The notes beneath the pieces were generated by a model. The model worked only from the letters and a program-made list of their open reading frames with translations, had not been told where the DNA came from and did not search any database. Positions 1 to 64,000 of a stretch of 64,000 bases of DNA are shown here, piece after piece. The stretch's first letter is position 1. Every line of letters starts with the position of its first letter. The position numbers and the translations under genes were made by a program. The stretch comes from Clavelina lepadiformis (Eukaryota). The stretch covers positions 19,028,288 to 19,092,287 of the forward strand of contig NC_135246.1 of assembly GCF_947623445.1 (NCBI RefSeq). The letters run 5' to 3'.

Positions 1-465
1 AAGAAAAGCAGGAGGTGGGTGGACAAGGTTTGGAACCTGCAAACTCTGGGAGGATATTCGGCAACTTACAACCAGAGCAGTATTAACCGGTGTTGATATC
101 TTGTTATTATGCAATACCTAAATTATTCCAACATCAGTAGTTGTTACGGCTGTTAAACTTTAGTTACTGTACATTGCTTTCGTCAACCAGAATATGTTGC
201 AAATTACCCGCTCTGCCTTCAGTCAGGCCAATGGCGCAGCATCCTGATGCACATTAGGTGGAGAGTAAAGTTTAGTGAATAACAATCCAAAGGTTCCCGG
301 TTCAAACCCAGGACCTTGCAAGTCCGTTTCGGCGTATAAACTTGAATTCCAAATGTTTTCATTGGTTTTTTTAAAAAATACACCACAACTGTGCTTAATG
401 TTCAATGCAAATAGATAAAATCGCACTTTTCGCAAATCACTTATGGAAGCGTGATTCCAATTCCG

Positions 466-547
466 CGTTGTCGGCAGGATTCGAACCTAAGCGGGCAGAG
501 CCCAGCAGATTTCTAGTCTGTCGCCTTAACCACTCGGCCACGACAAC
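466..547 (-). tRNA. tRNA-Ser(AGA), class II, 82 nt
   Basis: The reverse complement reads GTTGTCGTGGCCGAGTGGTTAAGGCGACAGACTAGAAATCTGCTGGGCTCTGCCCGCTTAGGTTCGAATCCTGCCGACAACG. It has a 3-bp D stem, a long variable arm and a GGTTCGAATCC T-arm. The anticodon loop CTAGAAA gives AGA. Confidence 0.9.
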
Positions 548-624
548 TGTGCTTAATGCATAGATGAAATAGTTAAAATACCACATTTCCGAATATCCAT
601 ATGAAATTGCAAAAGTAATATCGG

Positions 625-706
625 CGTTGTCGGCAGGATTCGAACCTACGCGGGCTGGGCCCAACAGATTTCGAGTCTGTCGCCTTAACCACTCGGCCAC
701 GACAAC
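625..706 (-). tRNA. tRNA-Ser(CGA), 82 nt
   Basis: Same scaffold 159 bp downstream. The anticodon loop CTCGAAA gives CGA. Variable arm is GGGCCCAGCCC. Confidence 0.9.
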
Positions 707-783
707 TGTGCTTAATGCATAGATGAAATAGTTAAAATGGCACATTTCCGAATATCCATATGAAATTGCAAAAGTAATATCGG

Positions 784-865
784 CGTTGTCGGCAGGATTC
801 GAACCTACGCGGGCAGGGCCCAACAGATTTCGAGTCTGTCGCCTTAACCACTCGGCCACGACAAC
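784..865 (-). tRNA. tRNA-Ser(CGA), 82 nt
   Basis: Third 159-bp sub-repeat. Anticodon loop is CTCGAAA. The variable arm differs by one base, GGGCCCTGCCC. Confidence 0.9.
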
Positions 866-942
866 TGTGCTTAATGCATAGATGAAATAGATAAAATCGC
901 ACTTTTCCGAATATCCATATGAAATTGCAAAAGTAATATCGG

Positions 943-1024
943 CGTTGTCGGCAGGATTCGAACCTACGCGGGCATAGCCTAACAGATTTCAAGTCTGTCG
1001 CCTTAACCACTCGGCCACGACAAC
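943..1024 (-). tRNA. tRNA-Ser(TGA), 82 nt
   Basis: Fourth 159-bp sub-repeat. The anticodon loop CTTGAAA gives TGA. Variable arm is TAGGCTATGCC. Confidence 0.9.
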
Positions 1025-1136
1025 TGTGCTTAATGTGAAATGCAAATAGATAAAATGGCACTTTTCTCGAATCACTAGATAGATTCCACCATGTCGGTGT
1101 TTCCGGAATCTTCTCCTGACTTTCAAATCTGACAAG

Positions 1137-1310
1137 ATGAAAATGTAGCTAGCGTAGTCTAGATAAAAATCTAGCTAGTGTAGTCTAGATGAAAATGAAG
1201 CTAGCGTAGTCTAGATGAAAATCAAGCTAGCGTAGTCTAGATGAAAATCAAGCAAGCGTAGTCTAGATGAAAATCAAGCTAGCGTAGTCTAGATGAAAAT
1301 CAAGCTGATT
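1137..1310. repeat. 26-bp minisatellite, about 6.5 copies of GATGAAAATCAAGCTAGCGTAGTCTA. It recurs in every array unit at +2309n.
   Basis: Tandem 26-mers with point variants (gtagct, ctagct, gaagct, caagct, caagca) were read directly. Confidence 0.85.
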
Positions 1311-2774
1311 TCGAGACCTAGCTACGCCTACGTCTCTGTAGTGTATTAACTATAAGCTAGTTTCAACTAAATTTTAAGTATTAAAGTAAACTTCTGTTAT
1401 TTTCTTAAGGGGTCATGTCCCAATTCAAAGAGATAGGCTTTTCAATGCAAAGTACATTAAATCAAGAAGCTACCAACGCAAAACTACATCATAAACCTAC
1501 CCTGAATTTTGGCTTGCAACAAGACCTAGGTTATGTCTGTCTACAGTCTTAATTTGGACAAAATCCTTGTACTCAGTTTTCTATAACAATTGCCTAAACT
1601 TTACAACAAGTTTTTAGCTTAACATTTTATGACAAATACTCCAAAAAAACAAAAATTCAAACCCACACAAAATTTACAACTTAGCCTAGACCTGGAACCA
1701 GCTGTCGTCAAAGCAACGACGAACTACTCCACATCGACGTCACATGCGCATTGGACCGGAAAATTTTTACTTTTTTTAATATGACGCATTGAGTGCGACA
1801 CGGTCACAATCACTGTGTTGCCGGCACAAAATTGTCGTTTTATTGGGAAGTGACCCCTTAAACGTGAAGAAATTCATAAATTTTAGTTTTACTTATGACT
1901 ATATCTATATATAGATATCTATATATATTATATAAGGTAAGTGATTAGGATTAGGATTAGGTGATTAGTAGGGCAAGTTTTTGCAACTTTTGCAACTTTT
2001 TTTACAGCTTCCGGCAGCTTCCTAAATACTCAGGATTTATGTGAGTCTAGCCAGCTGGTGGTCTAGACACCAATCAGCTGGTGGTCTAGACGGTCAAATG
2101 GTCATCAAACGGTTGTTGGCTCGTCGCTCTGCGGCTCGCTGGTTTGAACCTGCAGCTTGTCTGTCGACGTTCTCCGGTTTTTCCACTGTGCTATGAGTTC
2201 CCCCCACCCACCCTATGCTTTCTGCGCATCTTGACTTTATTGCTTTAGGACTTTGGGCGTTTTTGCAATATTATTGTGCACTTTAACGCAGTCGGACTTA
2301 CAATCTCGCAAGAAAAGCAGGAGGTGGGTGGACAAGGTTTGGAACCTGCAAACTCTGGGAGGATATTCGGCAACTTACAACCAGAGCAGTATTAACCGGT
2401 GTTGATATCTTGTTATTATGCAATACCTAAATTATTCCAACATCAGTAGTTGTTACGGCTGTTAAACTTTAGTTACTGTACATTGCTTTCGTCAACCAGA
2501 ATATGTTGCAAATTACCCGCTCTGCCTTCAGTCAGGCCAATGGCGCAGCATCCTGATGCACATTAGGTGGAGAGTAAAGTTTAGTGAATAACAATCCAAA
2601 GGTTCCCGGTTCAAACCCAGGACCTTGCAAGTCCGTTTCGGCGTATAAACTTGAATTCCAAATGTTTTCATTGGTTTTTTTAAAAAATACACCACAACTG
2701 TGCTTAATGTTCAATGCAAATAGATAAAATCGCACTTTTCGCAAATCACTTATGGAAGCGTGATTCCAATTCCG

Positions 2775-2856
2775 CGTTGTCGGCAGGATTCGAACCTAAG
2801 CGGGCAGAGCCCAGCAGATTTCTAGTCTGTCGCCTTAACCACTCGGCCACGACAAC
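2775..2856 (-). tRNA. tRNA-Ser(AGA), unit 2
   Basis: Identical copy of 466..547, offset +2309. Confidence 0.9.
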
Positions 2857-2933
2857 TGTGCTTAATGCATAGATGAAATAGTTAAAATACCACATTTCCG
2901 AATATCCATATGAAATTGCAAAAGTAATATCGG

Positions 2934-3015
2934 CGTTGTCGGCAGGATTCGAACCTACGCGGGCTGGGCCCAACAGATTTCGAGTCTGTCGCCTTAACCA
3001 CTCGGCCACGACAAC
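2934..3015 (-). tRNA. tRNA-Ser(CGA), unit 2
   Basis: Identical copy of 625..706, offset +2309. Confidence 0.9.
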
Positions 3016-3092
3016 TGTGCTTAATGCATAGATGAAATAGTTAAAATGGCACATTTCCGAATATCCATATGAAATTGCAAAAGTAATATCGG

Positions 3093-3174
3093 CGTTGTCG
3101 GCAGGATTCGAACCTACGCGGGCAGGGCCCAACAGATTTCGAGTCTGTCGCCTTAACCACTCGGCCACGACAAC
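3093..3174 (-). tRNA. tRNA-Ser(CGA), unit 2
   Basis: Identical copy of 784..865, offset +2309. Confidence 0.9.
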
Positions 3175-3251
3175 TGTGCTTAATGCATAGATGAAATAGA
3201 TAAAATCGCACTTTTCCGAATATCCATATGAAATTGCAAAAGTAATATCGG

Positions 3252-3333
3252 CGTTGTCGGCAGGATTCGAACCTACGCGGGCATAGCCTAACAGATTTCA
3301 AGTCTGTCGCCTTAACCACTCGGCCACGACAAC
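3252..3333 (-). tRNA. tRNA-Ser(TGA), unit 2
   Basis: Identical copy of 943..1024, offset +2309. Confidence 0.9.
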
Positions 3334-5083
3334 TGTGCTTAATGTGAAATGCAAATAGATAAAATGGCACTTTTCTCGAATCACTAGATAGATTCCACCA
3401 TGTCGGTGTTTCCGGAATCTTCTCCTGACTTTCAAATCTGACAAGATGAAAATGTAGCTAGCGTAGTCTAGATAAAAATCTAGCTAGTGTAGTCTAGATG
3501 AAAATGAAGCTAGCGTAGTCTAGATGAAAATCAAGCTAGCGTAGTCTAGATGAAAATCAAGCAAGCGTAGTCTAGATGAAAATCAAGCTAGCGTAGTCTA
3601 GATGAAAATCAAGCTGATTTCGAGACCTAGCTACGCCTACGTCTCTGTAGTGTATTAACTATAAGCTAGTTTCAACTAAATTTTAAGTATTAAAGTAAAC
3701 TTCTGTTATTTTCTTAAGGGGTCATGTCCCAATTCAAAGAGATAGGCTTTTCAATGCAAAGTACATTAAATCAAGAAGCTACCAACGCAAAACTACATCA
3801 TAAACCTACCCTGAATTTTGGCTTGCAACAAGACCTAGGTTATGTCTGTCTACAGTCTTAATTTGGACAAAATCCTTGTACTCAGTTTTCTATAACAATT
3901 GCCTAAACTTTACAACAAGTTTTTAGCTTAACATTTTATGACAAATACTCCAAAAAAACAAAAATTCAAACCCACACAAAATTTACAACTTAGCCTAGAC
4001 CTGGAACCAGCTGTCGTCAAAGCAACGACGAACTACTCCACATCGACGTCACATGCGCATTGGACCGGAAAATTTTTACTTTTTTTAATATGACGCATTG
4101 AGTGCGACACGGTCACAATCACTGTGTTGCCGGCACAAAATTGTCGTTTTATTGGGAAGTGACCCCTTAAACGTGAAGAAATTCATAAATTTTAGTTTTA
4201 CTTATGACTATATCTATATATAGATATCTATATATATTATATAAGGTAAGTGATTAGGATTAGGATTAGGTGATTAGTAGGGCAAGTTTTTGCAACTTTT
4301 GCAACTTTTTTTACAGCTTCCGGCAGCTTCCTAAATACTCAGGATTTATGTGAGTCTAGCCAGCTGGTGGTCTAGACACCAATCAGCTGGTGGTCTAGAC
4401 GGTCAAATGGTCATCAAACGGTTGTTGGCTCGTCGCTCTGCGGCTCGCTGGTTTGAACCTGCAGCTTGTCTGTCGACGTTCTCCGGTTTTTCCACTGTGC
4501 TATGAGTTCCCCCCACCCACCCTATGCTTTCTGCGCATCTTGACTTTATTGCTTTAGGACTTTGGGCGTTTTTGCAATATTATTGTGCACTTTAACGCAG
4601 TCGGACTTACAATCTCGCAAGAAAAGCAGGAGGTGGGTGGACAAGGTTTGGAACCTGCAAACTCTGGGAGGATATTCGGCAACTTACAACCAGAGCAGTA
4701 TTAACCGGTGTTGATATCTTGTTATTATGCAATACCTAAATTATTCCAACATCAGTAGTTGTTACGGCTGTTAAACTTTAGTTACTGTACATTGCTTTCG
4801 TCAACCAGAATATGTTGCAAATTACCCGCTCTGCCTTCAGTCAGGCCAATGGCGCAGCATCCTGATGCACATTAGGTGGAGAGTAAAGTTTAGTGAATAA
4901 CAATCCAAAGGTTCCCGGTTCAAACCCAGGACCTTGCAAGTCCGTTTCGGCGTATAAACTTGAATTCCAAATGTTTTCATTGGTTTTTTTAAAAAATACA
5001 CCACAACTGTGCTTAATGTTCAATGCAAATAGATAAAATCGCACTTTTCGCAAATCACTTATGGAAGCGTGATTCCAATTCCG

Positions 5084-5165
5084 CGTTGTCGGCAGGATTC
5101 GAACCTAAGCGGGCAGAGCCCAGCAGATTTCTAGTCTGTCGCCTTAACCACTCGGCCACGACAAC
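5084..5165 (-). tRNA. tRNA-Ser(AGA), unit 3
   Basis: Identical copy, offset +4618. Confidence 0.9.
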
Positions 5166-5242
5166 TGTGCTTAATGCATAGATGAAATAGTTAAAATACC
5201 ACATTTCCGAATATCCATATGAAATTGCAAAAGTAATATCGG

Positions 5243-5324
5243 CGTTGTCGGCAGGATTCGAACCTACGCGGGCTGGGCCCAACAGATTTCGAGTCTGTCG
5301 CCTTAACCACTCGGCCACGACAAC
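5243..5324 (-). tRNA. tRNA-Ser(CGA), unit 3
   Basis: Identical copy, offset +4618. Confidence 0.9.
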
Positions 5325-5401
5325 TGTGCTTAATGCATAGATGAAATAGTTAAAATGGCACATTTCCGAATATCCATATGAAATTGCAAAAGTAATATCG
5401 G

Positions 5402-5483
5402 CGTTGTCGGCAGGATTCGAACCTACGCGGGCAGGGCCCAACAGATTTCGAGTCTGTCGCCTTAACCACTCGGCCACGACAAC
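5402..5483 (-). tRNA. tRNA-Ser(CGA), unit 3
   Basis: Identical copy, offset +4618. Confidence 0.9.
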
Positions 5484-5560
5484 TGTGCTTAATGCATAGA
5501 TGAAATAGATAAAATCGCACTTTTCCGAATATCCATATGAAATTGCAAAAGTAATATCGG

Positions 5561-5642
5561 CGTTGTCGGCAGGATTCGAACCTACGCGGGCATAGCCTAA
5601 CAGATTTCAAGTCTGTCGCCTTAACCACTCGGCCACGACAAC
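5561..5642 (-). tRNA. tRNA-Ser(TGA), unit 3
   Basis: Identical copy, offset +4618. Confidence 0.9.
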
Positions 5643-7392
5643 TGTGCTTAATGTGAAATGCAAATAGATAAAATGGCACTTTTCTCGAATCACTAGATAG
5701 ATTCCACCATGTCGGTGTTTCCGGAATCTTCTCCTGACTTTCAAATCTGACAAGATGAAAATGTAGCTAGCGTAGTCTAGATAAAAATCTAGCTAGTGTA
5801 GTCTAGATGAAAATGAAGCTAGCGTAGTCTAGATGAAAATCAAGCTAGCGTAGTCTAGATGAAAATCAAGCAAGCGTAGTCTAGATGAAAATCAAGCTAG
5901 CGTAGTCTAGATGAAAATCAAGCTGATTTCGAGACCTAGCTACGCCTACGTCTCTGTAGTGTATTAACTATAAGCTAGTTTCAACTAAATTTTAAGTATT
6001 AAAGTAAACTTCTGTTATTTTCTTAAGGGGTCATGTCCCAATTCAAAGAGATAGGCTTTTCAATGCAAAGTACATTAAATCAAGAAGCTACCAACGCAAA
6101 ACTACATCATAAACCTACCCTGAATTTTGGCTTGCAACAAGACCTAGGTTATGTCTGTCTACAGTCTTAATTTGGACAAAATCCTTGTACTCAGTTTTCT
6201 ATAACAATTGCCTAAACTTTACAACAAGTTTTTAGCTTAACATTTTATGACAAATACTCCAAAAAAACAAAAATTCAAACCCACACAAAATTTACAACTT
6301 AGCCTAGACCTGGAACCAGCTGTCGTCAAAGCAACGACGAACTACTCCACATCGACGTCACATGCGCATTGGACCGGAAAATTTTTACTTTTTTTAATAT
6401 GACGCATTGAGTGCGACACGGTCACAATCACTGTGTTGCCGGCACAAAATTGTCGTTTTATTGGGAAGTGACCCCTTAAACGTGAAGAAATTCATAAATT
6501 TTAGTTTTACTTATGACTATATCTATATATAGATATCTATATATATTATATAAGGTAAGTGATTAGGATTAGGATTAGGTGATTAGTAGGGCAAGTTTTT
6601 GCAACTTTTGCAACTTTTTTTACAGCTTCCGGCAGCTTCCTAAATACTCAGGATTTATGTGAGTCTAGCCAGCTGGTGGTCTAGACACCAATCAGCTGGT
6701 GGTCTAGACGGTCAAATGGTCATCAAACGGTTGTTGGCTCGTCGCTCTGCGGCTCGCTGGTTTGAACCTGCAGCTTGTCTGTCGACGTTCTCCGGTTTTT
6801 CCACTGTGCTATGAGTTCCCCCCACCCACCCTATGCTTTCTGCGCATCTTGACTTTATTGCTTTAGGACTTTGGGCGTTTTTGCAATATTATTGTGCACT
6901 TTAACGCAGTCGGACTTACAATCTCGCAAGAAAAGCAGGAGGTGGGTGGACAAGGTTTGGAACCTGCAAACTCTGGGAGGATATTCGGCAACTTACAACC
7001 AGAGCAGTATTAACCGGTGTTGATATCTTGTTATTATGCAATACCTAAATTATTCCAACATCAGTAGTTGTTACGGCTGTTAAACTTTAGTTACTGTACA
7101 TTGCTTTCGTCAACCAGAATATGTTGCAAATTACCCGCTCTGCCTTCAGTCAGGCCAATGGCGCAGCATCCTGATGCACATTAGGTGGAGAGTAAAGTTT
7201 AGTGAATAACAATCCAAAGGTTCCCGGTTCAAACCCAGGACCTTGCAAGTCCGTTTCGGCGTATAAACTTGAATTCCAAATGTTTTCATTGGTTTTTTTA
7301 AAAAATACACCACAACTGTGCTTAATGTTCAATGCAAATAGATAAAATCGCACTTTTCGCAAATCACTTATGGAAGCGTGATTCCAATTCCG

Positions 7393-7474
7393 CGTTGTCG
7401 GCAGGATTCGAACCTAAGCGGGCAGAGCCCAGCAGATTTCTAGTCTGTCGCCTTAACCACTCGGCCACGACAAC
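7393..7474 (-). tRNA. tRNA-Ser(AGA), unit 4
   Basis: Identical copy, offset +6927. Confidence 0.9.
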
Positions 7475-7551
7475 TGTGCTTAATGCATAGATGAAATAGT
7501 TAAAATACCACATTTCCGAATATCCATATGAAATTGCAAAAGTAATATCGG

Positions 7552-7633
7552 CGTTGTCGGCAGGATTCGAACCTACGCGGGCTGGGCCCAACAGATTTCG
7601 AGTCTGTCGCCTTAACCACTCGGCCACGACAAC
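7552..7633 (-). tRNA. tRNA-Ser(CGA), unit 4
   Basis: Identical copy, offset +6927. Confidence 0.9.
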
Positions 7634-7710
7634 TGTGCTTAATGCATAGATGAAATAGTTAAAATGGCACATTTCCGAATATCCATATGAAATTGCAAAA
7701 GTAATATCGG

Positions 7711-7792
7711 CGTTGTCGGCAGGATTCGAACCTACGCGGGCAGGGCCCAACAGATTTCGAGTCTGTCGCCTTAACCACTCGGCCACGACAAC
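7711..7792 (-). tRNA. tRNA-Ser(CGA), unit 4
   Basis: Identical copy, offset +6927. Confidence 0.9.
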
Positions 7793-7869
7793 TGTGCTTA
7801 ATGCATAGATGAAATAGATAAAATCGCACTTTTCCGAATATCCATATGAAATTGCAAAAGTAATATCGG

Positions 7870-7951
7870 CGTTGTCGGCAGGATTCGAACCTACGCGGGC
7901 ATAGCCTAACAGATTTCAAGTCTGTCGCCTTAACCACTCGGCCACGACAAC
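7870..7951 (-). tRNA. tRNA-Ser(TGA), unit 4
   Basis: Identical copy, offset +6927. Confidence 0.9.
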
Positions 7952-9701
7952 TGTGCTTAATGTGAAATGCAAATAGATAAAATGGCACTTTTCTCGAATC
8001 ACTAGATAGATTCCACCATGTCGGTGTTTCCGGAATCTTCTCCTGACTTTCAAATCTGACAAGATGAAAATGTAGCTAGCGTAGTCTAGATAAAAATCTA
8101 GCTAGTGTAGTCTAGATGAAAATGAAGCTAGCGTAGTCTAGATGAAAATCAAGCTAGCGTAGTCTAGATGAAAATCAAGCAAGCGTAGTCTAGATGAAAA
8201 TCAAGCTAGCGTAGTCTAGATGAAAATCAAGCTGATTTCGAGACCTAGCTACGCCTACGTCTCTGTAGTGTATTAACTATAAGCTAGTTTCAACTAAATT
8301 TTAAGTATTAAAGTAAACTTCTGTTATTTTCTTAAGGGGTCATGTCCCAATTCAAAGAGATAGGCTTTTCAATGCAAAGTACATTAAATCAAGAAGCTAC
8401 CAACGCAAAACTACATCATAAACCTACCCTGAATTTTGGCTTGCAACAAGACCTAGGTTATGTCTGTCTACAGTCTTAATTTGGACAAAATCCTTGTACT
8501 CAGTTTTCTATAACAATTGCCTAAACTTTACAACAAGTTTTTAGCTTAACATTTTATGACAAATACTCCAAAAAAACAAAAATTCAAACCCACACAAAAT
8601 TTACAACTTAGCCTAGACCTGGAACCAGCTGTCGTCAAAGCAACGACGAACTACTCCACATCGACGTCACATGCGCATTGGACCGGAAAATTTTTACTTT
8701 TTTTAATATGACGCATTGAGTGCGACACGGTCACAATCACTGTGTTGCCGGCACAAAATTGTCGTTTTATTGGGAAGTGACCCCTTAAACGTGAAGAAAT
8801 TCATAAATTTTAGTTTTACTTATGACTATATCTATATATAGATATCTATATATATTATATAAGGTAAGTGATTAGGATTAGGATTAGGTGATTAGTAGGG
8901 CAAGTTTTTGCAACTTTTGCAACTTTTTTTACAGCTTCCGGCAGCTTCCTAAATACTCAGGATTTATGTGAGTCTAGCCAGCTGGTGGTCTAGACACCAA
9001 TCAGCTGGTGGTCTAGACGGTCAAATGGTCATCAAACGGTTGTTGGCTCGTCGCTCTGCGGCTCGCTGGTTTGAACCTGCAGCTTGTCTGTCGACGTTCT
9101 CCGGTTTTTCCACTGTGCTATGAGTTCCCCCCACCCACCCTATGCTTTCTGCGCATCTTGACTTTATTGCTTTAGGACTTTGGGCGTTTTTGCAATATTA
9201 TTGTGCACTTTAACGCAGTCGGACTTACAATCTCGCAAGAAAAGCAGGAGGTGGGTGGACAAGGTTTGGAACCTGCAAACTCTGGGAGGATATTCGGCAA
9301 CTTACAACCAGAGCAGTATTAACCGGTGTTGATATCTTGTTATTATGCAATACCTAAATTATTCCAACATCAGTAGTTGTTACGGCTGTTAAACTTTAGT
9401 TACTGTACATTGCTTTCGTCAACCAGAATATGTTGCAAATTACCCGCTCTGCCTTCAGTCAGGCCAATGGCGCAGCATCCTGATGCACATTAGGTGGAGA
9501 GTAAAGTTTAGTGAATAACAATCCAAAGGTTCCCGGTTCAAACCCAGGACCTTGCAAGTCCGTTTCGGCGTATAAACTTGAATTCCAAATGTTTTCATTG
9601 GTTTTTTTAAAAAATACACCACAACTGTGCTTAATGTTCAATGCAAATAGATAAAATCGCACTTTTCGCAAATCACTTATGGAAGCGTGATTCCAATTCC
9701 G

Positions 9702-9783
9702 CGTTGTCGGCAGGATTCGAACCTAAGCGGGCAGAGCCCAGCAGATTTCTAGTCTGTCGCCTTAACCACTCGGCCACGACAAC
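9702..9783 (-). tRNA. tRNA-Ser(AGA), unit 5
   Basis: Identical copy, offset +9236. Confidence 0.9.
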
Positions 9784-9860
9784 TGTGCTTAATGCATAGA
9801 TGAAATAGTTAAAATACCACATTTCCGAATATCCATATGAAATTGCAAAAGTAATATCGG

Positions 9861-9942
9861 CGTTGTCGGCAGGATTCGAACCTACGCGGGCTGGGCCCAA
9901 CAGATTTCGAGTCTGTCGCCTTAACCACTCGGCCACGACAAC
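9861..9942 (-). tRNA. tRNA-Ser(CGA), unit 5
   Basis: Identical copy, offset +9236. Confidence 0.9.
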
Positions 9943-10019
9943 TGTGCTTAATGCATAGATGAAATAGTTAAAATGGCACATTTCCGAATATCCATATGAA
10001 ATTGCAAAAGTAATATCGG

Positions 10020-10101
10020 CGTTGTCGGCAGGATTCGAACCTACGCGGGCAGGGCCCAACAGATTTCGAGTCTGTCGCCTTAACCACTCGGCCACGACAA
10101 C
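10020..10101 (-). tRNA. tRNA-Ser(CGA), unit 5
   Basis: Identical copy, offset +9236. Confidence 0.9.
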
Positions 10102-10178
10102 TGTGCTTAATGCATAGATGAAATAGATAAAATCGCACTTTTCCGAATATCCATATGAAATTGCAAAAGTAATATCGG

Positions 10179-10260
10179 CGTTGTCGGCAGGATTCGAACC
10201 TACGCGGGCATAGCCTAACAGATTTCAAGTCTGTCGCCTTAACCACTCGGCCACGACAAC
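10179..10260 (-). tRNA. tRNA-Ser(TGA), unit 5
   Basis: Identical copy, offset +9236. Confidence 0.9.
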
Positions 10261-12010
10261 TGTGCTTAATGTGAAATGCAAATAGATAAAATGGCACTTT
10301 TCTCGAATCACTAGATAGATTCCACCATGTCGGTGTTTCCGGAATCTTCTCCTGACTTTCAAATCTGACAAGATGAAAATGTAGCTAGCGTAGTCTAGAT
10401 AAAAATCTAGCTAGTGTAGTCTAGATGAAAATGAAGCTAGCGTAGTCTAGATGAAAATCAAGCTAGCGTAGTCTAGATGAAAATCAAGCAAGCGTAGTCT
10501 AGATGAAAATCAAGCTAGCGTAGTCTAGATGAAAATCAAGCTGATTTCGAGACCTAGCTACGCCTACGTCTCTGTAGTGTATTAACTATAAGCTAGTTTC
10601 AACTAAATTTTAAGTATTAAAGTAAACTTCTGTTATTTTCTTAAGGGGTCATGTCCCAATTCAAAGAGATAGGCTTTTCAATGCAAAGTACATTAAATCA
10701 AGAAGCTACCAACGCAAAACTACATCATAAACCTACCCTGAATTTTGGCTTGCAACAAGACCTAGGTTATGTCTGTCTACAGTCTTAATTTGGACAAAAT
10801 CCTTGTACTCAGTTTTCTATAACAATTGCCTAAACTTTACAACAAGTTTTTAGCTTAACATTTTATGACAAATACTCCAAAAAAACAAAAATTCAAACCC
10901 ACACAAAATTTACAACTTAGCCTAGACCTGGAACCAGCTGTCGTCAAAGCAACGACGAACTACTCCACATCGACGTCACATGCGCATTGGACCGGAAAAT
11001 TTTTACTTTTTTTAATATGACGCATTGAGTGCGACACGGTCACAATCACTGTGTTGCCGGCACAAAATTGTCGTTTTATTGGGAAGTGACCCCTTAAACG
11101 TGAAGAAATTCATAAATTTTAGTTTTACTTATGACTATATCTATATATAGATATCTATATATATTATATAAGGTAAGTGATTAGGATTAGGATTAGGTGA
11201 TTAGTAGGGCAAGTTTTTGCAACTTTTGCAACTTTTTTTACAGCTTCCGGCAGCTTCCTAAATACTCAGGATTTATGTGAGTCTAGCCAGCTGGTGGTCT
11301 AGACACCAATCAGCTGGTGGTCTAGACGGTCAAATGGTCATCAAACGGTTGTTGGCTCGTCGCTCTGCGGCTCGCTGGTTTGAACCTGCAGCTTGTCTGT
11401 CGACGTTCTCCGGTTTTTCCACTGTGCTATGAGTTCCCCCCACCCACCCTATGCTTTCTGCGCATCTTGACTTTATTGCTTTAGGACTTTGGGCGTTTTT
11501 GCAATATTATTGTGCACTTTAACGCAGTCGGACTTACAATCTCGCAAGAAAAGCAGGAGGTGGGTGGACAAGGTTTGGAACCTGCAAACTCTGGGAGGAT
11601 ATTCGGCAACTTACAACCAGAGCAGTATTAACCGGTGTTGATATCTTGTTATTATGCAATACCTAAATTATTCCAACATCAGTAGTTGTTACGGCTGTTA
11701 AACTTTAGTTACTGTACATTGCTTTCGTCAACCAGAATATGTTGCAAATTACCCGCTCTGCCTTCAGTCAGGCCAATGGCGCAGCATCCTGATGCACATT
11801 AGGTGGAGAGTAAAGTTTAGTGAATAACAATCCAAAGGTTCCCGGTTCAAACCCAGGACCTTGCAAGTCCGTTTCGGCGTATAAACTTGAATTCCAAATG
11901 TTTTCATTGGTTTTTTTAAAAAATACACCACAACTGTGCTTAATGTTCAATGCAAATAGATAAAATCGCACTTTTCGCAAATCACTTATGGAAGCGTGAT
12001 TCCAATTCCG

Positions 12011-12092
12011 CGTTGTCGGCAGGATTCGAACCTAAGCGGGCAGAGCCCAGCAGATTTCTAGTCTGTCGCCTTAACCACTCGGCCACGACAAC
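12011..12092 (-). tRNA. tRNA-Ser(AGA), unit 6
   Basis: Identical copy, offset +11545. Confidence 0.9.
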
Positions 12093-12169
12093 TGTGCTTA
12101 ATGCATAGATGAAATAGTTAAAATACCACATTTCCGAATATCCATATGAAATTGCAAAAGTAATATCGG

Positions 12170-12251
12170 CGTTGTCGGCAGGATTCGAACCTACGCGGGC
12201 TGGGCCCAACAGATTTCGAGTCTGTCGCCTTAACCACTCGGCCACGACAAC
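12170..12251 (-). tRNA. tRNA-Ser(CGA), unit 6
   Basis: Identical copy, offset +11545. Confidence 0.9.
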
Positions 12252-12328
12252 TGTGCTTAATGCATAGATGAAATAGTTAAAATGGCACATTTCCGAATAT
12301 CCATATGAAATTGCAAAAGTAATATCGG

Positions 12329-12410
12329 CGTTGTCGGCAGGATTCGAACCTACGCGGGCAGGGCCCAACAGATTTCGAGTCTGTCGCCTTAACCACTCGG
12401 CCACGACAAC
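12329..12410 (-). tRNA. tRNA-Ser(CGA), unit 6
   Basis: Identical copy, offset +11545. Confidence 0.9.
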
Positions 12411-12487
12411 TGTGCTTAATGCATAGATGAAATAGATAAAATCGCACTTTTCCGAATATCCATATGAAATTGCAAAAGTAATATCGG

Positions 12488-12569
12488 CGTTGTCGGCAGG
12501 ATTCGAACCTACGCGGGCATAGCCTAACAGATTTCAAGTCTGTCGCCTTAACCACTCGGCCACGACAAC
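12488..12569 (-). tRNA. tRNA-Ser(TGA), unit 6
   Basis: Identical copy, offset +11545. Confidence 0.9.
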
Positions 12570-13403
12570 TGTGCTTAATGTGAAATGCAAATAGATAAAA
12601 TGGCACTTTTCTCGAATCACTAGATAGATTCCACCATGTCGGTGTTTCCGGAATCTTCTCCTGACTTTCAAATCTGACAAGATGAAAATGTAGCTAGCGT
12701 AGTCTAGATAAAAATCTAGCTAGTGTAGTCTAGATGAAAATGAAGCTAGCGTAGTCTAGATGAAAATCAAGCTAGCGTAGTCTAGATGAAAATCAAGCAA
12801 GCGTAGTCTAGATGAAAATCAAGCTAGCGTAGTCTAGATGAAAATCAAGCTGATTTCGAGACCTAGCTACGCCTACGTCTCTGTAGTGTATTAACTATAA
12901 GCTAGTTTCAACTAAATTTTAAGTATTAAAGTAAACTTCTGTTATTTTCTTAAGGGGTCATGTCCCAATTCAAAGAGATAGGCTTTTCAATGCAAAGTAC
13001 ATTAAATCAAGAAGCTACCAACGCAAAACTACATCATAAACCTACCCTGAATTTTGGCTTGCAACAAGACCTAGGTTATGTCTGTCTACAGTCTTAATTT
13101 GGACAAAATCCTTGTACTCAGTTTTCTATAACAATTGCCTAAACTTTACAACAAGTTTTTAGCTTAACATTTTATGACAAATACTCCAAAAAAACAAAAA
13201 TTCAAACCCACACAAAATTTACAACTTAGCCTAGACCTGGAACCAGCTGTCGTCAAAGCAACGACGAACTACTCCACATCGACGTCACATGCGCATTGGA
13301 CCGGAAAATTTTTACTTTTTTTAATATGACGCATTGAGTGCGACACGGTCACAATCACTGTGTTGCCGGCACAAAATTGTCGTTTTATTGGGAAGTGACC
13401 CCT

Positions 13404-13760
13404 GAAGTCATTCATTGCGTCAACTTTTTCTACGCTATACTAAGCAAAGGATGAATGCTACGTAACTTAGTATAGAAGTAAATTGCTGGTAGTTACTACG
13501 AATAGACAAATGTGTTGAAAAGCAGATCTTAACGCTGACCTTTCAATTGCAAATGCATGATTATTTTGCAACTCGAGCAATTTATACGGTACAAGACGGG
13601 AAATGATGAAAAAAGAGATGCGTGAACCGAAGTATAAGTTGCAAACTGATTAACGTCGCCCAGTGGATAGATAACACAGCAGGAAACCTTCTATTGTTCT
13701 CAGTGTCATTATCAAGCTGTGAGTCTGCATATTTCTTTATTTACAGAGTCGTATGATGGC
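13404..13760 (-). repeat. Inverted copy of 52130-52490, the sequence just upstream of P3. It begins immediately at the tRNA-array boundary.
   Basis: 13404-13700 aligns with the reverse complement of 52200-52490 (gaagtcattcattgcgtcaa[c/g]tttttctacgctatactaagcaa[a/t]ggat[g/c]a[a/t]gc...). 13660-13760 aligns with the reverse complement of 52130-52240. Confidence 0.6.
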
Positions 13761-13849
13761 AACTACATAACCAAACTACAACAATAACCAAACTACAACG
13801 TTGCTTTTAACTGTCGTTTTTTGTCGTGATTGTTTTGCACTTTTTCCAG

Positions 13850-14420
13850 AACGTCTTGAATGAACTCTTTATTATAGTTCATTTCATAGATCTGAAAATG
13901 TTTGTCGCTCAGATCCTTTAACATCTTCCTTATCTGTTAGGCTGAAAATTGAGTATAGCTGTGATTTACCCCTTCATAAGAGTTCCCATACAATCGTTTT
14001 CGAAGTAGTCCTCAAATGAAAGGTCTTAAGTTGCTGGAAATCGAAATGTTATCCAATGTTTGCATGATTTACCATTTCAAGCAACTGTAATAAGTGCACC
14101 AACATCCATCTCTTCAGTAACTTAAAACACGTCGCATGTTCTTCATGGAAGTCGATATTAAGGCATGACATGTTCGGTCATATGCTGGTAAGTTATTTTG
14201 CTCATAATTAATTCATTCACGTATGAATAGAAAATAACTGTTAAAACATGAAAATGTGGGCAAATTAGGTCTATATACTTGATATAATATATAATACAAA
14301 TTTCTAAGTTAACAGAACAAGGACAAGTAAATCTACAAACACGAATAATGGTTTGATTTACCATGAATAAACAAGTAATGTCCCTTTTAATCCAAGGTAG
14401 TCCTTACTCCTTACAAGTGA
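13850..14420 (-). pseudogene. Decayed DCP1-like paralogue (P0). Recognisable exon-2, exon-4 and terminal-exon homologues remain, with no intact exon 1.
   Basis: The minus strand at 14362-14395 reads gattaaaagggacattacttgtttattcatg|gtaaatc. This is near-identical to exon 2 of P2 (gaaatgaaaggaacattatttgtttattcacg|gtaagtc), but the frame is open upstream with no acceptor. The minus strand at ~13970-14035 reads caacttaagacctttcatttgaggactacttcgaaaacgattgt..., homologous to exon 4 of P2 (caacttacggattcatgttccaggactacttcgactgcataagc). The minus strand at 13845-13925 encodes MLKDLSDKHFQIYEMNYNKEFIQDVLEKV..., homologous to the P4/P5 terminal exon DLAYRTRNFRIYEVHSDDEFEYELLQQVD. Confidence 0.4.
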
Positions 14421-14561
14421 GAAACTTCTTTCTAACGATTTCAATTTGCAAAATAAGTTAAACACAAAAGTCTTAGAAACAATTATGGGCAGCAGCAACA
14501 TCTAATGTAAATGGTTCAACTTTCATGAGCAAGTAGAACTTGTACTGTATATTGGTCTGGA

Positions 14562-15909
14562 GGTGTACCGACACTTAATCACGTGACACTTAATCACGCG
14601 ACGCTTAATCACCGACACATAATCACTAGGACATTTAATCACGCGACACATAATCACTAGGACATTTAATCACGCGACACATAATCACTAGGACATTTAA
14701 TCACGCGACTTGGATACTTAATCACGCGACATTTAATCACGCGACACATAATCACTTGGATGCGACTGCCAAAGGCTTCCTTGGTCTTTCTTTTAGAACT
14801 CCCCGACAATTGTTTTGACTCCGTTGTTTCTTTAAATCAACACCAGCTTCATAAAGTCTAATTGTTACATTGTCCGAAAGTATAACCTATGTAATATCTA
14901 ACATTATTCTACTGTATTGTCACCGAAGCTCTTGACCAAAGTACCATCAAAACGTTACACCGTAAAATACAATGCTACTTGAAACTGTGTCAGAGCGTCG
15001 ATTTTGGAACTCTGGAACAATGCCACTGAATGAATTATTACAATTTACTATCACGACCGGTTTACAATTTACTATCACGGCTTTGGCAAGACAGGCTATC
15101 AGTCAAATGAAGGTGAATATGGGTGAACTGTCAGCCAGTACAAGCAACGTCATCGGGTCTGTAAGCAGAGACTTGGAACCAGGTGTACTCATGGCGCTGC
15201 CAAAAAAGCAATCTTTGAAGCGGACCTTGCAGAGAAAACGTCGCGATATGCTGACTGCACACTGTACGGCCGCTCTACAGTCTCCGATGGATACTAATTT
15301 CACAATACCAGAAACATTCCAGCGCATGATTTTGCACGACTCTGGACCTGGAAACAATCGTCTGATTCTTCTTGGCAGCAGGGATCTGCTAGACGGTTTG
15401 GCCAGAGCGAAATTGTGGCTAGCTGATGGAACGTTCAAGGTTGTACCGTCTTTGTTCTTTCAACTATACACAGTACATTTTGAACTTGTTCCCGGTCTTA
15501 TTCCTGCAGCAGTTTACTGCCTCGTTCAAAATAAAACGCGAGCAACGTACGATCGCATCCTTGATGCAATTAAAACAATGATCCCCACTGCTGTACAAGG
15601 CACTGAAACTGCGCGTGCAAAACACAGCTGACCGTTATCTGTCAAGCGAGATTTTAGTCTATCTTCGTGCAGTTGCTTACATTTCCCATGCATAACATTG
15701 CTGTAAATTGTAAATGTAAAAAAATATTGTAAATGTGTAATTAAATGTCGCGTGATTAAATGTCCTAGTGATTATGTGTCGCGTGATTAAATGTCCTAGT
15801 GATTATGTGTCGCGTGATAAAATGTCGCGTGATTAAATGTCCTAGTGATTATGTGTCGGTGATTAAGCGTCGCGTGATTAATTGTCGCGTGATTAAGTGT
15901 CACCAAACC
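14562..15909 (+). mobile_element. Non-autonomous MULE-like (Mutator superfamily) DNA transposon with long terminal inverted repeat (TIR) arrays and 8-bp TSDs
   Basis: The left end GGTGTACCGACACTTAATCACG... and the reverse complement of the right end GGTGACACTTAATCACGCGAC... are inverted repeats. Each end carries ~180 bp of tandem 12-24-bp motifs (TTAATCACGCGAC / ACATAATCACTAGGACATTTAATCACGCGAC). It is flanked by a perfect 8-bp direct repeat GGTCTGGA at 14554-14561 and 15910-15917. Internally it carries a truncated transposase ORF. Confidence 0.65.
14972..15631 (+). CDS. Truncated transposase fragment (219 aa) of the MULE-like element
   Basis: It is the only long ORF inside the TIR-bounded element. 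The motif ...LWLADGTFKVVPSLFFQLYTVHFELVPGLIPAAVYCLVQNKTRATYDRILDAI... resembles the DDE core region of MuDR/MULE transposases (D-x-T-[FY]-K ... spaced hydrophobics). At 219 aa it is too short to be autonomous. Confidence 0.45.
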   Translation: MLLETVSERRFWNSGTMPLNELLQFTITTGLQFTITALARQAISQMKVNMGELSASTSNVIGSVSRDLEPGVLMALPKKQSLKRTLQRKRRDMLTAHCTAALQSPMDTNFTIPETFQRMILHDSGPGNNRLILLGSRDLLDGLARAKLWLADGTFKVVPSLFFQLYTVHFELVPGLIPAAVYCLVQNKTRATYDRILDAIKTMIPTAVQGTETARAKHS

Positions 15910-18899
15910 GGTCTGGAAGGTTGTTTTTGTTTGCAAGTACTGTAGAAGAAGGCGAAAAAATTAACTTTAATGACAAGTTTGTTGTCTTTCTACCTCTTTT
16001 TGACTGCGTTTTTATCACTTATTTTCCTCGATATATATTTACTGGCAACATCGATGTTATTGATAGAGAACAACGTACATAGATTTAATCTGCAATGTAA
16101 ACTTTTAATAGAGAACGTCGTACTTACTGTTTTCACGACCGAGTCTTGACATATCCTCTTTGCTTTGAACAGGCCCACGTTGGGCAAAGTTGCCAAATTC
16201 TTTACATCGAAACGCTTTTTGCCATGAGCAAGGCGACCAAACTCTGCCCATTCCAAGTCAAATCACAGAAAACCCGGAGGCAACATGCTCGGTTGACTTT
16301 TCCGTTGATGGAACCACGTGGTCATGGACCATATTTTTTAAGACAGTGCCTTACATTATCACTGCAAACTTTTAAATTGATTGAAAAAAGATAAAATTAA
16401 ATGTGGCAGGAATATCATGTTAGTAAAACAACTGTTTTTAATTAGTGGAATACAAACAACATCCAAATGACGTGTAGGCCATGATGGACAATGGGCAGGG
16501 TTGGGGTTGTGATGTACGGTGCATATTATACCACACAGATGGAAAATAATATATACTTCCTGGTTTGGGAAATCTACTTTGCGAAGCGTTGCGTTACGTG
16601 TCGCCTATGCATAACTTCCTGTGTATCGTTATAAATCGTGACGTGAGTTATTCTTTCATTCATAGCTATTCATTGCGTTACAGTCTACTAAGTTAACCCT
16701 AGAAAGTGGTCGACTTTATTATGTAGCTGTCCCAATGTTTTATCTAAATGTGTGCGTTTAAAGAAGCTTCAATATAATCAGAATATACAGTTGTCATTGT
16801 TGTGTAACCTTTGTAGTGAAGTGGGTAAACCTTACAGGTTAAGGTACCATATACCACTTTTCATTACAGGGTATAATGGTTAGTAGTTATCGATTCGTCA
16901 ATTGCCGGAATTTACTTGGTTTTATCAAAAAACATTCATTATTTGATTAATCATTACTTTGAACAAAATGACACCGTACCAATTAACGCCATCAGGCGAG
17001 TAAACTTATATCAATTTGAATTCTCATTCGGCCTCTTTATATCAGCGCACGTTTTTAAGTCTGAAGTCTTAAGTCTTTAAAAAGATTTGCACGTTTTCAA
17101 AAACATTTTATAAATAATTGTTTGAAACGTCTTTAAGTAGGATGGGCAACCTAGTAAGTAGTTTATTAAATTACTTTAAGGAATATTGGATTAAACATTC
17201 TTTCAGAGCAACTCAGCCTAAGCGTAATCAAAGTGACGAAACAACGCGTAGGTTATTCCTCAACTGGTCCGTCGCGATTTGTGAGTATCTCCAGAATAAA
17301 CAGATTTTTCGTTAAAAGGTGCAGGCGACTAGATAATTACACTTTTTGCCGTCTGATAGTTTGCAACGACAGTATACGAATGGCACATAAGTTACAAAAC
17401 GAAGTTTATTTATTTTCAAAGTATTAAAAGTTAGTTCCCTTTGGAACAACGCGCTCTTCCATCGAAGCATGGACAGAGTTTCCAAACAAGACATCTATCT
17501 GAGACCAGCCGCTTCCAAACAAGAAACGTTCACACGGGGCAGAAATAGATAAGTCCGTTTATTAGAAACCTGGGAAAACAAAGTCATGCAACTCGCTGTA
17601 ACCATTAAAGCAACATATAACGACCCCATTGAAATTTAAAGCTCTCGTAAAACTTGTGCTTTTTGCACAGTTTTTAAACTACCAATATCAATATCAATAA
17701 CCGGCCCTACTTTGATCGTGATATAATCGTATCTGTTCTAAGCACTGCACGCGGAAATTGTTTGGTTTTATGATAGTTAAATGCTGCGAGAAATCGCTGA
17801 AAACTGACTGAGCCCTGTGGAAATAATATATTTCTGCAAAAGTCTAACTAAAAGAACGTAGTAAATAGACTAAGCTATGAGCTTTCGCTTCATCTCAAGA
17901 CACTACCTCACCAGCAAGTACTAAAACTTAATTTAAAAACGAAAACTATTTATTGTGTCAAAATTCCGACTCCTTACTAGTTACTACACATTTGCATCAT
18001 GCAATATTGAAATTGTCATATTGGAGCGAATGTCTGGAACGTATGATGAGTAGACTAATGAACGGAACGTACGACAGATCCAAAACGCTTGAGAACACAA
18101 TTTTGAAACAGAAATTTCAAACGAAAAAAAATGTTTTCGCCAATAAGATAATTTATGGGGAAAGATTAGACAGGGAAGAAATAAAGATTTGGACACAAGG
18201 TGCAAGATTGGTAAAATTAAATAAAGCAAGCAGGGGATATTGCAATTTTAGGATTAGCTCAGGTGCCAAGTCGCTATATTTCGAAGGCTCTTTTTGTACA
18301 GTCTCACGCAATTATCAGCTTGAGATAAAAGTATTGCCACAAAGCCAGGAGCAATTAAATCAGATATAACTGGAAGCAAGCGCGACTTCCACAACAAATT
18401 TTAAAGGTTTTGGCAATAACGAGACTGGTGGCTTCAAAATGTGAGCAAAGCGTTACTGTGAAGAACATAACTGAAGATTAATCGATTTTAAACTAAAATT
18501 TGTGTTTTTAAAATTTGCAGAAAGTTCGGTTTTGTTATAAAATAATTGTGCAAAATATTATTTCTAATCAAATTGATCGAATCTTCCTTACACGAAATCG
18601 CAACAAGTAAAAACTTTTAGATAAATTTTTCTTCTGCGGCATGCATCCTGATATTTATTTCATAGATCAAAAAATCTTTGGTTACATTCGCCAAAGCTGA
18701 ACCATTGTCTTCTTTATCTTCTGGTGAAGCTTCTCGAAGGCGGCTCATTGTATTCAGCCATGAAACCGTTTGGTACAAAAGTTTATTTATAATTATAATA
18801 AATGTAATCAATCAATACAATGAAGAAGCACCGACGACATAACTTGGTACAAATCATCGAACTGATTTGAGAGTTTATAGATCGATATAAAAATCGCCA

Positions 18900-19800
18900 C
18901 CAGCCGGGATATTAAACGAGCGGTGAAGTGAAGAAAGCGCGTATTGTAATATTTCGTCAAGAAAATTTTACGCTTATGGTCTTTATATATTGCAACAATT
19001 TTTAAAATGCTGGATCGGTGCAAGCGCTCTTGTGCTACCGTGGCATCAAAACGAAATGCAGTGAGCTTACAAGGAAACTTTCATCAAAGACGAAGCAAGA
19101 AGCTAAAGGAAATGTTTCCGAATTAAAAAAAAGTTTCTGATATAATTTATGCGCGGTTATTTGCATTACTAGTAACAAGTCAGCCATTGCTTACTTAGAA
19201 CATTGCACATAATTCTGGCCAAAATCGTGGTAAATGGCAATATTGCAGCATTCTACTAAATTGCACTGTTATGTTTGAAAAATAATATGAAAAAATAAAT
19301 AAACTCGAAGAAAGCAATTCTTTTAGGACGTGGCAAATATGGTAAAAATGTAGAAGAAATTGTTATTTCAGCTAGAAAGTGCTAGTTGCTAATTGCAATT
19401 TTAACAAAAAACGTGGTGCAAGATCATATAGTAATGAGGTCATTTTACAAAAATACATTTCACAAACTTTTAAAATTAAACAAAACTTAAAGGATGAAAT
19501 CAAAATCAGGACCTTGATCAAAAAAATAGAACACAAAATTCGAGTGCTGTCTTAATGCGAAGCAGAAACAAAAATCCATGATGTGTTTGAAGTATGATGT
19601 TAATTCCACAACTGAAACGTAATAATTGAAAAGCATTGCCTGCCAGTTTTCCAAAGTAAAACTAAAATTTGTAAATTGTGACTTAAATGGGAAATGAAGA
19701 ACTGGACAAAATAGCAAACTCTGATATGGGGGAAATTAACACGTTGGATGGAAAAGACTTTTCGTATATTGATTGAACACAAATTTTAAATAAATAATGT
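18900..19800 (+). repeat. Outer segment of the left palindrome arm. It is the inverted copy of 61700-62790.
   Basis: 19018-19150 is near-identical to the reverse complement of 62541-62680 (tgcaagcgctcttgtgctac[c/g]gtggcatcaaaacgaaatgcagtgagcttacaaggaaactttcatcaaagacgaagcaagaagc...). 19260-19330 matches the reverse complement of 62200-62300. Confidence 0.6.
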
Positions 19801-20097
19801 TGTGTGAAGATGTAAGAGGCAAGAGAGGAGATACATAGTAAGAACTTCTACATGGTAAGAAAACTTAACTGGCGTAAGTACTTCATCTAAAACTTAAAAC
19901 AGTCATTTTGTGTTAAGTAAAACCTATCTGCGGTTAAATCTCTATTCAAGTAACGCAACATTTTATGAAACGCTTTTACAAAATGAAATGTTATTGTTGT
20001 GACTTGTGATGTTATTCAAGTTATTTTACCTCTTCACTATCTTTAACTTGAAATAAGGAAACTGTGACATTGACCAACTGACCTTCGTTGTCCTCGA

Positions 20098-21284
20098 TTA
20101 ATCCACTTCTTCCAGAATGTCTTCCTCGAACTCTTCATCGCTATCTATTTCATAGATCCCAAAATGTTGTGTTCGATATGCCAAATCTTGTTTTTCCTTG
20201 GCATCGTCTTCTTCGTGTTCCATTAGACTGCATAAAAGACAACATACAAAAGATAACTTCAATGAAGAATTTGTCGTATTTTGCTACTACCAGTCCGTGT
20301 TTTGGATGCAGACAAGTGCTTGCTACTGTACTTAAATCTAATGCTGTACTTCAACTTTTCAAAAGTTATTTAGTGTAATTTGCTTTGTCATTAGATTAAA
20401 ATTTTCAATTGACCATTTGGTTTACATAGACAGGTATTTGTGCAGTTATATACAGACATGTATGCTACACATTTCCAAGAACTTACTGAAGTAAAAGGTG
20501 ACCAATTCGATTACCATCTCCTTTGTTTGCGAAACTTAAACAATGTTCGAATGTCATATCTACAAATACATAAATTTAACTCAACCAAGGTTCTGTATAA
20601 GCTTATTGATATTATTAATTAATATACTTGCACCTACTATCATATCTTGTGTATTTCAGGCTATGACTTTCTAGATTGAAGAACTCCATACAAGAATATT
20701 GAACTGGTTCAAACAAACTCTTTTGATTCAATGGGTTCAGTACAATGAACCCATAGTAGGGACGAACATAGCTGACCAAAAATGAGCGAGTCATGAAATC
20801 GGCTCATGCAAGCTATGATAGACGTTTAAGCAGCAAAATAGAATATAAAATCCGTTAAAAAATAAAATAATATTACACAAAACGGTAATGAGCTTGGCTT
20901 ACCTTGAATACACAAATAACGTCCCCTCTGCGATTAATTCCTCCTAAAATAATTGAAATTTGTTTCAATAATATAGAGAATAGATTATTATTAACTGCTG
21001 GAATAACTACACGCAAACGCTGTTACACCTACACCAGTTCTTTCTAGAAAAAGTAAAACTAGGCTAAACTTTATAAAAGTACAGATAGTGTCATTGCCAT
21101 AAATTGTGAAACATGTAAAAAATTCAACAATAAAGAAAATACACAAGCAACATACCGTTTGTGTATTTAAATTGTGCTTGTAAGCTTCCACTTGACTTGC
21201 AAAATCTATGATGTGTGAAATAAATGGATTATGACGGCGAAGTGTTCTCAAAATAACGTTCTTTTCCATTTCAGAAAACATCAT
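20098..21284 (-). CDS. DCP1-like EVH1-domain protein paralogue P5, 5 exons, ~168 aa. It mirrors P4.
   Basis: Exons on the minus strand are 21156-21284 (MMFSEMEKNVILRTLRRHNPFISHIIDFASQVEAYKHNLNTQT|gtatgt), 20903-20943, 20638-20771 (S YVRPYYGFIVLNPLNQKSLFEPVQYSCMEFFNLESHSLKYTRYD), 20487-20559 (NMTFEHCLSFANKGDGNRIGHLLL) and 20098-20227 (terminal, ...DLAYRTQHFGIYEIDSDEEFEEDILEEVD*). The GT-AG introns share phases with P1-P4. Exon 2 (GGINRRGDVICVFK) has lost the canonical GTLFVY motif, so this may be an early pseudogene. Confidence 0.5.
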
Positions 21285-22040
21285 GAAAAATAGTTTGCAC
21301 AGATATGCAGTAAATCTGGTATTTTAATCGCGAGCAATATTATACATATGCACTGCACAAAGAAATTTGTGAAAGTAAAGAACATCTTTTAGACAGATTT
21401 ACTTTTCAACTGCAATCACTGTACAGGACAACTGCTTTTATAGGGCAGTCATCTTATTAAAACAAAGGGATTGTCTACTAGAAAAAAATTACAAGCAAAA
21501 AAGAACTTGAAACCATGGCTCAAAAGCAGTCAATGACGAGATCAACACAGGTTAAAAGTTGTAAGTTGGTAAACGATGCACAATGTGTGAAAAATTCAAC
21601 AGTATACACAAGCAGCATACCCTTTATGCGTTTAAAATGCAGATATAAGCTTTAACTTGTTTGGAAGAATCTATGATGTGTGAAATGTATGAATTATGAC
21701 GCCGAAGTATTCTCAAAACAACGTTCTTTTCCATTTCAGAAAAAAATGGAAATTATTTTGCACGGATATGCAGTAAACCTGGTATTTTAATCGCGAGCAA
21801 TCATATACACAAACATTGCAAAAAGAAATCTGTTAAAGTAAAGCACATCTCTTAGACAGACTTACTTTTCAACTGCAGTCATTCTACAGGACAACTGCTT
21901 TTATTGGGCTTCCATCTTATTAAAAAAAGGGATTGTCTAATGCAAGATATTACAAAGCAAAAAAATTTGAAACCATGTCTCAAAAAGTAATCAATGATGA
22001 AATCAACACAGGTTCAAAGTTGTGACTTGATTGGTGATAG
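21100..22040. repeat. Local tandem duplication with a ~480-bp period and two copies. It contains the P5 exon 1 and a second exon-1 copy.
   Basis: 21100-21560 matches 21580-22040 with ~85-90% identity read by eye (gtgaaa[c/a]atgtaaaaaattcaaca..., gtaaagaacatcttttagacagatttacttttcaactgca...). Confidence 0.6.
21639..21755 (-). pseudogene. Extra P4/P5-type exon-1 copy with an in-frame stop
   Basis: The minus strand encodes MEKNVVLRILRRHNSYISHIIDSSKQVKAYICILNA*. A TAA precedes the donor gggtatgctgc. Confidence 0.45.
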
Positions 22041-22079
22041 CACCATATTCCAAGCATAAACTTTTTCGTTAAAGATAAA

Positions 22080-22652
22080 TGGCCATTCTTTGGTAAGAGT
22101 TTCAGTAATGCACCACTGCTAATTTCCGGTTAACTGAATGAAAAGCTTTCTTTCATGAACCTTTTAACTTTGCCTTGATCTTTGATGGTTTACTTATGCG
22201 TCTCCTGCAAATCCAAAGATATTCCCAACTTCTAATTTCTTTTCTTATCACAGTTTCCAGCCTGTACTTGAGTTGCTTGGTCAATGACTTATGTCCACCA
22301 CCCAAAACCACTCCATCGCAAAAGTCCTCAATTGGCTGAGGAAACTTTGATATAACTTTGTACGATATTAGCCGTAAATCTCTAAGTGATAGTTTTTTGC
22401 AACTTTCATTACATCTTCAATAATAACCCTAACCATATACGGTATAGCTGCCAGATCTGGCATCAGGCCTTTGTCAGAAGTTTGGTTTAAAATGATTGGA
22501 AACTTGTTACAGGGATATTGAAATCCAGCTGGCCATGAGTATGACTGATAGCTCACTGATGAAGTCGACGCTTTCATACTAGTGCTGTCTTTTTCCATAA
22601 CTTCACATTTTCCTGCCACCTGAACTGTAGCAGCTAAAATTTGGAAAATCAT
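22080..22652 (-). pseudogene. Frameshifted coding remnant, probably transposon-derived
   Basis: The 94-aa ORF 22368-22652 (...ILNQTSDKGLMPDLAAIPYMVRVIIEDVMKVAKNYHLEIYG*) is continued in another frame at 22080-22370 (ISYKVISKFPQPIEDFCDGVVLGGGHKSLTKQLKYRLETVIRKEI...). There are no splice signals at the junction. Confidence 0.25.
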
Positions 22653-24033
22653 TCAAATTCATTACTGCACAGGATTTTATTTTACAACAAAGGTCACAAA
22701 TGACTAAACTCAATATGACTTCCAAGCTCTTATAAGCTTTCTTGCTTAAATAGGTTTGATAATGGAAGTGATGTCTGACTCTTGAACTTCAGATAGGTCG
22801 GCTTCCTCTTCTACTCCTATATCTTCTAAACATTTCAATAACTCTACCAATTTAAGTACGCTAAACCCAGGTAAAATTTTGCTTATGGACTGCCCTATCA
22901 CTTTCAAAAGAAAATAGCAATCAGTTGAAAGTATACAGTATCATAAATGTAACTTGATAAATGCTGTACAAATCATATTTCAACACTAACGTATACCTTT
23001 TACAGCCTGTGAGTGCCAATTTAGATAAAGCAGTATGACGTAAAGTAAGAAGCTTGCAACCATTAAGATTATAAGCAATCGAAAGATAGCCTAATAGTTA
23101 TAAAAATCGGAAATAAGCACAAACATACTCTCTATGCGCTTCTGCACTACATAAACCCCCAAGGAAAGCAAGAAACGTAACAGACGTTTTTCTACACCGA
23201 TTTATCAATAATTAACCATAACTTAAGCTTTCAACGCACCACGCATGTCTTCGCCCGAAAATGTGTTTCAGCACATACAATTTCGTTAAAAACTGTTATA
23301 GTATGACCTGTAAGCCTATACTGGGAACAGTACTGGTGTAGTGGGAAATAGTCACCCCTGCCAAATATTGAACTCCCTCTGTGACGTAATGAATTCATTG
23401 TCTGATAAAGGATTTGACTCAGCAGAAAACGTACCATTATTCTATGGCTGAATAGTGTAATATAGTAACTTTTGTGAATGCATGTATACTGGAAAACAAA
23501 ATACCCTATACACTGTATACAGGTTACATTTGTTGGCCTACTTCTGTCAGTAAGTTCTGTAGGCTACTTGTGTATAGACTTGTCACGGTTACGTCAAGAG
23601 TCACGACTTGTTTTGTCGATGCTGGAATTTTATTTCGGGATCTTGTAATTCAGTTGTTGACCAAACTTAAATTCTCTGTAATGACGTTCAGATAAATTAC
23701 CTCGCTTGAACTGGTGTGCCACATATATATACTGTTGTAATGTTTACAACTTCCTTTTTACACTTTACTCTGTCACTTGTTACTACCGCGCAATGTTACA
23801 TTCAGTAAGCTTTACTCGAAGGTGAAAGCCTTTGTGTCTGATAATAAATAAAATGGGAACTTTATAATTTAGTAATTTATATAGACAGAATTAAGCAACT
23901 AACAGCATAATCACGCCGTTTGAGAAATGATAACTCATATCATCAAAGCAGAAGCAAAACAAGTTATCAACCATCAATCGTCCTCGCTCATATTGCAACA
24001 ATAGCCGCCAGTGTACGCGGTCTTTATGGCGAA

Positions 24034-24419
24034 CACCGTATTTTCTTGAATAGAAACCGCCCTTGAATAGAAGCCGCCCTCGAATAGAAACCGCACGATT
24101 TGATTAAAAATAAACAATAGAAGCCGCTTTCGCATAGAAACAGCAGAAGACAATGCTGAAATCGCTTCGGTATAATATAAAGGCTGTCATTGAGAGCTCG
24201 CACATGCGAAAAACAGCAGTTGTCACATTGTAGTAGTGATCGGATAGTAGTCAAAAGAGAGCGCAGAATTTTAATGTCACCTAATCCACACTACCGGTAC
24301 TTCATGTAATAAATATAGAAGCTGCCTTCGAATAGAAGCCGCCCTCGAATAGAAGCCGCACAAAACCTTCAAAAATAAAAAATAGTTGCCGCGGTTTCTA
24401 TTCAAGAAAACACGGTATG
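24034..24419. mobile_element. MITE-like element, ~385 bp, with ~28-bp TIRs and subterminal (GAATAGAARCCGCC)n repeats
   Basis: Left end reads CACCGTATTTTCTTGAATAGAAACCGC. Right end reads GCGGTTTCTATTCAAGAAAACACGGTATG, which is its reverse complement. Subterminal tandem gaatagaagccgcc motifs sit at both ends. Confidence 0.35.
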
Positions 24420-25189
24420 TTTGTTGTATAATACTTCGCACAAGTAATACAGCAACGAAATCTGTATTTGTCGTAAGCTTTTTGGGTGTTGAATGAATGA
24501 ATTTATTACGTCACAAAGAGGGGTCACTATTTGGCACGACTCCGGTACCTCCGATCCAAAACTCTTAACTCTCATAACTAGGCCTAAATTAAACTGAAAG
24601 TAAATTTTAACAAAAACAAAGATACGAAACAATCGTTGCTACCTCAGCAAATACGTCACGTGAATCGTCACAGCAAATAAGTCACATGAATCTGTCAGAA
24701 TACGTCAGACGTAGTTGGTACCGGTATACCGCAGCTTAGCATAATCCGCCACAACTTGATTCATGAATCAAATTGACTATTTCACCGGCGTCCTTTCACC
24801 AGAATTGCAGTTTGTGTACATCACAATGATGACTCGAACAATCAAGGATGATTCCAAACGAAACTTAAACACGTGATTAAAAAACAAGTATCAGTTTTTA
24901 GTTGTGCATGTTGCCCATGCTTGATCAGTACACTAAAGCAAAAAGTAAAAAGTCAAACCCATAGGCCTACTTACCCACCTGAAGTGAATAATGCGAAATG
25001 TGCCTCGCAAACAAGCAAGCTATATATTATGTAGCTTACAGTTGAAAACGTTACAAACACAAATACGTTAAAATATCCAAAAACGTAGAACTACAAAACA
25101 TACATTTGTGTTTTGAATCATTGGTAGACCCATGTATTTGATTATAATAATATATAATATAATAATTATTATAGCACAACACCTTACAC

Positions 25190-25930
25190 ATTATGAAACT
25201 TGTATATTATATGTACTAGAGTAACTAGACTATTTAGGGAGAACCACTTGTCCATGCTCCCGGCACAAACTCTATTTTTAGGAGCCATAAACGATTTTAT
25301 GTTTTCGATTTTCCTTTCGTTGCATTTTCTTGTTTGCGACTCCTTATCGGTTACAACCATTACAATATAAAGTTCTGGGAAATCTCCAGACAACATTTTT
25401 TCAAAACAATTGCAATAGTCAAAACATAATGGTCGGAACGTCAAACATGGCAGGTTGCTTGTTGTTATCGTTGTCAAGTGATGTGAGCTGATTCTAACCA
25501 CCAACTTTCATGAAAACAATATGCGCATTGCAGTTGTTAATAAGGAGCTGTTTTTTTGTTTTATCGAGTTGTAAAAATAAACTTAAATAATTTCCATGTT
25601 TCAAAACGTATCTGTTGAGAAGGAATATGTCACAATCTTATTATGACGTAAGTAAAATTTGGGTGAGTGTCCTGGCTTCGACGAAGTTCAGGAGTAAAAC
25701 AATGTGCGTGATAACTAGTCGAATATTTTGGGATCATAAAAGTTTTTACGTCTTTATTCTTTATTTGCTAAAACCGTGGCAATATTAAGTGTTGTGAGTC
25801 ACTGACAGCATTGTTATAACACCATGACTCTAGTCGAGATGAACTGATGGTGATCAAACATAGCAGGTTGCTTGTCGATCTGGTTGTCAGCCATTGAACG
25901 AAATGTTTCCATGATCTACTTCTAACAAAA
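25190..25930 (-). repeat. Inverted-duplication segment, the partner of 55150-56310
   Basis: ORF 25184-25504(-) and ORF 56105-56308(+) encode near-identical peptides (MLSGDFPELYIVMVVTD[K/E]ESQTRKCNERKIENIKS...). 25560-25760 matches the reverse complement of 55660-55970. 25790-25930 matches the reverse complement of 55150-55260. Confidence 0.6.
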
Positions 25931-27244
25931 CAAACTTCGCATTGTATTTCTTGATGCGGAGTTGATTGTTATTATTTGGAAAACCGAGCTGCAAAAGCAA
26001 ATTTAGATCATACGTGGTTTACAAGATAGTGAATGAGGGGAAATATGTCACAAAACCCGAGTACGGTTGTGTGCGGTTACGGCTCCTATCTGCGAAACCA
26101 TATAGACCTCAAGCTTAATTTATCAGAAAAATTATCTACTCCTTGCAAAACACATGGTAGAAAGATTATATAGCGTTTCAAAATTATCGCATTTGGTGTT
26201 TCAATATTGAGGTCCATAAAGTGTCAAACTTTACGTCTGGGTTCTTCGAATAAAGGCGACTTTTTTGAAGAAAAGACGTTAAGGTAATGCTCAAAACTGA
26301 TCAGACAAAGCCAACAAAGCAATTGGGGAAAGTTGCATTTCTGCGAAGCAAGCCGCTGGTGAGGTGTGATGTTGTAAACATTCTTTATCTACTGACTTCC
26401 TGCTTACAAAAACTTTTATGAAAGAAAAGTCGCAAGTTTATCAGAGTTTGAAGCCGATGTCACTGATAGACTTGTTGTTGTTGATGTTGCAAATTGTGAT
26501 CTGGAAACACTTTTAGTTGAAGAGTAGCAGCATATTATTGTATTAGAAGTTAATGATTTATTTACTGCATTTAGCCAGTGATGACGATTTGCAAATCCAG
26601 TTAATGAGAAATAGTTCTAAAGTAACAAGCGAATAAATGATATGATGTATTCAGTCTGCGCTATCGTTTTCTGTGCCTATACGTCGTACAAAAGAAACCA
26701 AAACCGGTTGAATTATATTTGTATTTGCCGCTAAAACGCGTTCAAGACAAACTTCACAGATGTACAGCAAATATATATAGACATCTCAATGAACTACAAA
26801 TGAACATTAAACAACTAAAATATATACGAATATAAAATAATATGTCACTTATAAACACGCTATTAGTTTTTATTAAACGGTGAACAACAAGTTAATAGCA
26901 GAAACCGGTTTCATAGTCTTACTGGCTGCTCCAGCATTTATCTTCATGGTGATAATATAAAAAGAAAAAAGATAGAACGACAAGTTGTAATGATTGTACC
27001 ATATCAACGCTTAAGAACGCTTGGAACCACGGTTTGCTGTTAGTGAAACTACAGTTTCTAACTTAAATATAAGCGTATTATGCAACAGTTACCTTCAATT
27101 ACACTCAGCTATGAATGAAATACATGCACCCAGGAAAGTTACTTAATTTCGACAATTTAACAGTTCTTGAAACGCTGCCTGATAGAAGCTGATTGTTTAT
27201 AAAAATATTTTATCAGAAAAATTAATGATCACAGCGATCTTATA

Positions 27245-28551
27245 TTAGGCCATATTCTCCTCCGAAGCAACATCGCTTAACTCCTCATCATCACTGCTCT
27301 CTGATGATGAATAAGTGCTGCAGGGAAAGTCCGGAGGATTCTCCAACTCTTTCCACACACTGTGAAAAAAGTGCAAAATTCAGTTTTAATAACAAGTCTT
27401 CCAATTCCATTTGTCTGAATTTTGATGGAAATTTATTGCATAATGACGTGCAGTAACTTATAATTAAAGAACAGTGTTATATACTTGTTGCCTATATGTT
27501 ATATATATATTGATTTATCAGCATATATAGCACAAATAGAAATATTAGATTAGATATTTATTAGATAGCACTTTGTAATTATCGCTTATTTTTAAATGCT
27601 CAACACAAGCTAAGCTAAAACAATAGAAATAACTGTTAAGATGCATAATGCTATCCAGAATCTTGCTTTTTACTTCACTGTATTCTCATTATATACTGGG
27701 CTCACATGATTCAGCTTTCATAAATTTTGGAATATTCTTTCTGTTACAGGCTTACAATTATATATATAAATGTAACTTGTAAACGTTAAGAAACTGTAAC
27801 TTACTCCTTCAACAGATTTCCCATGCATATGCAGTCGAAATAATCTTGAAACATTAGGCCGTAAGTTGCTGCAAATAATTAATTAAAATTAAATTAAAAT
27901 TTTTCATAGGTTACTACAAAACAACTATAACAAGGGCACTAACATCCATAGTACTTGTAAGTTAAAAAACAATGTTCGGCGATCATCTCGGCGCTAGGCG
28001 TGTTGGGTTCCGTGAGGTCTTTCGGGGAAAGTTTGTTAATAATAACATGGCCAGGTTTGAAAGGATAAGAACTGTTAAAACATAAAAGCGTACGCGTCAA
28101 AACCTTAATAACAAATATAATGCAAATTTTTAAACAATCATAATAAGAACAAGTAAATCTATAAAGAAAGAAAATGATTTGACTTACCGTGAATAAACAA
28201 ATAATGTTCCTTTCATTTCAAGATATTCCTTAAAAAATAGAAATTTATCTTTAATGATTAATTTAATTTTTGTAAAATGAGTTACGTAAAAAACTGTAAA
28301 ATCAGTAACAGTTATTTGCAGTAAAAGGCACAGTTGGAATTTCAAAACAACTTAGCTGTAGTTGTAAGAAGTTGAAATTAGTGCAATTTTCTCAAGATTT
28401 CCGAACGTTGCAAACGACTTACCCATTCTTCACTTTCCTCATCAAGACGATAAACCGCCACTTGATTAGCATAACCCAAGATATTTGAAATGTGAGGGAT
28501 GTCAGCCAGAAGTGCGTTCAAATTGATTAACATTTCAATGTTCGACTCCAT
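27245..28551 (-). CDS. DCP1-like EVH1-domain protein paralogue P1, 5 exons, 158 aa
   Basis: Exons on the minus strand are 28423-28551 (MESNIEMLINLNALLADIPHISNILGYANQVAVYRLDEESEEW|gtaagt), 28188-28228 (EYLEMKGTLFVYS), 27944-28071, 27805-27868 (..YGLMFQDYFDCICMGNLLKE) and 27245-27359 (DVWKELENPPDFPCSTYSSSESSDDEELSDVASEENMA*). All introns are GT-AG. The protein aligns with the DCP1 EVH1 consensus (NL.aL...DPyIt.I.d.a.QVAlY.F......We + IEGTLFVYrR + ..GF.I.N.l + DC..i). Confidence 0.7.
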
Positions 28552-29167
28552 TTTAGCAAGTTTATAATTACTCTGATAAGCAAAATATTTTAATCGCGAA
28601 AGATAATGCAAAGTTGCAGCTTACTATAAACCCTGGCAAAAAACGAATTGAAAAGTAATGGTTAGACTTTAGACTAGACTATAACGTCATTTCGTTGCTT
28701 GGCACTATACCGTCAACTAGCATCTAAGCCTGATTAAAAATTTTTGCTCAACATTGCGTCATGTTTTCTTTACTTTACCAGGCATTGCATCAAGCAATGT
28801 AACTTTACACAGAAGCAAACTGCTGAAAATTACGCAGAGTACAAATACACTGCAAAAAAATCTTTTAAAGTAAAGCACATCCCTTAGACAGACTTACTTT
28901 TCAAATGCAGTCACTCTACAGGACAACTGCTTTTATAGGGCAGTCATCTTATTAAAACAAAGGGATTGTTTACAAGAAAAAATTTCAAGCAAGAAAAAGA
29001 ATTTGAAACCATGTCTCCAAAGTAATCAAGGACGAAATGAACGCAGGTTCAAAGTTGTGAATTGGTAAACATTGCCCAATCTTGGTTAGCACCTGTGCAC
29101 CTGTTGTTCTGAGACAAGGAATTTTCTTTGAAAGACTCGCGCCATTTACAACTTAGAATAAGACCGT

Positions 29168-29400
29168 TTAGTAATCCAACAGCGTTTTAGAGTGAAACCA
29201 GGAGGAAATTATGTGCGAGTTCGATAACAACATGCAACGATTTGCATCAACAGATAAGTCACTGAACGTAAGTGCGAATTGGATAAGATGAGATTGAAGT
29301 GTTTGGTTCTTACACAACCGGTGGCGAAAGTGTATGAGAAATATAAGTACTGTAGTCTGAGCAATACAACTTGTTCGCATGTCAAATGTGAATATACGAA
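29168..29400 (-). repeat. Family-2 dispersed repeat, ~230 bp. This is copy 1 of 3.
   Basis: ORF 29168-29380(-), ORF 57500-57760(+) and the sequence at 46900-47110 share ...HRLCKNQTLHFHLIQFALTFSDLS[IV]DANRCMLLSNSHIISSW... at the nucleotide level. Confidence 0.5.
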
Positions 29401-29779
29401 AACCATTCTTTTTTCAAAAGGTAACTCAAACGGTTTAACCCATTTTGCCCTGGTTTGGGTCCAATGGACCCAATGGAGCGTGTTTTAAAATTTCATTAGC
29501 TGCTTCATTGATTAGACCTGCAGGTTCTTATTACAAGTTTGTAATGTTAATGTTAGATAAAATTGCAGTAAATTAAATTGCATTGCCTACCATTTCACAA
29601 AGGCAAATAAATAACTTCTCCGTAATCGGGGACGTATTTGATCAACTTTTTGCAGTAATAACAATTACTCATGTAGTTACCTGTTTGTGTTGTCTGCGTC
29701 ATATACTGCAAGTAGGCTAAAGCAAGATCTCAGCAAAAAAAAAATAGGCTAATATAGGTTTCCTAAAATATGCTTTTTC

Positions 29780-31170
29780 GTTTAGTTTGAATTTGAATAC
29801 AACGTTGAACGGTTAAAGTGAACTTTAAATCCCAGCACGTAGTTGCAATTGAAGCAACAACTTCATGCAAAAATTATCTTTATATCCAAGGTACTTTGAC
29901 ACGTTTTGGACACAAATATTACTTGTTTATAGATAACTTAAAGGAGAAATTTAGGAACAAGCCTACTTGGAGGAAAGCAAAAGTAGCAGTCCCAACAAAT
30001 AACGTAAAACCTAAAGCGTTTCATGACCAAGATATGGAAAGTACACCACAAGGATAACATTAGTGATAAATGGTAATAGGAATTGCAAGAAATGAAGCGA
30101 GGTATAACATTGCACCAGAGGCAACGTACTGTGCTATACATTGGAAAAATGAGCATTGATGTTGATAACGAGAATAACACGTTAGGAAAAATGGAAAGTA
30201 ACTGTTAATTTTGGGCGCTAAATTTTGGTGTAGATCTTACAAACTAAAGCTTTTTATTTAAATGGACAAACCTTTTCAAATGCTTATTTGTTGATGACAG
30301 GGTTTAATTGTTTGATCAAAAAGGCCTCATGTACTTTGTTTTCATAACCGGTTTTACATTTAAGGAATATGTTGAAGTTATTCGGTCGTTACGTCACAGC
30401 GTCTGTATTTGATGAAATGGTAATTTTTATGCACCGATCTGACAACATGTGTGTAAAATTATGAAATATTTTTGCATTGCGCCACGAATGGAACGAGCCA
30501 ATTTCGTCCAGCTCTAAACAAAACCATCCGGTCATTTTGTGTTAAGTAAAACCTGTCTGCGATTTAATCTCCATTGAAGTAACGCAACAATTTATGAAAC
30601 GTATTTTCAAAATGAAATGTTATTATTTTGATGTTATCAAAGTTGTTTAACTTGTTCACATTCATAACCCATGATAACAAGCTTTAATTTGAAATAACGA
30701 AAGTGTGACATTAAATAACTGACCTTTGTTGTCCTCGATTAATCTACTTCTTTTTTGAGAATATTTTCGTTGAACTCACCTTAGCAGTCGTCATCATCGA
30801 ACTCTCCTGTTTTGGATGCAGACAAATGCTTGCTACTGTACATAAATCTAATGCTTTGTCAACTTTTCAAACACTATTTAGTGCAATTCGCTTTGCCAAT
30901 TAGGCTAAAATTTTCTATTGAGCATTTGGTTTCAAGGTTACTACATTTTTCTTACATAAAAACGTGCTGATAGAAACGGATGTTTGTACAGTAATATACC
31001 GATATGTATGCTATACCTATCGCAAAAGTTGTTAAAACAACACCAGTTTTTTGTAGAAAAATCAAAATTAGGCTTAACTTAATATGAGTACAGATAATGT
31101 TAACACAATAAAATAGAATACGTGTGAAAAATTCAACAATAAACAACATGCAAAAGCATCCCATCCGTGA
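29780..31170 (-). repeat. Gene-fragment repeat, family A, ~1.4 kb. It is a DCP1-like intron-4 plus terminal-exon plus 3-prime-flank segment, here with the terminal exon degenerated.
   Basis: The reverse complement of 29940-30900 aligns block by block with 41640-42540. Examples are cctattaccatttatcactaatgttatccttgtggtgtactttccatat..., cgctgtgacgtaac[g/g]cccgaataacttcaacat and ccagctctaaacaaaaccatcc[g/a]gtcattttgtgt. The terminal-exon homologue at ~30740-30830 is truncated. Confidence 0.55.
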
Positions 31171-33980
31171 AGGCAGTTGATCCCGGTTTGACGTACTTAG
31201 TTCCCAAACGCTGCTGTCGAGGAGTTAGGAGGAGTTAAATTTAGTTTTATATCTAGGCATACCATATTTTTGTGACTGAAAAGTGGGACGCTTCAGAACA
31301 ACGAACCTTATCAGATAAATGTGGTTCATATTTTACTAGGAGTATGCAACTATTTTGGATTCCTATCGTCAGGGATAACTAAAGTAGTAAGACACCAAGA
31401 AAAACTAAATTAACTCATTTTACTAAGAAACAAAACAATGTTCAAGCATTTGTAAATTTACATAATCGTCCAATCATACTTTTCTGTAGAATATACTTTC
31501 TTCAAGAAGTCTTTATTCGACTTTATTTTCTCATAAAAATCACAGCAGGAAAAGTCAGTGTTAATTTTGCAGGTGGTAAGGGCTTTCACATTCAAATGGT
31601 TTTTGCAGAAGGAAACGCAAACAAGTACCGGAACGAAATAAGTTCTTTCCATAACCTAACTGCAAAAAGTTCACCTCCTCCTTCTAGCCTGCTATTACTG
31701 AACTAGCGAATGCGTTAACATTAAACTCACTACTGGACCAATTACCCGTTAGAATGACGTAACAATTGCTTTCACATTAAACACAACAAAACAAGAACAC
31801 GCATCGAGCATTGCTCTTCAGCAAGTTGGCTAAGCAGACCTATCACAGCATGCTAATACTGGTGTAGTGAAGGGCAATGCTGGTTGACTAAATGCCAAAG
31901 CGGGACTTTGGGTTGACTCAGCGGGACGCCGGGACAAAGCCTTAAAAAGCGGTACTGTCCCGGCTAAAACGGGACGTATGGTAAGCCTATTTATATCCCT
32001 AATTGCCTACCATCTCCATTGCAAGTTCTATTGGTTTTCACAAGTACATTCAAAACGTATATCCTGTTGAGGATAAAAACATTTCGGTTATTGAGAACTA
32101 TAACTGATAAAACACGTACAAAATTTTTTCCAGTTTAAGACAAAACCATCCAATCTAGAATTAATCTTCCTTTAGTTAAATCACATTTAATAAAGCGCTT
32201 TATTTCAAAAACAAAATGTCAGCATTGTGGATTTATTAATGGAATTGTAGTTGCCGTCATATGTTACATCCAGAGACAAAAGTTCGTTGTCAAGCTTAAA
32301 AACGTTAAGTATCTTCCTCATACATGAGATTGTGAAAAGTGTTTTACGTCGTTTTAGTTTATCAGAAAACTTATCTATTCCTTGCAAAACACATGGAAGA
32401 CAGATTATACGGCGTTTCAAAATTATCGCATTCGGAGTTTCAGTGTTGAGGTCCATAAATTGTCAAACTTTGAGTCTGGGTTGTTTGAATAAAGGGGGTG
32501 GAAAGAAGTGTTACGAATTTTACTGTACATTAAAATATGAGAATATATTTCGATTGATTTTGAGCAATTTTGAAAGCAGAAAAGCACAGAATTTGTGGAA
32601 TATCTGCACCCTATTTTGGGCGTTTTCCGTCAGAGCAATCCTAAATACGTCGCTACTATGTACAAGGTAGGCTTGTTGATATTTTAAGAAACTTCTGATT
32701 TTTGAATTTCATCAAAATGCTTAAACTAAGCTTTTTATACTTAAAATCGTAATATTGTCACGTGTCATCTAAAAACATGCTTTATATCTTACTTTATATC
32801 TTTATATAGCTTTAATCTTCTCATTTTTTGTCTTTCTTGTACTTTTCTTCAATTTTTATATCCTACTTCAAACTTTTTTAATAATTTTCATTATTTTGTT
32901 GAAAACAAGTTATTGTTTGCGATTTCTATGATTATGTTTTGATTTCATCAGAACGCCAGAATGACGTTGCTTTTGTTATTAAAACTACAACTACAGTACT
33001 ACTACTGTACTACTTTTGTTATTAAAAGTCTACGTACAAATGTAACAGCGCTGTTAGTTGTTTTGGAGTCTACATAAAAAGTAATATAATTGCAGAATGC
33101 TTTCTTTAAATAATACTGACAGGTTAATTTAGAAAGTAAAAAGAGTAATTGCCTATTATCTTCCTTTTTATTACTCAGAGGTTTTGATGCTGAAAGGAGT
33201 GGAAAATACAAACAAGTTGACAATAAATCAAACTAAGCTAGCGCTGTCTTTTAGGCTTGACTTTTCAGAATAGTAAATATATCAGAGAAAAAACTTTTAA
33301 ATGATGCTGTGCGGTTAAACAAGTAAGCCTGCTGCCGAAAGATTGTCCCAAAAAAGCAGATTTGACGCAAATTTTGACATTTGTGGTACAGTAGTGACGT
33401 CATAATATAAGAGCAATATGTATGAGTAGGCTAGCATGACTCTGGTAAGGTTACGCCATGCAGGGAAACCTCAATTGTCTGTTCATTTATTACAATTGGC
33501 ATTGAAAAATTCTGATTTGCTTTGTTTATTTGCTATAAGTTAGTGTGAAGATGTAAAAGTTTGGCGTGCAAGTTAATGAGATTCATTAACGCAGGGTGCG
33601 GTGGTGTGGTATAATCTTTATCCTTGGACTGAGGAAAGTCTTTGAACGACTTAAACCCGGCGATGATTTCCAATAACTTGAGACCCGGTTACTGAGCTAG
33701 CCTTTGTGCAAGTTTGTAACATGAAAAGGGTCTTTATTAGATCCAGTGTAAACCTACATTAACCTGCAACTGATGTATTTATGCTGGTGAAGATTGATGT
33801 TAAGCTACAGCTCAGTTTTGCCTATGCGTTCAGTTGCTGGATGAAAATATACAACCTGTGTTAAGAAATTTTTCTCGTTTTTCTCAGTAGAAAAACTTCA
33901 AAGCAATCATGTTAGATATGTTTGGTCCTTAAGTTTGTAGGTTGAGCTGTGCAACAAAAATTTCACTAACTTAAAGGAAA

Positions 33981-34520
33981 ATGCTTCGTTGGATATGTCG
34001 AGAAGAGAAGGAAAGAGAGCCAGAGATATTTGAAAACGTGTCGTTGGGTTTAAAGAATCTTTATAAAAGCAGACTTAAACCACTGGAAGAGGCATATAAA
34101 TTCCATAACTTTCATTCACCTGCATTACACAATGCTGACTTTGACTCAAAGCCTATGATTTTACTAATAGGCCAGTACTCAACCGGAAAAACAACGTTCA
34201 TTAGATATTTGTTGGAAAAAGATTTTCCAGGCATGAGAATTGGCCCCGAACCAACAACAGACTGCTTTATTGCTATAATGGCTGGTGCAAAAGACAAAGC
34301 CAGTGGAGTTGTCAATGAAGGGATTGTTCCTGGAAATGCTGCTGTTGTCGATGATACAAAACCTTTTAGGGCCCTTTCCTCATTCGGAAATGCATTTTTA
34401 TCTCGGTTTTTATGTTCTCATATGGAAAATGAAGTTTTAAACAGCATCAGCATCATCGACACTCCTGGTATTTTGTCTGGTGAAAAGCAGAGAGTAAACC
34501 GAGGTTATGATTTTGCAAAG
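33981..34520 (+). CDS. EHD: EHD (EH-domain-containing dynamin-like ATPase) exon 1
   Basis: The translation MLRWICREEKEREPEIFENVSLGLKNLYKSRLKPLEEAYKFHNFHSPALHNADFDSKPMILLIGQYSTGKTTFIRYLLEKDFPGMRIGPEPTTD...SIIDTPGILSGEKQRVNRGYDFAK matches the EHD1-4 N-terminal G-domain, including the P-loop GQYSTGKTTF and DTPG. The donor follows at aag|gtaatt. Confidence 0.85.
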
Positions 34521-34772
34521 GTAATTTTAAAGTGAGGTTTCTCGTCAACATGCATAACCGAGCCATAAATTATCTAAAGTAACACTTGTACATATTATAG
34601 TCCTTTGCAATTAATTTAATCAAATTTACCGATAATTTTTGTTTTGGTTTGCTCGTATTATGTTTTGTTTACCTTTTAAGACAAATAATTACCATGAATA
34701 CAAATAATTACTTAATTACCTTAATGTTTACAGCGAATTTAGAAGTCCTTTTGTTAGCCTCAGTTTTTTCAG

Positions 34773-34979
34773 GTGCTGACCTGGTTAGCAGAGAGAGTTG
34801 ACCGGATCATTCTCTTGTTCGACGCTCACAAGCTTGACATTTCAGATGAGTTCCATGAAGCTCTCGACGCCGTTAAAACCTTTGATTCCAAGATTCGCGT
34901 TGTTCTAAATAAGTCGGACCAAGTCAACACTCAACAACTGATGAGGGTTTATGGAGCTCTTATGTGGTCCCTTGGAAAG
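34773..34979 (+). CDS. EHD: EHD exon 2
   Basis: The acceptor is ttttttcag|gtgctg. It encodes VLTWLAERVDRIILLFDAHKLDISDEFHEALDAVKTFDSKIRVVLNKSDQVNTQQLMRVYGALMWSLGK, the canonical EHD NKAD/NKSD region. Phase is 0. Confidence 0.85.
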
Positions 34980-35306
34980 GTAGGCTAATCTATGCAGGAT
35001 GGGGAAATTATGGAATTTTCTTCCAGTAGGGACCACATGCACAGTATGATTTTAACATCATTATAGTTTTTCTCTTACCAAATTGCACTGAAATGATAAA
35101 GTTGGAGCTGTTTGATATGACATAATCATATGCTTTGCTTGCATTTATAAAGACTAAACATATATCTTATACTGTATGATGTCATGAGTTTGTGCTTAAC
35201 TGGTATTTGTTGGTATCATTTATAAACATATTTAAAGACAGCATAAAGTTGACAGTTTTATGCACCTGACTCCAACAAAGGGTGCAGCTAAAGCTTGTGA
35301 TCTCAG

Positions 35307-35495
35307 GTAATAACCACACCGGAAGTGGTTAGGGTGTATATTGGGTCATTCTGGGACCAACCACTACGCTACGATGAAAACAGGCTCTTGTTTGAAGCTG
35401 AACGCAATGATCTCTTTGATGATATTCAAAGTCTGCCCAGGAATGCTGCTTTAAGAAAACTGAACGATTTAATTAAAAGAGCTAGACTAGCAAAG
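35307..35495 (+). CDS. EHD: EHD exon 3
   Basis: tctcag|gtaataacc encodes VITTPEVVRVYIGSFWDQPLRYDENRLLFEAERNDLFDDIQSLPRNAALRKLNDLIKRARLAK. Compare EHD1 IINTPEVVRVYIGSFW...RARLAK. Confidence 0.85.
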
Positions 35496-35846
35496 GTGAA
35501 CATATTATCAAGTTTCTTCAGACTAATTTACATTCCATTCTCCACATGCGTTCATTTGTAGTTTAGCTACTCGATATTAGTTTCAATATACACATGTTCC
35601 TATTACTTTGTAATACACTTGTTATTATAAGTTTTGCAAATGGCAGCAAGAATGTTATCTGTGTTTATGGTAAGTTGACTTTGCTTCTAGTTAAGGCAGT
35701 ACATTAGGCATCAGTTTAGCGTCACTATTTTCAGGCACCGGCTGAAGTTAGGAAAGAAAACATGCATTTGTGATAGTGCATGTGCATCATCGATCAGACA
35801 TGCAAGTGTGATAGACTTTTAATGTTTTCACTTTTCTTATTTTTAG

Positions 35847-35982
35847 GTCCATGCTTATATCATCAGTCATTTGTATGACAGCATGCCGTCCCTGTTTGGC
35901 AAGACCAAGACCAAGAATAAGCTAATTAATGATCTGGAAAAAATCTTTGTCGAACTGTCTCATAAACACAGCATCTCACTTG
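35847..35982 (+). CDS. EHD: EHD exon 4
   Basis: ttttag|gtccat encodes VHAYIISHLYDSMPSLFGKTKTKNKLINDLEKIFVELSHKHSISL(G). It ends in phase 1 before gtaagc. Confidence 0.8.
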
Positions 35983-36372
35983 GTAAGCTATTGCATTTTT
36001 GGCCTGTGGTTAATTTATGCTGCATAACTATGTCAGTGAAGAAGACCACAGTTACACTTTGTAGTACGGGTGGTTGTGTATAAATGTACGATGGCTTTTG
36101 TTAGGCAACGATTTAAAATAAAATTTTGCTTGATTACACAATGTAACAAAAAAAGAAAATTTTTTTGTTCCCAGGTTCTAATCGATTTTTCCCTATTGCT
36201 TAGGACCAGTAAGTGTTGAAAATCAACTTTATTTCATATAAACTTTGTTTTTGTGGTTTAGAGACTGAAATTCTAAAATCGCAATATTTTTGAGAAAAGA
36301 TATCAAAGATATGGCTAAAGAGCATCCAAGATGGATGTTAATCACTTTTAAATGTTAATATACTCTCATTCA

Positions 36373-37196
36373 GTCCACCTGAAAGAAAACTATGAGACTG
36401 TTAAGACTTTGTTGAATGTTTTAAAGTACGATCAATATAACTGGGAAAAATTGGGGACTTTAAAATGGTAGCGTTTGTAATGGGTATGCAAGGGGGGTTC
36501 ACCAAGTATCCTTGCCACCTTTGCCTTTGGGATAGTAGGGCTACCACAGAACACTACAAAAAGCAAATATGGCCAAAACGAAACGAATTTGTTGTTGGAG
36601 AGAAAAACGTAGGGCAAACTCGGTTGATTAACCCAAACAAAGTGCTTATGCCTCCCCTTCACATAAAACTTGGGCTTATAAAGCAATTTGTGAAAGCATT
36701 GGATAAAGGTGGTGACGCATTCCAGTTTCTGAAAAACTTGTTTCCTGAACTATCAGAAGCTAAAGTAAAAGCTGGTGTATTTATTGGCCCACAAATTAAA
36801 AAGATTCTCAAGTCAAATGATTTTATCCAAATGCTTAATGATGTTGAAAAGAAGGCTTGGGATAGCTTTGCAGATGTGGTGAATGGGTTCTTGGGCAATA
36901 ACAAGGAAGATAACTATGCCGAACTCGTTGCCAATTTGGTAAAGTCGTATGGAAACATGGGGTGCAGAATGTCCATGAAAGTACATATGCTTGATGCTCA
37001 CTTGGACGAGTTTAAAGACAATATGGGAGCTTATTCAGAAGAACAAGGGGAGCGATTCCATCAAGACATAACAGATTTTGAAAGGAGATACCAAGGGCAA
37101 TATAATGAAAGCATGATGGGAGATTATGTCTGGGCCTTGATGCGGGAAAGTGATGTGGAGTACAAAAGAAAATCCCGCAAAACATCCCATTTTTAA
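36373..37196 (+). pseudogene. Transposon-derived ORF remnant inside EHD intron 4. The intact 243-aa ORF is 36465-37196, preceded by a frameshifted continuation.
   Basis: The ORF reads MVAFVMGMQGGFTKYPCHLCLWDSRATTEHYKK...MGCRMSMKVHMLDAHLDEFKDNMGAYSEEQGERFHQDITDFERRYQGQYNESMMGDYVWALMRE. It is single-exon, sits in the sense orientation inside a host intron, and carries a Cys/His motif. The upstream +2 frame reads LKENYETVKTLLNVLKYDQYNWEKLGTLKW*, so it is a fragment of a larger ORF. Its family is unresolved. From memory I associate this motif pattern with transposon-domesticated proteins common in invertebrate genomes, but I cannot place it in a family. Confidence 0.4.
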
Positions 37197-38202
37197 CTGA
37201 TTTTATACTTGAACTGTTTTAGCCTGAAATACTTATTTAGTTTTGCATTTAACATTTAATGATGGTATTGATTCGGATACAGTTGATACATTTATGTGCA
37301 AATTTCCATGTACCAAATGCCTGTGCTTTGTGATTTGATTTTAATAACAAAAATTCTAATTCGTTGCCTGTTACTAGGCAAACTCAGAATTAACCCTTTG
37401 CCAGACAGAAAAATAGCCAAAAGTTGGCTGTAATTTGCTTTGCGAAAAAGCAATCGATAGCCTACGACTAGCGCGTCAGAATATTTAGTAAATACATTGA
37501 TAGAATATAACTTCTTAGTCGATGCCAAGCGATTAAAAATGGACTTACAGCGATCAAAGACAGTTTGGTAAATATCCATTTCCTATAGGGTAAATCAGTA
37601 TAACCATGCACAATATTGCACATACAAGCAAATTCAAAAAATTACTCTCCTAACCACAAAATCAATGTTTGGAATGAACTATATTGATTTTTGGAAGTTT
37701 CTAGGTGAGAGAGATCAGGAAATATCAATTAGAACCCGGGAACAAAAATCGTGTTACACAGTGTTATCTAACTCGATTGAACACATTCATTGTATAAGCC
37801 ACAAACATTGTCTGGTCAGTCATCCAAGGTATTTGTCTTTAAGTAGTTGTTGTTGTTGTGAAATTGTGTTGATACGAAACGAATAGTCGTTTTTAAAACT
37901 AACATTACTTGATAGGGCATTGCAATCAGAACTGCTTTAAAGTGCAAGTGCTAAAACAAGTTTACCTTAATCAAAAATGTGTCGGTTGCTGTAAAATATT
38001 TTTTTCCGGGGCTTTTCCTGGCATCTCTTATTTGGTTTAAGATCGACTTGTTTTAGAACTTGCCCTTCGCTTTATACAAGAATACTTCTAAAAAATAATA
38101 ACAGTTTTTATTTTCCAAATGTTTGGTTTCATTTTGTTCTTTTATAAACTCGCTTGGCTTTGTGTTACTATTAAGATTGCTTTGATAATTTCTGTCTTGC
38201 AG

Positions 38203-38294
38203 GTGATTTCCCAAACGCACAAAAAATGAAAGAAAAACTGAAACTCACAGATTTTGGCAAATTACGAAGCTTGAGTAAGTCCATGGTTAAAAAG
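38203..38294 (+). CDS. EHD: EHD exon 5
   Basis: cttgcag|gtgatttcc gives (G)DFPNAQKMKEKLKLTDFGKLRSLSKSMVKK, then donor aag|gtattg. Compare EHD1 PGDFPSLRKMQELLQTQDFSKFQALKPKLLDT. Confidence 0.75.
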
Positions 38295-38703
38295 GTATTG
38301 GCTTATTTGCTCACTAAAGTCATGTTTGCTGTTATTTATACACGTTTTAGAGTTTTTATTACTAACTTAGCAGAAAAAGTATTTACTAGTGATGGGCCGC
38401 ACGAACCTGAATAATCTTCCTCGCGGCACAGTATTTACTGAAGTAGCCCTTTAATTTTCATTTAGAAATAGTAAATGTTCATGTTGACTGCTCAGAGACA
38501 GTGTTGCTTTCTGTATTAAATTTTATTTCCTTGGAAAGTAGACCTATGTCTTTTCATTTTATGGAATTATATTGAGACAAAGAAGCTGTTGAATCATCGC
38601 AAATTATCACACACATTATGACACAAGCCTTTAAATGCATGGTCATTCTGGAGAACAGTCGTTCCCAGCCTTTTCCAACTTATTATGTATCAGTTCTGTT
38701 TAG

Positions 38704-38809
38704 GTTGACGACATGCTTGCAAAAGACATTGCCGAGTTGATGAAGTTGATTCAGAGAGAGGAAACTAAAGCTGCCGAGAAAATCAAGTCTGAAGGCCCTT
38801 CAGTTAAAG
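38704..38809 (+). CDS. EHD: EHD exon 6
   Basis: ctgtttag|gttgacgac encodes VDDMLAKDIAELMKLIQREETKAAEKIKSEGPSVK(G). It ends in phase 1 before gtatttgc. Confidence 0.8.
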
Positions 38810-38920
38810 GTATTTGCATTTACATTTCTGTACAGCACATGGTGTGTTTTACAAACTATTTGACAAAGATATCACCACTAAAATTCACCTTTAACCTTAG
38901 CACACTGTCTGTTGTTTCAG

Positions 38921-39099
38921 GTGGAGCATTTTTTGCTTCCAAAGATAATCCTTTCAGCAATACATTTGGAGTCGGAGTTAACGCTGGGAGCGATTGTGAT
39001 GGAGAATGGATCGTTTCAGAGAAGAAATCAGCGTATGACGAAGTCTTCATGAAACTGAATCCGGCCGACGGCAAAGTCAAAGGAAGTGAAGCGAAGAAG
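38921..39099 (+). CDS. EHD: EHD exon 7
   Basis: tgtttcag|gtggagc encodes GGAFFASKDNPFSNTFGVGVNAGSDCDGEWIVSEKKSAYDEVFMKLNPADGKVKGSEAKK, then aag|gtggta. Compare EHD1 GGAFDGT...EWVVGKDKPTYDEIFYTLSPVNGKITGANAKK. Confidence 0.8.
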
Positions 39100-39419
39100 G
39101 TGGTACTCTAAATAATAACAGCAACCAGTCCAGCTGGTCACTATGGTGTCATAACTGGTGCAAAATGCACGTAGTTGTATAAAAGTTGTATTATTCCAGT
39201 AAAAATTTACTAAAAACTGCCCATTGTTTTCTCAGCGAATTAAAAACATATGTGTTACTTATTTAATATGCTGCATGTGTATATTAACTTATCGCTTTCC
39301 TTTTACTATTATCGCATAAAATGTGTCCGAACCTATACCTAGAGTAGTTGCTGGCAATAGCTACTATCATACTATCACAAAAGTTTTTGGTTTTTTGCAT
39401 TTTTTTCTCTCGTATGCAG

Positions 39420-39606
39420 GAAATGATCAAATCAAAACTCCCAAACACGGCACTGGCAAAGGTCTGGCGTTTGGCAGATCACGATAAAGATGGTATGCTG
39501 ACCGAGGAAGAGTTTGCACTCGCAATGCATTTGATAAATGTTCGCTTGGAAGGACATGTCTTACCTGACGATCTTCCAAAGCACCTCATCCCACCTTCTC
39601 AAAGAT
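39420..39606 (+). CDS. EHD: EHD exon 8, the EH domain with EF-hand. A good gtaagc donor at 39607 implies a further short terminal exon that I could not locate. Otherwise it reads through to the stop at 39791.
   Basis: gcag|gaaatg encodes EMIKSKLPNTALAKVWRLADHDKDGMLTEEEFALAMHLINVRLEGHVLPDDLPKHLIPPSQR. Compare EHD1 EMVKSKLPNTVLGKIWKLADVDKDGLLDDEEFALANHLIKVKLEGHELPADLPPHLVPPSKRRHE*. Confidence 0.75.
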
Positions 39607-41329
39607 GTAAGCTAATACGATTTAAATTTTGTATCCACAAATCTATTAAGTGTAACTGTTTAAGCAAAAAGTTACAGCATTTGTCTAACCACTTCCTTTA
39701 TCTTTCACGTTTTAATGATGTTTTTCTGTGCATCTGGGTCTGCAGCTTAGCTTCTTTGTTTTTCAAAACCAAGCCTGTTCGGGGATTGTGAAGCACTCGA
39801 TATGAATGTAGTTAACATCATCAAAGCTAATTATATGACTGAATTGAAACACTCATAGCATTGTAGACCCAATTAATTATAATAGATAATTATAATAATA
39901 AACAATAAACATTATATATATTTAGAGGTTTATGTTATTGGACAAGATTTGGGAATCAATAACGTAATGGTGTCACAATTGCCATTCTTTGATGTACCGT
40001 TGAAACTAGTCGTATAGCTCCTCTTAGCGCATTTTAACTAAAGCTATCTTTTAGCTGATGAGCCTGACTTAGAAGAAGAATCAGATTAACTAACCTTAAA
40101 ACACAACACAAAGGTTAGTTATTCTGTACGAGTTGCAACATTTGCTTTTTCTCTGGCATTATTAAGTCGTTACAACGACAAATAAATTTTTCATCCATTG
40201 TATAATCATGTGATGCGACTGGGATGATTGACAGTTGTTGTTTTCTTTTAGTTTTGGAGGCATGATGGCTTATTTCAAGTTGTTCACTTCAAAAAGAAAA
40301 AATCTAGTGTAGCAATAGGCAGATCTTTTTTCTGTTTGGTAAAAATATACCTTTCCCAATATTGCAAGAAATGTTTTGAAATGCGCACAAATTTTCACGC
40401 AGCACTGTGTTGTTTTGTACTATGTTATTTATTTTTTTAAATTATAATAATTTATAATATTTTTTATAATATACTTTCTGTAATTGTTCATTCTTACAGT
40501 TTTCAAGTTTCCTATGAACAAATGTGATTAGTAGCATAGCAGTATGTTTGCATTGCATTTGTACCTGAATGAGTACATTCTTACGCATGCGTGCATACTA
40601 CATTTTATTACATTTTATATTACACAATATAATTGAAACATTTTGCTATTTGGTAGCCTAGATTTCAGCATAGATAGGCAGGTACTCTGGTACTGATAGA
40701 AGGCGAGTTGAATGGTAGAAAAGAAATCCTTGGACAGATGACTCAGTTTGGACTTTGGATGCAAGAAAAAATTTTCTAAAAATTGATAAACAGCATTTCA
40801 AGTCTTTCAAAAACTATCAGTAGCCTACTGGAAATTAGCACTCCAGTACGTTGTAAAGGGATGTCAAGTCCAGTACTGTACTCTACAAAAACAGCTCTGG
40901 ATGCTAGATTGACTATTTTTATTGTATAAATGAAGACAACATGCGCCGATGAAATAGGCTAGCACATTTTGAAAAACGTCTTATAGAGCAGACGGCTTTC
41001 ACGCACAAAGATAAAATAATTTAATGGATGAATGAACTTAGTGCTCTACCGCCAACTGGCGGTCGTTATGACAAATCTACCATCACATAAGCTTGAAGTA
41101 TTGATGTCAAAACTCACTACACGAGAGCCAGATCCGTTTAATTAATCTCCGGAGTTGTTAAGACTAAATACACCGACGTCAATCTGGTTATAGGTTCCCT
41201 GGTTTAAGTGATAACCATTTAATTATTCAGTTCCAGCCTACCTGCCTAAAACGTGTTGGGTAAACAACTGGTGTGGTTTGAAATTAGCTACAACTTAAAA
41301 GTAACTTAGTCCTTCCATATATACACTAA

Positions 41330-42750
41330 AGCTTACACACCATATTTTCAATGCCCTTTTCTTAACATGAAAATAATGGTTTTTGAAAATCAATGCACTT
41401 TTACATTCACTACGTTAACAAACACGCATTTAAACAAAACAAACACAATTTTAAAGTAAACATTTGTCTTAAGTTTAAGCAATGAAGTTATTAAAATTGA
41501 AGTCTAGTCCCGTAGTTCTTTAAACTCTGTCAACTTTATCCGTGAGTCTAACAATAGTAAAATAACTAATATTCAAAATTTGCAAATTTTATTTTCAATG
41601 ATAAATTATCTTGCAAGTGTTGTACTTTTACACTCTGCCGTTAAACGACACAATAACTAAACCAATTTTTATTCAACATGTAGCATGGTTCTGTCGAACT
41701 TATATTTCAAAAATGGATTGGTAGTGGCAAAAAACGACAAATTTGTCATTGAAATTAAACTTTGGTATATTTATGCAGTCTAATAGAAGAGGAAAAAAAC
41801 GATGAATATGAAAAACGAGATTTAGCATATCGAACGCAAATTTTTTGGATATATGAAGAACTGCATGACGACGATAGCGATGGAAAACTCGATGACGACG
41901 ATAGCGATGATGAGGTCAACGAAAACATTCTGGAGGAAAAAGTGGTTCAATCGAGGACAACAAAGATCAGTTAGTCAATGTCACAGTTTTGTTATTTCAA
42001 ATTAAAGATTGCTACCAAGAATTGTGAATGTGAGCAGGCAAAATAACGTTAATAACATCACAACATAACCATTTCATCATATACAATTGTTGTGACGTAA
42101 CGCCCGAATAACTTCAACATTTTCCTTAAATGTAAAACTAGCAATGAAAGCAAAGATGATGACGCCTTTTTGATAAAACAATTAAACCCTATCATCAACA
42201 AATAAGCATTTGAAAACGTTTAATCATTTTCAATGCAAAGATTTAGTCCATAAGACCTATTTCAATATCCAGCGCCAAACCTTACCTGTTATTTTCCATT
42301 CTTCTCACCGTGTCGTTCTCGTTATCCAACATTGTCAACATTGCCACTGTTCATTTTCTCATAGCACAGTACGTTGCCTCTGGTGCAATTTCATACCCCG
42401 TTTCATTTTTTTCGAAGTTTTTTAATACCAATTATCACTAATGTTATCCTTGTGGTGTACTTTCCATATGTTGCTCATGTAACGCTTTAGGTTTTGCACT
42501 ATTTTTTGGGACAGCTAATTTTACTTTCCTCTACGACTCTACGTAGTTATTATTATTCCATTATGTTATCTACAAAAAAAGAAATGTTTATGTCCAAAAC
42601 GTGTCAAACTAACTTGAAAATAAACATCATTCTTGCATGAAGTTGTCGCTTCAATTGCAACTACGTGCAGGGATTTAAGGTCGATTTTAACCGTTCAACA
42701 TTGTATTCAAAGTCAAACTAAACAAAAAAGCATATTTAAGCAAGCTTATA
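41330..42750 (+). repeat. Family-A gene-fragment repeat. It lies inside tandem-duplication copy 1 and carries an orphan DCP1-like terminal-exon homologue.
   Basis: See 29780-31170. It contains the exon-like block 41779-41974. Confidence 0.55.
41779..41974 (+). pseudogene. Orphan DCP1-like terminal-exon homologue. The expected stop is mutated to CAA.
   Basis: atgcag|tctaatagaagag... encodes LIEEEKNDEYEKRDLAYRTQIFWIYEELHDDDSDGKLDDDDSDDEVNENILEEKVVQ.... This is homologous to the P4 terminal exon DLMQDEEQDVYEKQDLAYRTRNFRIYEVHSDDEFEYELLQQVD*. No exons 1-4 are recognisable upstream. Confidence 0.4.
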
Positions 42751-42767
42751 GGAAGAGTTGAGTTGCA

Positions 42768-42868
42768 GGAAGAGTTTGCACTCGCAATGCATTTGATAAA
42801 TGTTCGCTTGGAAGGACATGTCTTACCTGACGATCTTCCAAAGCACCTCATCCCACCTTCTCAAAGAT
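42768..42868 (+). pseudogene. Duplicated 3-prime fragment of EHD exon 8. It is a pseudo-exon with no upstream exons.
   Basis: It encodes (E)EFALAMHLINVRLEGHVLPDDLPKHLIPPSQR followed by gtaagc. It is identical to 39506-39606. Confidence 0.6.
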
Positions 42869-44560
42869 GTAAGCTAATACGATTTAAATTTTGTATCCAC
42901 AAATCTATTAAGTGTAACTGTTTAAGCAAAAAGTTACAGCATTTGTCTAACCACTTCCTTTATCTTTCACGTTTTAATGATGTTTTTCTGTGCATCTGGG
43001 TCTGCAGCTTAGCTTCTTTGTTTTTCAAAACCAAGCCTGTTCGGGGATTGTGAAGCACTCGATATGAATGTAGTTAACATCATCAAAGCTAATTATATGA
43101 CTGAATTGAAACACTCATAGCATTGTAGACCCAATTAATTATAATAGATAATTATAATAATAAACAATAAACATTATATATATTTAGAGGTTTATGTTAT
43201 TGGACAAGATTTGGGAATCAATAACGTAATGGTGTCACAATTGCCATTCTTTGATGTACCATTGAAACTAGTCGTATAGCTCCTCTTAGCGCATTTTAAC
43301 TAAAGCTATCTTTTAGCTGATGAGCCTGACTTAGAAGAAGAATCAGATTAACTAACCTTAAGACACAACACAGAGGTTAGTTATTCTGTACGAGTTGAAA
43401 CATTTGCTTTTTCTCTGGCATTATTAAGTCGTTACAACGACAAATAAATTTTTCATCCATTATATAATCATGTGATGCGACTGGGATGATTGACAATTGT
43501 TGTTTTCTTTTAGTTTTGGAGACATGATGGCTTATTTCAAGTTGTTCACTTCAAAAAGAAAAAATCAAGTGTAGCAATAGGCAGATCTTTTTTCTGTTTG
43601 GTAAAAATATACCTTTCCCAATATTGCAAGAAATGTTTTGAAATGCGCACAAATTTTCACGCAGCACTGTGTTGTTTTGTACTATGTTATTTATTTTTTT
43701 AAATTATAATAATTTATAATATTTTTTATAATATACTTTCTGTAATTGTTCATTTTTACAATTTTCAAGTTTCCTATTAACAAATGTGATTAGTAGCATA
43801 GCAGTATGTTTCCATTGCATTTGTACCTGAATGAGTGCATACTACATTTTATTACATTTTATATTACACAATATAGTTGAAACATTTTGCTATTTGGTAG
43901 CCTAGATTTCAGCATAGATAGGCAGGTACTCTAGTACTGATAGAAGGCGAGTAGAATGGTAGAAAAGAAATCCTTGGACAGATGACTCAGTTTGGATGAA
44001 AGAAAAAATTTTCTAAAAATTGATAAACAGCATTTCAAGTCTTTCAAAAACTATCAGTAGCCTACTGAAAATTAGCACTCCAGTACATTGTAAAGGGTTG
44101 TCAAGTCCAGTACTGTACTCTACAAAAACAGCTCTGGATGCTGGATTGACTATTTTTGTTGTATAAATGAAGACAACATGCGCCGATGAAATAGGCTAGC
44201 ACATTTTGAAAAACGTCTTATAGAGCAGACGGCTTTTACGCACAATGATAAAATAATTTAATGGATGAATGAACTTAGTGCTCTACCGCCAACTGGCGGT
44301 CGTTATGACAAATCTACCATCACATAAGCTTGAAGTATTGATGTCAAAACTCACTACACGAGAGCCAGATCCGTTTAATTAATCTCCGGAGTTGTTAAGA
44401 CTAAATACACCGACGTCAATCTGGTTATAGTTTCCCTAGTTTATATCATAACGATTCAGTTATTCAGATCCTGCCTACCTGCCTAAAACGTGTTGGGTAA
44501 ACAACTGGTGTGGTTTGAAATTAGCTACAACGTAAAAGTAACTTAGTCCTTCCATATATA

Positions 44561-45199
44561 TGTGGCGGTCGTGATAACAAACAATAATAAGTTATGTAAT
44601 TAGCATTTTAAAAAGCGGATTGTGTGTTTCTCCAGTTAGAGGCAATTCAATATTTAAACAGATGTATTATTCGTGGTTAAGCAGTTATTCAAACAAAGGA
44701 GTTTGAAGTGTTTCAAGTACCATATTGTATTTTTACCGTGTAACGTTTTGATGGTACTTTGGTCAAGAGCTTCGGTGACAATAGAATAATGTTAGATGTG
44801 ACATAGCTTGTACGTAAGAATGCAAAAATAACATATGGCACGCGCCCATTGGTCAAAATACGGGAGTATAAAAGCTAAGGTTTGGTCTAAATTGGGATCT
44901 TCTCTCTTCGTGCTTTTCGGATTATTCGGTTTACTGAATTATTCGGAATTGGAATCATTACTGAATTCGAGTTATAGCTTGTTTAAATGTGAAAATATGG
45001 TGTAAATGTTTCTAATTTGATACAACCTATTCGGACAATATAACAATTAGACTTTATGAAGTTGGTGTTGATTTGAAAAAACATTATAGAGACAGCAAAC
45101 ACAACGAAGTCAAAGACAATTGTCTATAGGAGTCTAACAGTAAGACTAATAGTCTTGGCTTAGGCCAACCTAAAAGCAAAGCCACACCGCCATCCCCAC
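44561..45199. mobile_element. Transposon-like insertion of 639 bp, specific to duplication copy 2. It is internally related to the MULE-like element at 14562.
   Basis: Copy 1 has the uninterrupted site tccatatatacactaaagc. Copy 2 reads tccatatata[TGTGGCGGTCG...CCGCCATCCCCAC]atatacactaaagc, with a TA-rich 4-5-bp target duplication. Insert blocks 44700-44800 and 44990-45195 match the reverse complement of 14760-14980, for example caacacca[g/a]cttcataaagtctaattgtta[c/t]attgtccgaa and ttgtcaccgaagctcttgaccaaagtaccatcaaaacgttacac. Confidence 0.5.
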
Positions 45200-45204
45200 A
45201 TATA

Positions 45205-46628
45205 CACTAAAGCTTACACACCATATTTTCAATGCCCTTTTCTTAACATGAAAATAATGGTTTTTGAAAATCAATGCACTTTTAAATTCACTACGTTAAC
45301 AAGAACGCATTTAAACAAAACAAACACAATTTTATAGTAAACATTTGTCTTAAGTTTAAGCAATGAAGTTATTAAAATTGAAGTCTAGTCCCGTAGTTCT
45401 TTAAATTCGGTTAACTTTATCCGTGAATCTAACAATAGTAAAATAACTAATATTCAAAATTTGCAAATTTTATTTTCAATGATAAATTAACCTGCAAGTG
45501 TTGTACTTTTACACTCTGCCGTTAAACGACACAATAACTAAACCAATTTTTATTCAACGTGTAGCATGGTTCTGTCGAACTTATATTTCAAAAACGGAAT
45601 GGTAGTGGTAAAAAACGACAAAGTTTTCATTGAAATTAAACTTTGGTATATTTTTGCAGTCTAATAGAAGAGGAAGAAAACGATGAATATGAAAAACGAG
45701 ATTTAGCATATCGAACGCAAATTTTTTGGATATATGAAGAACTGCATGACGACGATAGCGATGGAAAACTCGACGATGACGATAGCGATGATGAGTTCAA
45801 CGAAAACACTCTGGAGGAAAAAGTGGTTTAATCGAGGACAACAAAGATCAGTTAGTCAATGTCACAGTTTTGTTATTTTCAGTTAAAGATTGTTACCAAG
45901 AATTGTGAATGTGAACAGGTAAAATAACGTTAATAACATCACAATATGACCATTTCATCATATACAATTGTTGTGACGTAACGCCCGAATAACTTCAACA
46001 TTTTCCTTAAATGTAAAACTGGCAATGAAAGCAAAGATGATGACGCCTTTTTGATAAAACAATTAAACCCTATCATCAACAAATAAGCATTTGAAAACGT
46101 TTAATCATTTTCAATGCAAAGATTTAGTCCATAAGACCTATTTCAATATCCAGCGCCAAACCTTACCTGTTATTTTCCATTCTTCTCACCGTGTCGTTCT
46201 CGTTATCCAACATTGTCAACGCCACTGTTCATTTTATCATAGCACAGTACGTTGCCTCTGGTGCAATTTCATACCCCGTTTCATTTTTTTCGAAGTTTTT
46301 TAATACCAATTATCACTAATGTTATCCTTGTGGTGTACTTTCCATATCTTGCTCATGTAACGCTTTAGGTTTTGCACTATTTTTTGGGACAGCTAATTTT
46401 ACTTTCCTCTACGACTCTACGTAGTAATTATTATTCCATTATGTTATCTACAAAAAAAGAAATGTTTATGTCCAAAACGTGTCAAACTAATTTGAAAATA
46501 AACATCATTCTTGCATGAAGTTGTCGCTTCAATTGCAACTACGTGCAGGGATTTAAGGTCGATTTTAACCGCTCAACATTGTATTCAAATTCAAACTAAA
46601 CGAAAAAGCATATTTAAGCAAGCTTATA
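45205..46628 (+). repeat. Family-A gene-fragment repeat. It lies inside tandem-duplication copy 2.
   Basis: It is a tandem duplicate of 41330-42750. ORF 45643-45831 is near-identical to ORF 41762-41974. Confidence 0.55.
45660..45831 (+). pseudogene. Orphan DCP1-like terminal-exon homologue, the duplicate of 41779-41974. Its stop codon is retained.
   Basis: It encodes ...DLAYRTQIFWIYEELHDDDSDGKLDDDDSDDEFNENTLEEKVV* and ends at TAA 45829-45831. Confidence 0.4.
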
Positions 46629-46899
46629 TTAGTCTACTTTTTTTGCTGAGATCTTGCATTAGCCTACTTACAGTATATGACGCAGAAAACACAAGCAGGA
46701 AGCTACATGAGTAATTGTTACTAACCTAAAAATTGATAATTTTACGCTTACGCTTTCCAGTATCTGCAAAGACAGGATACATATCATAAAATCCGTCTCT
46801 ATGAACGACTATACGTCCTGTGACATAATTCTGTGACATATTTCCTCTCATTAACTATCTTGTAAAGCACCTATAACCTAAATTTGCTTTTTGAATGTC

Positions 46900-47110
46900 T
46901 ATCGTATATTTAAGTTTCACATACGAACAAGTTATATTGCTCAGACTAGTTATTTTCCTCACATTGTTTCGCCGCCGGTTGTGTAAGAACCAAACACTTC
47001 ATGTTCATCTTATCCAATTCGCACTTATGTTTAGTGACTTATCTGTTGATGCCAATCGTCGCATGTTGTGATCGCACTCGCACCTAATTTCCTCCTGATA
47101 TCAATCTAAA
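46900..47110 (+). repeat. Family-2 repeat copy. This is the right-arm partner of 29168-29400.
   Basis: The nucleotide match cgaacaagttatattgctcagactagttattttcctcacattgtttcgccgccggttgtgtaagaaccaaacacttcat... was read directly. Confidence 0.5.
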
Positions 47111-47635
47111 ACGCTGCTGGATTTCTAAATGTTCTTATTTTATGTTGCAAATCTCGCGAGTCTGTAGGCAAAGACAGCTCATTGTCTCAGAACAACAGGT
47201 GCACAGGTGCTAACCATGATTGTGCAATATTTACCAATTCACAACTTTGAACCTGCGTTGATTTCGTCGTTGATTACTTTTTGAGCCATGGTTTCAAAAT
47301 CTGTTTTTGCTTGAAATTTTTTCTAGTAAACAATCCCTTTGTTTTAATAAGAAGACTGCCTTATAAAAGCAGTTGTCTTGTAGAGTGACTGCAGTTGAAA
47401 AGTAAGTCTGTCTAAGCCCTAAGGAATGTGTTATACTTTAACAGATTTCAGTTTTGCAATGTATATGTACTCGACGTAAATTCAGCAGTTTGCTTCTGTG
47501 TAAAGTTACATTGCTTGATGCAATGCGTGGTAAATAAAGTAAACTTGAGGCAATGTTAAGCAAAATATTTTAATCAGGCTTTGGTGCTAGTTGACGTTAT
47601 AGTGTCAAGAAACGAAATGACATCATAGTCTAGTC

Positions 47636-47934
47636 CAGGGGCGGGCAACTTTTTCGGTCGGCGGGCCTGATATGAGAAAATAAAGTACTTGGCGGGCCGG
47701 ATTCCTGAATCGATACATTAATCGTGGATTTATCCACCTATGCAAGCAATAAATCGTATTTAATGTAAACTTTAAGTTTTAAGCATAGAGACCAAAAACA
47801 GTATTTAATGAATTTATTAACGATTAATGTACTTCAATAGCTGCTGAAGTCAAAACTGAACTGCTAAACTGAACTGCTGAACTGTCTGCGGGCCGCTCAA
47901 AATCCCGTCGCGGGCCGTATATTGCCCACCCCTG
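47636..47934. mobile_element. hAT-type MITE, 299 bp
   Basis: The TIRs are CAGGGGCGGGCAAC... and ...TTGCCCACCCCTG. It is flanked by a perfect 8-bp TSD GTCTAGTC at 47628-47635 and 47935-47942. The homologous position in the left arm (~28660) is an empty site with a single gtctagtc. Confidence 0.7.
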
Positions 47935-48061
47935 GTCTAGTCTATATTCTATCTATTACCTTTCAATTCGTTTTTGTCAGGGTTTATAGTAAGTTGCAAC
48001 TTTGCATTATCTTTCGCGATTAAATTTTTTTGTTTATCAGAGTAATTATCAACTTGCTAAA

Positions 48062-49333
48062 ATGGAGTCGAACATTGAAATGATAATCAATTTGAACTCA
48101 CTTCTTGCTGACATCCCACACATTTCAAATATTTTGGGTTATGCTAATCAAGTGGCGGTTTATCGTTTTGATGAGGAAAGTGAAGAATGGGTAAGTCGTT
48201 TGCAACGTTTGGAAATCTTGAGAAAATTGCACCAATGTTATAACTTATTGGAATTACAACTATACGTTTTTTTTTTTGAATGTCCAACTGTGACTTTTCC
48301 TGCAAATAACTGTTATTGATTTTACAGTTTTTTACGTAACTAATTTTACAAAAATTACATCAATTATTATTATTAAAGATAAATTTCTATTTTTAAGGAA
48401 TACCTTGAAATGAAAGGAACATTATTTGTTTATTCACGGTAAGTCAAATCATTTTCTTTCTTTGTACATTTACTTAACCTTGTTCTGCTTGTTTAAAAAT
48501 TTGCATTGTATTTGTTATCAAGGTTTTGACGTGTACGTTTTTATGTTTTAACAGTTCTTATCCTTTGAAACCTGGTTTTGTAATCATCAACAAACTTTCT
48601 CCTAAAGACTTGACGGAACCCAACACGCCTAGTGCCGAGATGATCGCCGAACACTGTTTTTTAATTTGCAAATACTATGGATGTTAGTGCCCTTGTTATA
48701 GTTGCTTTTGTAGTAACCTGTGATATATTTTAATTTAATTTTAATTGATTATTTGCAGCAACTTACGGATTCATGTTCCAGGACTACTTCGACTGCATAA
48801 GCATTGGATATCTGTTGAAGGAGTAAGCTACAGTTTCTTAACATTTAAAGGCTACTGTAAATATATTTGTAAACATATAACAGAAAGTACACTCTAAATT
48901 TATGAAAGCTGAATCATATGAGCCCAGTATATAACCAGAATACAGTGAAGTAAAATGCAACATTCTGGATAGCATTATGCATCTTAACAGTTATTTCTAT
49001 TGTTTTTAGCAAAACTTGTGAGGAGAATTTTAAAATAAGCGGTAATTACAAAGTGCTATCTAATAATTAATTAACTAATATCTAATAATAATCTAACATT
49101 TCTATATATACTGATAATTCAATATATACATAACATATGCAGTAAGCAACAAGTATACAATATTATTCTTGAATTATAACTTACTGCACGTCATTATGCA
49201 ATAAATTCACTTTTTTCACAGCCTTTGGAAAGAGTTTGAGAATTCTCCGGACTATCCCAGTAGCAATTATTCATCATCGGAAAGCAGTGATGAAGAGGAG
49301 TTAAGCGATGTTGCTTCGGAGGAAAATATATAG
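48062..49333 (+). CDS. DCP1-like EVH1-domain protein paralogue P2, 5 exons, 157 aa. It mirrors P1.
   Basis: The exons are 48062-48190 (MESNIEMIINLNSLLADIPHISNILGYANQVAVYRFDEESEEW|gtaagt), 48398-48438 (EYLEMKGTLFVYS), 48555-48682, 48759-48822 (TYGFMFQDYFDCISIGYLLKE) and 49222-49333 (DLWKEFENSPDYPSSNYSSSESSDEEELSDVASEENI*). All introns are GT-AG, and the phases are conserved with P3 and P4. Confidence 0.75.
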
Positions 49334-50381
49334 CCTATTATAAGATAGCTGTGATCATTTATTTTTTTAATAAAATATTTTTATCAACATACAGGTTCTA
49401 TCAGGTCGATAATAGTCGAAACAAAGTTTAACTTATATTTTCTTAACTTTCCTGGATTATTGTACTTTATTTATCAGGCGTGCGTGTTTATAAGTGCGTT
49501 TATAATTGCGTTATTATAAGTGACGTATTTTATGTTGATATAAATTTTAGTTGTTTATCGCTATTGAAATTTAATTAAAATCTTCATTTTTCATTCATTG
49601 AGATGTCTATCTATATTTGCTGCACATCTGTGAAGTTTGTCTTGAACGCGTTTTAGCGGCAAATACAAATATAATTCAATCGTGTTTGGTTTCTTGTGTA
49701 CGACGTATACGCGCTCAAAACGATATCGCAGACTGCATACATCATATTTTATATTCGCTTGTTATTTTAGAACTATTTCTCATTAACTGGATTCGCAAAT
49801 CGTCATCACTGGCTAAATGCAGTATGTAAATCATTAACTTCTGAAGCAATATGCCGGTACTCGTCTCCAGATCACAATTTGCAGATCGTAAAGAAATAGA
49901 AGACAACTTGCAAAGTCTATCAGTGATATCGGCTTTAAATTCTGATAAACTTGTGAATTTTCTTTCAAAGTTTTCGTAAGCAGGGAGTCTGTAAATGAGG
50001 AATATTTACAACATCACACCTCACCAGCAGCTTGCTTCGCAGAAATACAATTTATCTCACTTGTTTTGTTGACATTGTCTCATCAGTTTTTGAAAACGAT
50101 CTCGTTTGCTACCTTTCAATGGCGTTATAATAAAGAGGGTATAAGCTTATAATTTCTTGAACACAGCAAACTTTAAAGCTGCAGATATTATTGCACATAA
50201 ACGAGTCTGTAAAAAGACACAAAATAAGTTAAGTTTGTTGAAGTAACTTCCTTAAATGTCTGAGGATCCCAACGACAGTGGACCCGTATTCCCTTTTTCG
50301 ACCAACTGTGCCAGGACGACGCGCCCTGAATAAAAGAGCTTTGAATTGCAGAGGTATGTCTTGATCAAAGCTGAGATTTTA

Positions 50382-50726
50382 CAGGCTTGTCCATGGGACA
50401 TTTTTTTCTGTCCCATCCCATCCTATCCCATAGCAATTCATGCCTGTCCCATCCCATCCCATCCCAATGTCCCATCTCATTTAAAATTGGCAGGTTAGAA
50501 TGAAGCTATGACATTTTCGGGCAGATATTATTTTTTAGATTTACATTTTCGGATAGATATATTAAATTAAAATCGATTTCACCCACAAAATGGCTTCAAA
50601 CAATAACCTCTGTACTGGTTCCCATGTCCCATGGGAATTGCAATTCGTGCTGTTCCATCCCATCCCCTCCCATGGGACATTTCCCATGGGATTCCCGTGG
50701 GAATCCCATTCCCATGGACAAGCCTG
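50382..50726. mobile_element. MITE, 345 bp, with ~19-bp TIRs and an internal (CCCATCC)n microsatellite
   Basis: The TIRs are CAGGCTTGTCCATGGGACA... and ...TCCCATGGACAAGCCTG. The flanks are gagatttta / gagatttat, an imperfect 8-9-bp TSD. Internal cccatcccatcc runs and cccatggga palindromes are present. Confidence 0.5.
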
Positions 50727-52129
50727 GAGATTTATGACTTTCCCTAAAATTTTACAGTCCATTAGACTTTGCAACTTTGATAAATTTCCCTTTCGAAATT
50801 TATGAGATATTAACATATTTATTTCGAAATGTTGCTTACTACCTTCTATGTTGACCTCACTTTTATTATTCGCCTGTTAATATTTGGGGTCTGGCTGTCA
50901 AAATTTGTAGTTGCTGCTAGCTTTCGCGAGAGAAAAGATGGACCTTTTCTAATCACCGCAGTTGACACAAAAGGACATTTTTCTCTCTCGTGCTGGGCAG
51001 TTGTATGCTGCAACCTCGAACTGATCAACCTTCTCGCTTTCATGTCCCAGATTTTCTGCTGCGCGTAATAAGCATAAGATACAAAACAGCGGGAGCGCGA
51101 CAAGTCAACGTAACAAAAACTGAGCTGAGCGGTAAGTCTGGCGTTTTTCACAAGGTGTGCTTTGCACAAAATTAACATCATGCAAGGATTCAAAAGCCAA
51201 AGAATTTTTCTTTCAAGTCGTGAAAACCCGATTGTTCTACCACGGTAGTTTTCGAGCACTATGCAGTAAAGTATAACCAGGAGTGCGTCGCTGCAATACA
51301 CTTGTTCCTTCGACCGACATGGTGAGCATGTTAGAAATAGGGTTAAGGTTAAATTGTTTTGGACTGTCCTTTCACTTTAACGAAAAGTGTTAAAAACCAT
51401 GCAAAAAATCCTTTTCACGTCTTTACGCAATTAAGCGTTGGTTGGTATAATTATATGTGAATACTCTATACAAAAAAGGCGTTGACTTATGATAAAAAGT
51501 TCACAGTAATTAAGCTCACATTAACAGGAACAACTTTAAGAACCTACACACAACCCCATGCTCGAAGTGGAACTGATTTGATATAGGTAAATGTATTGTA
51601 TCAGGAACACGGAAAGAATTCAACAATTAGCTTTATATTAAGTATGGATAAAAGTAATTATGTATGGATAATAGTAATTTAATTAGGTTGTTGAATTGAA
51701 GCAGTTATTCAAAACATAACAATACCTAATATTTGCTTCGAGATAATACGTTTTGTAAAACTTTTCTCCGACAATTCAAAACAATAGTTTTACACCGGAG
51801 CAGTATTAGGCACTTCTAGTATGAAAATGTTTAGAGTTTATGTCTAACACATTTCGCATTGAAAGTAATTGCTGTAAGTTTCGACTCTTGCATTCATTTG
51901 CAGAGAAGTCTCATTGGTCTTCCAACAAACACTCTAACACCCTTTTAGAAGAACCCCTCCTTATCATAAATTGATAATTGGTCCAACTTTATCCTTCAGG
52001 TCCTGATTCCAGGCCTTTATCACATGATATCGTCACCCATTGTGTTGTTGTTAAGTCCGCGTTAATCATCTTCGCACTCGCTATCAGCGACACCTCCTCT
52101 TCTGCTTTTACATTTCTAAACAGTTTATG

Positions 52130-52490
52130 CTGAGTTGACATCAGACGACTCTGTAAATAAAGAAATTAACAAACTCGCAGCTTGATAACAATAGAAGGTT
52201 TCCTGCTGGTTTTATCTATTCACTGCGGGACGTTAATCAGTTTGCAACTTAGACTTCGGTTCAAGCATCTCTTTTTTCATCGTTTCCCTTCTTGTACCGT
52301 ATGAATTCATCAAGTTGCAAAATAATCATGCATTTGCGATTGAGAAAGGTGAGCGTTAAGATCTGCTTTTTCAACACATTTGTCTATTCATAGTAACTAC
52401 CAGCAATTTACTTCTGTGCTAAGTTACCTTGCATGATCCATTGCTTAGTATAGCGTAGAAAAACTTGACGCAATGAATGACTTCAGATTT
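52130..52490 (+). repeat. Partner of 13404-13760. It covers -580 to -220 relative to the P3 ATG.
   Basis: See the partner feature. Confidence 0.6.
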
Positions 52491-52707
52491 ATAGTAGATC
52501 GATCAGTCAAGTTTTGGTGCCTGATAGTAGTGAAATGTTGTCTGATGAGATGATGCTCTATAGCTTAGTCAACCATCTTACTTGAATTTGTATTTACCCA
52601 TAAACACATAAGGCCTTTTTTTACTTTCTTTAATTCACACGATTGCATTATTGCTCACAATTGACTTGTTCTTTATAGGTCAGTGTTAAATAGCAGCTTG
52701 GTACATA

Positions 52708-53949
52708 ATGGCGTTCGAAGGTGAAGTAGAAGTTAATTTGAAAGCACTTCTTCGCGAAGATCAAAGCGTTTCGGACATCCTTGATTCTGCAAATCCAGTT
52801 GCAGTTTATATTTTCAATGATGAAAGCAAAGAATGGGTATGTTGTTGGTATAAACTTAAGTAATCATTTCTAACTATGGTTTTAACTTAATCACTTATTT
52901 TAACTTTTCCGAGACTGCTAAATTATGCTGCAATTTTGTTCGATTCGTTTTGGTAGCTTGGATGATTGAGATTACAAAGTTACAACTTTTTAATAAGTTT
53001 TATGCCCTCCTTTGCTTCCGAGCACAAAAGATTCCCAATAAGATGTATTATTTAGTTCTACTACAATGGAATCTTATATTAAAATAAACTTTTTGTATTT
53101 TTAAGGAGAACATTGAAATGGAGGGAACGATATTCGTTCATAAACGGTAAGCCAAACTTATTAACTTACCTTATTGCTTAGTGTTCTTTAAATCTTGTTC
53201 CGTTTAATCAATATTTCGCATTATGCAGTAGTATATCCCGAGTACTTTAAGGATGTAGGGCACATAATTTTGCAATTTCTAATTTGACTTTTCAGTTGTG
53301 TGTTGCTGTAGGTTGTGAAATATTAAAAGTGTTTTTTGTCTGTTCTTTAATCTTGTTCTGTTTGTTCAGCATTCTACATAATACAGATAATTTTACCACA
53401 ATTTATGACATAAATTCTTTCAAGTTTTGACATTATGCATCGCCCTACATTTGGCTTCACCATCATGAACCAAGAGAGTTTGGATAATTGGAGCCAAACT
53501 CTCTATCCTGGTTTGGAGTTTCTTGAATACTCACCGTTCCTGGTGACCAGAAATACTAAATGTAAGTGCATTCAATGTGATCGATTATACCGTAGTAGTA
53601 GCCTAAGTTGAGAATGCATTGGACAATAGGATTTTATGTTTTATATGTTTCAGCAATGGGCTTCGGCTTGAAATTTGAAAACATGGTCGATTGCAGACGC
53701 ATGGGATATCTTCTAAACGAGTAAGTATTAGCTTCATTATAAAGATGCACATAAACTTATACATATTACTATGAAACACCAAGTGGTAACATTATGAACA
53801 AACGCTGATTTAATGATAAAAAAAATCAAAGCAAATATTACTGGGCAATATTTTTGCGATTTTTTTTACAGTCTTTGCAAATAGATAGAATGGACCATGA
53901 AGGCTCTCCCATTGAAGGACTAAATGAAATTGTTAAACTAAAGGATTAA
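52708..53949 (+). CDS. DCP1-like EVH1-domain protein paralogue P3, 5 exons. The terminal exon is ambiguous.
   Basis: The exons are 52708-52836 (MAFEGEVEVNLKALLREDQSVSDILDSANPVAVYIFNDESKEW|gtatgt), 53106-53146 (ENIEMEGTIFVHK), 53425-53561 (R FDIMHRPTFGFTIMNQESLDNWSQTLYPGLEFLEYSPFLVTRNTK) and 53654-53720 (SMGFGLKFENMVDCRRMGYLLN). The last exon is either 53872-53884 (DLCK*, stronger acceptor ttttttttacag) or 53889-53949 (EMDHEGSPIEGLNEIVKLKD*, acidic tail like other paralogues). P3 is the closest to the DCP1 consensus, with HGFTIVNRL matched by FGFTIMNQE. Confidence 0.65.
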
Positions 53950-55149
53950 ATTTTATGATTTTTTTTAATTAAAATGTTTTGTATTTATATTTTGTGATTT
54001 CCAAGTTCAGTGTTGTTTTATTGTTGGCTGTTTATTTAAAACTAGCAACTGATTAAAAATGTTGCCTTTTATATTAAGTTTGAATTTTTATGTTTTTCGT
54101 ATTTTGTACCCGTATATATATTTGTTTTTGGATTATGTTTTATATTAAACATAGAAATAAATAAATGTATTTTGTAAATTTTCTGCTGCATTTATACGCA
54201 TTTCGAAATATCAGACGATTTTATTGTCTCCAGCACAATGCAATTGTAAGCATAAAGTCGAGATGTTTTCAAAATCTTTTTAAATATCAATGTGTCACTT
54301 ATAAATGATGGGAACCATTTTTGCAGTTGGGAACAAGCATTTACGAAAGTAACCGCATGTAAAGGAAGTATATATTTCACAACTATTTTCACTATTATTC
54401 AGTTCGTATTAAAGCTAGACAACCTGCTTATATCGGGAAGATATATCCAGTGGTTTTCAGATTTTTAAATATATCAAATTCCAAATCTTTCATATGTGTG
54501 TCATCAAAAAAGACACTCTTTCGCTATCACAAAAGTATACCAATACCAAATATTGTTTTAATATTTCCTTCCAGTATTACATCGCTTTTAATTTTTAAAC
54601 ATGATGTTTAGATATCACATATTTCTATTCACTGCCACCACTAACTCATAGGTGTCATATTAGCGCATTGATTATGATCACGCATTATGCTTTTGGATGG
54701 TTTCTTATGTTTGCATCGATGGTGTGTTTTTGCGAAAACCTGCAACCTCAAGCAATCGTTGCGTTTTGAGCGTGTTAATTATTCCTATGTCTGTTGTGCA
54801 TGGTAAGTAAATTACAATTTGTTCCAAGTTTGAGTGAGCGACCGAACGGATGTTTTGGTACATCCTTGTTTTTATGTTCGCTTAAGTTGTGCCTCTCATA
54901 GTGTTTCAATTATTTTTGTTTCTGATTTTATGACGATTGCTCACCACAATTAAATCAAACAATTTCAGCCTAACGTAACGCTCAGGCCGTTACTCAAGAG
55001 TGTTCCTGGAAGTCTAAGGTGACAAAAACTGCACGTCACATATGCACTCATCGAACTCAAAAATCTAAACAATTTGCTTTAGCGGCTCGGTTTTACAGTA
55101 ATACCAAACTCCACATCAACAAATCCAAAGTGTGATTTGTTTTCTTAGA

Positions 55150-56310
55150 ATTAGATCATGGAAACATTTCGTTCAATGGTTGACACCCAGATCGACAAGC
55201 AACCTGCTATGTTTGATCACCATCAGTCCATTATTGTCTCGACTAGGGTCATTGTGTTATAAAACTTATAACAATGCTGTTAGTGACTCACAACACCTAA
55301 TAGTGCGATGATTTTAGCCAGAAAGGCGTTCACAAACACAAAACTGCGAAAGACATTTTTTATAAAACATTAAAAAGTTATTTTGCTTCATCATCACACT
55401 TGCAGGACACTATGTGAGAATTGTAATCATGCAGTATGTAAATCTGCACTCCAGCACCAAGCACTCTCGTATATTTTATTGCACTATACACTTATTTTTC
55501 TCTATATTATGTAGGCCTATATGTTTTCAATTGTATTCCACTAATAGATGTTCGCTGGCTTTAAATCACATTCTGTTATTGAGTGCGGGCAGCATGTAGT
55601 AATGCTGGTTAACTGTAATCATATTGACGAGGTTTCACAGAATTTTTAATACAATGTAAATCAATACAGTGTAAATCTTAGATACTGTGTAATTTTAACC
55701 ATAAAGAGTTCATAAACAAGAACCTGCGATACACGAACAACAATAAAGACGTAAAAACTTTTATGACCCCAAAATATTCGACTATTTATCACGCACATTG
55801 TTTGTTTCTTGAACTTCGTCGAAGCCAGGATACTCACCCAACTTGTACTAACGTCATAATAAGTTTGTGACATATTTCTTCTCAACAGATACGTTTTTGA
55901 AACATGGAAATGATTTAAGTTTATTTTTACAACCCGATTAAACAAAAAACGGATTCTTATTAACAATTGCAATGCGCATATTGCTCTTTTGAAAGTTGGT
56001 CGTTAGAATCAGCTCACATCGCTTGACAACGAGAACAACAAGCAACCTGCCATGTTTGACGATCAGACCATTGTGTTCTTGATTATTGCAATTGCTTTGA
56101 AAACATGCTTTCTGGAGATTTCCCAGAACTTTATATTGTAATGGTTGTAACCGATGAGGAGTCGCAAACAAGAAAATGTAACGAACGGAAAATCGAAAAC
56201 ATAAAATCGCTTATGGCTCCTAAAAATAGAGTTTGTGCCGGGAGCATGGACAAGTGGTTCTCCCTAAAAAGTCAAGTGCATAAGATGTATAAGTTTCATA
56301 ATGTGTAAGG
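55150..56310 (+). repeat. Inverted-duplication segment, the partner of 25190-25930. It has ~400 bp of extra internal sequence.
   Basis: See the partner feature. The order of sub-blocks is reversed, as expected for a mirror copy. Confidence 0.6.
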
Positions 56311-57509
56311 TGTTGTACTAAAATAATCAGATAATCGGTCTATCAACAATTCAAAACACATTGCAAAATGCACTGGCTACTGTGACGATAAGTATGTTTT
56401 GTAGTTCTACACTTTAGTGTATTTTAACATATTTGTGTTTTTAACGTTTTCAACTGTACATAATACATAGCTTGCATGTTTGCGAGGCACATTTCGCATT
56501 ATTCACTTCAGGTGGGTAAGTATGGGTTTGACGTTTTGCTTCTCGCTTTAATGTACTGATATAGCGCTGGTAACTTGCACAACTAAAAACTTACATTTCT
56601 TTTTAATCACGTGTTTAATTTTCCTTTGGAGTCATCATCGCGATGAACACGATTGTGACGAATCTCCTTCCCGCGCCTCAAGCCCGAGGCAAGGAGCGCG
56701 TTTTGTCACAAATCTTATTTAGGTTTTTGTACCTTGTTCTGGTTTTGATTTGCCTTGGAGTTAACTTCAGTGACGGCTATAACAATTGTGACAAGTGATC
56801 GAATCGAGGGATCCTGCAAATAAGGTGGTTGTACGAAAACTAAAAGAAACTTGCTTTTATTCTGATTATAAATCGAGGCATTTGGGAAGTTGTAGGTTTG
56901 GTTTTCAGAGACGAGCAGCAGCTATAAGAGTGGGGAGTTTTCTGGATAGAACACTTTAACGTGACACTACTTTAACATAAAAAAGTATTGTTAATATTAA
57001 AAATTATTAAAAGTAAATAAGTAAGTAAGTATTAAAAGTATTAAAAAGTATTCAAGTTATTGCTGAGAGATAGTAAAATTCAGTGCAAAAGTAGCTCCAT
57101 GAGCAAGTCGATAGAAATTTTACTGACAAAATAGTTCATCATATTCTACCTGGGCTTCTTAATATACAGAGGTGGGCAGTCGGTACTTTGAAAGTACCGT
57201 CGGTAATGGTAACGGCAAAAAATGTACCGACGGTTCCAGAATTCGGCAATATCTTGAAAAAGTAGTTTGATACTTTGTCGGTACTCGGTACCGGTACTTT
57301 TTGTATAAAAGATGCTGCTGCAAATGCAGTGTTTGCCACTATTATGTCCCTGTAAAGTTTAGTCCAGGTCAAAAAAAATGAGACGTTAATCGCTTGCAAA
57401 TTTTCTTTGACATTTTTAGATTAAAAAAGATCAACAGATGCTAAAATTGGTATTAAGGATTAATTAACATATATTTTTAAAAACATACTTGTCAAAATTT
57501 TGAAATTAT

Positions 57510-57740
57510 CTTTTGCATATTCAAGGTTGACATGCAAACAAGTCATATTGCTCAGACTAGTTATTTTTCTCACATTGTTTCCCCACCGGTTGTGTAAGAA
57601 CCAAACACTTCATTTTCATCTCATCCAATTCGCACTTACGTTCAGTGACTTATCTATTGATGCCAATCGTTGCATGTTGTTATCGAACTCGCACATAATT
57701 TCCTCTTGGTATCAATCTAAAACGCTGCTCGATTTGTACA
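57510..57740 (+). repeat. Family-2 repeat, third copy
   Basis: As above. Confidence 0.5.
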
Positions 57741-58758
57741 GTGTAAAAGATATTCGTTAGTTTTACGTGAAAATGTCTGTAATAATTTACAGTTGCGTAC
57801 GTTTTCTTAGTTTAACCCTGTTTTGAAGTTTACCTGATTTTCTAGTATTTTCATTTCCATGCGATTGCCGAAGTCCCACAACCAATGATTTGTTTGATAA
57901 TATCACGTGACCTTCCAGTAGTCACTTTGAATATATTTTTTCCAATTAAGGATGTTGTGTGCGTTCTGTCAAGTTGACCTAGGCTAGCTGTTGCTAGCAG
58001 GCAAGGGTCATGGGTTGTAAATGATACAATGCACGATATATAGTTATATATATATAGGCTAGAAGTATACTTTCTGCTGGTTATGATAACGCACGGGAAG
58101 CATCAGCTCAGCAAAATTTATTTGATACGCGTAATGGCCAACGTTGGAGTTTGTATGCTAGAGGGTTCGATTCTTGCCGTTGTTTAATTTCTTTCTTTTT
58201 GTTAAAATTTATTTTGAATTTAACATAGGCCTATAGTCATGAGCAGGGTTTTTTTTAAGGTTTGGTTTGGGTGACCGCTAAGTAGTTTTAAGAGACCGCA
58301 AGTGTGTCATTTAAATACCAAAAAAAGTAGTAGTAAGTTGCAAGTCCAAATTTTGGGAAACCGCTGGAGAAATTTGGGGGACCGTTTCGGTCCCTCAAAA
58401 CACCTTAAAAAAAAACACTGGTCATGAGAGATGAAAGTTTGGATCGTAGGTACCGGTGTCGTGCCAAATAGTGACCCCCATTTGTGACGTAAGAAATCGA
58501 TTCATTCGACACCGAATAAGCTCTATACACAAGTAGCCTACAGAACTTTTTGACAGAAGTAGTCCAACACCTGTGACCTGTATAGGGTATTTTTTTTGCT
58601 GCTGTGCTGTAGAATGACTAAATAAGTAAGTCTATTTAAGGGATCTGCTTTACTTTAACAAATTTCTTTTTGCAGTGTTTATGTATAAGATTGCTCGCGA
58701 TTAAAACACCAGCTTTACTGCATATACCTACAAAATAATTCTTCTAATTTTCTCTGAA

Positions 58759-61108
58759 ATGGAAATGAATGAAATTGTATTGAGAATACTTCGTCGTCAT
58801 AATTCATACATTTCACACATCTTAGATTCTTCCAAACAAGTTGAAGCTTATATGTGCAATATAAACGCAAACAGGGTATGTTGCTTGTGTATATTGTTGA
58901 ATTTTTCACACATTTCCCATTTTGTGGTTTAGTCTACTTTTAATTTTTCTACAAAGACCTGTTGTTACTTTAATAGCTTTCGTTTGTAATTATTCCACCA
59001 TTTATCAATCTATATTCTATAATCTATAGTATTGAAACAGATTCTAATTTTTTAGGGAGAATTCATCATAAGGGGAACGTTATTTGTTTATTCAAGGTAA
59101 GCCAAGCTCAATACCGTATTGTGTAACCTCATCTTATTTCACTGTTGGATTTTATATTCTGTTTTGCTTCTTAAACGTCTACAATAGCTTTTCTAAGCCT
59201 GGGTTCCTGACTCGCTCATTGTTGTACAGCTACGTTCCAGCCTACTATGGGTTCATAATATTGGACCCATTGCAACTGTGCAGCTTGTGTGAACCGGTTT
59301 GTTATTCGAGCGTAGAGGTCAACGAACGCGAAAGTGGTCTTCTAAAATACGCAAGATATGACTGTAGGTTCAAGTATATTAGTTAGTAATATCAATAAGC
59401 TTACGCAGAACGTTGAGCTACTTAAGATTATCTATTTGCAGGTCCGTTTTACGTTCATCTTTTAAACTTCGCCAGTGTGGAAGAATGTGACCGAATCGGA
59501 CAACTTCTAGTTGAGTAAGTTCTTGTATGTGTATATAGCGTATTCGGAGGGGGCATTGGGCCATGGCTCCCATCACTACCCCAAGTTTTTTGGGGTCCAT
59601 AGGCGTTTTTGCGTCTTAAGCTTCTTCGTTTATCGTATTTTTGAGACTCCTTTCGACTTTGACCGAAAAGCGTTGCAATTACAAATACACAAAGCTCCCT
59701 CTTAATTGCGTTCCCTTTTAGAAGAAACACACAGACCAAATGTTTGCAATAAAAGCCACAGAAGCAGGTATAAATATTTTATTAAGAAGGCGCGAAAAAG
59801 GTTTCGAACAACATTCGTTCTTTATCGAAGCTGGAATAAATTATAGGAGTTGAATTATCGATTTAAGTACTCCACAATGTTATATTAAAGTAAGAAGAGA
59901 ATAAAATAAGTAGATAAGAAATATGAGCCAACAACGTGCAGAAGTAAACGATAATGTCAGGAAAACAATGAGTCTGCAACGATTCGTGGAACATGGTAGT
60001 TAAACAAAACGGACATGCAAAGCAGTAAACCGCATGGTGCAGACATGTCGGAATATTGTGTTTGGGCTCTAGTAAATTTTTAGTCCCACATGTTTTACGG
60101 CGCCGCTGGCACGAAAATTTATTTATCGTTTGTTTCAAATCGCCATTGTTATCGCTTTGTCAGGGAGAAAAGTTATTTATAAAGGGTTTTTTTGCAGATA
60201 GCAACATTTCAGTTCCAGTACAGTGAAGTCGATCATAAAGCAGGAAGGGAAGTTTATTTTTCAGAATCAAAAAAGCAGAAAGTTTTGTTAGTTTCCGAAA
60301 CGACCAAGGTTGTAAGCGGCGATGTAACAGAAAAGAATCACAGTAACGTTCCCTGTTTTTGTAAAAAAAATACCAATGTTTGTCGGACGCAGAGCCGCCA
60401 TTTGACATTGCACGTGCCATTGTCACTCCTTTGTTAGATGACCGAAAGCGTTTTGTGATAAGTGTTTTTATAAAAAGACATTGTGTGCATATTTTGAGGT
60501 GACCTTGACTTTAGTAGAAATGACATATCGCGAGAGTAATTAGAAAACTACAATTTATTTCCAGGCGTTTTTAAGCGGTGTTTTGACGAAAAAATATAAT
60601 TTTTGCGCTCCACGAATTTTGGCGGAACGGACGTACGCGTGAGTTTTAAACCTAGTACTAAAACGTTTTGGTCCTCCATAAACGTCATCCAAAATACGCT
60701 ACTGTACATGGCTGTATGTAACTGTAGCCTGCATGAATCAGTTTCTATCAGCATATTTTTATGTAAAAAAAGGGTAGTAACCTTGAAACCAAATGCTCAA
60801 CTGAAAATGTTAACATAATTGGCAAAGCGAATTGCACCAATTAACTTTTGAATAATTGACATAAAGCATTAGATATAAGCACAGTAGCAAGCGTTTGTCT
60901 GCATCAGAAACACGGACTGGTAGTGGCAAAAAAACGACAAACTCTTCATTGCACTTAATCTTTTGTACGTTTGTGCAGTCTAATGCAAGATGAAGAGCAA
61001 GATGTCTATGAAAAACAAGATTTGGCATATCGAACACGGAATTTTAGGATCTATGAAGTACATAGCGATGATGAGTTCGAGTATGAATTACTACAACAAG
61101 TGGATTAA
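58759..61108 (+). CDS. DCP1-like EVH1-domain protein paralogue P4, 5 exons, 164 aa. It mirrors P5.
   Basis: The exons are 58759-58875 (MEMNEIVLRILRRHNSYISHILDSSKQVEAYMCNINANR|gtatgt), 59056-59096 (GEFIIRGTLFVYS), 59230-59363 (S YVPAYYGFIILDPLQLCSLCEPVCYSSVEVNERESGLLKYARYD), 59442-59514 (CPFYVHLLNFASVEECDRIGQLLVE) and terminal 60979-61108 (DLMQDEEQDVYEKQDLAYRTRNFRIYEVHSDDEFEYELLQQVD*). Intron 4 is ~1.46 kb. The ORF-track entry 59084-59386 is intron read-through into exon 3. Confidence 0.6.
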
Positions 61109-61699
61109 ACGAGGACAACAAAGGTCAGTTGGTCAATGTCACAGTTTCGTTATTTCACCTTCAAGATTGTTACCATGTGTTATGAATGTGAACAAGTAAA
61201 ATAACGTTAATAACATCACAATAATGACATTCCATTTTGCAAAAGCGTTTCATAAAATGTTACTTTACGGTTTACTTCAATAGATATTTAACTGAAATTA
61301 GGTTTTACTTGACACAAAATGACTGGATGGTTTTGTTTAGAGCTGGGAGAAATTGATTCTTTCCATTAGAGGCGCAATGTAAATATATTTCATAATTTTA
61401 TTCACATGTTGTATGTGCAGTGTGACATCGTCACATTTTAGGTTTAGGTTCTTGATACGAGATACTTAAATTTCTTGCAATGTATCTAGTTTAGTTTTCT
61501 TTTTAACTTTTCTTTTAAGACTTTGTGCTTTCCCATAGCTTATCTACTTATTCATAAATGTGGGTTGGGTAAAGTATTTGGAGTAAAAGATTAATGTCAT
61601 TTGTTTAATCGCAATTAAAATAACAGCGTGATTGTGGCAACCTCTGCCTGGTGTAATATTGTGATGGTGATCACCTCTTGACACAACATTATTCATTTA

Positions 61700-62790
61700 A
61701 AATTTGTGTTCAATCAATTAATATGCGAAAAGTCTTTTCCATCCAACGTGTTAATTTCCCCCGTATCAGAGTTTGCTATTTCGTCCAGTTTTAAACTTCC
61801 ATTTAAATCGCAATTTACAAATTTCAATTTTACTTTGGAAAACTGGCAGGCACATTGTTAATGGTTTTCAATTATTACTTTTCAGTTGTGTATTAACATC
61901 ATATTTCAAACACTTCAAGAAATGAAGAACTTTAACTCTTGTTTAGGCTTCGCACAATGACAGCACAACGTATATCTGCATCAGCATGGCATAACTGATT
62001 GCAAACCTGTGCATATATTTTATCCGTTTGCATCAACGTATCTGCCCGAATTTTGTGTTCTATTTTTGTGAACCGGCGTCTTAAGATGTTTTATCAAGTT
62101 CGTGACTTTGAGATTATTATAAAAGTCGTATTTACTTCGAATTTACATAACTATATTCTCCTACGCATCGTTTTTTTGCCAAAATTTGCCATAAGCCACC
62201 AGTAGTGTCAAGTCCATATCGGAATTTATTTCTACATTTTTACCATATTTGCCACGTCCTAAAAGAGTTGCTTTGTTCGAGTTTGATTTTTTCAAATAAA
62301 ATAATTTTTGAATACGTGTGTGTAATTGAGCATCTTGTTATCAGCAGACGCAGATATCTACAGTAATAAGTTCTTTTACCTTTACTTTGCAGGCTTTGTA
62401 TCTGATCTGGAATAATCACTGATCTTTATAAACACTGTGGGGATAATCCGGCAATGCCACGATTTTGGCCAGAATTATGCGCAATATTTTAAGTAAGCAA
62501 GAGCGCAGAATGAGGGAGACTTGTTACTAGAAATGCAAATAACTGCGCATAAATTATATCAGAAACTTTTTTTTAATTCGGAAACATTTCCTTTAGCTTC
62601 TTGCTTCGTCTTTGATGAAAGTTTCCTTGTAAGCTCACTGCATTTCGTTTTGATGCCACCGTAGCACAAGAGCGCTTGCACCGATCCAGCATTTTGAAAA
62701 TTGTTGCAATATATAAAGACCATAAGCGTACATGTTTCTTTAAAAATATTACAATACGCGCTTTTTCCACTTCACCATGACTTATTCGCT
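61700..62790 (-). repeat. Outer segment of the right palindrome arm. It is the inverted copy of 18900-19800.
   Basis: See 18900-19800. ORF 62573-62770(-) lies in the block matching 18936-19133(+). Confidence 0.6.
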
Positions 62791-63084
62791 GAATTGTTAA
62801 AGTAATTTGTAATAGATTATTATGGTGTTATATATTGTCGCTATATATTATGTGCTATATATACTTTCTGATCTAAGGCTTAAAAAGTTGTTAAAACATG
62901 CTTTGCCGCATTTCGCAAAGAACAAGGATTATTATGTACAGTAAGGTTTGGAACGTGAACGGAAACAGAATTAAAAATATTAAAATAATAAACACACGCA
63001 CCGATCGCATACGACTTAGAGCTGATCGTGAAACCTCCAGTCAAAATAATACGCGAACATGGTGTTATTGTTGACATTCTATAG

Positions 63085-63584
63085 CAGGGGTGGCCAGACC
63101 TGCTTCATGCTCGAGCCGCATATAACAAATTCCAGTTTTAAAAGAGCCACAACACAAAACAATAAAAAACACGAATTTATTCAGTTACAACGAAGTGTAG
63201 CTATTGATAAACATTAGTGCTGCGTGGTGATACTATGAGTCTCCACCTGGGCTTCACCAACTCTTTTTGCAATTTACAATTATTAGTATAACCGTAACCA
63301 AGACTTAAAACTAGGTCAGCCCTGACGTACAGCTTCAATTTGACAGTTTACTTAACTACAGTGTACAAGTTAGCACACTTCTGTACAATAATGTCCTTTT
63401 TGGAGTGTAATTTGATTATTACTAACAATGAGTCCATTGTTACTACGTGTGATAGAACGCATTGCTTCATAATCTGATCAAACAACTCGTCTAGACCGGG
63501 AAAATTGCATGTCTAATTCAACAATGCTAATTCATTAAAGAGCCGCAATCAAAGGCTCAAAGAGCCGCAGTTTGGCCACCCCTG
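63085..63584. mobile_element. hAT-type MITE, 500 bp, of the same TIR family as 47636-47934
   Basis: The TIRs are CAGGGGTGGCCAGACCTGC... and ...GCAGTTTGGCCACCCCTG. It is flanked by a perfect 8-bp TSD TTCTATAG at 63077-63084 and 63585-63592. Confidence 0.7.
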
Positions 63585-64000
63585 TTCTATAGCAATGTAT
63601 TCTGCATATAAAATCATAATTGATCGCTCAAAAATTGTTAAAGTTTGAGATAACCTTTTAAAAGGCTGGAAGATTTTCATGGTTGAAGATAATGGGCCGC
63701 CTTCAGATTTTATCGATGTTTGAAGTTCATTTTCTTTCCTGGCAGCACCGTTTTGTACGGTAACCGTCACCCACCCAATATCAGGTTGCAAAGGTCAGTT
63801 CGATTATGACGTTATAACTTGAACACAGCAGCATGAACCAAGGAGGACTTATAATACCCGCTTTATAAGAAGATCAACGAATTGAAGCTTAAAGGGAAGA
63901 TTAAGAACTTTTAGTTCGTGTGAAGGTTCATGGTACAGACTATTCACAGAGCAGGCTACATACTACTATTTGTTGCTTTACTGGAATCTAACAACAGCTT

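Follow-up and report, generated by a model that had tools for sequence, protein, structure and literature searches.

The first 13,403 positions of the analysed stretch of the Clavelina lepadiformis genome (64,000 nucleotides, referred to here as the window) form a head-to-tail array with a period of 2309 bp. A comparison of each base with the base 2309 positions further on (positions 1-11094) gave 0 mismatches, and the surrounding offsets (2300-2319) gave about 7,800-8,300 mismatches per 11,000 in the same array, which is the random level. Five full units (1-2309, 2310-4618, 4619-6927, 6928-9236, 9237-11545) are followed by a partial unit of 1,858 bp (11546-13403), which makes 5.80 copies, and with the array open at the window's left edge and its left boundary outside, this number is a lower bound (at least 5.8). 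All internal repeats of the unit that were found with TRF recur at +2309. The unit with its four tRNA-Ser genes, the copy number of about 5.8 and the zero divergence had been described in a preceding sequence-only reading, exactly as now found by offset comparison, ARAGORN and the Rfam model, and the run-off at the left edge that it had noted is borne out by a periodicity starting at position 1. Also the duplicated arms of about 90% identity that it reported elsewhere in the window are real, but it missed that the unit contains a transposon by which the end of the array is defined. With head-to-tail repeats of a unit that is larger than 1 kb and carries tRNA genes, the array is a tRNA gene tandem array or macrosatellite, which is a known kind of structure, and the transposon-defined boundary is its unusual feature.

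Genes and other parts of the unit

In the sense of the tRNA genes, the unit consists of the transposon, a spacer of about 385 bp, four tRNA-Ser(UCN) genes, a truncated fifth module, a segment of about 476 bp, and a module of about 210 bp. ARAGORN and the Rfam tRNA covariance model detected 24 minus-strand tRNA-Ser genes in the array, with four genes to each unit at a spacing of 159 bp and TGA, CGA, CGA and AGA as anticodons in transcription order, i.e. three anticodons across four genes. The first transcribed gene, tRNA-Ser(TGA), lies at 943-1024 in unit 1, scores 64.3 bits, and is intact in all of its stems as well as in A box, B box and G73; identical copies are at 3252-3333, 5561-5642, 7870-7951, 10179-10260 and 12488-12569. 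It is followed by tRNA-Ser(CGA) b (784-865; copies at 3093-3174, 5402-5483, 7711-7792, 10020-10101 and 12329-12410) and tRNA-Ser(CGA) a (625-706; copies at 2934-3015, 5243-5324, 7552-7633, 9861-9942 and 12170-12251), which score 62.9 bits each and are fully canonical. In these three genes the four stems are fully paired and a TTTT starts 9 nt past G73. The fourth gene, tRNA-Ser(AGA) (466-547; copies at 2775-2856, 5084-5165, 7393-7474, 9702-9783 and 12011-12092), scores 51.5 bits and is impaired, with stem mismatches A27.C43 and U49.C65 and a first T4 run more than 40 nt downstream.

A cloverleaf with a long variable arm and a score above the gathering score of the tRNA model (51.5-64.3 vs 29 bits) was found for 24 of the 24 genes, and the A and B box sequences TGGCCGAGTGG and GGTTCGAATCC are likewise present in 24 of 24, with TRGCNNAGTGG and GGTTCGANTCC taken as the A and B box consensus. 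The bases after G73 are CCG or GGA and no CCA is encoded, as in eukaryotic cytosolic tRNA-Ser(UCN) genes with an RNA polymerase III type 2 promoter. Fully canonical are 18 of the 24 genes, and the 6 impaired ones are the AGA copy of each unit. The 159-bp sub-repeats inside the unit are just 83-96% alike, i.e. 4-17% diverged. A tRNA-derived SINE was considered and rejected, as the genes are full-length tRNA genes with a fixed 159-bp head-to-tail spacing that have neither a tail nor a per-copy duplication.

The remaining parts of the unit recur in the same register. A stretch of spacer together with the first 9 nt of the truncated fifth tRNA-Ser module lies at 381-464 on the minus strand (repeat family D10: CACCACAACTGTGCTTAATG... 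vs CACGACAACTGTGCTTAATG...), with copies at 2690-2773, 4999-5082, 7308-7391, 9617-9700 and 11926-12009. Within the spacer of about 385 bp, TRF detected a 26-bp minisatellite with 6.6 copies (1135-1306; repeat family D2) that recurs at 3444-3615, 5753-5924, 8062-8233, 10371-10542 and 12680-12851. The conserved module of about 210 bp (2041-2250; copies at 4350-4559, 6659-6868, 8968-9177 and 11277-11486) is common to all Clavelina tRNA-Ser arrays examined, where it separates tRNA runs, and its copies in the loci L003, L004, L005, L007 and L008 are 82-96% identical. The segment of about 476 bp (2228-2703, i.e. unit positions 2228-2309 and 1-394) recurs in every unit of the window array; it is specific for this array, missing from L007 and partial in L005.

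A TTAA-flanked element and the end of the array

Each unit contains a 449-bp non-autonomous DNA transposon, in unit 1 at 1409-1857 with TTAA at 1405-1408 and 1858-1861, and then at 3718-4166, 6027-6475, 8336-8784 and 10645-11093. Its terminal inverted repeats are GGGGTCATGTCCC and GGGAAGTGACCCC, with a match of 11 of 13 positions between GGGGTCATGTCCC and the reverse complement GGGGTCACTTCCC; the chance of finding such repeats plus TTAA in a shuffled unit is 0.0002. Paralogs of the element with 98.4-99.6% identity occur in L005 and L007 in other contexts, and the four full copies (window unit, middle copy of L005, M1 and M2 of L007) have TTAA at 8 of 8 ends. In L007, two direct copies of the element bracket a cluster of three tRNA-Ser genes, with TTAA at all four ends, and at the two outer ends the TTAA is followed by unrelated flanks. 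The element copies are found in three loci with several unrelated flanks, and each full copy joins tRNA-Ser cargo on at least one side. A 37-nt end fragment of the element was seen elsewhere in L005. Neither an empty site of the element nor an autonomous transposase was found in the sequences searched, and JGI metagenomes gave no matches. The element ends are GGGG...CCCC and not the canonical piggyBac termini 5'-CCC...GGG-3' beside TTAA, which is why it is referred to only as TTAA-targeting, without a superfamily. A Helitron or other rolling-circle element was rejected, as terminal inverted repeats and TTAA flanks are present and 5'-TC, CTRR-3' or a 3' hairpin are not.

The array ends with this element. 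The terminal copy (12954-13402) has the array's last base as its own last base and is flanked by TGAA instead of TTAA. Position 13402 is the last that can be assigned to a feature of the unit, and base 13403 (T) cannot be assigned, because it matches both the next unit and the paralog of the flank. The right flank (13404-13764) is a paralog (87%) of window positions 52484-52133, and its homology, which runs from 52484 to 52133, begins at 13404 as the first base past the array, so that the junction is sharp. On other contigs, the breaks of paralogous blocks fall on these same two element termini. New flanks join at element termini at the end of the window array, at the right arm of L005 and at the left and right outer ends of L007, and four random breakpoints would fall within 1 nt of a terminus with p of about 5e-11. 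The right junction of the array reads CCCC/TGAA and that of L005 CCCC/TTTA (the slash marks the breakpoint), and as neither is TTAA, these are not canonical integrations; also the paralogous site of the flank, AAATCT/GAAG, has no TTAA. What would be expected from alternative transposition is found in part, with an element copy at every visible duplication junction and an array that ends at an element terminus. A target-site duplication was not found at the novel junction, with TGAA on the right and the left side outside the window.

Related arrays in the Clavelina genome

The window array belongs to a large family. A transposon ORF matches a C. lepadiformis protein at 98% identity, paralogs of the unit occur at 95-98% identity in assembly GCA_961645235.1, and 118 kb of sampled sequence contained 294 tRNA-Ser modules (CGA 227, TGA 37, AGA 29, GGA 1), with one array of at least 48 kb made up of L004 and L008 on a single contig (span 2,676,125-2,724,439). 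The expectation of the sequence-only reading that arrays of this kind are rare thus does not hold for this genome. The higher-order copies of L004 are 92-98% alike in the Cvlepa_BANY2021 assembly, 94 distinct tRNA bodies were counted in 179 modules, and the covariance-model scores of the modules grade continuously from 67 down to 29 bits. The canonical genes of the window array are 18 of 24, in contrast to 2 of 94, 7 of 95 and 5 of 66 (2-8%) for the big arrays. The window array is therefore an outlier, with perfect identity and mostly canonical genes among arrays that elsewhere are heterogeneous and mostly degenerate, and this heterogeneity also means that identity is not forced by the assembler. 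Across the family, diversity is 2.5 times lower in the tRNA body than in the spacers.

In animals, CGA is normally a minor tRNA-Ser isoacceptor. The genome-wide excess of this isoacceptor and the widespread decay of the other copies suggest a spread of the family in the manner of satellite DNA, with translational demand not being the driving force. The 449-bp element is wholly missing from the big CGA arrays L004 and L008 and thus does not explain the overall expansion of the family. A diverged relative of it is present at the same position in L003, so that the element may have resided in the repeat family for a long time instead of having caused the duplication.

Origin of the array

The array is best taken as a real higher-order tandem of RNA polymerase III genes that came into being very recently in this ascidian. 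Recent amplification, concerted evolution and an assembly artefact had been offered as explanations for its identity, and this was the right set of candidates, among which the evidence favours the first: the sub-repeats inside the unit are only 83-96% and other arrays only 92-98% alike, and the junction at the array end is sharp. It is therefore rather probable that a transposon-bounded segment has been amplified very recently. A segment of element, cargo and element would have been duplicated first. The two direct element copies could have undergone unequal exchange, sister-chromatid or homologous, or a transposase could have mediated an aberrant (alternative) transposition, and later growth to at least six units would have taken place by unequal exchange. 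The left end of the array would then be expected at the left terminus of an element, outside the window. In case of maize Ac/Ds, transposon termini directly produce tandem direct duplications (PMC3744419, PMC4270019). With zero substitutions across the 13.4 kb, a mutation rate taken as 1e-8 per site and generation would place the amplification within roughly the last 2x10^4 generations.

It is unlikely, if still the best of the other explanations, that the block was amplified for its dosage, to meet a need for tRNA-Ser such as a maternally expressed store of the oocyte type, as has been proposed for zebrafish and Xenopus. Repetitive clusters do encode the maternal tRNAs of zebrafish (PMC11417395), and clustered tRNA arrays of Arabidopsis are silenced (PMC7544208), which argues in the opposite direction. 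In the window array, promoter boxes and terminators are in place in three of the four genes of each unit, which are fully canonical, and the 2.5-fold lower diversity of the tRNA bodies across the family would fit with a dosage role as well. It does not fit that the normally minor CGA dominates the family (227/294), that just 2-8% of the genes in large arrays are intact, and that the damaged gene of the unit is AGA, normally the major isoacceptor.

That the tandem is real but its unit count, and possibly also its perfect identity, comes from hifiasm resolution or consensus collapse is improbable. The visible part of the array (at least 13.4 kb, open at the left) would be about as long as a read, and if kaClaLepa1.1 with HiFi fragments of 12-20 kb (PMC10884593) is the source assembly, no read could have crossed a perfect array of greater length; the ORFs of the window are also missing from a public gene-position index, so that no independent assembly of the locus was found. 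On the other hand, the related arrays in Cvlepa_BANY2021 have kept their variation (92-98% between copies, 94 distinct tRNA bodies), no tandem could be assembled at all unless reads contain the junction of unit positions 2309 and 1, and the junction of array and flank is clean and, being a transposon terminus, biologically meaningful.

Similarly improbable is an origin in one step, in which the two flanking element copies would have recombined to give a one-unit circle of cargo and one element that was amplified by rolling-circle replication, or the locus would have been re-replicated after alternative transposition, with the concatemer then fixed in place. A single event is the simplest account of the perfect identity of all units, it would agree with an array end at an element terminus, and re-replication induced by transposition has been documented in maize (PMC4270019), but Helitron-type ends (5'-TC, CTRR-3', 3' hairpin) are lacking, the visible anatomy is the same as that expected from stepwise unequal exchange, and the one-step route is hypothetical. 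An old array without any recent birth, held identical by continuous gene conversion and unequal exchange, is very unlikely: such strong concerted evolution is the classic account of identical tandem genes, and a hint at conversion in this family comes from the dispersed element copies, whose similarity exceeds that of their surroundings (p=0.004), but the 13.4 kb have no differences while the 159-bp modules inside the units are 4-17% diverged and sister arrays just 92-98% alike, and a conversion that erases all differences in the 2.3-kb register should affect the 159-bp register as well.

Known tRNA gene arrays and a possible composite transposon

The tDNA repeat of Xenopus laevis has a unit of 3.18 kb with eight genes of several isotypes, and to our knowledge no role of a transposon is known for it. 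Like the Clavelina array, it is a highly homogeneous tandem of a multi-tRNA unit of a few kb, but the Clavelina unit contains only tRNA-Ser(UCN) isoacceptors that came from a local 159-bp duplication. Xenopus, which had been named as the precedent, is thus comparable but not the only case, as human 1q23.3, the Arabidopsis Ser-Tyr-Tyr cluster, Entamoeba and zebrafish chromosome 4 belong here as well. The human 1q23.3 tRNA VNTR has a GC-rich 7.3-kb unit of mixed isotypes in 9-43 copies that is CTCF-bound and flanked by ERV LTRs (Darrow & Chadwick 2014, PMC4041453). Like in Clavelina, this is a kilobase-scale multi-tRNA unit arranged head to tail; instability and a variable copy number are features of the human array that can be predicted for Clavelina as well, where in contrast to the human case the unit is 2.3 kb, AT-rich and of a single isotype, and a DNA transposon marks the array end. 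The Ser-Tyr-Tyr cluster on chromosome 1 of Arabidopsis also is a tandem with tRNA-Ser in its unit, with 27 repeats that are surplus to dispersed genes and mostly silenced (PMC7544208, PMC12308677), and by analogy silencing is a plausible fate of the Clavelina arrays. The Arabidopsis cluster differs in being pericentromeric, older, diverged and of mixed Ser/Tyr content, and no boundary at a transposon terminus has been described. In Entamoeba (PMC2652664) and on zebrafish chromosome 4 (PMC11417395), tandem tRNA arrays are a genome-wide phenomenon with short tandem repeats between the genes; nearly all isotypes are arrayed in Entamoeba, whereas in Clavelina it is so far one isotype, satellite-like and with many decayed copies.

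As for the transposon, maize Ac/Ds is similar in that every duplication junction has a class II element and the duplicated block stops at the terminus of a transposon, and the new junctions in maize carry an 8-bp target duplication, which is the proof of transposase action (PMC3744419, PMC4270019). Unlike in maize, the visible end junction in Clavelina is TGAA and not TTAA, and the other end is outside the window. In bacterial composite transposons and the amplification of IS-flanked genes, unequal exchange between direct copies results in (cargo-element)n arrays. Like these, L007 has two direct copies of a small element that bracket a cargo, but Clavelina is a eukaryote, the element is non-autonomous, the cargo consists of RNA polymerase III genes, and mobility as one unit would have to be deduced from the arrangement. 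It is tentatively suggested, as a doubtful idea, that the pair of non-autonomous TTAA-targeting elements is a eukaryotic composite transposon that carries a cluster of functional tRNA-Ser genes from one chromosome to another (window locus, L005, L007), and that exchange or aberrant transposition at the ends of this transposon gives rise to new tandem arrays. Judged by its sequence, the window array would add tRNA-Ser genes of which at least 18 are canonical and 6 impaired, and if the idea is true, the composite transposon would be a transposon-driven route by which a tRNA gene family is expanded and dispersed.

The tandem array and its unit

The array is real, and the sequence-only reading, which had claimed about 5.8 repeats of 2309 bp with zero divergence and four tRNA-Ser genes in each of them, described it correctly. 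At offset 2309 there are 0 mismatches for positions 1-11094, which makes window 1-13403 perfectly periodic, as compared with about 7,800-8,300 mismatches per 11,000 at control offsets 1-10 bases off 2309. The window holds five complete units and one partial unit of 1,858 bp (5.80 copies), and the array continues past the left window edge. ARAGORN detects 24 minus-strand genes at a spacing of 159 bp, the four genes of a unit score 64.3, 62.9, 62.9, and 51.5 bits with the Rfam tRNA model (threshold 29 bits), and all internal repeats recur at +2309 in Tandem Repeats Finder. Read in the tRNA sense, i.e. on the minus strand and in coordinates of the first copy, the unit consists of a 449-bp segment bounded by inverted repeats and TTAA (1857->1409), a spacer of about 385 bp that holds a 26-bp x 6.6 minisatellite (1306->1135), tRNA-Ser(TGA), (CGA), (CGA), and (AGA) in one 159-bp module each, a fifth module that is cut off after nine tRNA bases (464->381), an array-specific segment of about 476 bp (394->1 plus 2309->2228), and a module of about 210 bp (2250->2041) with a further 180 bp behind it. 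Outside the tRNAs, no sequence of the family is better conserved (82-96%) than this inter-run module (window 2041-2250 and copies), which includes CAGCTGGTGGTCTAGAC as a direct repeat and is found also in the spacers of the related C. lepadiformis loci L003, L004, and L008. A permissive Rfam scan of the unit found no RNA family besides the four tRNA genes, weak 'Plastid-ycf2' matches in the unit are merely tRNA antisense, and a SINE origin of the tRNA modules was rejected. No copy of any part of the unit was found in the remaining 50 kb of the window, and exact-protein look-ups of the window ORFs had none on record.

The rest of the window contains other repeats. Window 14570-15901 is transposon-like, with inverted 15/31-bp subterminal repeat blocks (14570-14760 and 15740-15901) around a 219-aa ORF (14972-15631) that has no Pfam match. 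A transposon ORF in the array flank is 98% identical to a C. lepadiformis protein. The repeat at 36136-37763 includes an ORF of 243 aa (36465-37196) without a Pfam domain and is 97% identical to the Clavelina copy L006, which was considered as the window's own locus but is another transposon copy. The 243-aa ORF has 60-70% protein identity to 'uncharacterized proteins' of sturgeon, lamprey, piranha, frogs, and a moth; the family is one of transposon proteins with a wide but patchy distribution. Exons of an EHD (EH-domain/dynamin-like) gene lie at 33981-39791; 33981-34535 encodes EHD_N and Dynamin_N, and 39348-39791 encodes the EH domain. One contig of a Tara Oceans marine metagenome (L001) shows 96.7% identity over 1.37 kb, and plankton samples therefore contain DNA of C. 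lepadiformis or a sister species. Inside the EH-domain exon region begins a tandem duplication of about 3.3-3.9 kb at 39505-46628 (39505-42750 versus 42767-46628, 97%), and the EHD gene is surrounded by a large, diverged inverted duplication (about 19900-30430 versus 61325-45940; 73-86% by blastn, locally 90-97%), the second arm of which is about 5 kb longer (50.1-55.7 kb) and includes a paralog of the right flank of the array.

The 449-bp element and the array boundary

The segment at unit 1409-1857 starts with GGGGTCATGTCCC and ends with GGGAAGTGACCCC, which match as inverted repeats at 11 of 13 positions, and TTAA is found on both sides, a combination that occurs in shuffled units with a frequency of 0.0002. 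Terminal inverted repeats and TTAA flanks rule out a Helitron or another rolling-circle element. All four independent flanks carry the additional outer T and A, which makes a Tc1/mariner-type TA target less likely than TTAA. The element does not have the canonical piggyBac termini CCC...GGG. Each of the identical units contains one element, and the array ends at an element terminus: the final base of the array is the final base of the element (...GTGACCCC|TGAAGTC), and as the homology of the right flank to its paralog in the window (52484->52133, 87%) begins at 13404, the junction of array and flank is a sharp breakpoint.

Paralogous loci point to the same boundaries. Element copies in L005 and L007 are 98.4-99.6% identical. 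In L005, one unit-like copy stops at the right terminus of the element with a different flank (CCCC|TTTATAGG), and another one stops at the TTAA left of the expected element position (CTTAA|AGCATAGC). In L007, two direct element copies bracket the cargo, in the order flank-TTAA-element-TTAA-[spacer and three tRNA-Ser]-TTAA-element-TTAA-flank, with neither outer flank related to the unit. The flanks of L005 and L007 being unrelated, neither locus is a single-copy allelic state of the window locus. The left element copy of L007 is interrupted by a nested 3.17-kb insertion (3,172 bp, reverse-complement coordinates 6378-9549) with an 11-bp direct duplication (TCACAATCACT), a length of target duplication that is typical of Mutator-like elements; a presumed 'solo' element copy in L007 turned out to be this single element, split by the insertion. 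That four independent breakpoints lie within 1 base of a terminus has a chance probability of about 5e-11. The element copies of L007 differ from the window copy at 2/449 and 3/459 positions, significantly less than the adjoining unique flanks do (9/284; p=0.004 and 0.013).

The transposon-bounded architecture of the array is nevertheless only partly established. Instead of TTAA, the two rearranged junctions have TGAA and TTTA, and the large CGA arrays have no element. A search for an empty site found none, L003 having at that position a diverged sequence related to the element, and neither an autonomous partner nor matches of the terminal 24-mer in JGI metagenomes were found. We infer that an element-cargo-element segment was duplicated, which may have taken place by unequal exchange between direct element copies or by an aberrant transposition through the termini of separate copies, as has been demonstrated for maize Ac/Ds (PMC3744419, PMC4270019), and subsequent unequal exchange would have expanded the array. 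Under this transposon model, TTAA|GGGGTCATG is predicted to mark the left start of the array, and the sequence before it to be unrelated, perhaps with homology to the reverse complement of window 52485-52900. An origin in a single step, either by a circle and rolling-circle replication or by re-replication, would leave the same anatomy.

The tRNA-Ser family of the Clavelina genome

Related arrays are found in the second C. lepadiformis assembly, GCA_961645235.1 (Cvlepa_BANY2021; PMC10950049), where L003, L004, L008, L005, and L007 contain 60, 92, 95, 8, and 3 tRNA-Ser genes, respectively. L004 and L008 share a contig and are 7 kb apart, so that the array on this contig extends over at least 48 kb (CAUIVY010000006.1, 2,676,125-2,724,439), with 187 genes in two stretches and dominant periods of 159, 643, and 649 bp. 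Nearly all of these genes are CGA, which is usually a minor serine isoacceptor, and only 2-7% are structurally intact. A regex census counted 294 modules in 118 kb (CGA 227, TGA 37, AGA 29, GGA 1). A lone tRNA-Ser(GGA) in L003 (1322-1404, minus strand, 61.4 bits) is oriented opposite to the array and directly follows a sequence that is related to, but diverged from, the 449-bp element. Ser(GGA) genes with G34 are unusual in animals. L003 also holds, within its tRNA-Ser array, a 3.4-kb minisatellite of 28-bp units (5627-9023) that is about 99.9% self-identical.

Consensus A and B boxes are present in all 24 genes of the window, as are a long variable arm and discriminator G73, and CCA is not encoded. 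In the TGA and both CGA genes all stems are paired and TTTT starts 9 nt past G73; in the AGA gene, two stem pairs are mismatched (A27.C43, U49.C65) and the terminator is far off. The variable-arm variants GGGCCCAGCCC, GGGCCCTGCCC, and AGGCTATGCCC are specific to the array. The same strict integrity test was passed elsewhere by 5/66 (L003), 2/94 (L004), 7/95 (L008), 2/12 (L005), and 1/3 (L007) genes, and covariance-model scores in the other Clavelina arrays range continuously between 67 bits and the threshold. Among 179 modules there are 94 distinct tRNA bodies, although diversity in the tRNA body (0.097) is 2.5 times lower than in the spacers (0.22-0.27). With these integrity, score, and diversity data, the family looks like a proliferating and decaying tRNA-derived satellite, and the window array like a fresh set, the genes of which are mostly intact.

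In the public annotation of C. lepadiformis, protein-coding models of 125-244 aa (proteins P0241-P0251 from L003-L005, L007, and L008) translate the sense strand of tRNA-Ser arrays (MAEWLRRQTRNLLG...), and a long spurious ORF across the tRNA sub-array matches about a dozen such 'unnamed protein products'. Some models have faint Pfam matches; they are almost certainly spurious and are now present in UniRef and nr. Neither C. lepadiformis genome paper (kaClaLepa1.1; Cvlepa_BANY2021) mentions tRNAs, and by our inference, which the genome-paper authors do not state, much of the remainder of 7,251 is tRNAscan output of funannotate. Tunicate tRNA complements vary widely and are partially clustered (PMC5006418). 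Since a contig of another organism (L009; ENA ERZ26222911, ctg480660; 6 kb) also carries such an array, with 35 tRNA-Ser(AGA/TGA) genes at a period of about 170 bp, tRNA-Ser arrays arise repeatedly. Its acceptor stem, GTAGTCG, differs from that of Clavelina. The two ends of the contig overlap, with a 99.5% self-match at offset 5456, and this points to a higher-order repeat or to a circular path in the assembly.

Age and significance of the array

The four tRNA modules of the unit are only 83-96% identical among themselves, and thus the 159-bp duplications are old and the 2309-bp duplications are new. For a star-like genealogy and assumed rates of 1e-8 or 1e-9 mutations per site and generation, the absence of substitutions from 13,403 bp puts the 95% upper bound of the mean copy age at about 2.2x10^4 or 2.2x10^5 generations, respectively. 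Both public C. lepadiformis assemblies are PacBio/hifiasm assemblies (kaClaLepa1.1 with 117x HiFi from 12-20 kb fragments), and units could have been mis-counted if the array is longer than the reads, but the tandem junction must be present in reads, and the related Cvlepa_BANY2021 arrays retain ample variation, so that the identity is not imposed by the assembly method. Concerted evolution at the 2.3-kb register, strong enough to erase all differences, should have homogenised the 159-bp modules too, which it did not.

The array is previously undescribed and falls among the known tRNA macrosatellites, to which the 3.18-kb tRNA gene repeat of Xenopus belongs. Further examples are the human VNTR at 1q23.3 with 9-43 copies of 7.3-kb units (PMC4041453), the epigenetically silenced Ser-Tyr-Tyr x 27 cluster of Arabidopsis (PMC7544208), the tRNA arrays of Entamoeba (PMC2652664), and the clusters on zebrafish chromosome 4 that encode maternal tRNAs (PMC11417395). 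Unlike these, the Clavelina array is single-isotype and perfectly homogeneous, has a boundary set by a DNA transposon terminus, and is a young member of a family that otherwise decays in the same genome.

The number of tRNA genes is usually regarded as evolving slowly and as standing for translational supply. In this chordate genome of about 210 Mb, one tRNA isotype has become satellite-like, and the array is likely a site of copy-number polymorphism and assembly error. It is young enough for its birth to be studied directly: it has zero substitutions, it ends at a transposon terminus, and there are older paralogs to compare it with. If the link to the transposon is true, it would provide a concrete mechanism by which tRNA gene clusters are copied, dispersed, and amplified, and a natural system in which the mutation and decay of Pol III genes can be measured from time zero.

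Follow-up and report, generated by a model that had tools for sequence, protein, structure and literature searches.

Serine tRNA genes with three UCN anticodons in a tandem repeat of the ascidian Clavelina lepadiformis

In Drosophila melanogaster the genes for tRNA-Ser4 (CGA) and tRNA-Ser7 (AGA) form, together with hybrid genes, an X-chromosomal cluster at 12DE, as known from the literature of the 1980s. Their bodies are nearly identical, they differ at position 34 and at a couple of other sites, and there is evidence of exchange between the copies. The tRNA-Ser genes of the ascidian Clavelina lepadiformis described here resemble them in their near-identical bodies and in the kind of sites at which they differ. 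However, the Drosophila genes are only a handful, are irregularly spaced and have neither a 159-bp array nor a higher-order unit nor a massive amplification. Tandem arrays of tRNA genes, in which units with one or more tRNA genes follow each other head to tail, are known as well, for example the 3.18-kb tRNA repeat of Xenopus laevis and the Ser-Tyr-Tyr repeat of Arabidopsis. According to the accessible text on Entamoeba histolytica (PMC2652664, PMC2888827), the array units there share with those of Clavelina the head-to-tail repetition of tRNA units and the short tandem repeats between genes, and the zebrafish maternal tRNA loci (PMC11417395) contain near-identical tRNAs that likewise differ at position 34. 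As far as these accounts go, the arrays of Entamoeba and zebrafish also have a high copy number and many variants or pseudogenes, like the array of Clavelina. These tandem tRNA units mostly mix amino acids, whereas the Clavelina unit consists of one family with three UCN anticodons in blocks.

Isoacceptor shifts have been proposed as the origin of mixed-anticodon clusters; they occur mostly at position 34 (39/44), and serine examples are few among them (PMC3923123, PMC2997554). In these cases, as in Clavelina, the amino-acid identity is kept, the anticodon is changed by one base and extra changes are often found in the variable region and in pair 27:43. They are single orthologues compared between species, whereas in Clavelina the variants belong to a higher-order tandem repeat whose copies in one genome number at least in the hundreds. 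Shifts between isoacceptor anticodons have thus been described before for clustered tRNA genes, and the Clavelina array is a further case. Our literature searches returned no description of comparable tRNA-Ser arrays for tunicates or Clavelina, and no directly relevant description of tRNA satellites.

The window analysed here is a stretch of 64,000 nucleotides of the Clavelina genome. A previous sequence-only reading of this DNA had reported four tRNA-Ser genes (AGA, CGA, CGA, TGA) in a nested 159-bp sub-repeat, and both observations were borne out (Table 1). ARAGORN and Infernal recognised all four genes, the latter with 51.5-64.3 bits (family threshold of Rfam RF00005, 29 bits), and TRF detected a period of 159 bp across the block with 3.8 copies and 95% matches. 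Read as transcribed, the block begins with the TGA gene and ends with the AGA gene. All four genes are 82 nt long and have an anticodon loop of 7 nt (C32-U33-N34-G35-A36-A37-A38). A different fold could have led to a wrong anticodon, but two independent programs agree on positions 34-36 in each gene. The serine identity elements are present throughout, that is the discriminator G73 (linear position 82), which is also found in all 174 family copies considered below, and, as the main element, a long variable arm with a variable region of 14 nt and a stem of 3-4 bp. CCA is not encoded; the 3' flanks begin with CCG or CGG. The minimum-energy fold of CGA copy 1 and the consensus fold of the four genes are cloverleaves, and the cloverleaf is canonical throughout in both CGA copies. 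The block genes are thus confirmed as eukaryotic cytosolic tRNA-Ser genes (class II, UCN isoacceptors). A tRNA-derived SINE was ruled out, since the tRNA genes are complete to the discriminator base, follow one another in tandem at a fixed spacing and lack both a tail and an unrelated body. In the macro-unit described below, a permissive Rfam scan found no RNA gene beyond the four tRNAs; weak plus-strand matches to "Plastid-ycf2" and "sX4" scored well under the threshold and mirror the tRNAs.

Table 1. Positions of genes, spacers and repeats in the window.
Feature	Position	Strand	Basis and remarks
tRNA-Ser(AGA), 82 nt	466..547	-	ARAGORN; Rfam RF00005 51.5 bits; cloverleaf -24.3 kcal/mol
tRNA-Ser(CGA) copy 1, variable loop CCA	625..706	-	ARAGORN; 62.9 bits; -29.0 kcal/mol
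tRNA-Ser(CGA) copy 2, variable loop CCT	784..865	-	ARAGORN; 62.9 bits
tRNA-Ser(TGA), A45 and variable loop TAT	943..1024	-	ARAGORN; 64.3 bits
Three 77-nt spacers, 95-97% alike	548-624, 707-783, 866-942	-	four-gene alignment
TTTT runs, likely RNA polymerase III terminators	611-614, 770-773, 929-932	-	11 nt past upstream gene
Divergent spacer downstream of AGA gene	381..465	-	repeat analysis; TRF period 318
26-bp tandem repeat, 6.6 copies	1135..1306	.	upstream of TGA gene; TRF
449-bp element, imperfect terminal inverted repeats, TTAA on both sides	1405..1861	.	inverted-repeat search
Macro-unit tandem array, period 2309 bp	1..13403	.	self-comparison of window
Block copy 2	2775..3333	-	AGA 2775-2856, CGA 2934-3015, CGA 3093-3174, TGA 3252-3333
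Block copy 3	5084..5642	-	ARAGORN, Rfam, self-comparison
Block copy 4	7393..7951	-	ARAGORN, Rfam, self-comparison
Block copy 5	9702..10260	-	ARAGORN, Rfam, self-comparison
Block copy 6	12011..12569	-	ARAGORN, Rfam, self-comparison

The four genes agree completely in their acceptor and D arms, as had been read from the sequence; the T arm, for which the same had been stated, is not, since the AGA gene carries U49. In the four-gene alignment seven sites are variable (linear positions 34, 43, 45, 49, 50, 51 and 58). All of them are within a central segment of 25 nt (34-58), and the outer 57 nt as well as the spacers are nearly identical. Pairwise, the genes differ at 1-5 of 82 positions and the spacers at 2-4 of 77; the two CGA copies are one base apart. 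Position 34 has three different bases among the four genes, and the probability that at least two of the eight substitutions fall on it by chance, over 82 sites, is P = 0.0037. It had also been claimed that the genes are alike apart from position 34 and the variable arm. This does not hold for the AGA gene, in which C43 and U49 (linear position 58) break two stem pairs; the resulting mismatches, A27.C43 and U49.C65, were flagged as non-canonical by cmscan. In the TGA gene, the variable stem is weakened at its base by A45.

The A box (TGGCCGAGTGG, at +8) and the B box (GGTTCGAATCC, at +61) are intact in all four genes. A TTTT run is found at +11 for the two CGA genes and the TGA gene, and at +46 for the AGA gene, whose first downstream T4 run is at 417-420. 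This run is in the divergent spacer, at the end of which a fifth gene copy has left a relic of its 5' end (381-400, CACCACAACTGTGCTTAATG). The regular spacers have a conserved TTAAGCACA immediately ahead of the next gene, and the 26-bp tandem repeat upstream of the TGA gene is also present at paralogous loci. A scan for bacterial promoters and terminators gave no match, but this method is inapplicable to eukaryotic RNA polymerase III genes. Because of the perfect cloverleaf, the A and B boxes and the nearby T4 run, the CGA and TGA genes of the window are plausible candidates for working RNA polymerase III genes. The quality of the AGA gene is doubtful; with two stem mismatches and the first T4 at 46 nt instead of 11 nt it is the poorest of the four.

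By the wobble rules, A34 is converted to inosine and reads U, C and A, C34 reads G, and U34 reads A and G. In principle, AGA, CGA and TGA together are thus able to read all four UCN codons, and to this extent the earlier suggestion that a single locus could supply the tRNAs for the UCN box is sound. Its weak point is the AGA gene, which would be needed for UCU and UCC and which is, judged from its structure, the least intact copy.

The four-gene block is part of a larger unit of 2309 bp and repeats unchanged at +2309, +4618, +6927, +9236 and +11545. Five complete macro-units and 1858 bp of a sixth are present with zero mismatches, giving at least 5.8 copies, and the array continues beyond the left end of the window. 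Each macro-unit contains one TTAA-flanked 449-bp element, and it is 1 nt past the outer terminus of such an element that the array comes to its end. The TTAA duplication leads us to read it as a piggyBac-like miniature transposon; a copy in the paralogous locus L126 is 99.3% identical. No match was found by Pfam for the window open reading frames 14972-15631, 36465-37196, 38713-39111 and 17953-18369 or by an exact-protein look-up for 437-859 and 36465-37196. Seeding of satellite arrays by transposable elements has been described in a double-insertion model (accessible part of bioRxiv 10.1101/158386). As far as the pattern is laid out there, the Clavelina macro-unit fits it, with one TTAA element per unit and the array end at a terminus, as would be expected from a tandem duplication by exchange between element copies on either side. 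However, only one array end is inside the window, and the amplified cargo here is a block of tRNA genes. One very young amplification of the macro-unit, probably via unequal exchange involving the transposon-like element at the boundary, would have produced the identical copies at the window locus.

A 13.4-kb stretch of 5.8 copies without any mismatch could also be an artefact of assembly or polishing, the true copies being fewer or mutually different, and the difference of about 4% between paralogous loci speaks in its favour. Single long reads are able to span 13 kb, however, and the single unit in L126 and the inverted duplicates in L125 show that the unit is real; in addition, the array ends cleanly at the transposon terminus. 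An artefact of this kind is unlikely in our view. Polishing could partly contribute to the zero divergence. An artefact would touch the copy number only and leave the four genes unaffected.

A spurious open reading frame across the array matches only entries named "unnamed protein product [Clavelina lepadiformis]" (89-93% identity), which are on scaffolds of 5.4, 7.3, 11.6 and 15.4 Mb. The loci retrieved contain 92, 60, 8 and 3 tRNA-Ser genes. One locus has 92 genes in 20.6 kb, and in L123 the array covers the entire 20.6 kb and runs off both ends. The macro-unit is 96.3% identical to L126 over 1321 bp and 95-97% identical to L125. When the flank of the window was compared with these Clavelina loci by megablast, it matched none of them; they are therefore paralogues and not the window locus itself. 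With 96-99% identity, these paralogues assign the window to C. lepadiformis or a very close relative. A search with an EHD exon gave a 99% match to a marine metagenome contig only, and no named Clavelina protein was among the hits.

The order TGA, CGA, AGA is common to the window, L124, L125 and L126, and in L124 the repeating unit can be written as [T block]-292-[C block][A block]. The AGA gene of the window has no difference from L126 11318-11399, the TGA gene has one difference from copies in L125 and L126, and the CGA genes have one from copies in L126 and L123; genes with unlike anticodons inside the window have 4-5 differences. The substitutions are linked: an AGA type with C43, loop TCT and U49 is found in the window, in L126 (identical) and in nine copies of L124, and a TGA type with A45 and loop TAT in the window and in L126. 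Since subtypes and order are shared across loci, the anticodon variants are older than the window locus and were copied with the macro-unit.

This bears on the origin proposed in the sequence-only reading, in which one gene was duplicated within the 2.3-kb unit and mutated in place to give a self-contained UCN locus. Its first half is well founded: the similarity of the spacers clearly makes all four genes copies of a single unit, single-base changes did affect position 34, more often than is likely by chance, and three anticodons would be enough for the box. The second half, diversification inside this unit, did not stand. The subtypes, their linked substitutions and their order recur on other scaffolds, each gene is closer to a relative with the same anticodon elsewhere (0-1 differences) than to its unlike neighbours, and a self-contained locus would depend on an AGA copy with two mismatches and a distant terminator. 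Nor do the other loci look like recent copies of the window locus, as their divergence is 4% compared to 0% within the window array. We regard an origin in place as very improbable.

The account that we consider likely is that of an old tandem family of UCN tRNA-Ser genes with a higher-order repeat, in which position 34 shifted before dispersal and which was amplified recently at the window locus. The family would be nuclear, with a monomer of 159 bp made up of the 82-nt gene and the 77-nt spacer, and the higher-order repeat would consist of three blocks in the order TGA, CGA, AGA. The block sizes differ between copies, as unequal crossing-over predicts. The three anticodon types would have arisen by single-base substitution at the wobble position 34 of duplicates, and these changes would be tolerated, as the anticodon is not among the features that seryl-tRNA synthetase reads; that the anticodon does not specify aminoacylation of tRNA-Ser is stated in the accessible part of PMC6827378. 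The shifts at position 34, whose direction is inferred, would have preceded the spread of the macro-unit to several chromosomal sites, and position 34 would have changed again, independently, after the spread. A second AGA type is present on the local CGA background in L123 and L124, and a GGA anticodon on the TGA background among the paralogues.

Alternatively, the isoacceptors could be anciently distinct, their bodies and spacers having been homogenised by conversion or unequal exchange and their anticodons held by selection. Partial conversion tracts could leave the variable sites confined to 34-58, and UCN isoacceptors share one body in other eukaryotes too. However, homogenising the spacers needs exchange of the whole 159 bp, which would overwrite the anticodon, and the independent changes at position 34 (AGA type II, GGA) show that new shifts occur. 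The array L127 of another eukaryote, with 26 AGA and 5 TGA copies that differ at position 34 only, is a further argument against homogenisation, which we judge to be quite improbable.

Family diversity was determined in 174 copies obtained by BLAST-based extraction, 170 of which are paralogues. They comprise 90 haplotypes with scores of 29.6-67.2 bits, and CGA is the anticodon of 126. C12G is present in 39%, an A.C mismatch in the T stem in 58% and C81A in 25% of the 174 copies. Only 11 of the 170 paralogues have no broken pair, and in each of the 16 sampled AGA copies two or more pairs are broken. The diversity of the genes (6.5%) is close to that of the spacers (8.5%), a similarity that speaks against strong selection on the majority of copies, and in L124 the relation is even reversed (9.1% versus 5.6%). 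The commonest spacer of L123 is without the T4 run. Judged by these features, most members outside the window are decaying, and the window CGA and TGA copies are among the best preserved of the family. The rarity of perfect cloverleaves and the similar diversity of genes and spacers make the family look satellite-like.

It is conceivable, albeit rather unlikely, that the whole family consists of tRNA-derived satellite pseudogenes with neutral anticodon variants and no use in translation. The decay of the paralogues, the diversity values, the lost T4 run and the extension of one array over more than 20 kb are in line with this. The same is true of the large excess of CGA, which the decoding demand of a four-codon box would not predict. 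In contrast, perfect cloverleaves together with A and B boxes and T4 at +11, as in three of the four window genes, are unexpected in old pseudogenes, and five AGA copies of L124 have a compensated A1:U72 pair. Positions 33, 35, 36, 37 and G73 are fixed in all 174 copies, whereas position 34, which ranks second of 82 in entropy, varies freely. Altogether 29 of 82 positions are invariant in the family; the invariance of positions 35 and 36 was considered as proof of selection and dropped, as it is not significant alone (P of about 0.13 for two named sites). Moreover, the highly repetitive tRNA loci of zebrafish are maternally expressed (PMC11417395). We therefore prefer the reading of an old, largely decaying tandem family in which some copies, such as the CGA and TGA genes of the window, may still be transcribed and used in translation.

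Mixed-anticodon tRNA-Ser arrays are also present in unrelated eukaryotes (L127/L129 and L128, with further parallels in L115 and L087). The bodies, spacers and periods of L127/L129 and L128 are unlike those of Clavelina. A metagenome scan with the core of D arm and anticodon stem, used as an outgroup set, gave at least 120 loci from many unrelated eukaryotes, and the family-specific acceptor stem of Clavelina, GUUGUCG, was in none of the at least 120 matches listed. It is tempting to speculate that serine tRNA genes are unusually prone to form satellite-like arrays with mixed UCN anticodons, and did so independently in several eukaryotes. The reason could be that the synthetase ignores the anticodon, so that a change at position 34 would be harmless while changes at 35 and 36 would be removed by selection. 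In that case unequal crossing-over, by making the TGA, CGA and AGA blocks larger or smaller, would be a fast way of re-tuning the isoacceptor supply, possibly for a maternal or oocyte-type tRNA pool as in the repetitive loci of zebrafish. Taken together, this proneness, its reason and its use are a long shot, and we consider it unlikely that all of it applies.

For annotation, whether or not the genes are expressed, decaying array members lead to overcounting of tRNA genes and of "isoacceptor families" in such genomes, and gene predictors have made spurious protein models from such arrays, as seen in the "unnamed protein product" entries. If the genes are silent, the family would be a clear case of a tRNA gene becoming satellite DNA. 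If they are expressed, Clavelina would be an ascidian in which the serine tRNA genes number in the hundreds and their mix of anticodons shifts by gain and loss of blocks, and thus a natural system in which to study tRNA supply versus codon demand and the tolerance of defective tRNA genes.

ARAGORN called 24 tRNA-Ser genes across the whole window, all on the minus strand and in six identical groups of four, and Infernal with Rfam (tRNA threshold, 29 bits) scored all four genes of the group at 466-1024 as full-length tRNA. Both programs agree on the anticodons AGA, CGA, CGA and TGA, and Tandem Repeats Finder reports a period of 159 bp (3.8 copies, 95% matches, window 465-1072). Read on the minus strand, each of the four genes is 82 nt long. 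The acceptor stem (GUUGUCG/CGACAAC) spans 7 bp and the D stem 3 bp, the anticodon loop reads C-U-N-G-A-A-A, the variable region of 14 nt forms a short stem, and the T loop is UUCGAAU; no CCA is encoded. The A box (TGGCCGAGTGG) lies at +8 and the B box (GGTTCGAATCC) at +61. The serine identity elements, G73 and the variable region, are present in all four. Such a set of features is standard for eukaryotic nuclear tRNA-Ser genes of class II and, therefore, the anticodons are correctly assigned and not the product of a different fold.

Coordinates of the tRNA-Ser genes, of neighboring features in the window and of the paralogous loci in C. lepadiformis
Feature	Position	Strand	Evidence or remark
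tRNA-Ser(AGA)	466-547	minus	ARAGORN; Infernal/Rfam 51.5 bits
tRNA-Ser(CGA), copy 1	625-706	minus	ARAGORN; Infernal/Rfam 62.9 bits
tRNA-Ser(CGA), copy 2	784-865	minus	ARAGORN; Infernal/Rfam 62.9 bits
tRNA-Ser(TGA)	943-1024	minus	ARAGORN; Infernal/Rfam 64.3 bits
Fifth tRNA gene copy, relic	381-400		In each macro-unit
26-bp tandem repeat, AGATGAAAATCAAGCTAGCGTAGTCT	1135-1306, +2309 per unit		6.6 copies; immediately upstream of the TGA gene
449-bp element	1409-1857 (1405-1861 including TTAA), +2309 per unit		Imperfect terminal inverted repeats, TTAA on both sides
EHD-family gene exon (EH-domain, dynamin-like ATPase)	33981-34535		EHD_N and Dynamin_N
EHD-family gene exon	39348-39791		EH domain
Locus L123 (20.6 kb)	CAUIVY010000006.1:2676125-2696735		92 tRNA-Ser (ARAGORN); 94 full-length (BLAST extraction): 90 CGA, 4 AGA
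Locus L124 (20.8 kb)			60 tRNA-Ser (ARAGORN); 65 full-length (BLAST extraction): 27 CGA, 27 TGA, 10 AGA, 1 GGA
Locus L125			8 tRNA-Ser (ARAGORN); 8 full-length (BLAST extraction): 6 CGA, 2 TGA
Locus L126			3 tRNA-Ser (ARAGORN); 3 full-length (BLAST extraction): 1 TGA, 1 CGA, 1 AGA

The sequence-only reading had described four genes with identical acceptor, D and T arms that differ only at position 34 and in the variable arm. The observation is real, but the description is too clean. Seven sites vary (linear 34, 43, 45, 49, 50, 51 and 58), of which 45 and 49-51 indeed belong to the variable arm. The AGA gene in addition carries C43 and T58 (linear; canonical position 49), and two of its pairs are broken, A27.C43 at the top of the anticodon stem and U49.C65, the first pair of the T stem; both are non-canonical according to cmscan, and separate pair counts agree. 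Therefore, identity of the three arms holds for three genes only. The cloverleaf energy of the AGA gene is −24.3 kcal/mol compared to −29.0 kcal/mol for the CGA genes, and its minimum-energy fold is not the cloverleaf. A TTTT run at +11 follows the CGA, CGA and TGA genes but not the AGA gene, whose first T4 is at +46. The same reading had proposed that one locus could supply the tRNAs for the UCN box; judged from these features, such a putative supply appears weakest for the AGA gene. When the eight substitutions required to account for the four genes are placed at random over 82 sites, at least two hits on position 34 are expected with P = 0.0037; the three states at this position thus exceed chance within the window.

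Relatives were searched for with a 140-aa ORF of no biological meaning that crosses the tRNA array (window 437-859, minus strand). Comparable ORFs had been called by gene predictors in other assemblies. The best matches were all annotated "unnamed protein product [Clavelina lepadiformis]" with 89-93% identity, on scaffolds of 5.4, 7.3, 11.6 and 15.4 Mb of assembly GCA_961645235.1 of this colonial ascidian, and four loci (L123-L126) were taken. The unique flank of the window is matched by none of them, and they are therefore paralogous loci. These matches place the window in this species or a very close relative, with the caveat that the searches recovered neither its own locus nor an EHD protein of Clavelina. 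The macro-unit, a 2309-bp repeat with one four-gene block, is 96.3% identical to L126 over 1321 bp and 95-97% identical to L125. L123 is filled end to end with tRNA-Ser genes and its array passes both ends; since further spurious protein models are found on its 5.4-Mb scaffold, the array may be much longer. In the window, L124, L125 and L126 the order in the direction of transcription is always TGA, CGA, AGA: T-C-C-A in the window, T-C-A in L126, T-C-C-C plus a truncated AGA relic, twice and in inverted orientation, in L125, and units such as TTTT-CCAA or TTTT-CCCCAA in L124. Block sizes differ between units, as expected from unequal crossing-over.

Comparison with these loci argues against a local origin of the three anticodons. 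The AGA type of the window (C43, loop TCT, U49) is exactly that of L126 and is present in nine copies in L124; the TGA type (A45, loop TAT) is common to the window and L126, and L125 also has the TAT loop. For each gene of the window, a relative with the same anticodon exists at another locus at a distance of 0-1 positions, whereas different anticodon types inside the window differ at 4-5. Because relatives of the same type are closer than neighbors, diversification did not take place within this unit; the anticodon types are older than the window's locus, and the macro-unit was copied with all three in place. Position 34 has also changed repeatedly at other loci: L123 and L124 contain an additional AGA type on the CGA background of the respective locus (T43, loop CCA or CAA, G at canonical position 49), and in L124 GGA is found on a TGA background and CGA copies on a TGA-like background. 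The tRNA-Ser(GGA) gene (L124 1322-1404, minus strand) has a clean cloverleaf (61.4 bits) and is oriented against the rest of its array. Serine tRNAs with G34 are not normally known from nuclear genomes of eukaryotes, where A34 (inosine) takes their place.

Among 174 copies, comprising one window unit and L123-L126, position 34 shows all four bases and ranks second of 82 in entropy; positions 33, 35, 36 and 37 and the discriminator are invariant, although invariance at the two named sites 35 and 36 is not significant alone, with 29 of 82 positions invariant. This pattern fits seryl-tRNA synthetase, an enzyme established not to read the anticodon (PMC6827378). A change of position 34 within NGA would then be harmless, but a change at 35 or 36 would give a missense tRNA that inserts serine. 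The best-scoring member of the family, a TGA gene in L124 (67.1 bits), has the loop TCT and the T stem GCAGG, states also found in tRNA-Ser of unrelated eukaryotes; in the CGA genes, the loops CCA and CCT may therefore be the derived states, but the direction of the changes is uncertain.

Decay is evident in most of the family. Among the 174 copies there are 90 haplotypes, with scores of 29.6-67.2 bits, and stem-breaking variants are frequent (C12G in 39%, a T-stem A.C mismatch in 58%, C81A in 25%). All pairs are intact in only 11 of 170 paralogues, and each of the 16 AGA copies has two or more broken pairs. Over 97 units, nucleotide diversity amounts to 6.5% for the gene compared to 8.5% for the spacer; L124 shows the reverse order (9.1% versus 5.6%). 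The variable region reaches 15%, and the commonest L123 spacer is devoid of a T4 run. Because of the similar diversity of gene and spacer, the broken pairs and the lost T4, the family would seem to behave for the most part as tRNA-derived satellite DNA. The window stands out from this, since three genes of each block (18 of 24 copies) have a perfect structure and complete RNA polymerase III signals, which places this array among the better candidates for functional genes of the CGA and TGA types.

The macro-array (window 1-13403) comprises five full units plus 1858 bp of the next one and leaves the window over its left edge. It contains zero mismatches, compared to about 4% difference at the paralogous loci; either the amplification is very recent, or assembly or polishing has had an effect. 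The 26-bp repeat is also found at L124, L125 and L126, and L126 15052-15462 is a 99.3% identical copy of the 449-bp element. Since TTAA duplication is typical of the piggyBac superfamily, this element, with the inverted termini GGGGTCATGTCCCAAT and ATTGGGAAGTGACCCC, is probably a piggyBac-like miniature transposon. The macro-unit could have been amplified by unequal exchange between copies of it; the one array end visible in the window, one base past the outer terminus of the element, fits this mechanism. A segment of about 150-210 bp (window 2041-2250) recurs between tRNA groups at many sites in L123 and L124 with 82-96% identity; in L123 it explains why tRNA triplets are separated by gaps of 331 bp. 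A stretch resembling a T arm (GCAGGTTCAAACCAGC, tRNA-sense strand) lies within this segment, which may thus be what is left of a strongly eroded tRNA copy. Outside these features the window consists of AT-rich animal DNA. The first EHD exon is 99% identical to a 1.6-kb marine metagenome contig (PRJEB8682), and a 243-aa ORF in the EHD intron (36465-37196) has no Pfam match. Arrays of 15/31-bp repeats (14569-14760 and 15740-15902), inverted to each other, lie on either side of a 219-aa ORF (14972-15631) without a Pfam match, an arrangement that resembles a DNA transposon carrying subterminal repeats.

When metagenomes were scanned with the gene's conserved core, the matches listed included tRNA-Ser genes of many eukaryotes, and in several of these one acceptor stem is combined with two or three UCN anticodons; one locus (L115) has AGA-TGA-AGA inside 700 bp, another (L087) AGA-TGA 267 bp apart. 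Long arrays of other eukaryotes (L127, L128, L129) were reached through the spurious-ORF search, and neither the gene bodies nor the spacers are related to the Clavelina ones. In L127 and L129 (ERZ26222911) the period is 170 bp and the acceptor stem differs, and L127 contains 26 identical AGA and 5 identical TGA copies with position 34 as the sole difference; L129 contains inversions. L128 (ERZ26695794) has a 179-bp period, yet another body and interleaved TGA and CGA genes. The different bodies of L127/L129 and L128 suggest that mixed-anticodon tandem tRNA-Ser arrays arose more than once.

The closest classical case is the Drosophila tRNA-Ser4/Ser7 cluster. Duplicated nuclear tRNA genes are known to undergo isoacceptor anticodon shifts, which affect position 34 in nearly all cases and were proposed as a source of mixed-anticodon clusters (PMC2997554; PMC3923123). 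The proposed anticodon shift after local duplication is thus right in kind, as a position-34 point change in duplicated copies and a process already documented, but its place and time do not hold, with subtypes shared across loci. Tandem tRNA arrays occur in Entamoeba (PMC2652664; PMC2888827), and zebrafish maternal tRNAs are encoded by highly repetitive loci with near-identical tRNAs differing at position 34, as here (PMC11417395). Our literature search found no published description of such tRNA-Ser arrays in tunicates.

Arrays of this kind lead to inflated counts of tRNA genes and to spurious protein models; the C. lepadiformis NCBI models P0121-P0131, P0139 and P0198 are translated tRNA-Ser arrays. 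What is noteworthy is the scale and higher-order organisation of this tRNA-Ser family in an ascidian and the recurrence of mixed tRNA-Ser arrays in other eukaryotes.

Follow-up and report, generated by a model that had tools for sequence, protein, structure and literature searches.

We analysed a 64,000-nucleotide window (the whole stretch of DNA considered here) of chromosome 7 (of 9; PMC10884593) of the tunicate Clavelina lepadiformis, a sea squirt. The P family comprises five intact DCP1-like genes, whose products measure 128-168 aa and have EVH1 as their sole domain. They are arranged around an EHD gene, P5 and P1 to its left and P2, P3, and P4 to its right (Table 1). Transcription of all five points away from EHD because the cassettes mirror each other around this gene. 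The introns of the P1-P5 models are of the GT-AG type, and each model has an identical protein in RefSeq. Eight coding exons of EHD were located at 33,981-39,605, and its 3' end near 40,100 was set by mapping a 556-aa model from a second assembly (GCA_961645235.1), an independent HiFi assembly of a different individual. The preliminary description had called EHD single-copy, which is true of the one intact gene but not of the end of its EH-domain exon, whose last 34 residues are duplicated at 42,766-42,867. Among the ORFs with 55 aa or more in the region 18.5-64 kb, Pfam matched DCP1 and EHD domains alone. Four ORFs (14,972-15,631; 36,465-37,196; 25,184-25,504; 50,846-51,301) gave zero Pfam matches, and a transposase origin of two of them was unsupported for that reason. 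Rfam matched the tRNA array alone across the whole window, with zero matches in the arms.

Table 1. Features of the locus, in window positions except where a second-assembly locus is named; inverted blocks are given as left-arm/right-arm pairs.
Feature	Position	Strand	Details
Third cassette copy U_L2, inner remnant	13402..14402	-	P3-upstream block and DCP1-like pseudogene; remainder in L006
Left arm, cassette copy U_L1	18922..30807	.	12-block chain; same content at second-assembly locus L001
P5, DCP1-like type II	20098..21284	-	168 aa, 5 exons, intact; manual model; exact match to XP_076820711.1 and CAK8671214.1; Pfam DCP1 55.5 bits
Tandem duplicate of P5 exon 1 and 5' flank	21586..22029	-	21114-21568 vs 21586-22029, 82.7%; exon copy with stop (LNA*R)
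P1, DCP1-like type I	27245..28551	-	158 aa, 5 exons, intact; spliced mapping, GT-AG; = P0002 / XP_076820256.1; Pfam DCP1 68.2 bits
Type II P-gene relic, left arm inner edge	30442..31158	-	Tail-exon-like and exon-1-like pieces; matches 19902-20423, 21012-21149, 60737-61412
Spacer	30808..45762	.	EHD, polymorphic insert, and most of the young tandem duplication
EHD, EH-domain/dynamin-like ATPase	33981..40100	+	Pfam EHD_N, Dynamin_N, DUF5600, EH; gene called in L001/L002
Young tandem duplication	39505..46628	+	39,505-42,750 and 42,767-46,628, 97% identical; 16-nt filler at junction
Right arm, cassette copy U_R	45763..62776	.	Left-arm mirror plus P3 and additional insertions
MITE	47635..47935	.	Inverted termini CAGGGGCGGGCAAC...GTTGCCCACCCCTG; 8-bp target duplication GTCTAGTC; read from sequence
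Conversion tract site at P2	47934..48403	.	Converted in the other assembly, L002 9,873-10,329; donor equivalent 28,680-28,223
P2, DCP1-like type I	48062..49333	+	157 aa, 5 exons, intact; = XP_076820072.1; P1 mirror partner
P3, DCP1-like	52708..53884	+	128 aa, 5 exons; right-arm-only segment (vs left arm); = XP_076820241.1; Pfam DCP1 85.3 bits
P4, DCP1-like type II	58759..61108	+	164 aa, 5 exons, tail exon in block B; = P0123 / XP_076820141.1; P5 mirror partner
Conversion tract at X'	62531..62731	.	This haplotype; right X' overwritten by left X, donor 18,968-19,168; minimum 62,553-62,723
Further MITEs	L002 9,276-9,605 and L001 9,362-9,661		Target duplication GTCTAAGG
Inverted block	18922-19230/62776-62457		Chain
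Inverted block	19256-19813/62330-61673		Chain
Inverted block	19900-20423/61325-60786		Chain
Inverted block	20466-21426/59533-58602		Chain
Inverted block	24476-24632/58522-58180		Chain
Inverted block	24847-25761/56636-55739		Chain
Inverted block	25767-26003/55318-55071		Chain
Inverted block	26293-26865/50090-49503		Chain
Inverted block	27111-28679/49474-47935		Chain
Inverted block	28672-30427/47635-45943		Chain
Inverted block	30612-30807/45958-45763		Chain

All five P proteins matched the DCP1 family (PF06058), scoring 40.8-85.3 bits where the Pfam gathering threshold is 22.5 and aligning to positions 2-116 of the 117 in the profile, and a family profile built from second-assembly and RefSeq homologues (P1, P4, P0001, P0124, and P0125) had human DCP1A (4B6H) as its top solved-structure match (E = 4e-23). 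They are alike to the metazoan decapping activators DCP1A and DCP1B in having a full-length DCP1-type EVH1 domain. Canonical DCP1 carries the invariant NR-loop residues N71 and R72 (PMC4005699) and a C-terminal extension with a trimerization domain, whereas the short P proteins stop 5-50 residues past the EVH1 domain, lack the long extension and its trimerization domain, and have NK, NK, NQ, DP, and NP at the NR-loop positions of P1-P5, the arginine being replaced in five of five. Pfam found no domain besides DCP1 in the P proteins, and they do not qualify as canonical metazoan DCP1, the DCP2 activator on the EDC4 scaffold. A homology search revealed no close relatives of the P proteins outside Clavelina. 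At the two closest available EHD loci from ENA assemblies (L003 and L004, with EHD exon 1 83-85% identical), no DCP1-like exon was detected within 10 kb upstream of EHD, these loci stopping before the EHD 3' end.

Self-BLAST and chaining of the window placed the P genes in two inverted arms (left 18,922-30,807 vs right 62,776-45,763) with 12 collinear blocks, which form a series on the anti-diagonal. All inter-arm BLAST matches (27/27) were on the minus strand, and zero matches were obtained with a reversed but not complemented arm or with 20 shuffles. The left arm consists of X, the tail-exon block B, P5, a conserved block, P1, family-2 (the 5' flank of P genes), and family-A, and the blocks bear out the mirrored series of X, P5, block, P1, family-2, and family-A that had been proposed at first sight. 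Non-coding blocks present once per arm (X; 24.8-26.0 kb; 26.3-26.9 kb) keep the order and orientation of the genes within the window. The arms measure 11.9 kb (left) and 17.0 kb (right), in agreement with the initial estimate of ~12-17 kb. The right arm is longer because of the P3 segment (right-only 50,090-55,071), the MITE, and a longer P4 intron, the last adding to the P3 and MITEs already held responsible. Gene order and orientation in GCA_961645235.1, including the orientation of EHD relative to the arms, are identical to those of the window, and the right arm is collinear with the second-assembly loci L002 and L005 at 92-98%. The two assemblies were each built with hifiasm from the HiFi reads of a different individual (PMC10884593; PMC10950049). 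What is shown here is the structure of the locus, its gene content, its occurrence in both assemblies, and the conversion tracts described below. With its collinear genes and non-repetitive non-coding blocks, reproducible across assemblies, the locus is an inverted segmental duplication in the broad sense.

The spacer between the arms is unique; the left arm gave 3 short plus-strand matches only (405 nt) against 30.8-39.5 kb. EHD does lie within the spacer as described, but instead of ~14 kb the spacer spans 15 kb in the window and about 11.5 kb in the second assembly, from which the 3.3-kb tandem duplication and a 1.8-kb insert are missing. The tandem duplication copies the EHD 3' end and family-A, which are single in the second assembly.

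Beyond the tRNA-Ser array lies a third copy of the cassette, similarly diverged and in the same (direct) orientation as the left arm. Its inner remnant comprises the P3-upstream block (13,402-13,764, 87.5% identical to 52,486-52,133) as well as a DCP1-like pseudogene (13,838-14,402) interrupted by stop codons, and L006 5,190-11,338 is collinear with the right arm at 52,481-61,239. The distance of L006 to either arm is similar (Jukes-Cantor 0.10-0.15, shared block). Because this third copy exists, the locus is a three-copy cluster and no simple two-arm palindrome, and of the palindrome first described the inverted arms around EHD stand as part of a larger arrangement. Since the three copies are nearly equidistant, the data do not single out the left arm over the outer left copy as the sister of the right arm.

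The identity between the arms averaged 79.7% over 8,030 aligned columns (range 69-91%), and the median of 100-column windows was 82%. The figure of ~90% given earlier applies to the outermost block alone (90.7%, 321 columns), and blocks longer than 1 kb showed 79-83%; about 8 kb of the two arms is alignable today. Standard segmental duplications are defined by at least 1 kb at no less than 90% identity, a threshold below which the locus falls as an ancient duplication. The mirror pairs are mutual closest relatives within the window, with dN 0.057, dS 0.36, and omega 0.16 for P1-P2 and dN 0.286, dS 0.575, and omega 0.50 for P4-P5, and dS was saturated (>1.2) in the remaining P-gene pairs, which argues that the duplication is old. 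Furthermore, as divergence between the assemblies is only 1-4%, the duplication is far older than the split of the two sequenced haplotypes.

Two tracts of gene conversion between the arms were detected, each in one of the two assemblies only. The tract at X' is about 200 bp long with a 115-bp exact run between the arms, and a four-way alignment showed 15 sites inside it that are private to the second-assembly right arm but no fixed difference between the arms, compared with 6 and 64 outside (Fisher p = 3e-12). All of the windows at 99% (6/694) fall inside this island, the kind of >99% conversion island that had been predicted for sliding-window identity. In the second assembly, P1 sequence of at least 457 bp replaces that of P2 from the promoter through exon 1 and intron 1 into the beginning of exon 2; inside the tract, second-assembly P2 is 97.2-97.4% identical to P1 and 91.7% to P2 of the window, and downstream the values are 86% and 97.8%, respectively, with site counts of 31 vs 3 within the tract as against 13 vs 130 beyond it (p = 6.5e-21). 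R-type sequence on both sides of each tract indicates patches rather than crossovers. Conversion at this locus is short (0.2-0.5 kb), non-reciprocal, directed from the left to the right arm, and occasional. The arms are not homogenised, and with homology as low as this, conversion cannot maintain their likeness. The earlier wording, conversion weak or ancient, comes near the truth but is incomplete as regards these two tracts. There was no signal of GC-biased conversion, with AT-to-GC vs GC-to-AT changes numbering 4 vs 6 and 16 vs 8. The tracts were called from assembled sequence with one haplotype per assembly, and a local consensus error is a possible source of a tract.

Other readings of the tracts were considered. 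As a structured RNA, the X island (98-100% identity) yielded a chance-level match in a permissive Rfam search and folding z-scores of +0.8 and +0.9 on the two strands, no better than shuffles; as a conserved exon, it offered a 38-codon ORF that is without ATG in the second assembly. With both rejected, the island was read as conversion. The part upstream of the P2 tract (alignment columns 66-290) proved to be an alignment artefact from the private MITE of the window, and the tract was therefore limited to 47,934-48,403.

Our analyses suggest, with a probability of about 85%, that the locus is an ancient inverted segmental duplication of a DCP1-like cassette around EHD, which has diverged with occasional short conversion and belongs to a three-copy cluster. 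How the duplications followed one another, and by which molecular mechanism the first inverted copy was formed, we infer as follows. A starting cassette of roughly 12 kb or more would have comprised a type II gene, P3, a type I gene, and flanks, its DCP1-like EVH1-only genes being already diverged. This cassette would then have come to flank EHD as two mirror images, possibly by replication template switching or by break repair at short inverted repeats. The copies would have drifted to about 80% identity while gaining the MITE and other insertions, P3 was most likely lost from the left arm or, alternatively, inserted on the right, and the 3.3-kb tandem duplication would have arisen in this haplotype at the border of the spacer and the right arm.

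A different order of events is possible, if rather doubtful, in which the outer left cassette served as the template for the right arm and the left arm is a later direct duplicate minus P3. Among the three copies compared, P3 is common to the right arm and the outer copy only, as is the 54.2-55.1 kb block to the right arm and L006, and the block present in all three places the right arm slightly nearer to L006 (Jukes-Cantor 0.10-0.12) than to the left arm (0.13-0.15). However, X is common to the left and right arms only, the two left-side copies form the closest pair in the type II gene and block B, and the differences are small and blurred by conversion. The mirror itself could be due to chance if DCP1-like genes or dispersed repeats had expanded in tandem independently on each side of EHD, and family-2 and block B indeed recur several times per arm and MITEs are common; the common order and orientation of genes and once-per-arm non-coding blocks, the mutual closeness of the mirror genes, and the lack of any Pfam transposase domain in the arms make this extremely improbable. 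That the locus is an artefact of assembly, whether through a false inversion join or through haplotypes set side by side, is scarcely conceivable. The 3.3-kb tandem copies are about as different as the two assemblies are, and the second assembly has one copy, but their junction is defined, the arms are far less alike than the assemblies (95-99%), the window contains 0 Ns, and the inverted layout recurs in the independent HiFi assembly of another individual, which disposes of the concern about a false join.

The preliminary description had also drawn an analogy to sex-chromosome palindromes. Mammalian X and Y palindromes (human Y P1-P8; primate and mouse X) keep >99% arm identity via frequent conversion and often hold testis-biased genes (10.1101/800185; PMC8327919; PMC8981503; PMC3723533). 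The Clavelina locus is similar in its inverted arms of >10 kb (large palindromes having arms of more than about 8-10 kb each), unique spacer, multi-copy protein-coding family, and ongoing arm-to-arm conversion, represented by two real tracts. Nevertheless, a true palindromic amplicon of this type with arms kept alike by frequent conversion is very unlikely, as identity falls well short of the defining >99% (10.1101/800185; PMC8981503), windows at 99% are confined to a single island, dS of the mirror genes is 0.36-0.58, and both tracts are short and present in one assembly each. In addition, the gonad of C. lepadiformis contains ovary and testis together (PMC10950049), and no sex chromosome would be expected in such a hermaphrodite host.

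Inverted low-copy repeats, the autosomal inverted segmental duplications that surround unique sequence and are able to mediate inversions, are alike in having inverted paralogous blocks that flank a single-copy gene and undergo ectopic conversion. Repeats that drive recurrent inversions are usually highly identical, whereas the identity of the Clavelina arms is too low and EHD has the same orientation in both assemblies. Ectopic conversion between diverged members of clustered gene families likewise occurs in short patches; in Clavelina, one of them covers a promoter together with exon 1, and the paralogs involved differ elsewhere by 15-20%. The classic examples are mostly direct tandem repeats, whereas donor and acceptor in Clavelina are inverted and 19-43 kb apart. 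As an old inverted duplication the locus is genuine but rather ordinary, and the general picture is unchanged by it. It provides an independently confirmed view of an inverted duplication long after conversion ceased homogenising its arms, and a reference point for palindrome decay, with arms about 80% identical, intact genes, and patches that differ between two sequenced individuals.

That truncated DCP1-like genes have undergone a lineage-specific expansion in a tunicate could interest the mRNA decay field. Because the trimerization domain and the invariant NR-loop arginine are missing, a putative role as decapping decoys or modulators rather than activators may be imagined for the P family. 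We offer as a speculation, and one more likely wrong than right by a wide measure, that these are Clavelina-restricted, fast-evolving EVH1-only DCP1 paralogues, and that the mirror cluster with conversion of the promoter and exon 1 is how the family diversifies or stays expressed. If so, the P cluster would be, away from sex chromosomes, the functional counterpart of ampliconic gene families.

Smaller insertions and relics were also found at the locus. The MITEs are short and non-coding, carry terminal inverted repeats, and are flanked by a target-site duplication of 8 bp, and by their ends we take those in the arms to be hAT-like. The copy at 47,635-47,935 is private to the right arm of this haplotype, being missing in L002 and both left arms. 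The type II relic at the inner edge of the left arm has right counterparts at 45,590-45,958, of which a tandem copy lies at 41,709-42,063.

Self-BLAST of the window (36% G+C, no Ns) yielded a minus-strand match series between 18.9-30.8 kb and 62.8-45.8 kb, and all 27 arm-versus-arm matches were on the minus strand. Chaining joined these matches into 12 collinear blocks, which together comprise 8,030 aligned columns at 79.7% mean identity (range 69-91%); zero matches were obtained for the reversed, non-complemented right arm and for 20 shuffles. The mirror-image arrangement, together with the element order listed for both arms in the preliminary description, was thereby confirmed with corrected numbers: its arm identity of ~90% was too high, the median being 82% over 694 windows of 100 columns, with 30 windows at ≥95%. 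Islands above 99%, which it had proposed to seek, were found only in part, as 6 windows reach ≥99% and an island of 98-100% lies at X', the outermost block of the right arm, against that low median. An intergenic block at 24,847-25,761 is 85.5% identical to 56,636-55,739 in the other arm (peak at 25,232-25,330), its core is 96-97% identical in both assemblies, and it recurs at 88% in a third cassette copy; it carries no gene call, and Pfam gave no match to its longest ORF.

The structure is an ancient inverted segmental duplication within a three-copy cassette cluster. A Pfam run on every ORF of 55 aa or more in 18.5-64 kb found nothing but EHD domains in the spacer and DCP1 (PF06058) in the arms. 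Five genes, P1-P5, were modelled with canonical GT-AG introns, each exactly matching a RefSeq protein named mRNA-decapping enzyme 1A/1B-like, and all five proteins contain a full-length DCP1 EVH1 domain (40.8-85.3 bits, cut-off 22.5). All five genes are transcribed away from EHD, and the other elements of the preliminary description proved to be parts of these gene units. Two C. lepadiformis proteins were retrieved with a spliced right-arm protein as query; one of them (P0002), on a 20,453,238-bp record, is 100% identical to the left-arm copy P1.

Coordinates of genes and cassette elements (window positions unless locus L006 of the second assembly is named)
Feature	Coordinates	Strand	Protein	Remark
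P5	21,284-20,098	-	168 aa	type II
P1	28,551-27,245	-	158 aa	type I
P2	48,062-49,333	+	157 aa	type I
P3	52,708-53,884	+	128 aa	right arm only
P4	58,759-61,108	+	164 aa	type II
Family-2	21,343-21,584; 28,840-29,080; 47,219-47,469; 57,498-57,738			5' flank common to P genes (self-BLAST)
Acidic tail exon of type II genes	in block 19.9-20.4 kb and 60.7-61.4 kb
Family-A	45,590-45,958 (tail-exon-like relic, included); 30,442-31,158 (left-side counterpart)
EHD	33,981-39,605			eight coding exons located
DCP1-like pseudogene	13,838-14,402			after the match at 13,402-13,764
Outer cassette copy	L006 5,190-11,338			P3-like pseudogene (ATG -> ATA plus frameshift); 54.2-55.1 kb and 55.7-56.6 kb blocks; family-2; type II gene P0125 and its tail exon

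Several other origins of the mirror image were considered. The reference chromosome 7 (OX392445.1, 20.45 Mb) was assembled from PacBio HiFi reads of a Plymouth animal with hifiasm (Darwin Tree of Life genome note, PMC10884593). A false inversion join, raised as a possible artefact, was not borne out, for contig CAUIVY010000123.1 of GCA_961645235.1, which by our inference is the Banyuls assembly (HiFi, hifiasm) described in PMC10950049, has the identical order (DCP1, DCP1, DCP1, EHD, DCP1, DCP1) and orientations. The window and this assembly align collinearly at 92-99%. Since the arms differ by ~20%, far above the between-assembly difference, a side-by-side placement of two haplotypes is excluded. 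Moreover, the orientation of EHD relative to the arms does not differ between the assemblies, so that no inversion polymorphism was seen. The likeness to sex-chromosome palindromes maintained by conversion also failed, given the mean arm identity.

Divergence estimates point to an old event. The mirror pair P1-P2 showed a dN of 0.057, a dS of 0.36 and an omega of 0.16, and P4-P5 showed 0.286, 0.575 and 0.50, respectively, against a dS of >1.2 or saturation in every non-mirror pair; diverged paralogues were thus already present in the cassette when it was duplicated. Compared with the divergence of 1-4% between the two assemblies, the mirror-pair dS indicates that the duplication is old. P3 lies in a right-only segment (50,090-55,071) that corresponds to 290 bp at the left equivalent; P3 predates the duplication, so a deletion from the left arm is the preferred explanation for its absence there.

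Comparison of both arms in both assemblies revealed two tracts of arm-to-arm conversion, with the left arm as donor in each. In the X' tract (62,531-62,731), which is the 98-100% island and includes a 115-bp exact run, the window's right arm carries the left-arm sequence of both assemblies, and the second assembly's right arm retains 15 private differences; fixed arm differences numbered 0 inside versus 64 outside (Fisher p = 3e-12). In the second assembly, the P2 tract (L002 9,873-10,329, equivalent to window 47,934-48,403) reaches from the promoter (128 bp) through exon 1 and intron 1 into the beginning of exon 2. Inside it, P2 of that assembly is 97.2-97.4% identical to P1 and 91.7% to the window's P2; downstream, the relation reverses, with 86% and 97.8%. 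The counts of sites were 31 vs 3 within the tract and 13 vs 130 beyond it (p = 6.5e-21). Right-arm-type sequence lies on both sides of both tracts, which are thus patches of conversion and not crossovers. As both assemblies were built from HiFi data alone, short-read polishing is an unlikely source of artefacts, though the comparison is one of assembled sequence. No clear GC bias was observed among the base changes in the two tracts. The earlier view of conversion as weak or ancient therefore holds insofar as the arms are not conversion-maintained, but short events do occur, each in one assembly only. The X' island belongs to no known RNA family, its folding did not exceed that of shuffles, and the short ORF within it lacks conservation, so that a structured RNA and a conserved exon were rejected in favour of conversion.

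Later changes were also detected. A 3.3-kb tandem duplication (39,505-42,750 and 42,767-46,628, 97% identical, with 16-nt junction filler) copies family-A and the EHD 3' end, including the final portion of the EH-domain exon. The segment is single copy in the second assembly; thus, the duplication is either a polymorphism or, with lower probability, an assembly error. One EHD intron holds a 1.8-kb insert (36,136-37,919), missing from the second assembly, that contains a 243-aa ORF (36,465-37,196) without a Pfam match. Several indels are explained by MITEs flanked by target duplications of 8 bp. Both arms of the second assembly carry a MITE at the homologous site (L002 9,276-9,605 and L001 9,362-9,661); these are two different elements, with differing terminal repeats and a shared 8-bp target, GTCTAAGG. 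There the window's right arm (47,416-47,419) reads GTCTAAG-CC-CTAAGG, which looks like an excision footprint, and its left arm (28,882-28,889) has a clean empty site.

A family profile searched against 1.84 billion representative proteins gave only three matches below 1e-30, all from Clavelina, followed by canonical DCP1 proteins of 400-670 aa near 1e-23; the best solved relative was the human DCP1A EVH1 domain (4B6H). The P1-P5 proteins are EVH1-only (128-168 aa) and, unlike canonical metazoan DCP1, lack the C-terminal extension and the trimerization domain, both of which are required for the binding of DCP2 and EDC4 by metazoan DCP1 (PMC4005699). The NR-loop arginine, described as invariant (PMC4005699), is replaced in all five (K, K, Q, P and P in P1-P5; alignments), and W43, the tryptophan ending exon 1 in P1-P3, is missing from the type II pair. 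Any role of theirs in decapping is putative. The two closest available EHD loci of relatives share the EHD exon structure with Clavelina, and no DCP1-like exon was found in the 10 kb on their upstream side; P1 lies 5.4 kb upstream of EHD in Clavelina.

The third cassette copy lies beyond a tRNA-Ser array. By second-assembly mapping, the gene for a further DCP1-like protein, P0125, sits ~36 kb beyond the left arm; its locus (L006) starts with the far end of the array, and positions 5,190-11,338 of it are collinear with right arm 52,481-61,239, in the left arm's (direct) orientation. Next to the near array end, window 13,402-13,764 is 87.5% identical to the sequence upstream of P3 (52,486-52,133). 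The array thus interrupts the third cassette exactly at the equivalent of 52,481-52,486, ~225 bp before the start codon of the P3-like copy. The three copies are approximately equidistant: Jukes-Cantor corrected distances are 0.10-0.15 for the shared block, 0.28-0.30 for the type II gene and 0.14-0.20 for the tail block. X is common to the left and right arms only, and P3 to the right arm and outer copy only. Several orders of the duplication events would fit this pattern. The tail exon at the P0125 locus (L006 11,080-11,214) shows 93% protein identity to that of P5 (20,227-20,098), against ~74% outside it, which may reflect conversion between direct left-side copies or strong constraint. The array itself (window 1-13,406) repeats a 2,309-bp unit in tandem, with 5.8 copies in the window at 99.99% identity; each unit holds four minus-strand genes (anticodons AGA, CGA, CGA and TGA), giving 24 tRNA-Ser genes, and the array runs past the window's left edge.

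Follow-up and report, generated by a model that had tools for sequence, protein, structure and literature searches.

Truncated duplicates of DCP1 encode a cluster of EVH1-only proteins in Clavelina lepadiformis

Fungal Dcp1 consists of an EVH1 domain only (PMC4005699), and the Schizosaccharomyces pombe protein is 127 aa long. Metazoan DCP1 has in addition a helical leucine-rich motif (the HLM, also called motif I) that binds EDC3 and LSm14, and a trimerisation domain needed for interaction with EDC4 and DCP2 (PMC3877753, PMC4005699). When decapping factors were assayed for binding to the isolated human EVH1 domain, only DCP2 and PNRC1/2 were bound; the domain also rescued decapping in human cells null for DCP1a/b (PMC11530239). 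A DCP1a mutant with the NR-loop replaced by GSSG bound DCP2 and EDC4 without activation (PMC4005699).

A ~115-kb cluster of DCP1-like genes is present in Clavelina lepadiformis. Part of it, positions 20098–61108, lies in the window analysed here (the whole stretch of 64,000 nucleotides) and extends from the final base of the PD stop codon to that of the PE stop codon. Hand-built models define five intact short genes in this part: PD (20098–21284, minus strand, 168 aa; exons 21156–21284, 20903–20943, 20638–20771, 20487–20559 and 20098–20227), PA (27245–28551, minus, 158 aa; exons 28423–28551, 28188–28228, 27944–28071, 27805–27868 and 27245–27359), PB (48062–49333, plus, 157 aa; exons 48062–48190, 48398–48438, 48555–48682, 48759–48822 and 49222–49333), PC (52708–53884, plus, 128 aa; exons 52708–52836, 53106–53146, 53425–53561, 53654–53720 and 53872–53884) and PE (58759–61108, plus, 164 aa; exons 58759–58875, 59056–59096, 59230–59363, 59442–59514 and 60979–61108). 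All have five exons, introns bounded by GT and AG, phases 0/2/1/2 and a second exon of 41 nt. PB is the inverted paralogue of PA, and PE that of PD; intron 4 of PE measures 1464 nt versus 259 nt in PD and carries a ~1.2 kb insertion at ~59520–60780.

The first-pass annotation had proposed five intact paralogues at exactly these positions, with a common five-exon structure, the same intron phases and products of ~130–170 aa, all of which the models and the RefSeq proteins bear out (128–168 aa). Its acidic C-terminal tail holds for most copies, including the Ser/Asp/Glu tail of PA, but not for PC, which stops directly after DLCK. The ~93% amino-acid identity given for its first two paralogues was too high, PA and PB being 88% identical. 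The family also extends further: beyond the window lie two further intact short genes, making seven in total, together with one frameshifted PC-like copy and the canonical DCP1 gene. The short genes fall into three subtypes, PG with PC, PA with PB, and PD with PE and PF. PC has the most canonical-like EVH1 domain of the five window copies, and PG, outside the window, is nearer still.

All five proteins match the Pfam DCP1 family PF06058 across the whole 117-position model and above its gathering threshold of 22.5 bits (PC 85.3, PB 69.6, PA 68.2, PD 55.5 and PE 40.8 bits). Over its full length, each conceptual product has the same sequence as a RefSeq protein named "mRNA-decapping enzyme 1A/1B-like" (PA, XP_076820256.1, also CAK8671213.1; PB, XP_076820072.1; PC, XP_076820241.1; PD, XP_076820711.1; PE, XP_076820141.1 to XP_076820143.1), so the same splicing was reached by independent annotation. 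For PA and PD, a second, independent annotation gives the same proteins; one of the two annotations was guided by RNA-seq (funannotate, PMC10950049). No transcript-derived copies were found among the database cluster members of these short proteins, and the sole non-NCBI member comes from environmental genomic DNA. AlphaFold2 models of PB (pLDDT 75) and PD (pLDDT 81.5) show an N-terminal helix, a β-sandwich and a C-terminal helix, the predicted EVH1 fold; residues 134–157 of PB, the tail, are predicted to be disordered. The best Foldseek matches of both models are Dcp1 EVH1 domains of human, fly and fission yeast, the top match of PD being human DCP1a 4b6h (TM 0.85 on target), and PC matches 4b6h with an E value of 5e-17. 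The short copies are real and look functional.

The canonical Clavelina DCP1 gene lies in the same cluster (L001) and retains its trimerisation-domain exons (L001 20178–20336 and 20661–20771). Its first four exons measure 141, 41, 128 and 67 nt with phases 0/2/1/2, and its fifth begins with LCK. The DLCK end of PC corresponds to NLCKGEK in the canonical protein, and the PA/PB tail SSSESSDEEELSDVASEEN aligns with canonical SSSTSSISETAIDEELIQVAPDEK, in the segment that follows the EVH1 domain of tunicate DCP1. The trimerisation region (PF16741) is absent from the short genes, as had been predicted, and so is the HLM, of which an out-of-frame relic, GQLVNVTVSLFQVKD, compared with canonical NQPVNIMDLLFKAKDRYDK, can be discerned in the 3′ UTR of PD (20024–20083, minus) and likewise of PE (61123–61182, plus); the likeness is weak (tblastn E 0.3–0.4 for copies beside orphan exons). 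A motif, YTCGCGATTAAA, is found ~35–65 bp upstream of exon 1 at 48013–48024 (plus), 58694–58705 (plus), 21323–21334 (minus), 21786–21797 (minus) and 28589–28600 (minus). These five matches, versus 0.94 expected and never reached in 100 shuffles, all lie on the gene strand upstream of a DCP1-like exon 1, in four genes and one fragment, and the canonical gene has a related sequence in front of it. In a phylogeny that included bona fide DCP1, all Clavelina copies formed a group with the species' canonical gene (bootstrap 83%) within the tunicates (96%). The short genes are therefore truncated duplicates of the 5′ part of canonical DCP1 (core promoter and exons 1–5), which underwent repeated duplication, both tandem and inverted. 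Stop codons in exon 5, upstream of the HLM, truncate the product to the EVH1 domain, which most copies extend by a short acidic tail.

The subfamily was found only in Clavelina in a search of 1.84 billion representative proteins and 5.8 billion clusters, supporting the view that it is lineage-specific. A literature search returned no paper describing it and no comparable DCP1 case, in line with the first-pass annotation, which knew of no such family; the genes themselves were already named in RefSeq. The architecture is not unprecedented, EVH1-only Dcp1 being the normal state in fungi.

Residues of the interaction surfaces were read from an alignment against published data (PMC4005699, PMC4986892). 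The NR-loop Arg72 is replaced in all five proteins, by Lys in PA and PB, Gln in PC and Pro in PD and PE. The canonical Clavelina protein also has Gln at this 'invariant' position; the short copies are thus not alone in lacking the Arg, and its absence need not in itself mean that activation is lost. Asn77 is kept in PC only and Asn71 is Asp in PE. At the site equivalent to S. pombe Trp107, which was located through the conserved IWFY motif and not by aligning the S. pombe sequence directly, PA, PB, PC, PD and PE have Met, Met, Lys, Ser and Asn, respectively. Trp45 is lost in PD and PE, and Tyr36 is retained in all five, as are the N-terminal helix and the EGTLFVY core in the short proteins.

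The best explanation, to which we give a probability of roughly 0.45, is that the truncated duplicates supply EVH1 modules that compete with full-length DCP1 off the scaffold and tune decapping. The short proteins are predicted to retain the fold of Dcp1, with the N-terminal helix that is specific to Dcp1 and contacts DCP2. The HLM and the trimerisation domain are the elements tying metazoan DCP1 to EDC3/LSm14 and EDC4; proteins having neither should act off the scaffold, presumably as monomers of an EVH1 module whose NR-loop is altered and whose aromatic cleft is remodelled. The three subtypes may then each engage a different subset of EVH1 partners, such as the DCP2 regulatory domain or proline-rich ligands. 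By competing with full-length DCP1, or by diverting its partners, such modules could adjust decapping without catalysing a new reaction. We infer this scaffold-independent competition within the decapping network from the domains kept and lost. The first-pass annotation had suggested, as a hypothesis, that such mini-proteins could modulate decapping in a dominant manner.

The short genes are maintained as coding genes. Pairwise dN/dS ranges from 0.16 to 0.54, and for none of the pairs tested does the confidence interval reach 1 (95% CI in brackets: PA–PB 0.16 (0.08–0.30); PD–PF 0.24 (0.15–0.40); PD–PE 0.54 (0.33–0.89)); PC against the canonical gene gives 0.26. PE is the most relaxed copy (ω 0.54–0.56; tail dN/K(intron) ~0.9). 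The short genes also evolve ~10 times faster than their parent: in Tajima relative-rate tests they show 25–53 unique changes versus 0–5 in the canonical gene (p < 1e-4). Gene conversion exchanges sequence among them; in a second assembly the 5′ part of the PB locus is PA-like, so that two individuals differ in a PA-to-PB conversion tract. In PD, PE and PF, divergence of the EVH1 core exons remains, or comes to be, above that of the surrounding introns: 33–39% of sites differ in exons 3–4 versus 20% of intron sites (Fisher p 1e-4 to 1.6e-7), with dN/K(intron) of 1.4–2.1, in a small class of 64–69 codons for which three to seven sequences are available.

These data bear on a second reading, doubtful but to be taken seriously, in which the proteins are neofunctionalised EVH1 adaptors or decoys outside decapping and the fold is a rapidly diversifying peptide-binding module. 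Within this reading, they might serve as decoys or sensors in a conflict with DCP1-targeting viruses or mobile elements; viral proteases are reported to target DCP1A (PMC11869656, PMC9907797). The fast evolution, the exon–intron contrast, the replaced NR-loop and cleft Trp residues and the turnover of copies through pseudogenes and conversion all favour it, and the aromatic cleft of PD, PE and PF is so altered that their partners may be unrelated to decapping. A new interaction motif would come from the conserved acidic tail, which between PD and PF is extremely conserved (dN/K(intron) 0.04) and predicted to be helical. However, PC and PG remain near canonical DCP1, and ω over the whole gene is below 1 in all pairs. 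dS in exons 3–4 is likewise well above intron divergence, so the contrast may reflect homogenisation of introns by conversion, a non-adaptive alternative, rather than positive selection on the protein.

The rescue by the human EVH1 domain means that EVH1-only proteins could be activators and not competitors. The Clavelina copies would on this account resemble the minimal Dcp1 of yeasts, binding and stimulating DCP2 without the EDC4 scaffold and providing additional capacity for decapping, or capacity restricted to certain stages, such as embryos, budding or dormancy. Such a role, compatible with the retained helix and core, seems unlikely: residues reported as invariant or DCP2-contacting (PMC4005699) are altered, a conserved role would not predict fast, copy-specific divergence, and seven copies are unparsimonious for simple dosage.

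The window also contains at least five DCP1-like fragments beside the intact genes, in agreement with the four or more expected. A PD/PE-type exon 1 at 21630–21743 (minus; 50.3 bits, 71% identity to PD exon 1) has an in-frame TAA just before its donor site. It belongs to a tandem duplicate (21586–22029) that takes in the promoter and exon 1 of PD and the 5′ part of its first intron and matches 21114–21568 at 83%. An orphan PD-type exon 5 encoding the acidic tail (41780–41938, plus; E 3.7e-10 to PD exon 5), followed by an HLM-like relic, lies in a region with a blastn match to 20039–20302. A second orphan exon 5 (45661–45819, plus; E 5.5e-11) is its tandem duplicate, within a 97% identical 3.26-kb unit (39505–42750 matches 42767–46628). 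The 3′ end of PD and its flank recur, with exon 5 mostly deleted, at 30531–30981 (minus; 19902–20133 vs 30531–30777, 78%; 20298–20423 vs 30808–30932, 87%). A degenerate remnant at 13838–14408 (minus) comprises an exon-2-like piece (14364–14408) and a tail-like piece (13838–13909); its HMM matches are weak, with 73% identity between 14218–14406 and 28052–28232 and E 8e-5 to the PD tail. Such dead pieces, with the frameshifted PC-like copy and the relaxed, insertion-bearing PE, would suit non-functional by-products of segmental duplication that are becoming pseudogenes and are called by predictors because their truncated ORFs are still open, but this is quite improbable given seven intact ORFs with canonical splice sites across dS of 0.36–1.8, the ω intervals, PD/PF exon 5 differences of 1% non-synonymous versus 19% synonymous, the conserved promoter motif and the agreement of two annotations on PA and PD.

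Compared with canonical metazoan DCP1 (DCP1a/DCP1b; the Ciona, Phallusia and Styela proteins; Clavelina L001), which is about 500–700 aa long, the short proteins share PF06058, the EVH1 fold and the N-terminal helix, and their genes share the structure of exons 1–5 with the Clavelina parent; they differ in size, in the missing HLM and PF16741, in the replaced NR-loop Arg and one or two cleft Trp residues, and in rate. Fungal Dcp1 (S. pombe; PDB 2QKM, 5J3Y) is a similar-sized EVH1-only protein (Foldseek TM 0.77–0.81 on target) of independent origin, whereas the Clavelina genes are secondary truncations of metazoan-type DCP1 in which the HLM relic is still present. The fungal protein keeps the NR-loop and the aromatic cage (Y36, F38, W45, Y93, W107; PMC4986892), which the Clavelina copies do not, and it is the sole Dcp1, whereas the short Clavelina genes exist alongside a full-length gene. 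The engineered human EVH1-only construct has the same architecture and the GSSG mutant a likewise non-canonical loop, but these are laboratory mutants with other surfaces wild-type, and the Clavelina proteins are natural. MicroProteins such as the Id proteins and plant LITTLE ZIPPER are short paralogues with one interaction domain of a larger protein and are proposed to titrate partners; they act on transcription-factor dimerisation, and the likeness to these DCP1-derived genes is by analogy only. Exons more diverged than introns are known from snake-venom PLA2 and conotoxins, and from MHC loci with homogenised introns. PD, PE and PF resemble these systems in that the divergence of exons 3–4, synonymous as well as non-synonymous, significantly exceeds that of adjacent introns at a locus with gene conversion, but here the pattern affects a domain of an intracellular mRNA-decay cofactor rather than a secreted toxin or an antigen-presenting molecule.

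The window is AT-rich (G+C 33–37% from 18 kb onward), and the ORF listing contained no long bacterial-type ORFs, the locus being eukaryotic and intron-containing. Self-comparison of the window revealed a large inverted segmental duplication (∼18.9–31.0 kb versus ∼62.8–45.9 kb) of 73–90% identity. A plant DCP1 sequence, used as a lead query only, picked out three places in the window; a five-exon gene was read from the DNA at a lead, and its exon peptides located the remaining copies. Five gene models were built by hand: PD (20098–21284, minus strand, 168 aa), PA (27245–28551, minus strand, 158 aa), PB (48062–49333, plus strand, 157 aa), PC (52708–53884, plus strand, 128 aa), and PE (58759–61108, plus strand, 164 aa), with positions 20098 and 61108 being the final stop-codon bases of PD and PE, respectively. 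The introns are GT..AG throughout, and the phases 0/2/1/2 and a 41-nt exon 2 are common to all five genes. Fragments include an exon-1 copy with an in-frame stop (21630–21743), two orphan PD-type copies of exon 5 (41780–41938 and 45661–45819), a 3′-flank copy (30531–30981), and degenerate pieces (13838–14408). The five intact paralogues with at least four fragments, and their common five-exon structure with identical phases, are thus as the first-pass annotation had described. Its figure of ∼93% amino acid identity for the closest pair has to be lowered, as PA and PB measured 88%. The acidic tails attributed to all copies are missing from PC, and the family, given as five copies inside the window, has further members beyond it. 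Intron 4 of PE is 1464 nt long versus 259 nt in PD and carries a ∼1.2-kb insertion (59520–60780) absent from PD, probably a mobile-element remnant.

All five proteins scored above the curated threshold of the Pfam DCP1 family (PF06058, 22.5 bits), at 68.2 (PA), 69.6 (PB), 85.3 (PC), 55.5 (PD), and 40.8 bits (PE), the matches spanning ∼2–116 of 117 model positions. By exact-sequence look-up, every hand-built protein has an identical RefSeq counterpart in C. lepadiformis, named 'mRNA-decapping enzyme 1A-like' or '1B-like'. RefSeq and funannotate models agree for PA and PD: a second assembly, from another individual and annotated independently, has models identical to both. Annotation of that assembly was RNA-seq-guided, and its paper makes no mention of decapping, DCP1, or an expansion (PMC10950049). 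AlphaFold2 models of PB (pLDDT 75, tail 134–157 disordered) and PD (pLDDT 81.5) contain an N-terminal helix, a β-sandwich of seven strands, and a C-terminal helix, the predicted arrangement of an EVH1 (PH-like) sandwich with the Dcp1-specific N-terminal helix α1. In Foldseek searches of the PDB with both models, the best 20 matches were all Dcp1 EVH1 domains, from human (4B6H), fly (2LYD), S. pombe, S. cerevisiae, and K. lactis, with target-normalised TM scores up to 0.77–0.87; other EVH1 and RanBD domains had E-values worse by about four orders of magnitude or more. The Dcp1 fold is retained in the short copies. The ORFs of PA–PE end 4–43 residues beyond the EVH1 domain, and a Pfam search found no match to the trimerisation domain (PF16741) in any of them, as had been proposed from the DNA; PF16741 is present in nearly all full-length homologues among the matches listed.

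Full-length Clavelina DCP1 was absent from the best 120 matches to a stolidobranch DCP1 query, and loss of the gene from Clavelina was considered. The gene is present in the second assembly (locus L001, 15203–20771), 3.5 kb downstream of the short gene PG. Exon 1 is 65–68% identical to Ciona and Phallusia residues 1–57, the helical leucine-rich motif (HLM, motif I) reads VNIMDLLFKAKDRYDK, and the trimerisation-domain exons lie at L001 20178–20336 and 20661–20771. Exons 1 and 2 and those of the trimerisation domain are missing from the deposited model (497 aa, P0136) and present in the DNA; the model is merely truncated and the gene is not absent.

The first exons of this canonical gene measure 141/41/128/67 nt with phases 0/2/1/2, which is the structure of the short genes. 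The PC stop falls directly after ...DLCK, the point at which the canonical protein reads on as NLCKGEK. In PA/PB, the tail can be aligned to the Ser/acidic stretch found after the EVH1 domain of tunicate DCP1, and the 3′ UTRs of PD and PE bear a weakly similar, out-of-frame HLM relic (GQLVNVTVSLFQVKD versus NQPVNIMDLLFKAKD). There are five copies of the motif YTCGCGATTAAA in the window versus 0.94 expected, all on the gene's own strand, with a DCP1-like exon 1 following after ∼35–65 bp. Exon structure, PC end, PA/PB tail, HLM relic, and upstream motif together identify the short genes as truncated duplicates of the promoter and exons 1–5 of DCP1. In a distance-based neighbour-joining tree of the EVH1 domain that included bona fide DCP1, the phylogeny called for by the first-pass annotation, all Clavelina sequences, the canonical one among them, grouped together (83% bootstrap) within tunicates (96%), with 100% support for both PA+PB and PD+PE+PF.

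Two further intact short genes lie outside the window: PF (XP_076820486.1, 168 aa, locus L002), which is PD-type and has the exon lengths of PD (129/41/134/73/130 nt), and PG (XP_076819608.1, 212 aa, locus L001). Both proteins match the second-assembly DNA exactly when spliced. From record coordinates and the alignment of four second-assembly loci (L001–L004) to the window, the gene order is PG, canonical DCP1, ... PE, PC, PB, an EHD gene, PA, PD, the exon-1 fragment, a tRNA array, PH (a frameshifted PC-like copy), and PF; the cluster from PG to PF covers ∼115 kb. An isolated DCP1 exon-1-like piece at L001 5420–5548, 49% identical to Ciona residues 5–47, is located within the bounds of a Kelch/BTB gene lying upstream of PG. 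At the other cluster edge, just past PF, a 524-aa ORF (L002 13086–15851) has a Herpes_UL52 primase-type Pfam match and may belong to a large mobile element.

When a profile of PA–PE was scored against 1.84 billion representative proteins, only Clavelina sequences exceeded 140 bits; next below came full-length DCP1 proteins, with Ciona first at 139 bits. A PD-type profile had no match outside Clavelina in 5.8 billion clusters. Short DCP1-like proteins of other animals were rejected as family members: all readable ones keep the canonical NR loop (Asn71–Arg72, human numbering), and the majority run into junk past an exon boundary, which points to truncated or read-through models. The lineage specificity proposed initially thus holds, and the short-gene cluster is restricted to Clavelina as far as the data reach.

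The EHD-type gene (33981–39791, plus strand), with matches to EHD_N, Dynamin_N, and EH domains, sits between two inverted arms bearing DCP1-like genes and is annotated as a 556-aa protein in the second assembly. At the left, an unrelated tandem array (1–13406) consists of at least 5.8 copies of a 2309-bp unit, 99.95–99.99% identical; it runs past the window's left end and is also found at L002 1–5197. Each unit carries four minus-strand tRNA-Ser genes (anticodons AGA, CGA, CGA, and TGA) at 159-bp spacing, 24 such genes lying in the window. The array is located at a breakpoint ∼225 bp upstream of PH (window 13402–13764, L002 5190–6905): one flank (13402–13764) matches the PC upstream region (52133–52486) and the other (from L002 5190) matches PC from 52481 onward. 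Exon 3 of PH is frameshifted (L002 6181/6183).

Comparison of the two individuals demonstrates that interlocus gene conversion is active at this locus and polymorphic between them. In the second individual, the PB locus resembles PA from the upstream region to the end of exon 2 (46 PA-type versus 8 PB-type diagnostic sites) and is PB-like from intron 2 onward (98 versus 9), the converted stretch being window 47913–48440 versus L003 9850–10370. Between assemblies, PB differs at 74 of 1454 sites and PA at only 25 of 1501. Gene conversion and copy turnover are ongoing. Separately, a 3.26-kb tandem duplication (39505–42750 versus 42767–46628, 97% identical), beginning within the last exon of EHD, includes an orphan PD-type exon 5. 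EHD and PB are 5.3 kb apart in the second assembly versus 8.3 kb in the window, so the unit is apparently single there, which suggests copy-number variation between individuals.

Functional residues were read from the EVH1 alignment against published data for the NR loop and DCP2 contacts (PMC4005699) and for the aromatic cleft (PMC4986892). The NR-loop pair N71–R72 has been reported as invariant and as needed for DCP2 activation, not for binding (PMC4005699). The pair is NK in PA and PB, NQ in PC, NP in PD, and DP in PE. Canonical Clavelina DCP1 (GFTIMNQLSMENL) and PG are also NQ, with Gln at human R72; the arginine is thus not strictly invariant in C. lepadiformis, and arguments resting on it alone are weakened. 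The S. pombe cleft for proline-rich ligands is formed by Y36, F38, W45, Y93, and W107 (PMC4986892), of which the first three have the same human numbering. Y36 is retained in all copies. PD, PE, and PF have lost W45, which PA, PB, PC, and PG retain. The W107 position, placed by the IWFY motif and not by direct S. pombe alignment, is M, M, K, S, and N in PA–PE, respectively, and is retained in the canonical gene and PG. PA, PB, PD, and PE keep Y93, placed likewise by the LLYRN motif; PC has T there. Among the window genes, the DCP2-contact residue N77 is retained in PC alone, and contact position H19 aligns as H in PD alone (PMC4005699).

The HLM binds EDC3/LSm14, and in human cells association with EDC4 and DCP2 depends on the trimerisation domain (PMC3877753, PMC4005699). 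PA–PE lack both elements; the canonical Clavelina gene has both. In DCP1a/b-null cells, decapping was rescued by the isolated human EVH1 domain, which of the decapping factors tested bound DCP2 and PNRC1/2 only (PMC11530239). We favour, at a probability of roughly 45%, the reading that the short proteins would be EVH1 modules that work as monomers and independently of the scaffold, tuning decapping by competing for some of the DCP1 partners or by redirecting them. They may instead be neofunctionalised adaptors or decoys outside mRNA decay, with the altered cleft positions in favour; we consider this rather unlikely. It is still less probable that they serve as minimal yeast-like activators, a role compatible with the rescue by the isolated human domain and set against the replacement of R72 in all five window genes, an argument softened by the canonical NQ.

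Selection was assessed from pairwise dN/dS (Nei–Gojobori, 95% confidence intervals). The estimates were ω = 0.16 (0.08–0.30) for PA–PB, 0.24 (0.15–0.40) for PD–PF, 0.26 (0.12–0.48) for PC–canonical, 0.23 (0.12–0.37) for PG–canonical, 0.54 (0.33–0.89) for PD–PE, and 0.56 (0.35–0.83) for PE–PF. The intervals all lie below 1, and values near 1 in all copies were not seen. Short copies carry 25–53 unique changes each versus 0–5 in the canonical gene (∼115 aligned positions; outgroup Ciona or Phallusia), a rate difference with p values of 3e-5 to 2e-11. Unexpectedly, in exons 3–4 of PD, PE, and PF, which encode the EVH1 core, 33–39% of sites differ versus 20% in the four introns (Fisher p 1e-4 to 1.6e-7). 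Here dN is 1.4–2.1 times the intron divergence, significantly so in two of the three pairs, and dS is also high (0.74–1.39). In exon 5 of PD versus PF, dS (0.22) equals the intron divergence (0.23) and dN is 0.01. For exons 3–4 of PA versus PB, dS is 0.68 versus an intron divergence of 0.12, and dN is low. Because exon dS is anomalously high against intron divergence, ω alone is an insufficient summary; by themselves, the whole-gene values would have suggested plain purifying selection.

The exon-over-intron pattern reflects either diversifying selection on the EVH1 core, or repeated short-tract conversion that evens the introns while selection rejects tracts erasing coding differences; both fit the 3–7 sequences compared. 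Under both readings, coding differences between copies matter. The coding sequences are constrained, and divergence of the EVH1 core is accelerated and copy-specific. One extension, which we regard as doubtful, is that the array consists of diversifying DCP1 EVH1 'decoys', in which conversion would go on mixing the copies, selection would preserve differences between their ligand-binding exons, and the proteins would intercept viral, transposon-derived, or endogenous factors that target or use DCP1. If true, this would be an innate-defence-like or conflict-driven elaboration of the mRNA-decapping machinery in a chordate, and would supply DCP2 with natural inhibitors or re-targeters that act off the scaffold. 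The idea that the copies are non-functional duplicates is the least probable, with the constraint on their coding sequences to be set beside the fact that no transcript-derived sequence for PA–PE was retrieved among database cluster members. The sole non-NCBI sequence in those clusters, P0008 (41 aa, ENA), was discarded as transcript evidence, its contig being metagenome-derived, unspliced genomic DNA that matches window 19470–20242 at 99.5% identity.

Metazoan DCP1 is thought to act as an EDC4-docked trimer whose HLM recruits EDC3/LSm14, and how much the EVH1 domain contributes by itself remains under debate. Clavelina provides a natural experiment on this point: seven EVH1-only derivatives, in three sequence subtypes differing at the NR loop and aromatic cleft, beside an intact full-length gene. 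If expressed, they are ready-made variants for asking which EVH1 surfaces DCP2 binding or activation requires, whether EVH1 modules free of the scaffold can inhibit decapping or redirect it in vivo, and what makes them diverge so rapidly. In addition, the locus illustrates compactly how partial duplication, premature stops, conversion, and exon-specific divergence give rise to a new small-protein family. Truncated-duplicate expansions confined to one lineage are common in animal genomes, and this family comes so far from one non-model species. Literature searches found no description of such a short-DCP1 family. New here are a tandemly expanded, fast-diverging EVH1-only DCP1 subfamily in a metazoan beside the full-length gene, its exon-over-intron divergence pattern, and the conversion tract at PB polymorphic between individuals. 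Already known are the DCP1 family and the EVH1-only architecture, and the genes had been auto-annotated as 'DCP1A/B-like'; fungal Dcp1 is EVH1-only by nature and in this respect has the same architecture as the Clavelina short proteins.

Follow-up and report, generated by a model that had tools for sequence, protein, structure and literature searches.

The question raised by this locus is what kind of sequence recurs along a 64,000-nt window of Clavelina lepadiformis, an ascidian (sea squirt): a dispersed repeat, or a piece of a gene that has been copied several times. The earlier note had argued for the latter, reading the block as the duplicated 3′ end (intron-4 tail, terminal exon, and 3′ flank) of genes of the type of P4 and P5, two DCP1-like genes in the window, and our analysis supports this core claim. 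All five copies it had reported were recovered in place, namely the terminal exons of P4 and P5, two orphan copies (C3 and C4), and a decayed copy (C5). The similarity among them includes the coding frame rather than non-coding sequence only, and the block had no transposon or RNA-family match. The copies were not, as the word dispersed would imply, scattered independently; they go back to two ancestral units, multiplied by palindromic and then by tandem duplication.

P4 and P5 are both intact, with complete in-frame five-exon models that end in the repeated exon. P4 (164 aa) lies on the plus strand, with exons at 58759-58875, 59056-59096, 59230-59363, 59442-59514, and 60979-61108, while P5 (168 aa), its palindrome counterpart by self-blastn, lies on the minus strand, with exons at 21284-21156, 20943-20903, 20771-20638, 20559-20487, and 20227-20098. 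NCBI protein P0001, 'mRNA-decapping enzyme 1B-like [Clavelina lepadiformis]', has exactly the sequence of our P4 model, and the RNA-seq-guided annotation of a second assembly (PMC10950049) likewise attaches the terminal exon to the allele of P4 found there, P0002. Both proteins passed the gathering threshold of the Pfam DCP1 family (PF06058; 22.5 bits), P4 scoring 40.8 bits and P5 55.5 bits, and in both the match covered profile positions 2-115 of 117 and stopped at the exon 4/5 junction. Apart from one sub-threshold chance match, no other Pfam domain was found in either protein at E ≤ 1.

In canonical metazoan DCP1A and DCP1B, a PF06058 EVH1 domain is followed by an extended C-terminal region that includes a trimerisation domain. 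P4, P5, and P7, a DCP1-like paralogue in the second assembly, likewise have a DCP1-type EVH1 domain, which shows 30-38% identity with proteins as long as canonical DCP1 (350-700 aa). In contrast to canonical DCP1, however, the Clavelina proteins are much shorter (164-168 aa), carry an acidic tail of ~45 aa after EVH1 (DLAYRT.HF.IYE..SDEEFEE..LEEVD), and are encoded in a multi-copy cluster; P4 and P5 end with this tail, without the C-terminal region that bears the trimerisation domain. Their nearest non-Clavelina relatives, mostly 350-700 aa in length, align only over query residues ~5-140, and the acidic tail had no match outside Clavelina when P4 was searched against 1.84 billion representative proteins (HMMER, E ≤ 0.001). 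On sequence grounds, there is support for placing P4 and P5 among short, EVH1-only DCP1-like genes that form a lineage-specific cluster in Clavelina lepadiformis.

The orphan copies C3 (41709-42077) and C4 (45590-45958), both on the plus strand, each comprise ~70 nt of intron 4 (41709-41778 and 45590-45659), an open 57-codon exon (41779-41974 and 45660-45831), and ~130 nt of 3′ flank, extending to ~42077 and ~45958, respectively. Their peptide reads LIEEE[KE]NDEYEKRDLAYRTQIFWIYEELHDDDSDGKLDDDDSDDE[VF]NEN[IT]LEEKVV. As previously described, C4 keeps its stop (TAA, 45829-45831) and C3 has lost it, the codon now being CAA (41948-41950) and the frame continuing for eight codons to a TAG at 41972-41974. 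C4 aligned with P4 over 371 nt at 74% identity (blastn, E = 8e-63, obtained via a near-identical C4 allele on the metagenome contig L001), and a 22-nt motif directly past the stop codon occurred five times in the window against 0.01 expected; this match and this excess place the similarity among copies far beyond chance. One JGI metagenome match to the 22-nt motif, with 27 nt in common, came from a single contig of 59% GC, most likely bacterial, and was treated as chance. The intron-4 tail of C3 and C4 was 80 to 83% identical to that of P4 and P5, and the 3′ flank of the orphan copies 74 to 90%. Conservation of the upstream intron, claimed in the earlier note, holds for these last ~70 nt of intron 4 and goes no further, nothing upstream of 41709 in C3 or 45590 in C4 being homologous (Smith-Waterman scores equalled the shuffle mean). 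Exons 1-4 are indeed missing near the orphan copies, where tblastn found no homologue of them.

C5 (minus strand, 30442-31158) had been taken for a degenerate copy of the same 3′ end. An exon remnant is present at 30804-30742, reading EFDDDDC-stop-GEFNENILKKEVD-stop with its internal stop, followed by 3′ flank at 30738-30442. Since 175 nt of distal intron 4 (30981-30808) and an intron-1-like piece (31158-31021) also remain, C5 is an internally deleted pseudogene and not a mere 3′-end copy; exons 1-4 are absent, and the proximal intron is gone along with the DLAYRT..IYE half of exon 5. A sixth copy in the window is the divergent tail-exon homologue (IRKMLKDLSDKHFQIYEMNYNKEFIQDVLEKV...) of P6, a further DCP1-like gene, located on the minus strand at approximately 13933-13793 by tblastn (E = 0.003), direct reading, and a motif scan. 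The seventh lies in a third arm-like segment (L005) of the second assembly and, like those of P4 and P5, is the terminal exon of a DCP1-like gene. Across the 64-kb window and 43 kb of the second assembly, all seven copies fall within the DCP1-like cluster.

The copies are arranged around an EHD gene, which starts at 33981 and is flanked by a palindrome (18.9-30.8 kb versus 62.8-45.8 kb) with C5 and C4 at its inner ends. Arm A (18922-30800, read on the minus strand) contains C5, a P3-type gene (28551-28005), and P5, and arm B (45770-62776, plus strand) contains C4, a P2-type gene (48062-49333), a further DCP1-like gene at ~53 kb, and P4. The arms are collinear in 14 blastn blocks of 73-91% identity, which run from 18922-19230 versus 62776-62457 through to 30612-30800 versus 45958-45770, and the upstream boundary of C3 and C4 is sharp. 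Three DCP1 genes are annotated in the arm B region of the second assembly. Self-blast also identified a tandem duplication of ~3.3 kb with 96.8-97.0% identity between its two units, both on the plus strand. Unit 1 (39505-42766) starts within EHD exon 8 and includes C3; unit 2 (42767-46628) begins with a partial copy of the EHD exon with its donor (42767-42868), includes C4, and is interrupted by a 635-bp insertion with terminal inverted repeats (44561-45195) that is separate from the block. At the junction of the units, the assembly of this window carries 16-18 nt of filler at ~42751-42766, in the sequence GCAAGCTTATA-GGAAGAGTTGAGTTGCAG-GAAGAGTTTGC.

C5 and C3/C4 have indels in common that P4 and P5 lack, and C5 aligned with C4 without gaps over 108 nt, including these lineage-specific indels (score 128, versus 84 for P4). 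On account of the common indels, C5 and C3/C4 appear to descend from a third paralogue, here termed X. We therefore favor a reading in which the block is probably the 3′ remnant of X, spread by inverted and then by tandem duplication, with the orphans now dead. The order of events that we infer begins with X already possessing a distinct variant of the tail, in which an internal duplication of 39 nt gives DDDSDGKLDDDDSD and the ending is EFNENIL; the variant would predate the copies because its indels are common to C5 and C3/C4. A large inverted segmental duplication would then have placed gene arrays on either side of EHD. Its inner breakpoint downstream of EHD, or a later deletion, would have fallen ~70 nt upstream of X exon 5, leaving nothing of that copy but the splice acceptor, exon 5, and the 3′ flank. 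The other copy of X, C5, would have degenerated as internal deletions and a stop codon arose. Last, a recent tandem duplication of ~3.3 kb would have doubled the orphan exon along with the 3′ part of the EH-domain exon of EHD, giving rise to C3 and C4, and C3 would have lost its stop codon later. The left end of the C5 deletion and the left end of homology in C3/C4 lie no more than ~5 bp apart (P4 coordinates ~60908-60912), a near-coincidence of which a simple duplication scenario gives no account.

The position of the orphan exons raises the question of whether EHD makes use of them. A fusion protein of EHD and the orphan exon, which the earlier note had considered geometrically possible, is excluded by phase. 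EHD exon 8 (39420-39606, plus strand), encoding the EH domain, finishes with ...PPSQR and a single further base before its phase-1 GTAAGC donor, and the orphan exon is phase 2 in the DCP1 frame, so a splice from 39606 into it reads TTC TAA, that is, ...PPSQR-F-stop. This junction is nevertheless what would be needed for a different role, in which the orphan exon was co-opted as the 3′-terminal exon of EHD, sole or alternative (39606 to 41779, or 42868 to 45660), contributing one codon (F) and a stop, then a paralogue-type 3′ UTR and polyadenylation region. The relic exon of a dead paralogue would then end EHD, and the tandem duplication would have supplied EHD with two alternative copies. A terminal exon must exist downstream, because exon 8 reaches its strong donor without an in-frame stop and a distant tunicate EHD has a donor at the same position (phase 1 confirmed at L002 and L003, loci devoid of DCP1-like sequence for 10 kb to each side). 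The orphan exon is also on the EHD strand, 2.2 kb downstream, and its acceptor (tttatgcag/TCTAAT) equals that of P4 in quality. However, the interval from the donor to C3 contains 11 other candidate acceptors, of which a far stronger one at 40252 (ttgttgttttcttttag) would give FLEA-stop, and C3 and C4 drift at 3%, the same as the rest of the unit. Of 15 full-length EHD models with varied C-termini (among them ...PPSQRF, ...PPSQRFLEA, and read-through), none had an exact match in the protein collection, so that the comparison favors no terminus over another, and the Clavelina EHD protein was not among the matches of an EH-domain homology search. Co-option by EHD, and with it a pair of alternative terminal exons, is a tentative proposal that we consider unlikely.

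Exon 5 of P5 and P7 is identical at 125 of 130 nt, with four synonymous changes and one non-synonymous change (omega 0.04), against 72-81% identity in their flanks, which indicates that the tail of the intact genes is under purifying selection. C3 and C4, by comparison, differ by three non-synonymous changes and the stop loss versus two synonymous changes, and dN/dS of the orphans against P4 and P5 was 0.25-0.87, on only ~22 synonymous sites, too few to separate constraint from drift. The conserved peptide emphasized in the earlier note is common to the copies but offers no proof of constraint on the orphans, whose coding part is conserved no better than the flanking non-coding DNA and whose open frame was left in 20-30% of neutral simulations. 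The orphan copies thus appear compatible with neutral drift. That C3 and C4 serve some unannotated or chimeric gene as functional terminal exons, with the acidic tail peptide in frame, is very doubtful: the kept acceptor, the 57 open codons, and the in-frame indels speak for it, but no ORF of at least 45 aa with a family signal lies upstream in the 3.3-kb unit, the stop of C3 is gone, derived amino-acid changes number three in C3 and one in C4, and the tail is without counterparts beyond Clavelina in the protein search described above. Both indels are multiples of three, and the open orphan frame is mostly inheritable from an intact X. A special 3′ UTR element in the first 60 nt past the stop (84-90%) was dropped, these values lying within the 80-91% of the neutral parts of the arms.

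As putative descendants of X, the copies C3, C4, and C5 are most likely non-functional, unprocessed pseudogene fragments. Their homology to the parent spans intron and flank, unlike a retrocopy, and they sit in larger duplicated segments, the palindrome arms and the tandem unit. The orphan copies still bear a usable-looking acceptor and 3′-end signals, the same as in the intact paralogues. Like unprocessed duplicated pseudogene fragments at segmental-duplication breakpoints, they keep intron, splice acceptor, and 3′ flank, have no 5′ exons, form part of longer duplicated stretches, and have acquired disabling mutations: C3 has lost its stop, and C5 has a deletion and an internal stop. They differ from such fragments in being very small (one exon and ~70 nt of intron), in having been duplicated again with part of an unrelated neighbor, EHD, and in having an open frame in sense orientation just downstream of that gene.

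Several copies within 64 kb might also suggest transposition, either of the block as an element in its own right or as gene sequence picked up and carried by a Pack-MULE, Helitron, or MITE, and transposon-like sequence occurs nearby in the form of a weak MULE match (14972-15631), an ORF in an EHD intron (36465-37196), and the 635-bp insertion with terminal inverted repeats. This explanation is highly improbable, as each copy lies within a larger collinear duplication, so that the flanks were duplicated too, three copies are spliced last exons of intact genes, and the insertion is separate from the block. The ends of the block pass into collinear duplicated DNA or a plain breakpoint, with neither terminal inverted repeats nor target-site duplications; no transposase or RNA family was matched, an Rfam scan of 39-47 kb returned nothing, and the unit held no transposon, Pfam, or Rfam signal and no sizeable ORFs. 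Pack-MULE or Helitron capture likewise yields several copies of a gene fragment including an intron, but here element termini, target-site duplications, and an element-internal context are lacking, and collinear segmental duplications account for all copies. Judged by its sequence, the block is an ordinary gene fragment and not a mobile element. We give almost no credence to the C3/C4 duplication or the palindrome being an assembly artefact of collapsed or mis-joined haplotypes. The species is indeed highly polymorphic, and the second assembly shows just 90-98% identity to this part of the window, but the two units are set apart by 3% divergence, a 635-bp insertion, and a filler junction, identity between the arms is no higher than 73-91%, that second, independent HiFi assembly contains arm B as well as a third arm-like copy, and C4 with its right flank is found in the independent contig L001 (99.6% identity over 45507-46834).

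Two side questions follow, namely whether Clavelina EHD ends in a borrowed exon and what role the conserved acidic tail has in short, EVH1-only DCP1-like proteins. Neither would alter the current understanding unless co-option by EHD were confirmed. For the DCP1-like family of Clavelina, a false 'dispersed repeat' gives way to a dated succession of duplications within a gene cluster specific to the lineage, and the orphan exons should be annotated neither as genes nor as transposons.

The block recurring at 41.8, 45.7 and ~30.7 kb, described in the earlier note as a dispersed repeat derived from a gene 3' end, is supported as a shortened copy of such an end and not a mobile element; the truncated-duplicate origin stood, but the copies spread through two segmental duplications, the one inverted and the other tandem. 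The parental genes lie in eukaryotic DNA of ~35% GC with spliced genes and are both intact. P4 (+; exons 58759-58875, 59056-59096, 59230-59363, 59442-59514, and 60979-61108) encodes 164 aa and P5 (-; exons 21284-21156, 20943-20903, 20771-20638, 20559-20487, and 20227-20098) 168 aa, with Pfam DCP1 scores of 40.8 and 55.5 bits, respectively, both above the gathering score of 22.5. In both, intron 4 is phase 2 and the DCP1/EVH1 match stops at the exon 4/5 junction; exon 5 completes the last helix and adds an acidic tail (…LMEHEEDDAKEKQDLAYRTQHFGIYEIDSDEEFEEDILEEVD). The five-exon P4 model is identical to the database protein P0001, 'mRNA-decapping enzyme 1B-like [Clavelina lepadiformis]' at NCBI, which assigns the window to this colonial ascidian. 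Using P4 as the HMMER query against 1.84 billion representative proteins, its EVH1 part showed 30-38% identity to proteins mostly of 350-700 aa, the canonical DCP1 length, and matches to the acidic tail were confined to Clavelina-type sequences. An independent HiFi assembly (GCA_961645235.1), in which the same region (L004) shares 90-98% identity with the window, was annotated using RNA-seq (PMC10950049), and the annotated P4 allele (P0002) likewise splices in the tail exon. This allele carries a CAA to TAA change three codons ahead of the usual stop (L004 12264-12398; …EFEHELLQ*), hence the last three tail residues are polymorphic or dispensable. Upstream of P5, a 465-bp tandem duplication left a second exon-1 copy disabled by an in-frame stop (21620-21746, -), and matching sequence also occurs on the P4 side.

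Multiple alignment and self-blast bore out the three orphan copies, C3 (41709-42077), C4 (45590-45958), and C5 (30442-31158, -). Identity of C3 and C4 to P4/P5 was 80-83% in the last ~70 nt of intron 4, 68-85% in the exon, and 74-90% in ~130 nt of 3' flank, and a 22-nt post-stop motif occurred five times in the window versus 0.01 expected. As previously read, and directly visible in the sequence, the stop of C3 is changed from TAA to CAA and that of C4 is kept; L001, a metagenome contig of independent origin (99.6% identity to 45507-46834), also has the C4 stop intact. The reported lack of exons 1-4 was confirmed, with no homologs around C3, C4, or C5 by tblastn with P5, and no homology to P4, P5, or C5 upstream of 45590 (Smith-Waterman scores 24-27 versus shuffle means of 23-25). 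C5 differs in kind from C3 and C4. It retains distal intron 4 (30808-30981, 82-85% identity) and an intron-1-like stretch (31021-31158, 78% to P5), but its proximal intron is gone, as is the first half of the exon, and it contains an internal stop. Conservation of upstream intron sequence therefore holds for C3 and C4, over ~70 nt, but the proximal part is missing from C5. The left ends of the C5 internal deletion (~30808) and of C3/C4 homology (41709/45590) agree within ~5 bp, at ~60908-60912 in P4 coordinates, which may be chance or may mark a site, common to both, that is prone to breakage or recombination.

Self-blast resolved a palindrome of 14 collinear blocks (73-91% identity), from the outermost (18922-19230 versus 62776-62457) through an inner (29641-30427 versus 46737-45943) to the innermost block (30612-30800 versus 45958-45770), around a spacer (30.8-45.8 kb) containing an EHD gene (Pfam EHD_N, Dynamin_N, and EH). 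P5 pairs with P4 toward the outside of the arms, and C5 with C4 at their inner ends. C5 and C4 align gap-free over 108 nt (score 128 versus 84 for P4) and share two features absent from P4/P5, an internal duplication of 39 nt (DDDSDGKLDDDDSD) and an insertion of 3 nt, so C3, C4, and C5 constitute one lineage. Their source, X, is a third paralogue whose tail divergence predates palindrome formation. Approximately 200 nt of flank common to C5 and P4 is missing from C3 and C4, the deletion being bounded by two CATTTCAT microhomologies.

C3 and C4 lie in tandem units (39505-42766 and 42767-46628) of 97% identity, joined by 16-18 nt of filler similar to adjoining sequence. The left end of the duplication falls within EHD exon 8, hence unit 2 opens with a partial EH-domain exon and donor (42767-42868). 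Only unit 2 carries a 635-bp insertion (44561-45195), distinct from the last-exon block, whose terminal inverted repeats are imperfect (GTGGCGGT…) and whose target of 8-9 bp is duplicated (CATATATA). This insertion partly matches 14880-14985, adjoining a weak MULE-like ORF (14972-15631). The tandem unit gave no match to a Pfam or RNA family and contains no ORF of substantial length.

All seven copies seen are DCP1-like last exons or relics within one cluster, and no DCP1-like sequence was found within 10 kb of two distant tunicate EHD loci (L002 and L003). P2-type (48062-49333, +) and P3-type (28551-~27200, -) DCP1-like genes have five exons and phase 2 as in P4/P5, with an acidic tail unlike that of P4/P5 (DLWKEFENSPDYPSSNYSSSESSDEEELSDVASEENI); the 157-aa model equals in length the gene annotated at the corresponding position of the second assembly. 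Another DCP1-like gene, P6 (13793-14400, -), combines an exon-2-like KGTLLVYS with a divergent tail-exon homolog (KDLSDKHFQIYEMNYNKEFIQDVLEKV). P6 directly adjoins a tandem array of 2309-bp units (window 1-13800 / L005 1-5197; six full copies, 100% identical where compared) with nested 159-bp and 26-bp subrepeats, which is present in the second assembly at 99.3% identity with DCP1-like genes on both sides. Left of the array, that assembly has a third arm-like segment carrying the P5-like P7 (L005 10001-11217), an intact five-exon gene of 168 aa with an intact tail exon (11088-11217), annotated merely as a shortened 108-aa protein (P0003).

Exon 5 of P5 and P7 is identical at 125 of 130 positions (96%), versus 81% in intron 4, 72% in the 3' flank, and 63-69% in exons 3-4. 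Only one of the five differences is non-synonymous (omega 0.04; P ~0.004 by our own binomial estimate from site counts), so the tail matters in intact genes. Given dS of 0.22 in exon 5 versus 1.4 in exons 3-4, recent conversion restricted to the 3' part could add to this similarity; the pattern points to a tail subject to strong purifying selection or to conversion, and to a rapidly evolving EVH1 domain. The orphan copies appear to lack the constraint signal of intact tails. C3 and C4 differ by three amino-acid changes plus stop loss versus two synonymous changes, orphan dN/dS against P4/P5 is 0.25-0.87 on only ~22 synonymous sites, and the coding part is no more conserved than adjacent noncoding DNA. 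In neutral simulations run at the divergence seen here, a frame as long as that of the orphans remained open in 18-30% of cases.

EHD exon 8 ends in a phase-1 donor (...CAA AGA T|GTAAGC), at the position used by a distant tunicate EHD, so a further downstream terminal exon must exist. Exaptation of an orphan exon as this 3' end is nevertheless improbable: 11 other candidate acceptors intervene, the strongest at 40252 (FLEA-stop). The EHD-to-orphan fusion once considered geometrically possible fails in its peptide, since splicing reads T+TC (Phe) and then TAA, which rules out joining the acidic peptide to EHD; an orphan exon could give EHD at most a stop codon, UTR, and 3' end. Exact look-up of 15 EHD protein variants in the protein collection returned no match. 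The 2.2-kb EHD intron 4 holds a 243-aa ORF (36465-37196, +; MVAFVMGMQGGFTKYPCHLCLWDSR…) with no Pfam match, which we take to resemble a transposon-derived protein. The repeat is thus a fresh case of a familiar type of genomic relic, and it would gain significance only if transcripts show that EHD uses the orphan exon.
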